Assembly (NCBI GenBank): GCA_003344405.1
Contig: NOWV01000158.1
Location: 124,001-181,406, forward strand
Reading direction: 5' to 3'
DNA: 57,406 nt
DNA from: Trichoplax sp. H2
Lineage: Eukaryota
In this document: positions 1 through 57,406 of the stretch, one piece after another
Position numbering within the stretch: position 1 is the stretch's first letter
Layout of the letters: every line of letters begins with the position of its first letter
Notes under the pieces: generated by a model
What the model was told of the DNA's origin: nothing
The model's input: the letters and a program-made list of their open reading frames with translations, nothing else
Database searches by the model: none
Position numbers and translations under genes: made by a program

Positions 1-1899
1 ATATTTAAGAACAGTTTCGTTATCGATAATAAATAAAATATCAATAATTTACCCGTTACTTGCAGATAATATCTTTTATATACAAGTTAGTATCGAGCAG
101 TATGGTAACTCTAAAGGGGTTAGTAATATTGATTTACTAATGGACAGATGCCGACGCAGTATGTAAGAGAGGATAACGTATGATTACGTTATTTTATTCG
201 TGAAACATAAAATATGTACAAGGAATATCATTTATTTTAATCAGATATTCAGTTAATGATACTAAATGCTTACTTTAAGTTTATACCATATGGAAATCCA
301 GATATCGCAAATCTCGTTCTAAAGCATGTGTTGCATGCACTGATAAGCTAGAAAATAGACATGATAACCTATGGTAAAGTATCATTTTAAGGCCGCTTAC
401 ACCATTATTCAAAGGGCACAATTTTTATCTTTGCCAACTATATAACAACTATGGTGTAGGTGTTAATAGTACTCTGTTATTTTCTATGCTTTAGCCAAAT
501 TTATTTATTGTAGTATTCATTATTCAAGCATCATTCTGGCTGGCCAGTAAAATGATGACGTTACGATAGAGTTATTTGTTTTAATTAAAGATTTTACTTT
601 TAGAAATTTAAGGATCGTAGATAATCAACTAATAAGTGAATTCATTTATATTCAAATATTTTCATAGCTATCAAGAATGCATCTTTGCCATATTACCATG
701 ATTGATTATTAAATTAAGAATTAATTAAATTAAAAGCTTTAATTACAGTAGTCGCAATTCAGCGGAAAAATTCATTACCAAATCACGATAGGTAAATTTT
801 TTCCGTTGTAATGTAATTTATTTAATAAAAGAACTGAATAGATGCTGAAATATGGTATGGTGCTCTTTGCCATTAGTTCTCATATGTCGACTTTATTATT
901 AGTGCAATTATTAGACAAATAAATCGAATAGTACTGCTATCCCATCTCTTTTAAAAGCTTCACTCTGCAAATGATTGAGCTATAAACTTCATCAGCCACG
1001 TACTTGAAATTGGAAGGCCATTAGTTGTATTATACTCGTATAAGAAATACAGAATCTCAATTTCGACTCAAAATAAAATTTTGAATAGCCTCCATCAAAG
1101 GAAGATAAGGAAAGGGTAATTTTTATCAACATTTTTTTAAAATGAAATTGCCAAATCTGTGCAAGGTAGTATATTTGAGATTTTGAGTTGGTCAAGAATT
1201 TGAAACTAACTGGATTTTTTAACAGTGTACCAGCTATGTTAACACTTGAAATTAAATTGCTGGCATCCTTAAATCTTTGTAACATTTGCCGTATGTAGTG
1301 AATTGGTTCTAAAGCTCCTTAGTGTTACTACTGTAAAGAGGTGAAACCTCTACACCATCTTAACTGTGTTTGATACTATAATATTTTTAACAAAATAGCA
1401 TTTTTGCTAAATTTTTTCGCTATTTTCCTTAAAATTTGAAGATAAAGTGAATTCGCTTCTTACTTATCAAAATTAGTGACGATACAGCAAGTTTTTCTCG
1501 TGCATAATACAGTCTAGTAATAATATGAAATTGTACTTTAGCAATATATAAGTAATAGCGACGAATGAAGTGTCCATTTGTGGGTAGGATTTCGTTAAAT
1601 CTAACTCTATTCTGAAAGTCTAATAAGTTATAAACTCTCGGTTACGGCGTACGTAGTAATTAAGAACGGCCCAAAAATATTTCTTTCGTTAATATTGAAA
1701 AAGCTTTCCAAAATTCTGTTTACAGTAGTGTGTTAAGATCCTGAATGTTAAACCTTAATAAATTTTGTGTCAAATCTTGTTATATTATATTGACTCATAG
1801 GAGAACTAATGCCAATTTTTCTTCCCCTATGATAAGGTTTAGACATCGAAAAGCAGTAAATAAATATCGATTGAAAACATTTAAATTACAATTTGTGCA

Positions 1900-3998
1900 A
1901 TGGACATGGAAAATCTTCCAGAAATACAAGTACTGAATCAATCTGGTAGTGGTACTGAATCGAAAATTACTGTTACATTGTATCAACTGGTCAACTGGTG
2001 CAAAATCAACATCGCTTTAGCAACTATTATTATTATTACTGGAATATTTTCCGTAAATTTGCCAAATTCATTTGGTCTCTACACATCAGCTATAACTAAA
2101 CTTGCTCATTGCTTTTGGGTTGGAGGACTGGTAAGTTGTCATTCATATCGAAAAAATTATAATATGTAACAACAGTTTGGGATAGGGACAGTCGTATCGG
2201 CTTTGTTAGTACAACTTGTGAGTATTCCATAATCTAAGTTTGCTGTATAACTTTCTCTTAAGTATGTCATACACGATTTAAATTAATTTTAAACTACTTT
2301 ATAAATATTTCATTGTACGCTTTAATATTACGTACTTTTACTGGCTAGTTGTAATTAACATTGATTGTATTCGAAGTAGTCATACGTGAATAAGCTCATT
2401 TACGAAAGATTATTTTATAGCTTAAAGTAAGGTTTTACCTGAAATGAAATTTGTAACCGAAACGGTAGTTTGATACCATTGGTATTTCCAATTTAATTTT
2501 AATGCGATATTTTAGTCCCTTATGTAAAGTAGAATAAAGACTTGCCAAAACCGATACAGTTTCATATATCAATGTATGGAACTTGAATGGGATTTTCACA
2601 ACCTTGATAGTTGAAAATAATTAACCGTTTCTGGTCGTTATATGATTTTAAGATCTATTTGAACTAAATGCACTCGCATTTTAATCGTATAAATGATACG
2701 AATTACGCTGACTACGATAGTATTAGCTATCATAATTACGTCTATGAAGAGTCGTCGGAATGTGCGGATTACGATTAATTTAGGTTTTTATTTTATGATA
2801 CCAAGGAATCAATATAGCATAGCAGGAAATATTACTGTGAATGTAAAATCTGACAAAGGAAGAGAATGATCGATTAGACTAAAATAAATCTTATTGAATT
2901 AAGCTTCTAGGTTCTTAACTTTCGTCTTGTTATATGCTAGACTCAAACTAGTAATCATTGCACATTATTCAAGGTATTAATTTAAAGAAAAATATAAATC
3001 TGGGACATTTAGAGTTGCTTTAACTTAATGATGTTCAAAACAGTGATTGATACGCGCACAGTTAGTCGATAGTAAATAATCTTATGTATGACCTATTTAC
3101 TTAACTAGCCTTTACTGCAATCATCAAAAATTTATTAACAAAATATTTAAATTGTTATTAATCATTATTTATGTGATTTTTTGGTTAGACCGTCGTTTTT
3201 AGCCTTTATGGCATTTTAGCTTACAGAAACAAAGAATTTTCGGAGTTGAAGGTTTGTATAAGCTGATTGCATAACATTTACTTGATACATACCGGTATTT
3301 TTATACTGTATGAGTGTGAAAGTATGATGAATTAAAAATCTCTAATACCATGCTTAGATACGGAGAAGATATAGTAAAACTATACTCAAAGAATTGAAAA
3401 TACTTTGTTTATATATATTTCAAATATCATTTTTAAATGCAGGCATCCATTCATGTAGCAATTGCTTCCATTAATATCATGGCTATCATCGGTGGATTTG
3501 TTGTTTTAGCATTCAATCTAGAAACCGTGATAAATTTACCTCATAAACCTAATAAAGACGGTACCGAATCAACAGTTATTGATGTTGTTACCGTGCAGGT
3601 GATCTCAGTTCTTGTCAGCGCCATAGTAATGATTATTTATACATTATTCCTCTACGGCAACGTAAAGTCTGTGCGAATGCATCATTACGTGCCAAGAAAT
3701 TTACTAAGTCGTCCAGAACACGACTTCAGTCATACAATGGTAAGGAAAAAAACTTATTCTGTACCTCTAGATGGATTAAGTTCATAGTCAAGATATTTTT
3801 ATATTCTTTTATATATAAATTAAAAATTCATGTCCAGATACCCAAGTTTTCAACTATGAATATATATATATGAGCGCTTTAAAAATCAGTTTGGCAAAGT
3901 CCTTACTATACATTTTCGAACTATTTGGTGACAAAGCATAGTTATTAGTTACTGATTTACTGTATTTCTATAATTTAATTTAGGTTTTTCCCATATAA
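1900..3998 (+). CDS. MS4A/CD20-like four-transmembrane protein, paralog 1 (~201 aa)
   Basis: Exons 1900-2130 (ends FWVGGL|gtaagt), 3189-3251 (63 nt, TVVFSLYGILAYRNKEFSELK), 3443-3739 (ASIHVAIASINIMAIIGGFVVLAF...HTM|gtaagg), and probable last exon 3984-3998 (VFPI*). All introns are GT-AG and phase 0. Four hydrophobic segments. The last exon is the least certain. Confidence 0.8.
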
Positions 3999-6411
3999 TA
4001 AATGGCCTTGCTAGCTTTATAGTGAAGATATAAGAGCAAATAATCAGTAAAATGGTCGTGGACTCTTCCAAGCATAAAAGCTGGTCGGTAAAGCATATTG
4101 GTGAATCGTGTATTGCTTCGACATATACAAATCGTCTAATAGCACGAAATGACATCGCCTGGAATATTTGGCCATTGCATAGAGGGCTAATAGTCAAAAT
4201 TCACTGCTTTGTGTAATCGTTCGTTGCTAAGATAGCAGTAGCCATGCTCTATTGTAGGAACAATTAGTTTGACAAAGCATATTTATCATTACCCGTACTA
4301 GCGGCTTGAACGACGATGTTTTACCAGTTAAAAGAAATACCCCATTACTAGTCCGCGTACTTCTTTATTGGTATAAATCTAGTTATAGTTATAGTGTCTT
4401 TCATTGGAGAACTATAAATCATCTGTGTGACATGAACTTGTAGCAAATGAAATATCTCTTTTTCATTTATTATATTATCAAACCATAATCTGTATCCCTA
4501 ATGGTGGATATTGCTATAAATTTTGGTTCTATGCATTCTTTCAAGGCTTACAGGGTTATTTCTTTCTTGTCTACAATCATAACAGCTTTGATCTACGAAC
4601 TGATTGAATTGTACTACGTCATTACCTATTTCATTATCATCACTTCATTCATGTCTCAAAATTTTACTTCTAAATATTGAGATTTTAATATCGATTTTGT
4701 ACTAGTAATTGACGATTCAATCATGTTTGATCAGTAAGGGCATTAAAGGGTGCTATTCCATTGGCATCCTGCAAGCATCAAATCCAAAAATATGATATAA
4801 GACTGTCGTGCTATTCCTGTTATAATTGCAGCCACTGTGCTTAGTTCAATGCTGTTAAAAAGTAGGTGATACTTCTAGTAACTTTGCTATACAGCAGAGA
4901 ATGCCAGATGCTGCAAAACAGGAGATCACATTGCGTTACCAGTAATAAAATATTGCAGTATTTACGAATAGGCATTACTTGTGATAGAAATTTGACTATG
5001 CTTTCTTTATGTGAAGCTTTTCTTTAAATCATATAGCACCATTCTCGTACTTTAGTCTGTTAGGAACTTGCTGGTAAAGTAGTATACACATAATGTTGGC
5101 TTAATTTTGTACAATAAGCGTACATTCATTTGTAGCATTTCTTGGTCACCTTAGCAGACTAGCCTATGTGGTATGTATTCTATGTTGTCTATGATATATG
5201 AAATACACCTTGTGGTTATAAAGGTTTTTTCGCGATGATCGAAAAAATTTGAATGTCCTTTAGCTTGGACCACTTAAGAATTGTATTATTTAAAGAGCAG
5301 CTTGTATGTGTCTTCTTCTGTTTCAGTTATAATTGTAAAAATACTCGATATCCTTACTAAGCACATAAACAATATTTTCAGCCGTGTATGCTTACATGAT
5401 AGTTTGTAAAATATCTTTAAAATGTATACCTGCCTTTTGCTGTGAAATTATAAGGTAGATGCCAAACTTTATGTTATGATTGAAGCTAGTATCAATTTCG
5501 ATATTGCAATTATGTTGTTTTCACGCTCACAGAAAATTTTAATTTTATCTGATGCTTAATTACGAGTATAACTCATATACAAAATTCTATGAGCCTATCA
5601 ATTGTATTATTTTTATTACTGTTATAAACATTTTTGTTTTCATCCGAGTTGTTTCATTGCCCTTTACCAGTGATCTATCAGAGACGGTTGGAAAAGGCAT
5701 CAAATTTACTCGTACTATATTGTTCTTACTGCAAGAATTTGAAAGTACTCTATATTATTTGCTTGCGATCAGAAGGTCTATCGAATTTCGTGAAGGCAAT
5801 TATTTCATGCATTTTGTATCGATACAACAATTTGTCTTTAATGAGAGGGTAAGTAGGCCGTATGTAGTATCAGGTTAGGACAGTAGAACAGATTGAAGGT
5901 ATTAATATTGTTTGATATCGTTAGCTGTTTGTTATTTTTTTTATCTTGAAAGTCACTAACTCAATCTTTTGTTACTATACTGTATATGTTGAGGGCGAAT
6001 GATGCAGTCAGCAGATTGCTGTTGTACATTTGTAGAAGGTATCTTTCAAATTTTTGTCGCAATAACGTAAGGCAAAACTGATTCAAAAGGTAAATAATAA
6101 TATCCACGAAGATGCGAGCGTAATTATATAAGCGCTATAAATTCGAATACGCGTCTTAGTAGTTGATTAAAATGGATGAGATTAAGTATTACTGTAAGGC
6201 CTTCCTATGCGTCATTCTATGCCTTTGTACTGCACCTTGGTTGAACACGGTACAAGACAATCCATGAAACTGTTTGTAGACAAATGCTTGTACAGTAAAT
6301 GATTTGAATCGAATGAAACATATTTCGTTTAATTCTGCTGATAATTAAAAATTGATTATAATTTATGGGTATCAATATTATAATACAGTATATGTATAAT
6401 AAATAGATCAG

Positions 6412-7140
6412 TACAGATCCGTCTAAGCCCGAGTATTTATTGAGCTTAACACTGCTAATCACCACAATGATTTATTTCTAACACAGGTCATATTTATATA
6501 ATTAATTAATCGCTACAGATCCGTCTAAGCCTAAGTTAAGTATACTGTACTGGAAATGACCGAGTAATCACCCCATCGATTTATTTCTAACACAGGTCAT
6601 ATTTATATAATTAATTAATCACCACAGATCCGTCTAAGCCTAAATTAAGTATACTGTACTGGAAATGACCGAGTAATCACCCCATCGATTTACTTCTAAC
6701 ACGTGTCATATATAATTGATAAATTAATCACCGTCTAAGCCTGAGTTGAGTATACTCGAAGTCGCTTTTAATCAACACAATGATTTATTAGTAGCACTGG
6801 TCATCTATCTCTATAGTACAGTAATAATTAATTCATGACCTATCCGTCTAACCTGAGTTGAGTATATTCAAAGTCTGTGAATAATCACCACAATGATTTA
6901 ATTATTTATTTCTAGCTCTAGCCATATATAATTGATTAATCAAAATTAAATTCGTCAAGCTAGAGTTGAGTATACTCGAAGCATCAAGTCACAAAGTAAT
7001 CACCACAATGATTTATTTCTATAGTAACATGAGTCATGCATAATTAATGAATCATCATCGATCCATCAAAGCCTGAGTTGAGTATACTCCAAGTCACAGA
7101 GTGATCGCCACTAAGATCTATTTCCAACACAGGTCATGAT
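6412..7140. repeat. Degenerate tandem minisatellite, about 7 units of 101-113 bp
   Basis: The core CCGTCTAAGCCT(G/A)AGTT(G/A)AGTATACT...AATCACC..A..GATTTATTTCTAACACAGGTCAT recurs near 6419, 6521, 6630, 6731, 6844, 6952 and 7063. No continuous ORF spans it. Confidence 0.9.
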
Positions 7141-10100
7141 ACCGTTGGATCATTCGCCATGACGTGCAATTGTGAGTCGGAAGGAATGATGTAATATGAA
7201 ATCATTTCATTCGTTCAATATCCACTAATGGCGGCATTGGATAGGTTGATTTGCAACAGACTGACTATTACCGTACATTGTTCTAATAACAATATACAAA
7301 GGCACAATATGCGCTATTCATACAGTATGAATGAAAGTCAAGAATTTCATCACAGTGATGAAATTAAGTTGTGAATGATGATGACTTCATGCTGCAGGCG
7401 ATCACGTTCGAAGTGAAGGCGACAGTTTTTAGTCGCAATTTGCCAGAGCAAGCACTATTGCAAGCCAGTTTTATTCGCGCGTATCCTTTACTGTAAAATG
7501 TAGTCAAATATCAAGTGGTGAACAGCTCCTGTACTCTTCAATATTCATATTTTGCATTGGGAGTAGAGTGTCTGGGTTGATCGATTTTCCCTAATTAATT
7601 AATTATAATTAGTACGTCCAGACAAAAACGGACGACAGTACAGTACAGTACAACTTTTACAATACAAGAATCTCTGCGCACTCGGCGGGGTCTCTTAATA
7701 GGTACCGAGTCTACCGACACGATTATTGCGACGGTACTGCGCAAGTGTAAAAAATCCTGTAGAATTTACTGTAGCAACAATACTGTAGTGTACTATTGTG
7801 CAAAATGTGAGTAACTGTACTGTACTCACATTTTGCACAATACAGTACAGTACCGTACACATAAACTTGGGTACGAATAACTGTACGATACCCCAGGGTA
7901 CCGGAACGAAGACTAGTAGTAATACTGAAAAGTATCCAATAAAATAACAATAGAAATGCTCATTCTTAGCTTTATGATCTGAATAACCGCCATGTCCAAG
8001 TCGCGATTGCGTCGACATAATGTAATCACGTTGAAGATAAAAATAAATAATAAATAAATAATAACATGATGATTTCATAGTCCAGTATAATCCTAGTACA
8101 ATGTACAGTATAATAAAGAAAAGAAAATCGGTGTACTGTAGAGTAGAGTGTACAGTACTGAACGATGAATGCACTACAGTATTAACCCAAGGATAAAAGA
8201 TAGCGCAGATTGCATTGGCCTATCATATCGCTCAGATTCAGTTGGAAGACGGTTGACGCTTGTGAACGTCAGACACTGTTCATTCCCGTTCTAGTCGAAT
8301 TGATGCTCGTGGCTAATTCGAACAGTCACTACTGTATCGAGAAGGTGGTCGCTTTTATCGACAGCATTGCGGATATTCTATTGCAAGATAAACCTCAATT
8401 AAATATTGAATTGAAGGTAAGTTCATGCCTCCATTGCATGTTAATAATATGGTTGCCTACGATCGACCTGAATCTCCTTTTAATTGACTGTCAGCACCAG
8501 CTAGTATTGATCAGATGCTGCATAACATTGGCCGTAACATACTGTATATATATCTTAACATAGTATGGTATTATCTGCAAGATTGACTATTTTGGATTTT
8601 GGATTTTTTTCATACGACTACTCTTGATTCAATATTGTGGCTTGCCATTATTGTTGAATTTGACTTGAACGTCGTGACAAAGTTAACTATTCGAGAATTT
8701 AGCAACGATGTACAGTAATTAGTCATGGAAATCATCATGATATGACGATGTCCTGTAGTTTAGTTTTTAATATATGCATATTTCATTTTGAATAGATAAA
8801 CCCCAACTCAAAGTCAATCAGCCTACTCTTGGGTTTATATTCATATTATACAAAGTTGTAATCCTGAGCATTGTTCTTCCATTGCAATATGTAAATTACA
8901 GGTCATAATAATGAACCCCTACTAATTTGGCTTGTGCAAAACCTATGCGATCTAGAAATAAACGTCCTGGGTTGATCATTAGCTATAGCTCGATCCTTTA
9001 CTATAAGTTATCTACGTAACAATTATAAATTGAATATTTCGACTAAAATAAATTTTTCGTAATAAATTGTTGATATCTATGTACAGTACAGTACTCCAAC
9101 GTTGCGACCTGAGTAGGGTTCAGGTCAAAGTATAAATTCGCATGCCGAGGTCATAGTTTATGGCTCAGTTCGAGTGACGGCAATTGACTGAGTAAAATCA
9201 AATATGCACATGCCAAAGAAAAGCCTATAGCGTAAAGCGATAGCTGAAAACTGGCCAGGATATTCTATTTATAGTGGTATAAAACTGGGCTGTTTGTGAT
9301 AGACTAGATAAAATTTGGGTGGTAAAGATCTCTTTGATTAAAGTACGGCGTATGATAAATTCAAAGTCAGAAGATTCGAACGCTAGCATTAACTCGACTA
9401 CTACTGCACAATGAATGATTTGTTTAAGAAACACTTAAATCTCCTTTTACACACCGATTAATCTCGTAATGCTGATGATTGTCAGTCTGTATTGTGATCT
9501 ACTTCGCTAAGTAACTTAGATACGCGTAGTTGAACTTCGCAAGAAATTGTGCTTTCAGTACTGACTAAATGTTAGGTAATTATTCATCGTGCCATTAAAT
9601 TCGCAATGGTATGGTTACTGTTCGTAGCGTAATCACTCCTGATCCTGTTGGGCAAATAAAGTTATCACTATTTGAAGTTCTAATAGGTGAATATGATCGC
9701 TACTTTTTGTAGGAACGTAAAATACCTTTTCAAAATGGTATTAGTAAATCATAAGGCGTAATTAAATTAGCAAGATGCGAGTATTATCTCTGGTGAATAG
9801 AAGGTTGTTATGCTGTATTTCGATTTCCAGGCAAATTAATTCACATTTCAAAATCTTTTCTATACTTCATGTGATGACACACGCTTTCTTGGGCGCCGAA
9901 GAAAGGAAAACACAATCGCTAACTTGTAAATGATTTTATAGGACCAATAAAATCGCACTTTTTAAGTATTTATAGTCGACATAACTATGTCGCACAGAAA
10001 TTTAATTATTGGTGAGGTACAGTTGATTTACCGCCTGGAATTGAATACAGACCTCCGGGAAAATATAGATACTTCAGTGTTGGACCTTCACTGGAGTACT

Positions 10101-11651
10101 GAATTACTGTATACTGTTAATGTAAATGGTCTGGATGGGGGAAATACTATGTTTAAGTTAAAAGTTGATGTCATTTTTTGTCTCTAGTCTATAATGCAAA
10201 GTTTGACCTGTAAAGCTCATCATGAATTAACTATCCGCAAACGAATACAGTACAGTACAGTATATTGCTGTACTGTACGTATTGCAGAATGACATCGCCA
10301 TACGGAATGTGTACAGTATTATACTGGACAAATTTTATACTCTACTGTATGTTGTGATCATACATATTAATTATTACCTCAAATTTTGGTTCCTACAACA
10401 TTGTCTGTCATTTACAATTTTTTGCATGAAAACATAGTAGCCAGACGTTAATGTTTTTGACATGTATTCGGACAAAAAATAGGCCACATTAAAATTGAGA
10501 GATCGCGGCTACGTCATAATGTTCTTTAAACATCATTACCATCAATATTGTTATAAGGGTATCGTACATAAATATTATTTTAGAGCGCGACCTTTAAAGC
10601 AAACTAACGCTTGGTTTGTTTATTTATTTATTTATTTCCTAAGTTGCTTACCCCTGGGTATTAAATTAGGTAGATTATTCGTCTACCGGAGATTGGGTAT
10701 TTTCTACTTTACCTATTTGACTTATTACTTTGGATTTTGGGCACTGTATAATGTGGATCGCGTTATTGATCAATCTTCTCCAACTGTATACTGTATAGTT
10801 CTGCGTTATGACAGTAGTCGAAAATAACTACAGTATTACTTATTGCACTTTATCATTTTTGGACTTTGCTGTACTATGATTAATTACGCGAGTATACACG
10901 TAAAATTGTGCTTATGTACGCACTCCTTTACTCATGTGAAAAGTATTTCAAATAATCAGAACGCAAGATTAACTTAAACCAATGCATTGCTCGATTGCTA
11001 GGACTTGTTTACACGAAATCCAGAATCCTGCTACGCAAAATAGATTATTTATGTACTGTACAGTACAGTATATTGGTTGATTAGCCAGTAGCTATCATGC
11101 CACGATATGGTATTATTTATATTTGTGGTTATCTGCTATTTACAGTACTGTAGATTAGCTAAAACCCAATTAGATTATCTAAAGTAATGATAGGCAGTAC
11201 TATCATTTGCATCTATGAGTTGAAATGGCTGATAAAATTTCGTGTTTACTAGCTATGCCAATTATTTACGGACGTCATGGCGATATTTAACAAGTGCAGT
11301 CGAATTTATGCAGTTAGCAAACTACAAATAGGTTACTCTGGGCTTTGGATAGATAATCACCTAACATAACTTGTTGTGATACCGCATTTTCAGGCTTTAT
11401 GAAATATACCAATAAAAATCGCATTAATCTATCTTCTGATAGTATTGTCAATAAAGTACTATATGTAGAGTATTATAATCGATGATGACGTTATTCTTCT
11501 ACTTGATTACTAATTAATATTTCAATACTTGAATTAAACGGTGAATTAAGGTCGCTTCTTCTCCGACTAGAGAGAGTAACGAATTCTTAGATTTTGTCAC
11601 GCCAAAGCATTATTTCAAATACCGAATTGAAATACAAATTATTTCCTCATC

Positions 11652-12897
11652 ATGTCTACATCAAAATCAACAACCGATACCATAGTTGCTGATACAATGG
11701 TTCAAGGCTCTGATGATACTGAGAAAGTAAAAGCTGTCCGAGGTATCATACGGAGACTACAGAAATACTGGCTGGTTGGTACTTTACTCGGTATTACCCA
11801 CTTCATTTTGGGCATTGTGGCAGTTGCTAATCCTTGTACGTTCGGCTCTCATGCCATTGGTTTGTCAGAATATGGGACTTGCTTCTGGCTTGCGGGAGTG
11901 GTAAGAAATACGTACATAGAAGTGCATGTCATGATCTATTATTTAAACCATAGAATAGCTGTAATACTACAATTTGAGTTAAATATATGAAGGCTTTTGA
12001 TACATAAATTGTATTATCTGAACTTTACTTGACAGTCAGCGTCTTCAGTACAATCAATTTGATTGTGTACTATTCTTGATACTTTTTGTGTAGGTAACTT
12101 TACTGAGTATCGTAGGATTCTGTATCGCCTTGACAAGAAAATTTACGGAAAGAAATGTATGAGCTGATTTTAAAATTAATCATCTCTGAAAAATTATCCA
12201 TCGAAAATTTATATAAATAATATAGATTACTTTTCCTAATGGTACTAGCAACCTTATACGTAAAATTTAGCGTTATACGTTAAAGCGTTCAATTATTTTT
12301 ACGTAAGAATCTTTTCCTGCTTATTTCATATTTTGATGGTTATCCTTCATTTTGCCATCAAATTCTTTATGTAGTAACTGCTCATAGATATAAACAGTTT
12401 GTCAGAATATATCTTATGTGTATTTGATGTAGTAAGAACTGCATGACCGGTATTTTATTATTATAATCTAACCATGGTAAAATTTATATCAATGGATAGA
12501 TTAAAATTCATGGAGCTATGGCCGCTTTGGGAACTATTATGACTATCGTAGGATATGTACTATTGGGAATTAATTTAACAAAACTGCTGGATTTAAAGAA
12601 TGGTCAGGCTTATATCGTAAATTCATCCTGCACTGTAGCCGTAAGCCTAATTAAAACGTCGTCCATAATTATCACCCTTGGTTTATTTATTGTCGTTACA
12701 ATCTACCTGATAATATGCGGATATACACTTCAGTCCTATTACTACACCTCGGAAGACCTAATCAAACTCAGTAAATCTGGATTGCCTGTTCAGGTAGGCA
12801 GTATTTATATTAGCTTTAAGTATTTTCAACTCAAATAAGAAGTGATGGTGAATGCCTATAAAGTTACAATCAGATTCTTTTACTTTAATAGGTGTAA
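11652..12897 (+). CDS. MS4A/CD20-like four-transmembrane protein, paralog 2 (~203 aa)
   Basis: Exons 11652-11900 (LLGITHFILG...NPCTFG...YGTCFWLAGV|gtaaga), 12094-12156 (63 nt, VTLLSIVGFCIALTRKFTERN), 12500-12793 (IKIHGAMAALG...GLPVQ|gtaggc), and probable last exon 12892-12897 (V*). Confidence 0.8.
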
Positions 12898-14438
12898 ATT
12901 ATGAAGAAATATTTTAAGATGACGTTGATAATAACTTTATTATAACATGGGCTGAGATGTTCGAAATTTCGAGATTTATCAATATAACGAGTATTTGATT
13001 GTTCGATAACCATGGAATATTAGTATAAATTTTTTATAGAAATATCGTTGCAGCCAAAAAATAAAAATTAGGCTGGTACACTAATAATTATAATGAATTA
13101 ATATTATCACCGCAGTAATATTTCGTTATTAAGTTAAGTTATGCAGCTAATTAATGTTTAGGGTTAGTATTGTTTAGTTACTTTTTTCGGAAAATTTATT
13201 TCCGTGCCTGACTAAAATCGACCGTGTAGTTTAAAAAGGATTGTATACAGTATAATACATTAGCATATTATGACTTACCATGCAAATACCTGATAAATTC
13301 CTTTTCCCATGGGTTGAATAAAAGTATTGCAGGAAGTTAATTATGCTTGATATTTTCTATAGATTTATGCCAGACGTTTTAGGTTGTGATCTTTACATGT
13401 ATTTTTATGATTGTTTCATTTCGGAATCGTACTCTGAGTCTTTTCTGTCCTTGTTTATGTCTTTATCCTTGATATTTTAGTTCTGTTTATCTTATGTTAC
13501 TTCCATGGCTATTTTATCTCATGGTTCGCCATTAAAAGTAAATTCTGATCTCTGAATCTTCCTTTTATTAACTGGTATTGTGTGACTCCGTTTTCTGAAT
13601 TAGATTTATTCTGTATAATTATGCACGATACACTGTGCAAGACCATAAGGTAAAACTCTGCTTTGAGCATCTATGATCATGAGGATAATTTACAGATACC
13701 TTGAAGTATTTTTGGTTCTGGTCAGCCTTTTAATAGTTGATTAAATAGATTATAAAATTTTGACATACTCGTATATTAAGAAAAACTGCTCAGAAAAATG
13801 GTAGCTAATTTGGTAGACATATATTAGTATCACTTCATTATTGCTTTTGTGGTGTAATAGCCCTCCATGATTATCAGTGGACTTGTCGCGATATACTGTA
13901 ATTCAGCATTGAGATAATTATCATTAGTGGCCTATATCATAATATTGTCAATGCAAGCAATATATTACCCTCGTAATACAGTAGTTCGCTTACATACACG
14001 ATTATTATGGTAGTGCTTCGTTTCCTTCTTACCAGATTTAAAACAGATGTTAAAAGAATACAGAGATTAGGTTGTGAATATTATGCAATATTCAGTAAGT
14101 GTGAGACATCAAACCTAACATCGATTTCTGAGTTTCGTTTTGTATTCCCGTAAAGTTATTCTAGGACTGCCTCAATAACTTATCGCGAATGATTATAAAG
14201 AATGTGGATTATTGTAGAATATCACACTCTAGTCATCAATTATACAGTATATCATTTTCTAATACCTCAGTCTGTTCAATGAGGAAATGAAATTGTCGGG
14301 TTTCCTGTACTGCTAGAGTAACAGCTCTGTATGTTCCGAATATATTTTTAAGATTTTAAGCAGAGCTGTGATATATACCAATCACGAAATTCCAAATTTT
14401 AGAAAAATAAGGGCTTTATTGAATCTTATACAAAGATT

Positions 14439-14975
14439 AACTACACACACCTCTACTTTAGCCGAATACTACTACTAAAGACTTCTAGAACGAACTAACA
14501 GAATAATCTAAAGTTGCATGCTTTCATACTTTCCGTAGCATTCGCAGCTACTGTACTTTTTACCTAAAGATTTCTTCATGTAAAACGAATAGCTCTAAGG
14601 TAGTAATTTCTGCAGAGTACTGATTATTAAAATAGTATTCGTTATATCGCTAAGGGTGGCCACTGGGCCTTTAAATTTTGATTTCATGTAATATTCTGAT
14701 GAAAATTGAATAAACATAGAATCTTTATAGAGTTTTCTACACAGCCATTTTGATTGTTACATTTTCTTATAACGGTTGTTATCGACAGAGCAAGCTTTGC
14801 TTGCATACGACAGCGATCCTTAGACACATTATAATGATTGGTNNNNNNNNNNNNNNNNNNNNAACTACACACAGCTCTACTTTAGCCGAATACTACTACT
14901 AAAGACTTCTAGAACGAACTAACAGAATAATCTAAAGTTGCATGCTTTCATACTTTCCGTAGCATTCGCAGCTAC
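14439..14975. other. Assembly gap (N 14843-14862) with a 113-bp flank duplicated (14439-14551 = 14863-14975)
   Basis: Near-identical direct repeat that restarts at the first base after the Ns. Confidence 0.9.
14551..14842. mobile_element. Non-coding interspersed element inserted at a TA (MITE-like), truncated by the N gap
   Basis: It is absent from the duplicate copy of the flank (gcagcTAcaatcc at 14968-14980 versus gcagcTActgtactttttacc here). It is a close reverse-complement match to 55587-55863. Confidence 0.7.
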
Positions 14976-16487
14976 AATCCGCATGGCAACCTTTTACCTT
15001 ATTTTACACATAGTTAAATTATTCTTAGTAAGACTATTCTACTGCGGACCATCATTAATCCAATATTGATACGATTATAGTACTTACGTAGACATTATTC
15101 ACACCAGCCAAAGTACAATGAATTAACCATATCCTAATATATGATTTACAGTTCTATTTTTACCTATAGCCATATTAGTAACTCAACAGCTTACTGTACT
15201 GTATATAGTCATCTGTACTCTAGCATAGAGTCTCTATCACTACAGTCTATAGTTACAGCTACCAAATATCTCTTAGGATAAATATCTACCGTACATTATA
15301 CTACACATGGCTAACAGTCTACAATCACAATACTAAGTTACATTACAAGAGCTTATCGTGTAAATAACGATGAATTACTCACGTATTTGACAGTAATTTA
15401 CAACTATATTTGCAAGGAATACTGGGTTCAATAATTCAGAATAACGAAATCAAAACGCTATGTTTAAAACCAATGTAATTGAATGGCAACTAAGACCACT
15501 GATTCAGTTTAATACCAGTATTTTTAATTATAATTAGTTTTATCTATCTTTTGATCTTAGTCTATGTCCCAATGAATGCTAATTTTTATAAGTGCGCTAA
15601 CTAACTACTAGCAGTTAGATTTGATTACGATTAGAAGTAAAATTGTTTTATCTGTTGTTGTAGGCTAGAATATACTTCATATGATTCAATAGTAAAAGCT
15701 ATACGCTGTTTGTATGATTGTAAGTGTTGTAGTAAGAATTTATCTATAAATTTGGTATAGATTAGAGCTTAATAAAGTAGCAAATTATCTACGTTAGCAT
15801 TCCAGTGCTAATGACGTTGCTAGTGCTGATTATTTTACAGAAACTCTCACACCTTTATGGTGTATTATTTTAAGAGGATGTAGACAGGATTTAAGGCGAC
15901 TTAAATCTATTTTATTTTGTTCATTTAATAATTTCTGTGTCGTATTGAGTACTACCAGACGTCGCTACAGTCTGTGAATGCTACCGTTGTACGCCTACAA
16001 ACGTATTGTGTCCATCAATATTGACTAATCATTTAGGATTGCTATTTTATATTAATTTTTCCTTAATTTTTTTTCACCCTAAATCGCCTATCTAGTATGT
16101 ATTCGCTCTTGTAAAGCTATTAGGTAATCAACCGACTGCTATAAGGAATAGCAAATACAAGCTGCTAACCGATTTAAATGGTATAATTTCTGCCACATAT
16201 TGAATGAAAGCTGGCAACGACTTCTTTGACTCTATTTAAATGTCAGGGAAATCACAATCGCGTTACAATGTCCCAATGAATTCCAGACATTTTTTCTTTC
16301 AACAGACTTCCAGTTAATTATGAAAAAAAGCATTATTTATGAAAATGATAATAGCTTATTATTCATAGTCGGCATTACTGTACAGTACATTATCCTGTTC
16401 TTTTACCGCTTCAGTAATAAACAGTGATACGTTCTGGGCAAAGTTGACTAATTTATAGTTTGCTGAGATTTTACAATAGCACAACAA

Positions 16488-16662
16488 GTAGCAGCTAATC
16501 GCAATTGGTAGTTAAGCATGAGTACCAATAACGTAGCAATGCTAGTGTTACGTGGTGGACATTGAATTTAGAATAGGACAAGACGTAGCCACTAATCACA
16601 ATTGGCAGTTAACCACGAGTACCAATAATGCATCAATGCTAGTTTTACGTAGTGGACATTGA
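16488..16662. repeat. Two-copy tandem duplication, period 97 bp
   Basis: GTAGC..CTAATC.CAATTGG.AGTTAA.CA.GAGTACCAATAA...CAATGCTAGT.TTACGT.GTGGACATTGA occurs at 16488 and 16585. Confidence 0.85.
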
Positions 16663-18710
16663 TGATGGTTCTGAATGTTTAACGTTAATGCTTGCTTTTG
16701 TCACTTTGTATTTCACGATTAGAGAGCAACTTATATATTTGATCAGAATCTTTAAAGATACACGGATACGTACATAAGGTTTAAAACAGATCAGAATCAA
16801 TACACGTTAGAGCAGCTTATAAGATGATGGACAGATACATGGGTTATAGCGGCTCTAGAATAATTAGAAGTTCTATCTAGCCGATTTCTCCGAATAACGA
16901 GGCAATTAAAATAACAATCCAAGTTAACGATGTTTTATTGTTCTATCTACAGTACTTAATAGCCTTCCGCGCTTAATACTTGTAGATCTATGGCAGATGC
17001 GTCAGTATATTATTACATTCCTGATGATTAGCTATTCATTGCCGTTTCATAGTGAATTAGAAATATCATAGCATAGGGGTAGAATAACTATAAATATGAA
17101 CTGCTCGTCCATTTTGACCTTATAGCTTCAAGGGTCGCTCTATCCTGAAACACCGTTCATTGTGTTGAATTACCGCTGTATCTCTGTAAGTCGAAAAGTA
17201 GGTTTAATTATTTTCTTGATGCTCCAGATGCAATCAAATACGTTCTTTTGCAATATTAGCATTATGTACAGCATCATTTCTACAATATTGACTGCCTTTA
17301 ATGATCATTTATTATACAATAAAATCCGCTACGCTATAAGTAAAACTGTGGCTAGTTACTTTCCATTCTAATGGCGATGATCTAATTTATGCATGAATTG
17401 CTCTGCGATAGCTTGCTATGATTCTATTAGCAAAATTAGTACGGTAGTAGATTACGCAATATCCTTATTTTTTGAGGCAAAATTCAGGTTAGTCGAAATT
17501 GTTTGCATATTTTGAACCATTGCCGATACCAATATATTTACAAATCTTTCCTCAATGATTTAGAGTTTATCGGAATAATTACAGTATGACTATTTCAAAG
17601 ATTTAAAATATTATACCGATCCGTAGTAGGATGACTACAGTATATAGAATGGGTTGTGTATATCAGAGATATTATTTCTGGTACATTGATAAATCATAGG
17701 GCGTAAAGGCGGGATGAAAATGGTTTAGGCACTTTTGAGATATGTACCACTAATCATTAATGATCTAATGTATGATGTTATAATTAGACAGAAAGCTGTT
17801 TTAATACCATAACTGATGGAATGTTATAATTCAATTGATTGCAGTTAAGATGTCAGAATCATGGTCCTAAGCCCTAGGCCAGGCATCAATTACGCTATCA
17901 CATCGACTTAATTCAGGAAATAGTAGGGCTCGGTCTGCCTTTATTTAGCGGTGTTTAAAGTACTATTTAATTCCTAATCTTATATTTCTAACATCAACTC
18001 AGTTGAGAAACAGACTTAACAATAACCGTAAATATTTTCATAACGTAGACAGTACAAACTTTGCTCGGTTCTTGTTAGTACCGTAGGGTACATTCAATTA
18101 CATTAGGTAACTTTGCTCAAATACATATCCAAGATAAATTTAATTCATACATTATTTAGTCTTAAATTACTTATAATGAATTACTTAGAGGAAATGCTTT
18201 GCCTAAAGATATATTCACTACAGAGTTGAGGGCCATTATACTCATATAAAGTACTATATATTTGCAAATGAAATCATACGTCTACGAGAACATGATTAGC
18301 TGGAACTGAATATCTATAGTCAAATCACACGCGAATAAAGTACGATAATATGCTAGTATAGTTTCAGCTGTCCCTGTATTGCTCTTATACTGAATCATAA
18401 ATATTTTATAATAAATAAATATCTGTCGTAAATATCTTTTTGATACGAAGAATTAAAATAGCACTGTAATTACTTTTTACAATTTCATAAATGTTACGAT
18501 AACTGCATATTGATATAAGCGCTAATTTACGCAGACTGATAGCATTGAATCAAATCTATTCTATTCCGCATCACGTTTTGCAATAGCATACCATTTACTG
18601 ATCTTCTATAACTCAATAGATCGCTTTCCTAGGGCAATACTGATATTAGCTTTGGTCAAAATTAAGTTTTAAGTTGAAGACAACTTTCTTCTTGCAACTT
18701 AACAGTGAGC

Positions 18711-20360
18711 ATGTCTACGTCTACGCGACATGTAAATATTCCAAATGATCACGAATTTACTGAGAATAGGTCTACTGTGTCATCGATGAACAACCTTAAA
18801 GCACTTTGCTTAATCACTTACGCGATTGCCTTAATCCAAATTGCTCTTGCTATCTCCGGACTTATACTTCCTTGCACATTTGGGATCTACATCATCAGTT
18901 TCAACCGGTTTGGTAATACCTACTGGATTGCAGGGCCGGTACGTTCTTTATGTGCTTTGTTGTTATTCGCTGGATAGATTGATAATATCATAATTTGCAA
19001 TATTAGTTGCAATATAGGGATTTTATTAATTTCCTTCGAGCTAAGATTTAAAAATTTTACGTTGGCGCGATTAAGAATCAAATCTTATTTCTAAACCTAG
19101 CCAATGCACCGAGGATGAAGCACGTTGAATATTTATAATATCAAACTGCTTGAACCATATCTAACGATTGCGTTGTTTATAGGTGCTTCTCTATACCTTC
19201 TTAGTTGGATCTACAATCCCCAAAAATAATTCTGGTATGAATAATGTAAGAACATTATCATATAATGGCAAATACAGTAACTTTTAATAATGCATATCGT
19301 ACCCTTATATTGAGTATAATTATCTGGCCGAAAGTATCATACATTAATTGTCTTAATCGAATGGATAACGGTTTAAAGGAACACTTTTAAATATAAGAAA
19401 TTCTTATATGATCTTAACAGCACTTGCAGTCGGCATTTATTTAACTTATCCCCTTTAATTTACATGATTAGTATTGTACAAACTTTCTCATATGTGTTTT
19501 AGTCTTGAAACATGGTGAATACTCGTATTTAATTTCAGGACATGGTAGATTAATTTACTGCATAATGTGTTTCTTATGTAGTTGTAAGCATAATTCTCAT
19601 ATGGTTGAATTCTATAAAAATAACATAACAATTATCTTATCAATCTGATACGCTACGAATTGATTATTTCCCCCAAAAATATTTTCTGCAAAATAGTTAT
19701 AGCAAGGTGCAAACATGTATTCGTATAGTGCGGCAATAAGCGCTGCATTTTGTAATAGCATAATTCCAAAGTGTTCTGTCCTTGATTTAAATCTTTCTAG
19801 ATATCATTTATCAAGATGGGAGCTTTTCTATGTGCGTTATGCATAATAGCCGGGTTTGTAATTTTAGGTCAAACTCTAAAGGTAGCTGGCTTTCTAATAG
19901 CGGATTTAGATTCTGACGATATCTTTCACAGCGACGTTTGCAAAATACCCTTGAATCAAGCTTATACGCCTGCCTTGCTAGTCACTATTCTACAACTCTG
20001 CATTCATATTTTTTATTTTGGAGTCTGCATCAAGTTTATAAGGATAAGTAACAGTCCAAGTGTATCGCTAGAGAGAAATTCTGGCCATAGCTTACTTATG
20101 GTAATGCAACCTAAGCTACCAATTATTAATTTTTTATGATCATGATCTTAATATGGACAGTTAATGATTATCCAAAGTTTGGTTAGCATTAACAGCGATA
20201 TTATCATTATTATTTATATCTGCAGATACAACCACTACCAGAAGAAGCTCCACCCTATGAATTTTGCGATAATACTCAGTACAGAGCTGCATTCGCAATA
20301 GATAAAAGACTGCCAGAAAGTGATATAGATCAAACTCACGATAACAGTTCAAGTTTGTAA
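18711..20360 (+). CDS. MS4A/CD20-like four-transmembrane protein, paralog 3 (~241 aa)
   Basis: Exons 18711-18938 (IALIQIAL...LPCTFGIY...FGNTYWIAGP|gtacgt), 19183-19245 (63 nt, VLLYTFLVGSTIPKNNSGMNN), 19801-20100, and 20226-20360 (IQPLPEEAPPYEFC...SSSL*). The last exon is supported by similarity to the last exon of paralog 5. Confidence 0.88.
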
Positions 20361-21481
20361 TGATAGCGATACCATATGATCATTTTTATTACTGCTACTG
20401 CTTCTAGGCTTTTGCAGTGTGGACTAAGCACATAAAAATTCATTTGAACTCTCTTCTTTCTAAACTAGTTGTAGTATAAAGTACCATTAATGTAACAATT
20501 TAAGATCCCGAAGCTATGCAATTAGATATTTTTGAATTATTAACGATATCTAAGAACTTTAGTGAACGGTACCCAAAAGCACCAATTTCTTCGGATGTGG
20601 ATCCATGATTAGATCAATTTCAAGGTACAACTAGAAGGAAAAATACTCTCTCGCAAGAGATTTATTGATTTAACTGTGCATTCATAATAACCGTATATAT
20701 ATACTATAGTTAATATGATAAAGTACTACGAACTGCTTGGATGTGAATTCTAAATCAAATATTTTCTAGTAATTATGATGATATTAATGTAACTACAGTT
20801 ACCTTAGAATAGAATAAAGCTATGATATCACCAAATACTTGGCGTTACAATGCATATGAAAGATGGTGTAGTTCGACTGGTAATACTGGTTGTCCCCATC
20901 TATAGTGAATCTTATCAGTAATGGTAGCAAATTTTGTTCATTAATGACAGCATAATTTATACTACTTTGTCATAGAGTACAGGATGAACCTGAACGTTTA
21001 ATCTACGTTCTAATTTAATTATTAAAATAGATAGGCCCAATTTATAGTATTGTAAATATAGTAACATTGAACCTATGTGAAATCTATCTTGAGGGATATG
21101 ATAAATCATCAGTTTAATTTTAAATACTTTAAAATGATACATTTAATCCGATATCCCAACGCCTCTGCGTAGCATATAAAAGTTGTTGTAGTTTAATAGA
21201 TTAGTAATGGAACGGTTCAAATTTAGAGTTAGGATTCTGAGGGGAGGAAGACAACACGTAGATTTTTCTCAATCGCGATTAACTATTCCATTTTTGGATA
21301 ATTTTTTGGGTAAAGCAGTCAATTTTCCCCTTCGATAATTCTTTAAAATGCTTTGAGGTTTTCTGTCAAAATTATGATGAATTGATGTTTTTTCTTGGCT
21401 TCAGTTGGAATTCAAAGTATTTACGGAGTACTAGTCTCAATAATTACTCGTCATACTTACTCAGCTTGTAGCCGCTTTAGC

Positions 21482-22306
21482 AAATAAATAAAGCCTAGCT
21501 TAACCTTCATTTCATATGAGCTTGATTTCCATTAAATATTACTACCGCAATTGCATTTAAATTGCCTATTGTGATTTAGAAGGTAAAAATAAAGTGAATC
21601 ATAGGGTGAAGAGATAGAATCTACTATTATGAAAGTTGTAGTGAGAGGTTTAGAGCTTAATAAACTAAGATTGAATTTAGAAAATCAAAGGTTATAAAAT
21701 TGAATTATATCTTGTCACGTTCTGTAATAGTTACATAATTAGTATGTTACCTTCTTTCTATATATGGTTAAATATCACGATGTTATCACGTCAGGCGTAT
21801 ATAGATGTAGTTATGGTACTATATTAAGCTTATCTATATATGTATTCTCATGTTGCCATACTTGGCATGATAGTCTATTTGTAATGACTAAACTAGGGAA
21901 ACCTTTCTGTTAGTGATGATCTTGTGATCTACGTCAGTAGATCAAAGGTCACAATAAAGAAAGTATATAAACTCTTCATTTTAACAATAAAGTTAGTTCT
22001 TCAACTTAATTACTGGGTCTCCTTGCTGAGTGCAGACCTAGTACTTGTTACAAAATNNNNNNNNNNNNNNNNNNNNAAATAAATAAAGCCTAGCTTAACC
22101 TTCATTTCATTTGAGCTTGATTTCCATTAAATATTACTACCGCAATTGCATTTAAATTGCCTATTGTGATTTAGAAGGTAAAATAAAGTGAATCATAGGG
22201 TGAAGAGATAGAATCTACTATTATGAAAGTTGTAGTGAAAGGTTTAGAACTTAATAAACTAAGATTGAATTTAGAAAATCAACGGTTATGAAATCGAATT
22301 ATATCT
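21482..22306. other. Assembly gap (N 22057-22076) with a ~230-bp flank duplicated (21482-21712 = 22077-22306)
   Basis: Near-identical direct repeat with a few SNPs and a 1-nt indel, restarting right after the Ns. Confidence 0.9.
21713..22052 (+). mobile_element. LTR (340 bp), probably the 5' LTR of an element that runs into the assembly gap
   Basis: Starts TGTCAC exactly where the flank diverges from its empty duplicate (atatct|tgtcacg versus atatct|atagc at 22306) and ends GTTACA. Contains AATAAA. No matching TSD follows the CA; only aaat and then Ns. Confidence 0.65.
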
Positions 22307-23027
22307 ATAGCATTTTCTGGCCCATACATATATATAATTATTTTCAGTTGCTATCATCTCTGAATTTTAGTGCCATATCTGCTAATTCTATCTCAAGTTT
22401 TCGCGAAATGCTCTTATCGTAAAGTACACAACTCTTCTTCCTGGCTAGAACTATTTAGCTAATATTTATATAAATATTTCGTAATTTTATAATTATATCA
22501 GCTATTAATAGCAATTTTTCTGCAGTTGTAAGATGAAATTTCATCTCATCATCGTTCCATATCTTTCATTTTAAATTTTTCCTTTCTATTTATGATGAAG
22601 TTGGGATACTTTTATTTCGATATCTGCTCAAAGGCTGATGTTGTGATCGACATAATGACCTCCTAAGAGGTGATAATTACCAATATTACATGACTACGCG
22701 GATAGCCAAAAGGAGAATTAGTAAACATGCTAGCATGCCGATCAGAAACTGACGTTAATCAAACGAAAGGTACTGAACTAAAAATCTCCGTAAACAGCTG
22801 GTGGTAAAATTAAACCTTAATTTTAGAGTTACCACATCACCAATATCAATTTCGCATCTCATTTGGAATCATTTTTAAGTTAGCACCCTGAGGTAGAGAT
22901 TTCAGTATTTCATACTGATCGTTTTCCTTGTAATGCTTTGACTGATACATTATATTTAACAGTCAAGAGATTTTTGCTCTTGTGGTGGCGTAATCTAATT
23001 CAGCAGCGTATGAAATCTGTTATGGCC

Positions 23028-23628
23028 TGTTACGGTTTAAGATATTATGTGATAATGTTATTGAAGAAGAAATAGACGGTTACGATTAGATAATCATAAA
23101 TATTATGATCTGTTAATATTGTGAGATTCAATCGTTAATGGACTTCCATTAACGAATGTGTAGAAGTAAGGTACTTAATATGCCAATGACGTGTAATAAC
23201 CAAAATGGCAGTTGTCACACTTGTAGGGAATCTGTTAGATCTTAAATTGTTAATTGGCGCTATAATATTATTAGCGCATAATAATATCAATTATCACATA
23301 TTTGCTCGATAGTAATTAATAGGATTACAAAGTTATAGAAAAGACTAAGTTATGCATAAGAATAATTAACAGGGGGAAAAGGTGTAGATTTGATACAAGT
23401 ATATAAGAGGTTGTAATTTACCTCGCTAGGGGGGAGGAAAATACGGAGACCTAATAAAGTTAGTTTAGTAAATTTATCCAGACGCTTCTAGTCCGCCTTT
23501 ACTGTTGACTGAGGTCCTTCGCTGAAGTGGAGCGAGTAGTGACGCCTGGTGGCAGGTTTACGGTAGGACAGAGGAGAGTAGGATAAGTAAGAAACGGGAA
23601 TCCGATTGTTGCAAACGACGTTGTGACA
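23028..23628 (+). mobile_element. Solo LTR (601 bp)
   Basis: TGTTAC...GTGACA termini with a perfect 5-bp TSD TGGCC (23023-23027 and 23629-23633). Internal TATATAA near 23400 and AATAAA near 23453. Confidence 0.82.
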
Positions 23629-24883
23629 TGGCCAAACTATTTTTCCGTTTTTCCATTTCTTCATTATACAATAGTAAATAATATAGGACACCTGCTATTA
23701 AATATAGTAGGCAATGTAGAGTCCAGTTCATGTGTCTAGAACAACATTAATTATTTTTCTATAAGTTATGGGCTACCGGTGAGAAGAATGAAATTATGAG
23801 AAGAAATTAGTTCATAAATTAACATGATTATTTATAAAAGTTGAATAATTTCCTGTTGGACGATATCATGCAGCTCTTTATTAGTTGCTGGATAATTATT
23901 ATGCAATATACAGTTATTCGTTATCATTATGTATACGCAATGTGATTGTTTATTGTTCTACTAATATTATCTCTGGAACAGTCGCGTATGTGATGCAAGG
24001 GCACCTTATGGTTAAAGAGTACTTAACGCAAGTCTGAAAATTTTTACTTCTGTGTTTAATAGTAAAAATCGAACCCTACTATCATCTGATAGATTTCCTA
24101 TTTTGTTACAGCTTTTAATTTGAAAATTTAAGAATATTGGACCCAGCAATTAGACCTGTCAATTTGGTATATTTTTGGTTAGTATAGTACTTAACTTTAG
24201 AAAATTCAAGTTTGGTTTAGTTTTTGCTACTGTAATCACATTTCATCTTATAGATTTACTTTGAATGAACAACTCATGGACATTAAACAAAAATCCTATT
24301 ACAGCTACTATATCTAATAGAAAGTGAAAAATATTACATTAACATGATATTGATACTATTTAGTAATCCAATCTACTTAACTCAAGGCATCACTTCTATC
24401 ATTATGACTATTAAATCTGATTACATTTTCCGCTTTTAATAAGAAACTTTTAAAAATAGAAATAGCTAAAATTTTAATCTTTGATTTGTGTACGTGACTA
24501 CTTGATTTAAAGTGCATCAGAGAATTGATCTAACTTTGTATGCCCACCGTAATTAGCGTTTTGTCTCCTAATTAGTCTTTTTAATTTACATAGAATATGC
24601 TGTACTGTAAAATTAATTCTGAAGGCTACAAAAGTAAAAATGAAGAATGAATGGCTACGAAAACACATTCCGAATATATTATAGAATTTAGAAAAGTTAT
24701 TATCGCGACTTAAAATTTTTCATTTCACCTTTTGAGCGATTACATATGTAATAATTTTGTCCAAATGATGATGTTTAGAGAATTCAATGATAAGTTTTTC
24801 TTGCTTTATGTTTTTTAAAAAGTAAATAGTATCAACAAGCACTTGGCCAGTATAAGTTAATAAGTCTTTCATTTTTTTAGAAA

Positions 24884-26344
24884 ATGGCAACTTGCAGTCG
24901 GAAATTAGCAAGTAGTATTAAAGTACTTTGTGGCATTGCTGTATTATTTAGTTTAGTCCAGTTGGTAATTACCGCTATTAGCTTTACCAAACCTTGTCCA
25001 ATCGGGCTCTATTTCACTAGTTACACTCAATATGGAAATGGTTTTTGGGTTGGAGGACCGGTAAGTTTATTAATCACTTCTGTTTATCTTTATTACATAT
25101 TTAAAAATCATGTTTATAATTAAAATAGTTTGAATACTATGGAAGTCAAATTGATTTGTTATAATTAACTAAAATTAGGTTATTGATACAGTATTAGATA
25201 CAGCAAAACTAATCGATTAGGTACTTGGAATAAGTTTCAAAATAATAAGCGATTATGTAGCTACTATCCTTGCTATTTTCTTTAAACTCTACGATACACT
25301 ACTAAAATTTAGATTCACCTATTTTAAATTGTTTGCAGATATTTTTATTATCCGCGTTTATCACTTATGTTGCCCAACACTCATACTTTTCTACAAGGAG
25401 GGTAAGGCATTAATTGTCTACATTATCATTACTGATTATATTCAGTCCAATAAGAACAGTTCAATATCTATAGATAATAGAAATTCTGATGTAATAGCTA
25501 CGTACTTTGCTATCTTTAAGTTCACGATACAATGATTGGGAGGTCCCCATCAAAGCCTTCACGATGTAATCCATTTCTGGAAATCTAATTTTCTTATCAT
25601 ATTTAAATCCGGTTACATTAGGTTGCTTGCGTGAAGGCGGCTGCATATTTATGCGTAGCATGCATCATCGGCGGAGTTGTGGTAGTTGGATTGGCTATAC
25701 GATCACTTGATGTATTACAGTCATACAGAAAAGTTATACGTTTTAATTGCGGTGTTTCTCAAGTTCCGATGTCACAAATCTATGGGCCATTTATAGCTAC
25801 ATCTAGTATGCTGGTTATTTTCTATGCATTCTATCTTGTACTTTGCCTGTGCATCATAAGAATAGATGGCCTCGAACTTGAAAGCATTAAAACTTCGATT
25901 CACATCGGCCAAGCATACTCGTACATGGTAAGCATGGTGTATTTTAAAACGAAATATTGATTTTCTTGCTAAGTGATACGTATTGCTGTAATTTTAAAAT
26001 AAGTTGATATGAAAACAATGAAATATTCAATTTGGCTCATAGCTAGTGCTTAAGAGTAGAAAAATAATTTTAAAAAGATATTCTACCAAAGTTACTGAAT
26101 GTGCCATTACTATCAATTAATTTAAATGAATTTTTGTTCGCATTTGTAAAATTACGGTATTGCTTTACTTTTGATGCTTATTTATTAGTTAGTTCTTGTG
26201 TTTATATTATAAGTATTGATAGGGTTGTAAATTTTATTCTTTTGTATGGAATAATTATCATGATATGAACTATGCATTTAATGTTTCTAGAAGAAGCAAC
26301 CCATATCTTCGTACGAGAATAGCGCTCGAACAAGTAATACATGA
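24884..26344 (+). CDS. MS4A/CD20-like four-transmembrane protein, paralog 4 (~199 aa)
   Basis: Exons 24884-25060 (KPCPIGLY...YGNGFWVGGP|gtaagt), 25339-25401 (63 nt, IFLLSAFITYVAQHSYFSTRR), 25622-25927, and 26291-26344 (KKQPISSYENSARTSNT*, where ISSYE matches IPSYE of paralog 5). Confidence 0.86.
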
Positions 26345-29300
26345 GAAAAGGACAGCGAAGCGGGCATACAGGATGCCAATGCAACCACCTAAATATAGTA
26401 TACTGGTAATGCTTAAACATAAACGGATGGCCTTTAATATCTTTCAATTATATTTTATTACAACGTTAGTATCATTTTGCACATAATTCTGTATGTATTA
26501 GTGGTTAATGGACTGCTTCTATGGAAAGGTTCAAAGGTTAGCTTATTAAATTGCAATAGTTTGCGATTATTAATAACCTCTAAAAATGTCAGGGTTAGAA
26601 AGGATGAATGTGTGAATAATCTTTAATTTATATCAGTCTGGATGGCTTAGACAAGGATTGTATTATCTATAATAGTTTTACTGCATCTATCGCAATTAAA
26701 TCATATGCTAGTAAAATTTTACTTTGTGGTTCAGTTTTTTTCATTTCAATTTCTTAGATATTTCCACCTATCCTGTACCTATGTATTTATAGCAACGGCT
26801 AAGAGTTAAAATTTTGTGTTGGGATTTATTTCAAATATTAAGCTCTTGCTCATACTTACAGAATAAATCTAAGTCCATAGTAGACTTAAATTACTAGTTT
26901 GATCAGAACTAGTTGTCCACTTTTATTACTGACCGATATTCTACATCAATTTGGCAATGGTAGCTTCGTAAGTTTCTATAAAGGTATTTTCTAATTCATC
27001 GGCATCACACATTTATCATTTGGGGTTTCGCAGCTCAATTTGAGTAGAGAGACATATGGTTACTGTGATCTTCTGATGGGCGGAGATTTGCAGATATGTT
27101 TCGGCTCTGCTAATGAGAAAGGACTAGGTTTTCATTTTTAATTTCGGATTTACGGAAACGGAACACTTTGGCACAGTCTGGTTCGTAACCGAGTGGTACT
27201 TACATCGCGGTTACATATAATGTTCATCAGAATGTAATATTAATCTTACAGCTACTATAACATTTTCTATCCACTAGTATAATGTGGTAGCATACTTATA
27301 CAATTTTGATACTATATTCATTAACGGTATAATCGTAAGATATTTTCCGGCATCTATGATCAGGCATAGGAATTTAAGCTAGTTTCTGCTACATCTTGCA
27401 ACGAACCATGAATATATATCTACATGTCGCCATTTCATCAGAAATTCTCGAAATGGAAAAATGAAATCACGCTAATAAATCACGTTGTATAACAATTATT
27501 TCCTATGTACGGGTAGTTGAAGTGAGAAATAGATGTCTTAAATCTATACAGTATACTGTATTAGACAAAAGTTAACTTTATTTTATGAAAGCCTTAGCAT
27601 ATTAAATTGCATTCTTTTCTAGTTCATATTACTTTAGATAGTTGATATTTGTTGTTATGTGAACACTATATCGATATAAATTCATTCATGTCAGTAGTAA
27701 AAGTGGCTAAAGAATAATTGTCATATTTAAATTAACAAATTAATGATTCCTGAATATCTTTTTTAACAACTCTGCTTTCTATTATAAAATAAAAGCAATC
27801 ATATATATGTATGGTAGTAAGAAATAATCTGGCAGCAAATTTTCATTTAATGTATTGCTTTGTGTAGGATATACTGTATAGAATACAGTGTATACCCGTT
27901 CATTTAAACTGGAACTTTGCTAATATAGCGTAATAATAGTAGATGATCAATACGATAATTTCTTACTTCACTTTAATATCGTGACAGCCTTCAATGAACA
28001 GTTATAGCAGAAGTGACTAACAGATGTCTACAATTTCGTTTGCATGGATAAAAATTATCTGTTGAAGGACTTTCGAGATCGTAATTACTATATAGCCACA
28101 TTTATCTATTCTACGTTAACGGCTTTCTCTTCCTTATATAGCTCGATATCCATTTAATTCTGGTAATATCCTAAAATACCGACAGTTGCAGTATGGGAAC
28201 TGCAGTTTTTATTTCTATATCGTGATAATCTGCAATAAGACGAATACGGAGAGTGTCTACAATTCTATATACGTGCACTGGATAAATATCACTTAGCATT
28301 TACTGGTATGTATTATTCTTCGAAAATAAATCATTGCCTTAATCACAGTATGTGTGCTATTACTATTCTACAGTATAGCCTAGTAATCTACATCATAATT
28401 GCAAGGTTCATCGTTGAGAGTAAGTAACTACTGCATGACTCTGCATTTATACTGCAAACTTATGAACAGCCGCATCGGTAACCTATATATTATTTGGATA
28501 ATCTGTTATCCATTAAGACAATAAATGATTACTTCGGAGGTATTGATTGGCTGCTACAGTTCCTTTTTCGTCACCAGTGACTACCTGTGGTTAGTAAGAA
28601 TACGTCCGGAGCCATCGATTCATCAATCAATATTGACATCGAACAATGAATAGAAGCAAAATACAACGCGGCCATATTGGATTAATGAATAATGCTATTG
28701 ATCTTTAAAATCAATGAAACGAGTTATTGTTTAAAGCTAGGTGCCAGACTGAGCTATTCACCGTATTATTTTATAGCGAGAGAACTCATCAAGATATCGT
28801 CATTTCAACAACCCATAGTGGGTCATAATGTCCTATCTTAAGGTTTATTTTTTTTTGTCCGATTAATAGCCATAACGTATCTAGGAAATTCTTCGTCCAT
28901 TAAAATCCTTGTTGTTATATCCTAAGCGGCTATCGAAATTTTAAACTGCTACTTTGTAGAGTGGGTAAGTCTTTAGAAAAGTAAATTTTATTTTATGGTT
29001 TACCATCTGCTTCTATTGATTTCATTACTGACTTAGTATATGCATTATGGCATTTATGGCAAAGATATTATTTTTGTGTAACTTATTTTATAAAATGACC
29101 ATAATTTTTGAGGTAAACGGTTATGAATTATTTGCTTTCTTTTGCCATTTAAAACATTATTTAACCCGAATTTTATGTAGATAGTTTAGCGTTGGACTTG
29201 TAACTTGTTCTATTTTTTTACTTGGTAATTGAGTTCGATAGAATAACACAAGGATGATTACATTAATTGAACGATACTGTTATTATTGGTATCTTTACCT

Positions 29301-31802
29301 TTTACCGAAGCCTTTGCATTTCCTGTAGAGGGAGCGACTAGGCTTAAGGCCTTGTGAAAAGTATAATTTGAGCCTATTACTAGGGTTTAATCAATTTGTC
29401 CCAGTTACACTAGCAATAAAATGCAGATTTTCATATACTGTCGATCTCGAAGCCCAATTTGGCAAGAAATGAAAAGATCTTAATAATCGATATTTCATAT
29501 TTTTGTAACAGTGGTCCATACGATCGGTTAGGAAGTTAAAAATAAACTATTTTAATTTGATTCAATATTAAATTATGTACAAGCAAGCAATCGTTGAATG
29601 ATGCTCAATTCTCTGGTGTTTATGGCGAAATTGACTATCATAACTGCATTTTTAGTTAGTAAATGTATCTAGAAAAAGATAAAGATTTACAACAAAATTA
29701 TATCTACCAGTAGACTTATGAAGTACGGCACTAGCAAGGCAATATCGATACAAATTTTTCTTAAAATAAGATGGGAGTGAAATAAAGAATCTCTTCATGA
29801 TTGCACTATGATAAGTTAATGGCTTAAATGAATTTGAAACTGGTATTGAATTGCTTGAAGTACTAGCGAGTAAAGACTTTATTCGTAACTGATATCGGAG
29901 ATAGACTTATTTCTAGGCTTTACACGAACACCCTGTTCGCGATCCTTAGTGTATGCCGTACTTGTTTAGCGACTATAATATTTCAGTGTAAATGAATGCT
30001 TATTTGTTGCATGTAATAATTACGGTATAACCACAAGAATAGAAAAACATCACTGCCATTTTTCTATTTTAACTAGTTGTTTGTAGTGATAAATATCCTG
30101 TTGATAACATAACCATAAAAGTACTAAATCGAATAATTTTCGGTATAAACTTTGCTTTATTATCGACGCCTTTTAGCTTTTTTACTAAAATTATTTACAA
30201 TGTCCGATTTGCTTAAAATATATCTACTGATATCAAATCTGCCACAATACGAAAGGTTAAGCCATACTTAAGTTATTCTCATTAGCAATCCCTTAATTAG
30301 TTCATTCACCTATTTTAGCTTTCTTTTTAGTGGCTCTATTTTATTCCAATGCGATCTATACTATGAACGAATAGATTTTGATCTTGAGACTTTTATAACG
30401 CTGCTGGTTCTGATGAGCATCAGATAGGATATTATAAATGTAGTAGACACCCTAATGCTTTTAGAATATGATTACAATGTATGAACATTCTTGTAAAGTG
30501 AACGAAATACAGATCCGTTGTCTGGTCAATTTTATTCGAAATCGATTAAGTTGACAAGTAAAACTAATCTAAAATTACTAGCAACGATTTATCTCGGGGT
30601 ATGGCAACCGAAACACATATCAGAAATCTGTTGGTCAATTGATGTTATTGAGTTGAAGTACATCGAATAACGTTCGTAATTTCTTAGGGATTTAATGCTA
30701 GCCTTTAACTAGTTATTTTAGAACAAAATCAACCAGATCTGAATTATACCGTTTAACTTATTCATTACGTAACAATACGTATAGGTATTAGCGAAAGCCA
30801 AATGAATTGAAAACATATCCTGTAATGTCCCTCTACATACTATAATTAAGGTACATCTACTGACTGTGAACTATATCCGTTACGGTATGGTTTATTTCAT
30901 TTGTCTATGTGAATATTTGGCAACCCATAAATCGAATAACAGCTTATTTCCTGTGTAGATAATTGTTCAAATTGAAAACGTTAAATAATAGTCATGATGA
31001 GAATTTGTCTAATACATGTATTAGTTGGCTTCACAATATTGCGCAACAGCTAAGACAAGATACCCTGATGATTTCAAAAATCTGTACCCTAGTAATTCAT
31101 AACTAATCGTAAATGACCAAAAATACCTCGCTCCAAACTTTATACTTAGCAGGTGATGTCATTGGAATATTAGCCAGACTGATTCCTTAAGATTTGATTA
31201 AAAAACAACTCGTTTTTTACGTTAAAAGTTAATCGTTAACTATAAGCAAATAATATCGTCGGTAATTGCAAAATACCATGAACCAAACTAGTCTACGTGT
31301 ATAATATCGTTTCAGAAGCTCTATCTTCGCTATTTAGATCAGAAATGAACAGTAATATGAATGATTACTTCTTCATTCTTTTAATTCATGTTTTGATTTA
31401 GCTCAACATTTGTATTAGCATAAAAAGTAAAAACGTATAATTAAAGAATGAGGTCTTTCATTAACAGTAAACTGGACGTATTCAATTTTTTCTATTTTTA
31501 AAATTTGTCCATATTGGTGGAAAAACTTCCTCTGTAAACTAATATGTCCCGAAAGGAAGAAGTACTTCTGACTTAAATAAGCTTTCCTTCTAGGGACAAG
31601 TGTGATTATTATTAGAATATAAATAAACCGTTACATACTCAACTGCAATGGGGGAACGGCAGGTACTTTCCTTTATTCCTGCTACGGTCAACTTTATAAT
31701 CACATATTTTGTAAGAGTTAATTGCATCTGAATTATTACACTTTCATAACCATACCCAGAAGAATATAAAATTGTATATTGTCCTAAAATATTTCCTTTT
31801 AC

Positions 31803-32086
31803 CTTAGCGGTGCACTATCATATCCATCTATAATAGTCATTAGCATAAACGTCTTAAGGCTTGCGTCGTTAGAGGTAATTTCTAGGTTAGGATAAAAGTG
31901 ATCATTTTTGAAGTATCCACTACAAAGATTGACAGATTCAGCTTTGACTTTAGCGGTACCCTATCACATATACCTATAATACATATTAGCATAACAGTCA
32001 AGGCTTGCGTCATTTTAATTGATTTTAGGTCGGACAAAAGTGATTATTTTTGATATACTCATCCTAATAAAGACCAGCATATTCAG
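31803..32086. repeat. Two-copy diverged tandem duplication, period ~146 bp
   Basis: TTAGCGGT..CTATCA...ATTAGCATAA...AAGGCTTGCGTC...AAAAGTGAT.ATTTTTGA...ATTCAG occurs twice. Confidence 0.8.
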
Positions 32087-32154
32087 TCTGTACGAATACA
32101 CTATTGCCATAACTTGGACTAACATTTCAAAAGTGCTAAGATTAGTGCAGTACC

Positions 32155-32460
32155 TGTGACACCGAATAGCTATGTTAGAAAATGGTTAGGACCATAGTGT
32201 TAAACCTCTATAGCTTGGACTTTTAAGTGTTGAAGAAAGCATACTGTAGATTCTACTGACATTTTACGGTATATTCCGCCGTTGAGAGTATAAAAGCCGA
32301 GTTGTCAATGGAGGGTGGTGGGTTGGTAGAGGAAGACCACACTTTTATGAAGTACACAGCTTTATTTAAAGGTAATTAAATGCGTTGTTAACTTCACAAT
32401 GACGCACCAGTAGTCTTCGGTTCATCAGGTAAAGCAAAAAGATGTGGTAGGAAAGTTACC
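32155..32460 (+). mobile_element. Probable degenerate solo LTR (306 bp)
   Basis: TGTGAC...GTTACc termini with flanks GTACC/GTACT (one mismatch). Internal TATAAAA at 32289 and ATTAAA near 32375. Confidence 0.5.
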
Positions 32461-33182
32461 GTACTCATGACTATAAAGCATTGAGTAATGCATTTATATC
32501 GACTGCATTATATATTATTGCTAGGTCGTTAACGAAATTAATTCGCAACATACTTTCTGTAATAAGACAAGAGTTTCTGAAGTTCAATTTCAAGACAGGA
32601 ATAAATATTAATCGTTCTATTTCAATAACAGTTAATAGTTTCGTAACGATCAAACAATAAGAATGCGATCTAGAGGAATAACGTATTATTGCATGAATTA
32701 TTTTATATTTGAGCTTATATATTCTGAAATGAGATTTGAAATAGGATTACATAAAAGGTCATTAAATGACATTAAAGAGTTTAGTTCCCTTTTATGAATT
32801 TCCTTTATTACGCACGGTTGGCGTTATTTTATACGGATCCTGTATTAGAATAAGAGAGAGCACTGGTGTTTTCATTTTACAAGACATTAAATTCTAGTTA
32901 CAATGGCTGTTGTAGGGGCGACAAATAATAAAATTTATCAACGCCACGTCGACAATCATACAACGATCTGTTTTAATTATTTTTAAATAATTTTGCCATA
33001 AGATTACTTTATTTATGAACTATCAGGTACTGTTACTCATATTTCGTCTAAGATATTAACACCTTATTTTATTTAACGTAAATTTTGCTTAGGATAAGCC
33101 TGAACAATATTAATATACAACACTACCAAGTATCATCTTTAACATTCAAGGCGAATCCATCTATAATTAATCTGTTTATATA

Positions 33183-35151
33183 ATGGCTACAACTTCATCT
33201 CCAGTGGCAATCAATCCACCAAGTTATCAAATTATTATAACTACTCTTAATAATAGAATGCCAGCAAATCGCATTAAAGTATTTTCCTTCATAGCCATAG
33301 CTATCGCCATAATTCAAATTGCGGTGGCCGCGGTTGGATTGTCTGAGCCTTGCCCAATTGGTCTGTACGTCTTAAGCTTTGGTCATTATGGAAATAGTTT
33401 CTGGGTAGCAGGACCAGTAAGTTCACTGAATCTATTGGCATATTTTAAACTTTTATTGCAATGAATATCATAGTTTTACTAGTATAATTGGAAACAATCA
33501 GATAAGGATAAGTTTTCTACCGAAACTGTATAATTTGAATTATTGGAGTGAATTAGCTTTCTGGACAGTACTTTTATCTTGAATCTAGTGCTAACATACA
33601 GACATAAAATATCTTTCTGTAAATGCACATTCACCTATACATTATAAGCACCTATGATGGTATTTCTGCAAGCATTTGGTTGACTAGAACACTTCTCTTT
33701 AAAAAACCACCTGAAAATTGCTATTTTGCTTATAGATATTACTCTATGCTTTGGCGGTTGGCTGCAGTGTGGATCGGAACAACCTTACGAAAAATAGGGT
33801 AAGGCTGTGCGACTTTAAAATATGCTTATATTAATATGTTTTATAAGTACATATTGGACTGAATAATTACTACCAGTAGTTGTGCAATAACGAAAACTAT
33901 TTCACATGAATATTCGGTAAAATTTCTAAAGCATTATTTTGCTACCAGATATACTCTTTGCTGCTGTTACCGTACCTTAATAAGATATTAGCAGAGCAAT
34001 TTTTCGATTTATCGTTTAAGAAATTTATAGATCATTGCAGCAAAAGAAATATTTTGCGCTAAAATCATTTTTAATTCTAATTTGGTCATTTTAGATAGCT
34101 AATATGAAGATAGGCGCGTTTCTATGCGTGCTTTGCATCATTGGAGGATTTGTAGTATTAGGTCTGACTATACGCGCGCTTTCAATTCTGTCGGTTTACT
34201 CTGACCACTTCCATTTCGATTGCGGCACTCATAAAGTTTCTGTAAATGAAATATATACTCCTGCTGTTTTAACAACAACCGTCCACTTTGGAATCTACAT
34301 ATTTTATTTTTCGTTTTGTATGTGGATTATGAGACTGAATAACGATTTCTATCCAAATATGTTCGCCGCACGATCTAGTGGTCGTAATACTTTTGTGGTA
34401 AGACAATATTTTGAGAAATTAAGTGAAAAATATATATTACAAGGTCTTCTACCTATATTAATTGTATCATTAAAGTGTTACTTTTTTAAATGCTAATCAG
34501 AAGTAATTGTCATAGAATTAAATTTCTACTTCAAGTTAGGAATTAGTCACTATTATAGTTTGGAAGTAATAGCCTCAAATCCAGAAAACAGTCGCTATTT
34601 ACAGCTGATTAAGTCTCACATATCAATTTAGTATTGGAAATAATCATAATTTGAAAGTGAGAATTATTGTTAATACATGCAGCAGTCAGTATGCCTATGA
34701 ATCTTTGATTTTATTCTGCTAGCAAATCAATAAGGCTAGAAATAATCACCATGTACAATTAATAAATTAAATCCGCAAAATCGATCTTTCTTTACAGTTA
34801 ATTCATAATTAGAAAACGATTTACGTATTTCTTATTATAGAAAATTAATAATCTACATACAAGTATGAATTCATATTAAGTCTTTACAGCTGATAATTGT
34901 GATTGCTAATTACATTGTCTAATATGTATCTATCATAAAATAATTCAAATCACAACATTTACACTTCCAGCAACACATTCTATTATCTGTAAATATTAAA
35001 TCTATGTAAACTTGTTTGCATACAATCTACGTAGGTTCAACCACCAGCAGAAGAAATTCCTTCATACGAGCAATGTATTGCAAAAAGTAAAATACTGACG
35101 AAAGATGGTAAATTAGCTGCAATAAATGTGCCTCAGACAGCTCAAGCATAG
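33183..35151 (+). CDS. MS4A/CD20-like four-transmembrane protein, paralog 5 (~238 aa)
   Basis: Exons 33183-33416 (IAIIQIAV...EPCPIGLY...YGNSFWVAGP|gtaagt), 33736-33798 (63 nt, ILLYALAVGCSVDRNNLTKNR), 34095-34397, and 35035-35151 (VQPPAEEIPSYEQC...TAQA*). Confidence 0.88.
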
Positions 35152-37488
35152 TGTTAAAGCGGCAAAATCTACCATCTGTCTTATTAAAGTAAATTATACA
35201 CGATAAATCACCTTTAATTGGATTATAATTATAGATGCTGGGATATTGACGTAAACAGTAATAGTCTCTTGTTTAATTTCTGGAATTTCTGCCTTTATCT
35301 CATTATGATTTAAGGTGTTCATCTCAATAAAATCACCTGCTAGTAAAGCGCTAATGAAATCTGCCATAATTGATAAAAATATACTAGTTACGTTATCTAA
35401 ATCTGAGAGAATCAATCATTCACACCTTAGAATTAAAATTATATATAAAACGCGCATCTATTTCGGAATTTCTTTTAAAACTGGACTAAGTAGTAAGTGT
35501 CATATCAGTTTGCGTGTACAAAGCCTATTTTACCATTTTTTGACGGTTCATTTTGGATCTGTATACTCATAAATATTCTAAGTTACGTTGGTCATAGCAA
35601 TATTACCAAATACTGCAATTTATAAATAACTCTTTTCATTTTCGAATTCGTCAATATTTAATTCATGTTGATATTGAATTGGAAAAAAGTGCATTTTATG
35701 CATAAATATGCTGGTACCTGTTTTCTAGAATTTTACACACTATAATTATTTATATGTGGCCGTTATAATAAACTATCTTGGAAACTATGATTTTAATGTT
35801 ATTGAATATATTTTTGTCTTGGTTAATTTGATATTTAATCTAGACAAGGAGTTGGGATTGGCACGTTTTATTATAGTCCTTTATTATATATGATGGCATT
35901 TAAAACAGAATAATTTACTTGAGCTCCTTATTTGACTGCCTTTAGCTATAACTTTGTAGCTAGGCCACCTAGATTAGGAACAGGTACTTCAAAAAGATTC
36001 ATATTAAAAAATGTTAGTAATAGCCGCAGAATTTTTAACTTAAGTCAACCGTATGGAGTCCTAGAACTGACCCCTCTTTACCCTTCATTATTTCTTGCCG
36101 TTAAGAAATATTAAAATTTCATGTAGACATACCCTACAATTAGATAATCGCTCACAAGATGTTTGGCATCTTGTGCATATATATCATTTTGAAAGGATTT
36201 CCAAGTGTTGGATTGGCTGTCTCAAACTTAATCACGATATCCGAATCTAATACAATTATTGTTTGCGCTGAAGGTTTCCTTCCTTTCATCAATTCTTGGA
36301 TACTGCTAGTCTCATATTATAGTTAAATTTAGTTTATTACTTTAGGCTGATAAGATGGGCATTTAAATCGTATACTTTGGGTATGCAGTATACAGCCATC
36401 ATTTTTGCACAATGTTAAGTGCTCATCGTTAGTAGCAGGTATGTTATCATGACGATAATGGTCAATTCGGAGTTTATGATTTCTTTATTATGTTTTCATC
36501 CAGAACATGGACTATACTATGTTGTAACATTGGCTCTTTAGGCTTAGCTATTAGAAGGAACTATCAAATATCAATCCAGTATTGGTAGCATTGAAGATAC
36601 TTAACAAACTATAACCAAAAAAACTAAAGATGTTAATCAAGATAAATTTATTTAGTAAGGGTAAGCGTCGGATTGGTATTCGGTTTATCATATAACATAA
36701 CAGTGAGATGTGAATTGCTGCCAGTTCTAGTGTATATTTTAGCTACTTCATGAATTTTTGTTAAGGACTTTAAAATTGAAATTGATGTAGAATGTTGTCA
36801 AATTCACAAACTATTGTAAATTTGATTTTATATAGGGAATAATTAGGAAATTTTTATAATATTTGTGTACTTGCTTCACAAGAGACAAATTTATCGATGT
36901 TGAAGCTAGTAAATTTGGAGTTTCGACTCTAAAATCAAATCTCAATTTTTATAACTATACGTGTAAACTAGAGTAGTAATATTAAAAACATAATAAATTT
37001 CCTAACTTTGCCGACAGAATAAATGCTAACTATCCCACAAATTGTAGCGACTAGTTTAACTAATAACTTTAAGTTTTTGAAGCTATCAAGAGCATTTTTC
37101 TTTTTCAAAAAAATTAAGATCATAATCATTCCTTATATAAATATTATGTAATGATTTAACGTTCCTTAAAATCACTAATTTTCTACTTTTCGTTGGTTTT
37201 AATACGAGGGTGTCACAAAACAGCTTTGCAACAAGATAACGCAATATACGATCAATAAGTCAGTTCCTTTAACCACGTATCAAGGAACGATATCTGCACT
37301 ATCACGAACACTTTTGCTCTTCTAGCAGACTACACAAAGACTTAAACGCCTCGTATTTTACGTTAAGCACCAAGTTGGAGAATTCTCTTTATTTCACGAT
37401 ATACTGCATTTATATACTATTCCTCAATAGTTCATGAGTCATAGTTAATACAATTAAACTGGGAATCATTTACTAAATTAGATATTAA

Positions 37489-37560
37489 CTAGTGCGAACT
37501 CCCGTCGCTTTGCTGACGGTTTACGATAATGTGCTCATTTAACAGATAGTATTACCATTT
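37489..37560 (-). mobile_element. Helitron-like 3' terminus (hairpin + CTAG)
   Basis: The minus strand reads CCGTCAGCAAAGCGACGG (hairpin), then GAGTTCGCA, then CTAG|T, the canonical Helitron 3' end. A second copy lies at 55277. Confidence 0.6.
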
Positions 37561-40360
37561 GTCGTACTGTAGACCTGTCAGAGGTTCAGTAACTTTATAC
37601 CGTGTATCATGGAACATTTCCATGATAATTTACAATCTAGCATAAGTAAATTACAATCACAATGATTCGAATTGTAAGTAGATGATTTGCATTCCCTATT
37701 ATAGCTATTAATTTCAGTATGTGTATAAGTGTCACTGTCATAAAAAGTCAGTGCTATGTTAAAACACAGTATATCCAAATTAGAAGTTAACTAAATAAGG
37801 ATTGTCTAACAGAATTATCCTAACATAGTTATTTCTACTGTAATACAGTATTTAGCACTGTAACAGAGGGCTATTTTAAGCTTTAATCTGTTGTCAACTA
37901 AAAATTAAAATTTGCTATTTGGACAAAGAAGGTTTACTTTTAACGAAAGTATCCGACTACAAACATTTTATAGCTTAACTTGTAGTAACTGAAACTGATA
38001 TCAATGCATTCAGACCAGGTACATATGCCTTCTGAACATTAATTTTACTATTTTTAGATCTAAATTTTGAACTTAGGTAAATTTCCCCGCACGGTATGGG
38101 ACACCATTTGTAACCTCAGCAACATGTTATTTATCTTTTATTATCATTGATTGATTTTAAAATAGAATTTTAAAAAAAGTTTATAAATTCTGCAGGAAAG
38201 GATAAAAGTTTCCGTTATTCTTCAAGAATTTTATGGAAATTTTTTATATTGGCTAAATAAGTAGCCCAAGAACGCCAAGCCGATATACTGATCTTTATTG
38301 TAAGCATATGGTAACATTGATACGCTATTTCTGCAATCATTTTATGAGTTAATAAGTTCTACTAATGTTCATCAGTAGAAGTGGTCGATTTTATCTTGAT
38401 TTACAACTTCTTTCGACTTTAAGAAAGATATCAGTAGAATCTCCCGTTTGCTTGACTACTAATTTTATTGTACTTCTCCCCAATTTGCTATTTTATAATA
38501 AACTGAATCCTAGTGCCGAAGTCGATGCGATTATAATTATTAGTCAGGAATTAATCGTTCCTAGAAAATATAACAATAACAATAGATGTTGCAAATAGAT
38601 GATTGAATTTGGCGAATTAGAGTTCATTAAGTATGACGTCCTGTCAGTAATTAATTCTTAAGGTAGTAATAGATGATGCTATTTGGGCATAAATTTACCG
38701 GTATAGTATTGTACTATATTAATAATTTATATGAGGAGAATTGTAGCGAATTGCTTGCTTACAATTTTAACTTCAACCAGATAATTTGAATAAATTTACA
38801 AGGGTTAAATTTCATTATATTAATCTTATTTAGTTTTTAAGTCCTTTATTTTGAAGCGTGTAACTGATTAGAAATACCAGCTAATCTATTTTCAGAAAAA
38901 ATTACTTGTACTTGCGATTACAGCAAGCAAGAAGTTAGCATTGCAATCAATGTCACAATTGCCAGTAAAAACGATTGACTTAGCGAAGACGGATTTATAC
39001 TAAAGTTCTTCACTTTAGAATCGTAAATAAGGGTTTTTGATGAGGGTATATTAATAAGTTTTGCATTCGTTAGGCCCACGCGTTGGTTGATCCTTAATTA
39101 AAGTAGAAAGGCTTTTGAGATAAAACGAGTACTACAAATATTTCAGAAAACGTAATTAAATATCATGCGCCTTGAAATTCTAATTTTTTGAAGATAATAT
39201 GCTGCTAGGGATTGACCGAGAGATAATACATACCTGCGGTTGCATATATACTTAGTAATACTTTAACCAAAAATTACCAGTAAACACAACGATATATTAA
39301 CTATTCATTTCTGTTGACATTAATATCCATGTTAAGATCGTGTTTAGTCACACACAATCGATTATTATCCTAATTCCAGTAAATTATCTGTGGCTCTTTC
39401 CATTTTGGGTAAGCTTATTTTAAAACTAGAATGCACGTATTGCTACTAACTAATTCAATGATAATAAACATTATTTTAAAAATAGGAATGGATTTTAATA
39501 TACTATCGTTGGCTATTTAAAACAATATCATGCACCACGTCGGTTAAACAAGTCATGCAATTTAACTTACGTACAGTAGAGAGTCTACGTAAGATGTGGT
39601 CTTTTATTCAATCTCAATGCGTATAATAAATGATTCCTGAAGAGGTACTAGTTAATTCAGCCAGGTACTTTGTATAGATAAGTTTACGATAATATTGTCA
39701 ATCTTAGTCATACTCTTACCTAAAATTAAAATTCTAATAGGACTATTCTAGAAATTTGAATTCAGTTCTAGAAACAGTGCTAGATACTTGAGCTTTACAA
39801 GTCTTTCACTCTATAACTATTCTAAATATTCCCTATTTCACTTTGATTTTCATTTGCTTTGCTTTCTAATATTCTATAAACCAGAATTTAGTTTTGTAAT
39901 CCATTAAAAAGAATTAGCAAATAAAACTTCGTCAGTGAAACTTGTGCCATTACTTTAAAACTTTGTTCATGATACGTTTCTTTGTTTATTTCAATATTAA
40001 TGCGGGATCATAGTTTCGTAGTAAAGTTTAAATAACTTATTATTTGATTATTTCCATTACTTAACAAGAGGTACTTCTAATCACTAGTAAACGCGGATCG
40101 TTCATTTTTCCTGACTTACAAACATTGCAAATATCCTAATAGTAACTGTGAGCACAATTCTACCATGTCTTCCAAAATCGGAACACAGTTTCCCATAATA
40201 CCATATTCAGTATAAAGCCTTCAATTTAGATCTTATTACAGTAATGTTTGAAATTATAATCTTTCGCCATAAAATGCCATTAAGCTAATGTCAATAACCT
40301 TACCCTAACAAGGATCAAATCGTGCAAATTAACCTTCGCAATTTTAAGAATAAAATAAGT

Positions 40361-40640
40361 ATCGTCGGATAGCAATATTGACCACTTAATTGACTCTGAA
40401 ACGCCAATAAAATCTGTAATAGTTAATTGATTAAGCTGATCAAGGATGAGTAATCTTATACTAATAATCCTATTATAAAAAGGATCTAATTGAGTAAATT
40501 AAAATTTGTCAATTTAGTAAATGAAAAATATCTATGCCAAACATCATCAGATAGCAATGTTGACCATATCAAGGATTGTGAAACGCCTATAAAATATCTT
40601 ATGATTAATTTATTGATGAAACTGATACTCGATGTGTTTG
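40361..40640. repeat. Diverged duplication upstream of paralog 6, period ~182 bp
   Basis: GATAGCAAT.TTGACCA...TGAAACGCC.ATAAAAT occurs at ~40368 and ~40550. Confidence 0.7.
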
Positions 40641-40771
40641 CTTTCAAAATAATTCAATGACCGATGATGATGTACTAGTTCATTAATAGCTTATTTCTCG
40701 ATTTTTATCATTTATTAAACGCCTATGGCCAAAGTCAAGGATGATCAGTCATCTGAATTCGGCGGAAAGGC

Positions 40772-42490
40772 ATGGATGGAACCTTACTAGGAAAAGATCT
40801 AAGATCTAGCTGCTGTCTTCTGGCTACTACTGCTGTAAGTCAAATTATCACTGCTATAGTAGCCTATGCTCTGCCATGCCAAATTGGTTTATATGCTCCG
40901 TGTTTGACAGCGCAATGGAATACTTTCTGGGTTGCGGGACCCGTAAGTCTAGTATAAATAATCGATCAGGTCTCTAATATTTTTATTATTCATAAGCTAA
41001 AATTATTAGTGGCTTGAAGATCTCTTCGAAGTTATCCTATCGCCTATTCTGATTTGATGCTAATCAGGGAAATGCTGATGATTGCATCAAATCTACTATT
41101 TAATATTGTGTTCACACAAAATTTAGTTTTACACTTGAAATAGCTATTAAAATGAATCTTAACTTCAAAATTGATGAATTGAAGTGCATTGTTTCTCTTG
41201 TAATAACCATAGGTAATGCTATTTGATCTATTTGGCTTTATAATAAACAAAAACAATAATCCAAGCATAGGCAATGTAAGAGCGGAATAATTCCATCATT
41301 ATATAGAGTGAATATTAAATTTTACTGGCGGATGACTTAGTATATTATATTGCTAAATTTTACATATTTATGAGTCCTTTAATGCAACTGCAGTGCTAGT
41401 AGATACCGCTACATAAAGTCTAAATTTGGCCAATTCTTCAAGTTGTTTTACTAACCGCGTAAATTTATAAATATAGTTTTAAATGAAATTGAATAATTTC
41501 AATCTCATATTTACGATTACGCTGATGTAAGGAGATTATTCCAGTCTTCTTTATCAATATATATATAATATATATCAGTTTTTATTACAGTAAATTTAAC
41601 GAAATTAATTTAAGTTTAAACCATTTCAAAGAATTGGAATAATGTCATAGGAGCATTTCAGTCTTGCTACGGACATATCAGAATTTGCCACAGAACATGA
41701 ACTTGTATACAAAAATAAAGCTATATATAGTTTCAAGGAAATAACTAAAAAGAGAATTTTATAGCAACATTGCCCATGTAAAGGCATTTAAGATATTATG
41801 ACCTATACTGTACTATAATTAGCATAATCTGTTTACAAACATTTCGTATTCGGATGTGGAAATTGCTAGAATATGTACTAATATGATCGGCTACATATGT
41901 TAAAGTTAGCCTTCTCAATACTAATTCCCACTTACAGCATCCTAGCTATACTCGGTTATCTTTATTTTTTTCACACCACAAATTAAATGATTTAATTCTA
42001 TTTTACTACCATTGCAGGTTACATGGCACAAGATTATAGGTACCTTCTGTATATTTACTGAAATTGGGGGATTGACCGTAACTAGATTTACTATGTATTA
42101 CATTATCGGAATAGCTAGTTCCCAAGATAATTTTAATTGTCCTGATAATATTAATTTGAAAAGTGTTCGAACCTCAGCTATTTTGATCACCAATGCACAA
42201 TTTATCATCTATCTATATTAAATCATCGTTTTAATATGGGTTATGAAAACTTATAATTTGGGTCCAAGTTCTTCAATTAGAGAGACTGGAAGCGATGGCA
42301 TCATCAGGGTAAGAGTATGCATCTCTAGTAGGCATATAAATTAGTGATATACTCTCCTTCTATAGTAAATTATTTTGGTTAAATGATTTTTCAAAACATA
42401 TTAACTAATATTCTCGCAATACAACAAAATTTCATTTTACAGCCGCATCGTTTACGTGAGAAAGATTTGCAAGCCAATAATGATAATTAG
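40772..42490 (+). pseudogene. MS4A/CD20-like paralog 6, probable pseudogene (premature stop in TM4)
   Basis: Exons 40772-40942 (LPCQIGLY...WNTFWVAGP|gtaagt), 41213-41275 (63 nt, VMLFDLFGFIINKNNNPSIGN), 42018-42308, and probable 42443-42490. An in-frame TAA at 42219-42221 sits where paralogs 7 and 8 have Tyr (IYIYY/LYLYY). The frame continues as IIVLIWVM... to a normal phase-0 donor at 42309. An out-of-frame upstream ATG at 40725 suggests an additional exon-1 frameshift. Confidence 0.78.
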
Positions 42491-43467
42491 GAGAGAATAA
42501 TATTAAGCGATGTCGAAAGAATTGTTATCACAACTCAGACCTTATAACTGGAGCTACGTGAATATAGCGTTTTATGTGTGTTATAAGTTAAGATTAAAAT
42601 GATAAATGAATAAATTGTACCAAATGCTAGCATAAATGCGCAAGTCATGACTGCGATAGAAATAATTCAAACAACGAGTTGCAAGCAGTGGGAAACTAAC
42701 ATTTTATACCGTATAGTTTAGAGATATTTTAAAAAGTGAATCAGCATTATAAATAGCTATGATAACAAAGACTGAGAGATATATTAGGCTATGATGCTTA
42801 TTCCTAACCGAGTTACACCATAGAAGCAGATAAATATCAATAAAGAAATGATCAGACTCTGCCATGATACAATACATAAAAGCAAATTTCACGAAGACGG
42901 CAATGAATATCAATACTAGTAGTAAAGCTGATAAAAGTACAAAATTTTAAAGTACTGCTAATAAAGCATGCAGGTGTCCGCTAATTCTGGCTAAAGTTGT
43001 AAGTCTAAATAATTACTTTCTACTCAATTCATTCTTTCATAGTAAAATGAGAAATGAGTTAAAGTTTTATTTGTAATACGTTGAATATGATCGGCAAAGT
43101 TCATGACCGAATTTTAAAAAAATTTACGGTGAATAGTTGCATGTCTTATTTTAATATTAATGTAAATAGTATTATTGTTGTGGTAAAAGTAGATGAGACG
43201 AAACGCTACCTCAAATATCGCTATGAAGCAGAAATTTTTTGTCAACCATGAATTAAATATAGCAAGATAAAGCAAATTACCCAAATATGGTATAAAAAAA
43301 GTTGATATAAGATTTATTTCATGTCTATCATAAGGAACAGTTAAGGTTCTCAAGTTAATAGCGATTTTTTCTCGCTGGTTATATAGGCTGAATTCTACTA
43401 AGCCGAGAAATATTTTCTGATTCGCTTGCTAACTCAAATGAGTTTGTCGATAGCGTAATTTTTTACT

Positions 43468-44507
43468 ATGTCTGGTAGCATTTATCCTGCTACTACCTCC
43501 AAAAATACGGCCCACTATTGCAACCATTGTAGCTATAAAATACAAGATCATACATTTGCACTTACCACCATGACTACGATCCAAATTACTATCGCTGCCA
43601 TTGGATTATGGTTGCCATGTCGATTTGGTTTATATATATCCAGTCTCAATTTTTATGCCAATACATTTTGGGTTGCTGGGCCGGTAAATGAGTACATAGT
43701 TAAAATGCTGCCTATTGATATTATTATTCTATGCATGAACAGAAAGTTTTGACGTTGATAATTCAATCATCTATTCTACAGCATTGCCTATGTTCATAAC
43801 ATACGAATAATTATTGTATACGGTACCTTAAATCTATGCAGTAATATAATATTACACAATCAATTAGCAATAATAACAGGTATAAAATCTAGTTTTATTT
43901 AATGCTGCATTTTAATTTGTTCATTAGCCTTGTAGATAAAAATGCCTATATCATGTAGATCCTATCCGATAATAAATAGTTTCATAATCTCTAAAATCAC
44001 TAGAATAATATAGCAGATACGATTGAATTTCACTTCTTGACTGAATAATTTTGATTACAGACGCTAGCATTTAGCATTATTAGCAGTATCATCAATGCCA
44101 ATGATAAACCTGACTCAAATTGGGTATGTATTCCTAAAATATTACCGAATCGAAATACAATTTCTTCCCATTTACTAGCCCTAACCTTAAAATTCTCAGT
44201 ATGGACTATCGTTAATAATATATTGTAGGCATGGTTTCACATCATTACTGGTACCGTGTGCTCATTTTGTACATTTGCAGGATTAATAACATTAGGATTC
44301 GCATTTTTCGATATGGTTACATTAATTGGCCCAAACAGCAATTTGAAGTGCTCTACCAACGTGGGTAGCTCGGGATTAACGCAAGTAACGCTTCCTGCTC
44401 TTATGGCAAATGCAGGCCAAATAATAATCTACATTTACTATGCTTTTGCGATTAAAGAAATTATGGCCCCCAATTTTAAGCAGGAGGCTACATCGGTGGA
44501 TATTTAG
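43468..44507 (+). CDS. MS4A/CD20-like paralog 7 (~185 aa as assembled; C-terminal tail apparently lost by frameshift)
   Basis: Exons 43468-43683 (IQITI...LPCRFGLY...YANTFWVAGP|gtaaat), 44061-44123 (63 nt, TLAFSIISSIINANDKPDSNW), and 44229-44507 ending in TAG. A donor at 44513 and a candidate exon 4 at 44707-44736 (VYAKFEEDF*) remain but are out of frame. Confidence 0.78.
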
Positions 44508-45974
44508 AAACGGTAAATAATTTAATGCAATTACGTTTTAGTGCCACTTTATCAGGTGAATAAATGATTAATTAAGCGAAATTTTAGTCTTCGTTTTACT
44601 GAACTAATCTTGATAATAACGAATGAACATTTAATTATCTTTAAAATTAAATTTATTCTTTGATATAAATTATTAGCAGCATTGGCTTTGTTACTCATTT
44701 CATTAGGTGTACGCTAAATTTGAAGAAGACTTTTAAATATCGTTTACAAGATAAGAAAGAAATGGTTCTGAATTAAATCATAGAAATGATTCAAGGGCAA
44801 TGTCTTAAGTAACTTGTAATATTCGCTTTCCTATTTGCGTGTAGTCGAGATATGATGTCAGAGAATTTGATGCAATGATTGATTTAAGTACAGTAAATAA
44901 ACGAGGATTAGCAGTCATTTTATTTCGTACTAGCTTTTAAGATACTTAGGGCAAAAAAAATGTAATCTGGATAGAATAATATGGCATATGTAGTTAAAGT
45001 GAAGTAGCCTTCACAAAGATGCTACGGTAATCAGTCGCATTTTAAAGCAGTATTCTTGCGGAAATAATTTTTCGATAATGGTGAACATGTTCAAGCAAAA
45101 TTTTTTATAATAGCAATATTCTTCAATTTTTATAATTGTGAACTTTCTGAGGCGTGCAATCGCTTTTCTGTAGAAATTTCATACGCGGAAGGCTGTTTTT
45201 CAGGACCTTGTACATACGTGCAAGCAAACTATCAGTTCGGTTATGTTATCTCCTAGATTGTGAATGCATCTGGACTACAAATTTACCTAGAATTATTAGA
45301 TCCTACGATCTTCGTTAAATTAAGTTTCGTAATTTGTGTTTCCATAGTGCAACGTTTGTATCGTTATCGTAACATAATTTCCATAAGATAACTTATCTAG
45401 GAATGTGTTAATTTATTGATGACATTTTACATATATTTTAATAGATAATTGAATAGTTGCATAATATTATCTATAACCTTATAGTTAACGTTTAATCAGG
45501 TTTACTATAAATTGACCGGCTTTTCGATAAAGTTTAGTTTCAGTTTGTCTAAAGAGAAACTCTATTGGTTACTGTTCCTCCTGACGATAGGAGATCGTCA
45601 GTATTTAGAGTCATACTGCCAGTAGATGTCAGAGAAGAAAAGCCAGACAATAGACTCGTAGTTTTAGTTTTCTGCAATAGTTTTATTTTTCGTCGCTGCA
45701 AATTTAGAATTGTAACGATAATGTAGACAGACGATACTAAATAACATGCATAACTTTCTTGCGGTCGTTTTTGAAATTATCTACGTTTCAGGTAAGGATT
45801 ATTTAATACAGATTATTGAATTATTTAATATAGAACCGTACTTATACATAAAGAAGCCACGAAAAGTTAATTGCTAATTGGATACTAATCTTTGCCGTTT
45901 CTTCTATACATGATATTCTACTACAGAAACTTAAAAGTTTCAATCAATTTAGAAAAGAATAAGTAGCTCATTGT

Positions 45975-46295
45975 TTATCCGTTTATATAAGATCTCTTGA
46001 TCTAAGTGTCAGCTAAATCATTGATCTATGCAATGGATTGATTTACGCTAAGCAATCGTCTTTTAAGCCTTAATTTCTTGTCTCATAAATTGACTTGCTA
46101 GGAAAATGTACATTTATACCAACGCATTTATACAGAACATCTCTTCTTTTTATCTGTTTATATAAAATCTCTTGATCTAAGTGTGAATTCAATCACTAAT
46201 CTATATATTCGATTGATTTACGCAACCAATCGTCTTTTAAGGTTTCATTTCTTTTCTTATATGTCTATCTGCAAGTATAGTGTACATTTATACTA
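45975..46295. repeat. Two-copy tandem duplication, period ~176 bp (partial third copy near 46470)
   Basis: ATCTCTTGATCTAAGTGT...GATTGATTTACGC...CAATCGTCTTTTAAG...TGTACATTTATAC occurs twice. Confidence 0.82.
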
Positions 46296-47949
46296 CGATG
46301 ATAACCTCACTTAATTATTAATTTAACGCTCTTCTAACTGTTATCAGAATTAATTTGCCCAATAGTTAAAGGATAAAGATGTAGTTATTCAACATGAATC
46401 TATGCCTGGATCTAGAATTTAGTCTAACACACATTAAGAAATTTCTACAGATGATGTCAATCTATTTATTTTATAAAAGCTATTGATCTAAGCTGATGAG
46501 CATATCTTCTAATCTTTCTACCCTAATTTGGCCTTAATTTAGGCTGGATGTCACCAGAATCTTGCTTGCATTTGCCTCCTCTGCGTCTTTGCAAGTACTG
46601 TAATTTTAGTTGTGATTATACATTATAAGAGCACTGATTCATTTTCCCAAGACGCTTACAGTCAATAGTCCTAATGGACAATTCACTTAGAAGCAATTAC
46701 AAGATTCCGCCATTCCGGTTACGATACTACAGTTTATGATTTATATATATGTTTATACTATATATGGTTTATAGCGTTTGCTATAACTTCTTACAGATCT
46801 ATGATAAATAGTACCATGACAAGAAACTTACAACGAAACATCCAACAATGTAAGTAATATCGAATTTGATTATAAAGTAGGAAAATAAAGCTTTCATTTT
46901 AAGTTCATTGTCGGTTATAATTTCAAAAGGCTGCTATAGCAAGTGCTGTTGCATATTTTAGAATATTAGAGATATTTAATTTTACTAAGTAACTGCATTA
47001 ATCTAGTTACTCCATTTATTTATAGACGCAGCCCTTGGCGAAAGAGAATCATGAAAATTTATTGGATAATAATGATACCAAACATATAGCTGTTAACGTA
47101 TCTTAGATAAAGGTGAAATCAACATTTTTGTCGGCTTGATATTATGCAAATACTAGCATTTCCATAAACCTTCGTGATTTTATACTATTTATGATATGCA
47201 CCTACAGCGATAATTTTAAGTTTCCATGAGTGAAAAGTTGTTTATTGTATAAATGAGTAAGTGCTTTTGGCAAAGACTTCTTATAAATAGGAACTCCTTT
47301 AGGAAGATTTTTCTACGATCATTTTCTATGCATATTCAATGAATAATTGTATATTGATACGTTAGTAGGTTAAATGATGTCATTGTCTGATTGTTTATCA
47401 ATTTTATGAGATTTAGTTTAAAAATTTAAACATTCTAACTTGCTAGTTTTCTGCATGTATAATAATGAATGTTTGAGTTACTTTTACGTGTCTGAGAATT
47501 TATTTCTGTCACTTTCAATAGTACAAATTTGTGTTTCTTATCCAGTATAGAATTAATCGCTTAATTGAAGATTGGATTTCTTATGGATTACTAGTTCGTT
47601 ATCTAGCGACTGAATAACATTAACCTTTAAAGCATCATGCATACAACTCTAATAGTTTAATTTAAATTTCCAAGAATGTTGAATGATTTGAGATCCAGTA
47701 TTAAAATATCGTACAATAATTAATTCATCAAGTATGAATTGAAAAAAGGTTTCTGTGTCTGAACAGTGATAATCAGCCTTAGAGTAACTTTTAATGTCTA
47801 CGCCATTTAACCCGCCCATAAGAACCTTAAATACGATATTCTAACTACTCTTCCCTTGCCCACTTTCTGTACTGTGTTTGAGCTGATAATACTTATACTA
47901 AGAGCAGGACATGATTTGGCCTGCAATTCTCGCTTCATTAAAAGGTTGG

Positions 47950-48502
47950 GGTGATATAAGCGATCGCTAAAATCCAAAATTTGTAGAAAATTGGAACCTT
48001 AATAGATCTTATACAAAGATAATATATGCATAGCTCTACCTTAGCCGAATATAACTACTGAACTTTTCTAGAAAGAACTACTAGAATAATCTAAGTTGAT
48101 ATCTTATTTTCTTTTCGCAGCTACAATCAGTACAGCAACATTCTAGCGTATTTTACACATATTCAGATTATCATGAGTAACAACATTTTATAGCGGACCT
48201 TCATTAATCTAATATAGAAACTACTACAGTATTCACATAGACATTATTTCTACCAGTCAGAGTACGATGAACTAAGTATATCCTAATATCTGATTTATGG
48301 TTCTATTTTTATCGTTAACCATAATAGTAACTCAACATTCTACTGTATATAGTCATCTGTACTTCTAGCATAGAATCTTCGACTACAGTTTATAGTCGTA
48401 AGCTACTAAATATGTCTAAAGGTAAATATAGAAAATCACGCTACTGTATATCATACTAAACATGGCTAATAGTCAACAATCCTAATACTAAGTTACGTTA
48501 CA
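47950..48502 (-). mobile_element. Solo LTR (family A, older diverged copy, 553 bp)
   Basis: Colinear similarity to 14367-14551 plus 14976-15347. Ends gGTGAT...GTTACA, with flanks GTTGG (47945-47949) and GTCGG (48503-48507), a TSD with one mismatch. Confidence 0.78.
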
Positions 48503-49484
48503 GTCGGATTATGTTAGAAGGTCTTGGCCATGGGAGTAATTTACTAACGTAACATTATTGTTCTGTAAATTGAATGTAGATTAAGGTAAATTGGTGATAA
48601 CTTTTCCCGTATCATACAATTACTGATAAAATAGAATATTAAGATAAGTACTTATCCAGATACTTTATTCGCTTATTTATGATTAATTGTTAACATAAGA
48701 TAGCTCTGGACTACACGAACTGAAATGGATTTGTTTTAAGTTCAGATCAAGTAATTTGCATAGTTATAGAGAAGTGATGTTAAGTCGTATGAACGATAGT
48801 ACTAAGATTACCAAAGTCTAATAAATTAATAGGCACAAGATAATGCGATCAACTAGAGTACGTGCTGCAAACTTAGAACCGTGCTACGTACGACATTAAC
48901 TTAGGACCTAGAGTAATATTGCAATCTATTACAATATTTAATAGTCGCAATCGGCTCAAGTGAAGCCCGGCAGTTGTGATCCTTCAATTCACTTTACATA
49001 CTCTAAGTGCTGAATTTTGAAGCTGTTATTTATCGTTTATAGTAAATACTTAGTAACACTGTTACCAGTAGATAAAATAAGGGCTATTTGCTTGATATTA
49101 TTTACTTACCGAATATTACTTTAAATAGCAATAGTAAATATTCGTGTATGGTCACTGCAAGTAGATATCCCTTGTCATTTTTTATCTAATTTTTGTTCTT
49201 ACGTGTATTTCAATTAAAGTTATTTTTGATGTTATTTCATTGCTGATCATTTATAGATTGTTATCTACTTTATAGATCATAATTATCAACTATTTCAAAG
49301 AGATTTTCACATGAAAGGTTAAAGAAATGATGATTGCTACGTCAACAACAAGAAAGACTAAATTATAAATTAATTGCAATCGAAAAAATACGGCTAATTA
49401 TGACTCACGAATGACGCTGCATATAATTATCTTATCTAAGCCAATCAAAATCGTTATTAGTGATTGATTAAAGAGACAAATTAG

Positions 49485-49900
49485 ATTAGTATTATTGGCA
49501 AACTTAAATAGATATAAATTTTTATTAAAATTTTTGCTGATTTTAGTTGACATTCAACTATCATGATAAATTGGCAATAGCCTATCCTTGAGCTACGGTA
49601 ATATATTGCAATAGTATGCCTGTATCACGATTTAACATCAGATCAAGTTATAATTGCATTTATTTTTATACGATAGAAGGGTGTTCAGATTACTTGCTAG
49701 GCTAGTGCTATTGGTTAACATAAATAGATATCAATATTGATTAAAATCATTGTTGATTTTAGTTGGCGCTTAACTTATCATGGTAAAAAGGTAGTAGTTT
49801 ATCATTGGCCTACCTAAATATATAGTAATAGGATACTTATATTACGATTTAATATCGGATCAAGCTGTAATTTCTTTTAATTTTATACGATCGAAAGGTG
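49485..49900. repeat. Two-copy tandem duplication, period ~216 bp
   Basis: TAAATAGATAT...TGATTTTAGTTG...ACGATTTAA.ATC.GATCAAG...TTTTATACGAT.GAA.GGTG occurs twice. Confidence 0.82.
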
Positions 49901-52521
49901 ACTACTATATTACTAATCGATGATTTGCCCGCGACGTTGCTGCTAAAACACTTTTAGAGGTAAGAAAAATCATTCGATATAGGTAATATGTTGCAATTTA
50001 TCACTCAGAGGTTCACCAATTATGTATTATTGCTGCCTTAAGTATGAGTATGTTAAACAAGCACCATTTAGTTGAGCTATTAATATTTAAAGAGACAATC
50101 ATGGACTAGTACTATAACATAGCTTATCCTAACTTAAGTCTACTTGCAGGCTCCATCTAGACAAATAACATCGAGCATCTTACCCGTAAATTCTAAAACT
50201 TTATGTTGCTTAATTAATGTCCAACATCGTATATTTTGAATACGGTACTATCTTTAATCATGCCTATTTAGAAGTTTATTCTGATTTACCTTGAAATCAC
50301 ATAAATGCCAAAATTTTAGCTTGACTATTAATACATGTTATCTAGTAGGACAATAGAAAGATATTCTAGGAACTTATTTTATTTCAATAAGCTTATGAGA
50401 CGATAACAAACTTTTTAAGGATTTTTATTAATTAATTAAGAGATCTACGCATGTTCTGAGAATAGGTAGCTTAAGAATCCATAGCGTTGTTATTTTAGTA
50501 ATTGGGCCAGCTATTATCAAAATAATAAGAGCAGCTTAATTGCTATTTAGATCAGCTTGCAATATCGTGCTACTGTTGCTATTAAGAAAGCTGACGACTT
50601 TAATCATTAATTTGCCAAGAAAAATCTATGCGCGCTAAGTATTGTCCTAATTGATAATAAGTAATCTAAGTCGTATTCGCAATTGACTAAACTAAAATTG
50701 TAAACGGTAATCTAAAGTTGTTTGTGAAATGAAAATGCAGACTAATAACTAATATATTGGCATGGAAACTGGTATTAAACCAATATTTTTAGTAAACGGT
50801 AAGCCACGAAGTAGATATGCTAGATTTACAAAAATTGAGTTAATCGCAATTTACATTACTATCTCATGTACAGTATAACCTCGTTTACACCAGCTTGGCT
50901 GGTATTTGTAACTTAAATTCATTTATTTATTTATTTATTCATTCATTGTATCAGAATCTTCTACACCTATCGATTAATGTCCATTTATTAGAGAAAACCC
51001 TATTAATACAGGTTAAAAAGGTATTAAAATTTTACTTATCTCTAGTGGCGTTTCTATATTTCAAATTATTATCCTAAATAAAGTTTTACTATAATGTGAT
51101 AAAGTGTCTTCTCAAAATTATAACAAGAACTATAGTTTCTTGTAAACTTCACTTTTTAACATAAGATAAGGGTTTGTCCCACAACTACCGAGGACTATCT
51201 AACTGCAATTAGGCCATCTCTGGACTATCCAAATTATTACAGCAATATTCACGATTTATATACAATTAATTACACAATAATTTTCCTTCGAATAAATCAT
51301 ATCTTACCAATTAAGTTACAAGATCATATCTAAATTTACTATCGCACTATTAGCTCATAATTCATACTTCTAATTAAAGCGTCACAGTGCAAATCTAACA
51401 GTACTAACACACTTAACACAATCTATTATTATCTCAGATCTTTATATAAACATCTCAATATAATCGCTAAAATATGTATTATAAACGTCTTCTACAAATA
51501 GACACTTAAGATAACCTTACACTTTAACGTACAGTTTAACCTATTCTCGAACTGGGATTGTCATCTAAGCTATATTTGGGGCTGCACTACAAATACCGCA
51601 ATCTGTAATCAAATCTAAGTATGTAAGAACTCTAAAGGTTACAATATCGCCTATGTACAATAGATTAGAATAAGGAAGCAACTTTAATAACCTTAATTTA
51701 TCCTACTTGCACGATACAGGTTTTGGTTTCTTTAGATAACGAATTGCGAATTATTTATTTTTACTTAATTCTATAACTTTTACGATACAAATATTTCATT
51801 CCATAATTATAAACTATCTTGGCTTATATTATATGCCATGTTAAGATAATATTAGTAATTCGAAAAAGAATTACAAGTTTACATCGTTACATTCATCTTT
51901 ACGATTGAAGTCTGTAGCTAAACTTGATTAAGGAATTCTAACCGATTTAATGTCTCTTGTTAATGCGCCTAATGGTGTTACAGAAAACTATCTATCCATT
52001 GATAAATAGCTTAACGAAATATAGTGATAGACTGTATACCTCGATAAATACTCGTACATACTAAACAATATTACAATATATGAATTACTGTTATTTCATC
52101 AAAGGAAAATAATGCTACTTAAAGCTATTGCTTTTACTGGTATCACCATTTAACTAGTTAATCAAATAAATAAGCTGGATTGTTTCTATTTCTACAATTA
52201 ACAGTAGATATGACTACAGTAACATCTTGAATAACAGCCCTTGTAAGAAACGGAAATATATGATCTTAAGAATTCATTTTACTTCGTCAACTAGCACACG
52301 TACAATAATAAACTAAAGGTTACAGTACATACGAACAATTTCCGTTTAACATACTGTAGTATATACGCATTAACCGTAACAACATGAATTTAATGCTAGT
52401 ATAACTTGTTCTAGCCTGAATATCGTTTAAATTTCTCTACTAACTTAGGACCACTAATAATAACTGAATTTTCTTCCATCAAATCAACTTTATTCTAAAC
52501 AGTTCACACTGAAAAATCGCC

Positions 52522-53892
52522 ATGTCATCTATAAAGCCTGTCTTAAATGTTCCTGTTAGTAATACAAATGTTATTGTAACTCCTTCATTAATATCATTTC
52601 GAAAACTTGGCATACAGTGCGACATCACTATTGCTCTGGCATTGATTCAGATCATCGTTGCAATAATCGGATTAAGTATATACTGCCCATTTGGTATATA
52701 TATTCTTAGTTTCAATCAATACTTCAATACATTTTGGGTAGCAGGACCGGTAAGCAGAATTAATATCGCCAACTACCTTATGATGGCTTTATAGTCAGTT
52801 ATCATATTAGATTCAAAGGATAAGTAGGGTATTCAAAACTAAGATTAAAAGCTGATGTTGTATATTTTCAACAGCAAGTTTAAATGAAATAGATTTAGAA
52901 ATAGAGCAAATTTATTTGTAGTCTATGGCTAATTGATGAATTTATCAGTTTATTCTATGATGCCATTAAAATGATCGCCTTTTATGCTTCTAGATGCTCG
53001 TACTTGGTGCTGTAGGCCATTTCATAAATAGAAAAAGCAATCATTCAGAAAGAGATGTAAGAAATAATGCATTAATCTGTCGTAAATTCATCGAACATAT
53101 CTAATTATGCGAGCAGAAAAGAAGCAGTAGCTGCATTAGATTAAATTAATTATGAAGGATATTAGACTATACTAATCGGCAAATTATAAATTTGATCATT
53201 ACGGCTTCTCCATTGAAATTTCCACTTTCATGCCCTAGTTAATTAAATTACTGTAAAGTTTCGGCTATCTATTTCAAGTAATGTAACAAATCGCTTTGTA
53301 TTTAGGTAATTGAAGCGATTACTTTATTAATTAGAATTCATGTCTATCATTTTATTTTGTTATCTTCAATTAAAATCTGTTCTTAAATTATTTCGGTTAT
53401 ATACTTTTTTACTAGATCCTAATTCAAAAAATCCTCTCTATTGTTTGCTTACTATGTTTATTCGGAGGATATGTGATACTGGGAATTACTATGCGTATAT
53501 TAATCAACGCAGAAACATCTATTAAAGTTATATGCGAATTCGATCAAGAAATAAAGTCTGAAACACTTCAACCAGTTGCGATGGCGGTTGTGATAGTCCA
53601 AATATGCTTGTATCTCTACTACCTCGTCATCAGCAGTTTAACGAAGAGAGCTTTCACATACCGCCTAAGTGTGCTTATGGCTACAAGTAGCCAAACATTG
53701 ACCGTAAGGATAGACTACCTTTCATAGTAATATTATAAAATTTTTAGAGAGTGCAATACTATAGGCCAATTATTAACTTTGGTATACGTTGTATAGATCT
53801 AACGTTGTTTACTGATCTGATAGGTTCCATCATCATCAAATCCTAGACAGTCACGTAGTGAGACTCCTCAAAAAACTCTTCCTGTTCATTAG
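52522..53892 (+). CDS. MS4A/CD20-like four-transmembrane protein, paralog 8 (~215 aa)
   Basis: Exons 52522-52749 (LALIQIIV...YCPFGIY...YFNTFWVAGP|gtaagc), 52994-53056 (63 nt, MLVLGAVGHFINRKSNHSERD), 53416-53703 (ILIQKILSIVCLLCLFGGYVILG...), and 53824-53892 (VPSSSNPRQ...LPVH*). Confidence 0.86.
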
Positions 53893-55276
53893 TACCGTAT
53901 TAAAAATTATAATATACTTTCAATTTATTAATTTATATGTATTGCAAATGTCTATTTAGAACTAAGATTAGCCATAGCATAAGTTTATATATATATTTTC
54001 TAGTGTATCAGAATTAGACAATGCTAAATTTGTAATTTATTAACTACCGGTACTTTCTGAAACAGGAGTCTTTCTAAATTTAAAATCGCTTCAGATAGTT
54101 CGTTCAGGTAACAAGAAGTGTCATAGTGGAAATGTTTCTAATAAATCATTAGATCAATTTATTAATGGCCTAGCTGGTTAAGGAAGTTAAAAATATACAA
54201 ATTGATTCTAGTGCCTGAAAATTATAGGATATCAGATCCATAATGAACTAAACTAAATTGTATTTACAATCTTGATGAATATGCTAGTTATATTTTAGTC
54301 ATTATTAAATTCAACCGTCCCACTGATGAGATATATAGATCAGAATTATGTTACTGTCGATATATCGTGTTAATAATGTGATGTTCATATAACGTCTATT
54401 TAGAAATTGAGGTATTTAGATGCTGTTATTCATCTTAAATACTAAGTGTAACGATGCTCATTCACGAATAAAAATGATATCGTATTAAATCAATACTATG
54501 GCAGGGCTACTACTGTATTTTTCAAAGGTTTTACTCCTAGAAAGTGGGTTTACCTTGAATTTTCTTCATGAAATTAAGGCAAATGATGCTATTAGTGAAA
54601 AAAGTAAAGTATAAGGTTAGTCATTCAAATATTCATTTCCGTTGATCTTAATTAAATAGTTTATTAGAAATTCATTCCCTAGCGTAAGGTCTATTTTATA
54701 TCGATTTTGGAATAGATAAATTTGTTAAATTTATCGATATTACCAGAAACTTGCTACAACTAAAAAGCCTGCGTAGACGAGTAAAAATATCCTCTTTAAT
54801 AATATTTTAACGGTTCGTACAGCATCATTATCAAAATGGCAAATGCTAATCAACTTTTACATCCCAAAATATCCTTACCGTAACCCTAAATATTGGGATT
54901 TAACTTGAAATTTATTTTTAAATTATCCCTTAACTATCTCACAAGAATTTAGGCGCCTTTACTTCTACATTAAACAACTATAGAACTCTTATTATTCAAC
55001 TATCTACTGAGCTTAAGTACCCTTCGGCAGCTGCTATCATGTATTAGTCATAACAGTACGTGAAGTTTAGTTCTTATCCTTAAGGACAAAATCATTCTTA
55101 GGAATAGCCGTAACATCTATACACAGATTTATTTATAATATCATCTATAATTGGATATCTTCAGGATATTCATCACAAGTGTTACAAGACATAACACTAC
55201 AATTAATTAACATTAGTTACCGTATAAGAACTCTTACTACAGTACAGCATAATTTACTGTAACAAAATAATAACTA

Positions 55277-55358
55277 CTAGTACAAACTCACGTCGCTTTG
55301 CTGACGGTTTACGATATTGTATCCATTTTTTAATAATTAACAGATAATATTACCATTC
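55277..55358 (-). mobile_element. Helitron-like 3' terminus, second copy
   Basis: ACTAGTACAAACTCACGTCGCTTTGCTGACGGTTTACGATA matches 37488-37528. Similarity continues to TTAACAGATA.TATTACCATT. Confidence 0.6.
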
Positions 55359-55586
55359 GACATTATATATATCTCGGTAATAGCCAGGCACTACTATATT
55401 CACAGCTATGCTTGTAGAATACTACTTTTCAATAATGCATTCACGGATGAAATGCTATGAAATGCTATATTAAGATTAGTTCATGGTTCAAAGCACATTA
55501 TGATAACTAATGTACGGTGATGGACATACCAAGTTAAGATTAGCAGGTACTGTACAATGTCCTTAGTACTGTGGTCAATTCTATCT

Positions 55587-55863
55587 CAATTATTATAATA
55601 TGTCTAAGGATCGCTTGCTCTGTCGATAACAACCGTTACAAGAATATGTAACAATCAAAATCAAAATGGCTGTGTAGAAAACTCTATAAACATTCTATGT
55701 TTATTCAGTTTTCATCAGAGTATGACATCAAATCAAAATTGAAAGGCCCAGTGGCCACCCTTAGCGATATAACGAATACTATTTTAAAAATCAGTACTCT
55801 GCAGAAATTACTACCTTAGAGCTATTCGTTTTACATAAAGAAATCTTGGGGTAAAAAGTACGG
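55587..55863. mobile_element. Second, inverted copy of the element at 14551-14842 (left boundary uncertain)
   Basis: Reverse complement of 14551-14842, e.g. GGCCCAGTGGCCACCCTTAGCGATATAACGAATACTATTTTAA. It ends GTAAAAAGTACGG|TA. Confidence 0.75.
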
Positions 55864-57406
55864 TAAGAATCTTATACTGACCTATTGAAATGAACCCATA
55901 ATCACAGTTATCTAACAATAGTATAAATACCCCCGTGCTCGCTTGAAGGGAGGGTGGGTAGGATCGTAGTTCTTCCTGTTAGTTATTATTAGTAATCTCC
56001 ATATATAAATGTTAACCACTAAATTTAGTCATTTAGTCTTCACGATGATTCGCACCGTGACACCTGTGCTCTTCTTAGTTTATGATAGGCACCCACCAAT
56101 TAAAGCATGTTCTTAATTTTTGTAATGGCCTCTCTTTTGATGGGCAGATACTGTCTATGAATATCGATATTTATATTCGTCTATCCTAGCTACTTAGCAG
56201 AATTAATTTTGATTACTTAAAGATCTTATAGAACTCTTTAACTATAGACTGAAAGTTTTAATAGGCAATTTAAATAATGATTAGGCTATCTTACAAGATT
56301 ATCTTCATAACCTCTACTGAAAATTACCGTAATCTCGGAGGGAATCTTGCTAAATACAGCTCTATGATTTTAATTATAATCATAACTTGCGCCAGATGGC
56401 TCTTATTAATGGAACTAAAAGTAAATTATCTATAAATAGCCGTGCCAGGGCTAAAGTTTTTTCAACAGCTAGGTAGAATATTTTTATGGCTTCTTGTAAC
56501 ATCGTCATTAAACAACTTTACTCTCAGATTTACAATAAGAAGAGACATTTTTTAAGATGATAGTTTGTTTAATTAATATCGTTCAAATATTGTTTTATCC
56601 TATGAGTATGTCTGTTCTACTATAAAATTTAAAGATAATCATATATGTTTAATATACTGATATAAGTTACTCAAGTACCTAACTCTAGACTTTCCATTAT
56701 GGTGAAAATTGGTTCAAAGTAATACAAAATTAAATTATAATCGCTCCAATCTATATTTTTAACACACTTACGCATCGAGTGTAGAGTATAAACTATCATG
56801 CAGTAGATGGTCAACTTCTTATAATAAATTTTATGCTAAGATTATTTATGATCGGATTACAAATTCTCACTGCTGACATTGGTTTTCTAACAGTTGATCA
56901 CCTGTAGTAAAAGGACTAAAAGTAGAGTCCTTTGTAGTTTTTAGTATGTAATTAGTATTATTTTACTATACAAAATACCTAGAAAGTGATAGTGTCTTTA
57001 AGTTTTACCCTGCCAAATCATCATGTCGCCATCTTTTCTTCTTCATTATTTTACAAGGTATTATATAGATTACTATACAAGTAGCCCTATAGAGCAAATG
57101 CCTAATCTAAAGAAAGGGCGTTTCATCATCTATTCAAATTGTAAAGAAATTTGACTTAGTAGCAAAACCCTATCCTTAGAGAAAGGGGATTTATAACATG
57201 ACGATAAAGTACTGTAAGGTAGTCTATACTCGTACAGTTACAGTACCATCTGACGCTAAAACATCAACTGTCAATACTCGCGAATACTAAGCGGTACTAA
57301 TGTCAGAAAAGTAGTCGTAGTAGTCATATAAATTTTTTGATAAGCGATTACTGTGATCTTCATAAAAAGCGGATTTTTCCGGATTTGTGTCCGATATAGT
57401 TTTCGG

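What the first reader, a model, noticed from the sequence alone, without database searches (positions are those of the whole stretch)
1900..53892. Hidden tandem array of eight divergent MS4A/CD20-like tetraspan genes: a candidate lineage-specific chemosensory or recognition receptor cluster
Seen: eight co-oriented genes with the same exon plan, four hydrophobic segments each, and a shared motif (IQI...PC.[FI]G.Y...[GAF]N.[FY]W[VIL][AG]G[PLV]); no other clear gene lies in the 57 kb. Established: MS4A/CD20 proteins (Pfam CD20) are ~200-300 aa tetraspans with TM1 like GLFHIALG..L.IP.GIY and TM2 like YPLWGG. They form a tandem cluster in mammals, where some act as non-GPCR chemosensors in necklace olfactory neurons and others in immune Ca2+ signalling. 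Paralog 3 (ALIQIALAISGLILPCTFGIY) and paralog 2 (LGITHFILG) align by eye to CD20 TM1 as I recall it. Inference: this is an independent expansion in an invertebrate, possibly an early-branching animal, with a receptor-repertoire pattern of conserved TMs, variable loops and birth-and-death turnover. Function is not shown by the sequence.
Basis: partly seen in the sequence, partly recalled or inferred. Interest (0 to 1): 0.9.

Follow-up and report, generated by a model that had tools for sequence, protein, structure and literature searches.

The report
Placozoan CD20-like four-helix membrane gene cluster
This stretch of Trichoplax DNA carries a real tandem cluster of eight very divergent genes for small four-helix membrane proteins found so far only in placozoans; their predicted shape most resembles the CD20/MS4A family, but no sequence test confirms that kinship and their function is unknown.

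Summary
Eight + strand genes share one exon plan, and six of my eight models match database proteins exactly or within two residues. All named hits are uncharacterised Trichoplax adhaerens or Trichoplax sp. H2 proteins. RNA contigs from three studies confirm all three introns of gene 5.

I also found two degenerate exon-3 relics and a stop codon inside helix 4 of gene 6, so gene turnover is real.

The CD20/MS4A reading is only partly supported.
- **Sequence tests fail.** Pfam CD20 appears for 1 of 14 proteins, at E 0.5 and 10.8 bits against a cut-off of 27.9. Profile searches of PDB sequences find no MS4A. A search of 1.84 billion representative proteins gives only 15 hits, all family members or fragments.

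My best reading is a placozoan-restricted, remote CD20-like family of membrane adaptor proteins. The chemosensory role is untested.

The parts
1906..3787 (+). Gene 1 (210 aa): exons 1906-2130, 3189-3251, 3443-3787. The only paralog lacking both loop cysteines.
   Evidence: Model identical to P0016 = TrispH2_009451. GT/AG at all sites. Weak Pfam CD20 hit, E 0.5.
11652..13555 (+). Gene 2 (226 aa): exons 11652-11900, 12094-12156, 12500-12793, 13481-13555.
   Evidence: One substitution against P0017 = TRIADDRAFT_57757. GT/AG at all sites. The nearest named language-model clusters are CD20.
18711..20360 (+). Gene 3 (241 aa): exons 18711-18938, 19183-19245, 19801-20100, 20226-20360. The C-tail carries an acidic proline-tyrosine motif.
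   Evidence: Identical to P0002. GT/AG at all sites.
24884..26344 (+). Gene 4 (199 aa in my model): exons 24884-25060, 25339-25401, 25622-25927, 26291-26344.
   Evidence: Exons 1-3 match P0003/P0006. The frame of exon 4 follows P0006 and gives a tail like that of gene 5. The two database models disagree on the tail.
33183..35151 (+). Gene 5 (238 aa): exons 33183-33416, 33736-33798, 34095-34397, 35035-35151. RNA contigs continue to about 35787 (3' UTR).
   Evidence: Two substitutions against P0001 = TRIADDRAFT_57759. All three introns are joined GT..AG in RNA contigs of 3 of 4 runs laid (X9, X6, X7; three studies).
36144..36585 (+). Relic A: an exon-3-like piece (helix 3, loop with Cys, start of helix 4) at 36144-36323, then a weak helix-4-like piece at 36436-36585 in another frame.
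   Evidence: Family HMM against 2572 reading frames of the window: E 2e-4 for 36144-36323 (HMM positions 98-140), E 2 for 36436-36585. Sequence inspected. No exon-1 motif lies nearby.
40772..42490 (+). Gene 6, probably decaying: exons 40772-40942, 41213-41275, 42018-42308 with an in-frame stop at 42219-42221 inside helix 4, and tail exon 42443-42490.
   Evidence: The stop replaces a Tyr of T. adhaerens P0015. The H2 model P0019 skips exon 3. RNA contigs of 2 of 4 runs (X6, X7) join 40969>41213 (a donor 27 nt downstream that retains a stop), 41275>42018, 42039>42269 and 42308>42443.
43468..44507 (+). Gene 7 (185 aa): exons 43468-43683, 44061-44123, 44229-44507. No tail exon found.
   Evidence: Identical to P0008. 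GT/AG at all sites.
46543..46771 (+). Relic B: exon-3-like pseudogene piece, with helix 3 at 46543-46665 and helix 4 at 46691-46771 in a shifted frame.
   Evidence: Family HMM: E 0.002 (HMM positions 100-124) and E 0.014 (146-168) among 2572 reading frames. Inspected.
52522..53892 (+). Gene 8 (215 aa): exons 52522-52749, 52994-53056, 53416-53703, 53824-53892.
   Evidence: Identical to P0005. GT/AG at all sites.

Best explanation
The window, from Trichoplax sp. H2 or a near-identical strain, holds a tandem array of eight paralogous genes plus two relics. They belong to a family known so far only from placozoans.

Each gene encodes a protein of about 185-240 aa with four membrane helices. The first outer loop is very short and conserved (P-C-x-[FI]-G-x-Y). 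The second outer loop is hypervariable, about 15-25 aa, and carries one cysteine. Both tails are variable and are inferred to be cytosolic.

I read the family as a very remote, lineage-specific branch of the CD20-like superfamily (MS4A, TMEM176, sarcospan), recognisable by fold but not by sequence profile.

By analogy with its closest solved look-alikes, Fc-epsilon-RI beta and sarcospan, the most likely mode of action is as a small intramembrane adaptor. It would pack against partner membrane proteins and control their stability, trafficking or signalling. The variable second loop would be braced to the first by a disulfide, and proline-tyrosine motifs in some tails would serve as docking or sorting signals.

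Shown: genes, splicing, restriction of all named hits to Trichoplax, fold prediction and its ranking, turnover. Inferred: homology to CD20-like proteins, membrane topology, the disulfide, adaptor function.
For: - **Gene models and expression:**, and RNA joints.
- **Taxonomic restriction:** phmmer of P0001 against 1.84 billion representatives gave 15 hits at E<=1e-3, all family members or fragments. The profile search of 5.8 billion proteins gave 6 hits, all named Trichoplax.
- **Fold model:** AlphaFold2 with the family alignment gave pLDDT 77.4, with the helical core above 90.
- **Foldseek against PDB:** ranks 1, 2 and 4 are Fc-epsilon-RI beta. The best is 8y81_B with E 0.032, probability 1.00, TM by target 0.73 and 163 alignment columns. 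CD20 appears at ranks 10, 19 and 39.

|---|---|---|---|
| 8k7t_B | Fc-epsilon-RI beta | 15.0 | rmsd 3.2, 156 of 160 residues aligned |
| 8yvu_F | Fc-epsilon-RI beta | 14.0 | |
| 8yt8_S | sarcospan | 13.3 | |
| 6y92_A | CD20 | 12.5 | |
| 9c3c_n | chain n of the native dystrophin-glycoprotein complex entry (I take it to be sarcospan; the listing does not name the chain) | 12.4 | |
| 6vja_C | CD20 | 10.7 | |

- **Language-model features:** for P0001 the best named clusters carry PF04103, at 0.86. For the 21%-identical paralog P0017, the top three named clusters score 0.90 with 181-186 shared features, and 27 of 30 hits fall in the CD20 set.
- **Pfam:** a colinear sub-threshold CD20 hit on P0016, residues 34-121 against profile positions 5-84 of 156.
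- **Loop cysteines co-vary:** 7 of 8 genes have both and gene 1 has neither.
- **Conservation by region:** loop 1 39.9%, helix 2 36.3%, loop 2 10.8%.
Against: - **No significant sequence link to any known family.** Pfam CD20 is listed for 1 of 14 database proteins and 0 of 16 exon translations, at 10.8 bits against a cut-off of 27.9.
- **PDB sequence searches:** three family profiles and two single proteins find no MS4A, CD20 or sarcospan chain at E<=10.
- **Foldseek:** no match reached E<=0.001.
- **Language-model scores of 0.86-0.90 are leads only.** Shuffled proteins reach 0.9 in 4-10 of 100 cases.
- **The adaptor function is pure analogy.** The proline-tyrosine tail motif is seen in only 3 window genes (3, 4, 5) plus P0004, and only P0004's C-tail and gene 5's N-tail fit the canonical PPxY form.
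Confidence: 0.6

Rival explanations
1. An unrelated, placozoan-born four-helix membrane family. On this view the likeness to CD20-like proteins is convergent: any compact bundle of four helices of about 160 residues with short loops would resemble them.
For: - All sequence-level tests against known families are negative.
- Only 15 hits appear in 1.84 billion representatives.
- Designed helical bundles score within about 2 Z units of the top hits.
- Zuccolo et al. 2010 (PMC2826416, passages read) warned that short transmembrane similarities between MS4A and invertebrate proteins also occur in unrelated membrane proteins.
Against: - CD20-like chains, which are only a handful among 48,161 representatives, take 5 of the top 6 ranks and cover the whole chain colinearly.
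- Two paralogs only 21% identical to each other independently land on CD20 clusters by language-model features.
- The one sub-threshold Pfam hit that spans several helices in register is CD20.
Confidence: 0.25
2. A lineage-specific chemosensory or recognition receptor repertoire: the first reader's functional reading, which is compatible with a CD20-like fold. The hypervariable second loop would bind ligands.
For: - Tandem array, old divergent paralogs, pseudogene relics, and a second outer loop that is the least conserved part (10.8%).
- Mammalian MS4A proteins including CD20 are reported as olfactory receptors (PMC11026480, listing and abstract only).
- Ascidian MS4A genes are reported as clustered, lineage-expanded and variable in their outer regions (bioRxiv 10.1101/2022.08.15.492342, passages read).
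- Strain differences in the gene 5 coding sequence: of 6 listed differences at 5 codons, 4 change the residue and 2 are silent. The numbers are tiny.
Against: - No ligand, cell-type or signalling evidence of any kind.
- The loop is short (about 15-25 aa).
- Only eight genes are in the window, plus seven further family sequences from elsewhere (P0004, P0011/P0012 and five fragments), which is small for a receptor repertoire.
- Gene clustering and variable loops are also typical of non-receptor tetraspans.
- Gene 5 is present in whole-animal RNA contigs of three studies. This neither supports nor excludes restricted expression.
Confidence: 0.1
3. Members of the MARVEL-domain family (MAL, physin, gyrin, occludin), as the UniRef name of P0017 suggests.
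For: - UniRef calls the cluster of TRIADDRAFT_57757 'MARVEL domain-containing'.
- Exon 3 of gene 1 has a weak Pfam MARVEL hit at E 0.18, 12.3 bits against a cut-off of 32.8.
Against: - Pfam MARVEL is not listed for any of the 14 database proteins scanned at E<=10, P0017 included.
- MARVEL structures rank below the CD20-like ones: rank 12, and synaptogyrin at rank 42.
- No MARVEL row was listed for P0017's language-model neighbours; 27 of the 30 hits fall in the CD20 set.
Confidence: 0.05

Closest known systems
Fc-epsilon-RI beta chain (MS4A2), solved in 8k7t, 8yvu and 8y81
   Different: Identity is only 11-16%, with no detectable sequence homology. The placozoan proteins have a conserved Cys in each outer loop. 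Whether they sit in a receptor complex is unknown. From memory, MS4A2 has an ITAM in its tail; none is evident here.
CD20 (MS4A1) and the mammalian MS4A gene cluster
   Different: Pfam PF04103 is not met: 10.8 bits at best against a cut-off of 27.9. The second loop here is shorter than I recall for CD20 and has one Cys, probably pairing with loop 1; from memory, the CD20 disulfide lies within loop 2. The intron positions of MS4A genes were not compared.
Sarcospan (8yt8 chain S; 9c3c chain n, which I take to be sarcospan)
   Different: Identity is 7-8%. Sarcospan is a single-copy gene in vertebrates (recalled), not a diversifying array.
Ascidian and amphioxus MS4A expansions (bioRxiv 10.1101/2022.08.15.492342)
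   Same: Lineage-specific, clustered expansions in invertebrates, with the most variation in the outer regions (passages read).
   Different: Those genes are recognisable MS4A members by sequence. The placozoan family is not, and it lies far outside the chordates.
MARVEL-domain proteins
   Same: Four-helix membrane proteins of similar size. An automatic UniRef name and one weak exon hit point this way.
   Different: Pfam MARVEL is not met, and both the structural and the language-model rankings are lower than for CD20-like proteins.

Membership tests
CD20-like family (Pfam PF04103: MS4A, TMEM176, sarcospan) | Match to the Pfam CD20 profile at or above its gathering score (27.9 bits) | tested here: not met
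   Listed for 1 of 14 database proteins (P0016, E 0.5, 10.8 bits) and 0 of 16 exon translations, all scanned at E<=10.
CD20-like family (Pfam PF04103: MS4A, TMEM176, sarcospan) | Detectable sequence similarity to solved members (CD20, Fc-epsilon-RI beta, sarcospan) | tested here: not met
   Three family profiles (A1, A2, A3) and two single proteins searched against 177,635 PDB sequences at E<=10 returned no such chain.
CD20-like family (Pfam PF04103: MS4A, TMEM176, sarcospan) | Four-helix membrane bundle with the fold of solved members | tested here: met
CD20-like family (Pfam PF04103: MS4A, TMEM176, sarcospan) | Very short first outer loop and longer second outer loop | tested here: met
   In the model, loop 1 spans about 6 residues (54-59) and loop 2 about 15 (134-148) with a small hairpin. 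The alignment shows the same layout in all 8 genes.
CD20-like family (Pfam PF04103: MS4A, TMEM176, sarcospan) | N- and C-termini in the cytosol | tested here: inconclusive
   Lys+Arg counts are 1-3 of 13 in the inner loop, 0-1 of 6 in loop 1 and 0-3 of about 15 in loop 2. This is compatible with the topology but weak, and no topology predictor or experiment was available.
CD20-like family (Pfam PF04103: MS4A, TMEM176, sarcospan) | Profile-profile (HMM-HMM) match to PF04103 | not testable with these tools
   No CD20-family sequences or profile could be obtained, so hhalign had nothing to compare with.
CD20-like family (Pfam PF04103: MS4A, TMEM176, sarcospan) | Intron positions shared with vertebrate MS4A genes | not tested
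   The intron positions of this family are mapped, but no MS4A gene structure was available for comparison.
MARVEL domain (PF01284) | Match to the Pfam MARVEL profile at its gathering score (32.8 bits) | tested here: not met
   The only hit is on exon 3 of gene 1, at E 0.18 and 12.3 bits. It is not listed for any of the 14 database proteins.
MARVEL domain (PF01284) | Fold closest to solved MARVEL proteins | tested here: inconclusive
Tetraspanins | Large second outer loop with a CCG motif (recalled definition) | tested here: not met
   Loop 2 is about 15-25 residues with a single Cys in 7 of 8 genes and none in gene 1.
Claudin / PMP22 / EMP | Large first outer loop with a conserved W...C...C signature (recalled definition) | tested here: not met

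The most novel reading that the evidence does not exclude
Placozoans, which have no neurons, carry their own fast-evolving repertoire of CD20-like surface proteins whose hypervariable, disulfide-braced second loop senses chemical or biotic cues such as food, symbionts or conspecifics. If so, MS4A-type non-GPCR sensing, and the CD20-like fold itself, would date to before the placozoan-cnidarian-bilaterian split.
Probability: 0.1. Interest if true: 0.85.

Novelty: new variant of a known kind. Interest (0 to 1): 0.45.

Why it matters
These genes are annotated only as uncharacterised or hypothetical Trichoplax proteins with no Pfam family. I found no paper naming them or linking placozoans to MS4A or CD20-like proteins. 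The searches were made; supplementary tables were closed and may list them.

A 2010 phylogenetic study concluded that invertebrates lack MS4A genes (PMC2826416, passages read). Later work describes MS4A expansions in ascidians and amphioxus (bioRxiv 10.1101/2022.08.15.492342).

A CD20-like fold family in Placozoa would push the origin of this superfamily close to the base of animals. It would also offer a compact, tractable array in a very simple animal for asking what the ancestral job of these tetraspans was: adaptor, channel or sensor.

If the resemblance is convergent, the locus is still a clean example of a taxon-restricted membrane gene family undergoing birth and death.

Tried and rejected
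- **Pfam on single exons** and on 14 database proteins: nothing at any gathering score.
- **PDB sequence searches.** The exon-1 profile hit only designed coiled coils through low-complexity helix similarity. The exon-3 and full-length profiles found nothing. Single proteins gave chance hits to ASA8 and NS2B.
- **Single-sequence AlphaFold2 model:** too poor to use (pLDDT 52).
- **ESM Atlas structure search** on the Atlas's own low-confidence model: unrelated bacterial rows with TM under 0.5.
- **Homodimer prediction** of the core of P0001: no verdict (score 0.00, controls not run). This is neither for nor against self-association.
- **Word-index homolog searches:** P0001 found only itself, and the family profile A3 added five more named Trichoplax proteins.
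- **Own genome:** none is held.
- **The listing of cluster members:** I cannot say whether P0004, P0007, P0009-P0014 are other loci of the same species or other placozoans. None of them maps to the window at 60% identity or more beyond the motif.
- **Earlier findings of this scan:** nothing.
- **Rfam, tRNA scan and Pfam on 18 other reading frames:** no further gene.
- **RNA contigs gave little or no cover over genes 7 and 8** in the four runs laid. This says nothing about whether they are expressed. Genes 1-4 were outside the 20 kb laid.
- **A weak intronless-looking similarity of gene 7 to 17126-17368** (tblastn E 0.59) was not recovered by the family HMM, so I dropped it as chance.

Full report
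**What is in the sequence**

The window is AT-rich (about 30-35% G+C) and has two 20-N gaps. Stop-to-stop reading frames on the + strand show eight pairs of related frames. In all 8, exon 1 ends in phase 0 directly after the last codon of the motif W-[VIL]-[AG]-G-[PLV], and the next bases are GTA. In all 8, a 63-nt exon 2 flanked by AG and GT lies in the following intron. It encodes the end of helix 2 and a short charged loop. In all 8, exon 3 begins right after an AG and encodes helices 3 and 4.

A fourth exon for the C-terminal tail exists in genes 2, 3, 4, 5, 6 and 8. Every splice site of the final models is GT/AG.

The long form of the motif occurs 8 times in the six-frame translation, always on the + strand, and in none of 100 shuffles. 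The short form occurs 8 times against a mean of 0.07. The pattern was taken from the data, so this is a consistency check rather than an independent test.

**Identity of the locus**

Exon 1 of gene 5 is 100% identical to TRIADDRAFT_57759 of Trichoplax adhaerens. The family profile finds only six proteins in 5.8 billion. All are named T. adhaerens (57756, 57757, 57759, 57760) or Trichoplax sp. H2 (TrispH2_009451, 009455).

My models, built from the DNA alone, compare with database proteins as follows.

| Genes | Agreement with database proteins |
|---|---|
| 1, 3, 7, 8 | letter-identical |
| 2, 5 | 1 and 2 substitutions |
| 4, 6 | database models differ in structure |

The H2 protein of gene 1 is identical to the window, while the T. 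adhaerens one differs. The window is therefore H2 or something very close to it.

RNA contigs from 3 of the 4 runs laid (three studies) join 33416>33736, 33798>34095 and 34397>35035, all GT..AG. These are exactly my gene 5 introns.

**Divergence and turnover**

Pairwise identity among the eight proteins is 17-38%, and neighbouring genes tend to be closest: 3-5, 4-5 and 6-7. Mean pairwise identity by region is shown below.

| Region | Mean pairwise identity |
|---|---|
| Outer loop 1 | 39.9% |
| Helix 2 | 36.3% |
| Helix 3 | 26.8% |
| Helix 1 | 25.2% |
| Helix 4 | 20.9% |
| Outer loop 2 | 10.8% |

Seven of the 8 genes have a Cys in each outer loop, and gene 1 has neither. This covariation suggests a loop 1 to loop 2 disulfide, which is an inference.

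A family HMM run over all 2572 reading frames of the window recovers every exon 1, 2 and 3. It also finds two extra exon-3-like pieces:
- 36144-36323, at E 2e-4.
- 46543-46665 plus 46691-46771, at E 0.002 and 0.014, with a frame shift between the two parts.

Gene 6 shows several signs of decay:
- It has a stop inside helix 4 where the T. adhaerens protein has Tyr.
- It has charged residues in helix 3.
- Its RNA contigs, in 2 of 4 runs, skip most of exon 3 and use a donor that retains a stop.

**Which family?**

Sequence tests are negative.
- Pfam finds nothing at a gathering score. CD20 (PF04103) is listed once among 14 database proteins (P0016, E 0.5, 10.8 bits against 27.9, residues 34-121 on profile positions 5-84 of 156) and never among 16 exon translations.
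- Profiles of exon 1, exon 3 and the whole family, and two single proteins, find no MS4A, CD20 or sarcospan chain among PDB sequences at E<=10.
- phmmer of P0001 against 1.84 billion representatives finds 15 proteins at E<=1e-3, all recognisable family members or fragments.

Structure and learned features point one way.
- With the 18-row family alignment, AlphaFold2 gives pLDDT 77.4. The model has four helices (28-53, 60-90, 97-133, 149-184) and a small hairpin in loop 2.
- Foldseek against 350,542 PDB chains ranks Fc-epsilon-RI beta (MS4A2) first, second and fourth (E 0.032-0.33, TM by target up to 0.73). CD20 is 10th, 19th and 39th. No match reaches E<=0.001.
- VIA-align against 48,161 representative chains gives the ranking below.

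|---|---|
| MS4A2 (two entries) | 15.0, 14.0 |
| Sarcospan (8yt8_S) and 9c3c_n (taken as sarcospan) | 13.3, 12.4 |
| CD20 | 12.5, 10.7 |
| Designed maquette | 12.8 |
| PRPH2 | 11.8 |
| Claudin-fold design | 11.8 |
| Synaptophysin | 10.9 |

- From my own knowledge, the AlphaFold2 weights predate all of these structures, so the model is not a memory of them.
- The ESM Atlas feature search puts CD20 clusters as the best named neighbours of P0001, at 0.86. For the distant paralog P0017 the scores are 0.90 three times, with 27 of 30 hits in the CD20 set. Scores at this level are leads only.

The UniRef label 'MARVEL domain-containing' on gene 2's protein is not backed by Pfam, by the fold ranking or by the feature search.

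**How it probably works**

Putting this together, I favour a remote CD20-like tetraspan (confidence about 0.6) over a convergent orphan family (about 0.25).

The closest solved look-alikes, Fc-epsilon-RI beta and sarcospan, are intramembrane partners of receptor complexes. The most conserved parts here are loop 1, helix 2 and the start of helix 3, which fits a conserved packing surface. The variable parts are loop 2 and the tails.

Genes 3, 4 and 5 and the out-of-window paralog P0004 share an acidic proline-tyrosine motif at the start of the tail exon. Gene 5 also has a PPxY-type motif in its N-tail. These could be WW-domain or phosphotyrosine docking sites, which is inference only.

A receptor or chemosensor role cannot be excluded, but nothing here tests it.

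**Literature**

- Zuccolo et al. 2010 concluded that invertebrates lack MS4A genes and warned about spurious transmembrane similarity (PMC2826416, passages).
- A membrane-proteome survey lists the CD20-like family among metazoan-specific expansions (PMC5620054, passages).
- A preprint describes 29 clustered MS4A genes in Ciona, with variable outer regions (10.1101/2022.08.15.492342, passages).
- CD20 itself is reported as an olfactory receptor (PMC11026480, listing and abstract).
- No paper held the Trichoplax locus tags. The only paper holding both 'MS4A' and 'Trichoplax' is an unrelated review, seen in the listing only.

**Verdict**

The placement in an early-branching animal and the birth-and-death pattern are confirmed. 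CD20-like kinship is plausible by fold only, and the chemosensory function is unsupported. This is a moderately interesting, taxon-restricted variant of a known kind.

Noticed in passing
window 37152-38485: Very high summed contig depth (380-3715 in the first bin) with many variant contigs, small indels and loose ends in all four runs laid. There is no Rfam, tRNA or Pfam match. It is probably a multicopy, transcribed repeat rather than a gene of this locus.
   Followed up: partly
window 14439-14975 and 21482-22306: Both 20-N gaps (14843-14862, 22057-22076) are followed by a 96-99% identical re-run of sequence lying 424 and 595 bases upstream (repeat families D3, D4, D5). These look like unmerged contig overlaps from scaffolding, not biology.
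   Followed up: no
window 14549-14770 and 55644-55865; also 14965-15198 and 48114-48347: A dispersed repeat is present as an inverted pair (222 nt, 92%) and as direct copies (79%). Depth peaks near 47824-48490 in the RNA contigs fit a repeat family.
   Followed up: no
window 992-1318 (- strand): A 108-aa reading frame has a sub-threshold Pfam hit to the N-terminal part of Exportin-5 (E 0.0099, 14.3 bits against a cut-off of 27). It may be a first exon of a neighbouring gene running off the left end of the window. Four nearby frames gave nothing.
   Followed up: partly
window 33357, 33386, 34320, 34367, 35146, 35148 (gene 5 coding sequence): Six differences between the window and the RNA contigs fall in five codons. 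Four change the residue (I59F in loop 1, H68Q, M175V, A238P) and two are silent. The count is too small to argue for selection.
   Followed up: partly
window 6456-6732, 16470-16662, 45974-46293, 49493-49900: Intergenic tandem repeats with units of 109, 97, about 175 and 217 nt. The 175-nt pair lies just upstream of relic B.
   Followed up: no
proteins P0004, P0011/P0012, P0007, P0009, P0010, P0013, P0014: These are further family members or fragments that do not map to the window. P0011/P0012 carry a long N-terminal extension of about 65 residues. Several fragments end exactly at the exon-1 boundary and read into the intron, as if called by a prokaryote-style gene finder on placozoan contigs. 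Their sources could not be looked up.
   Followed up: partly
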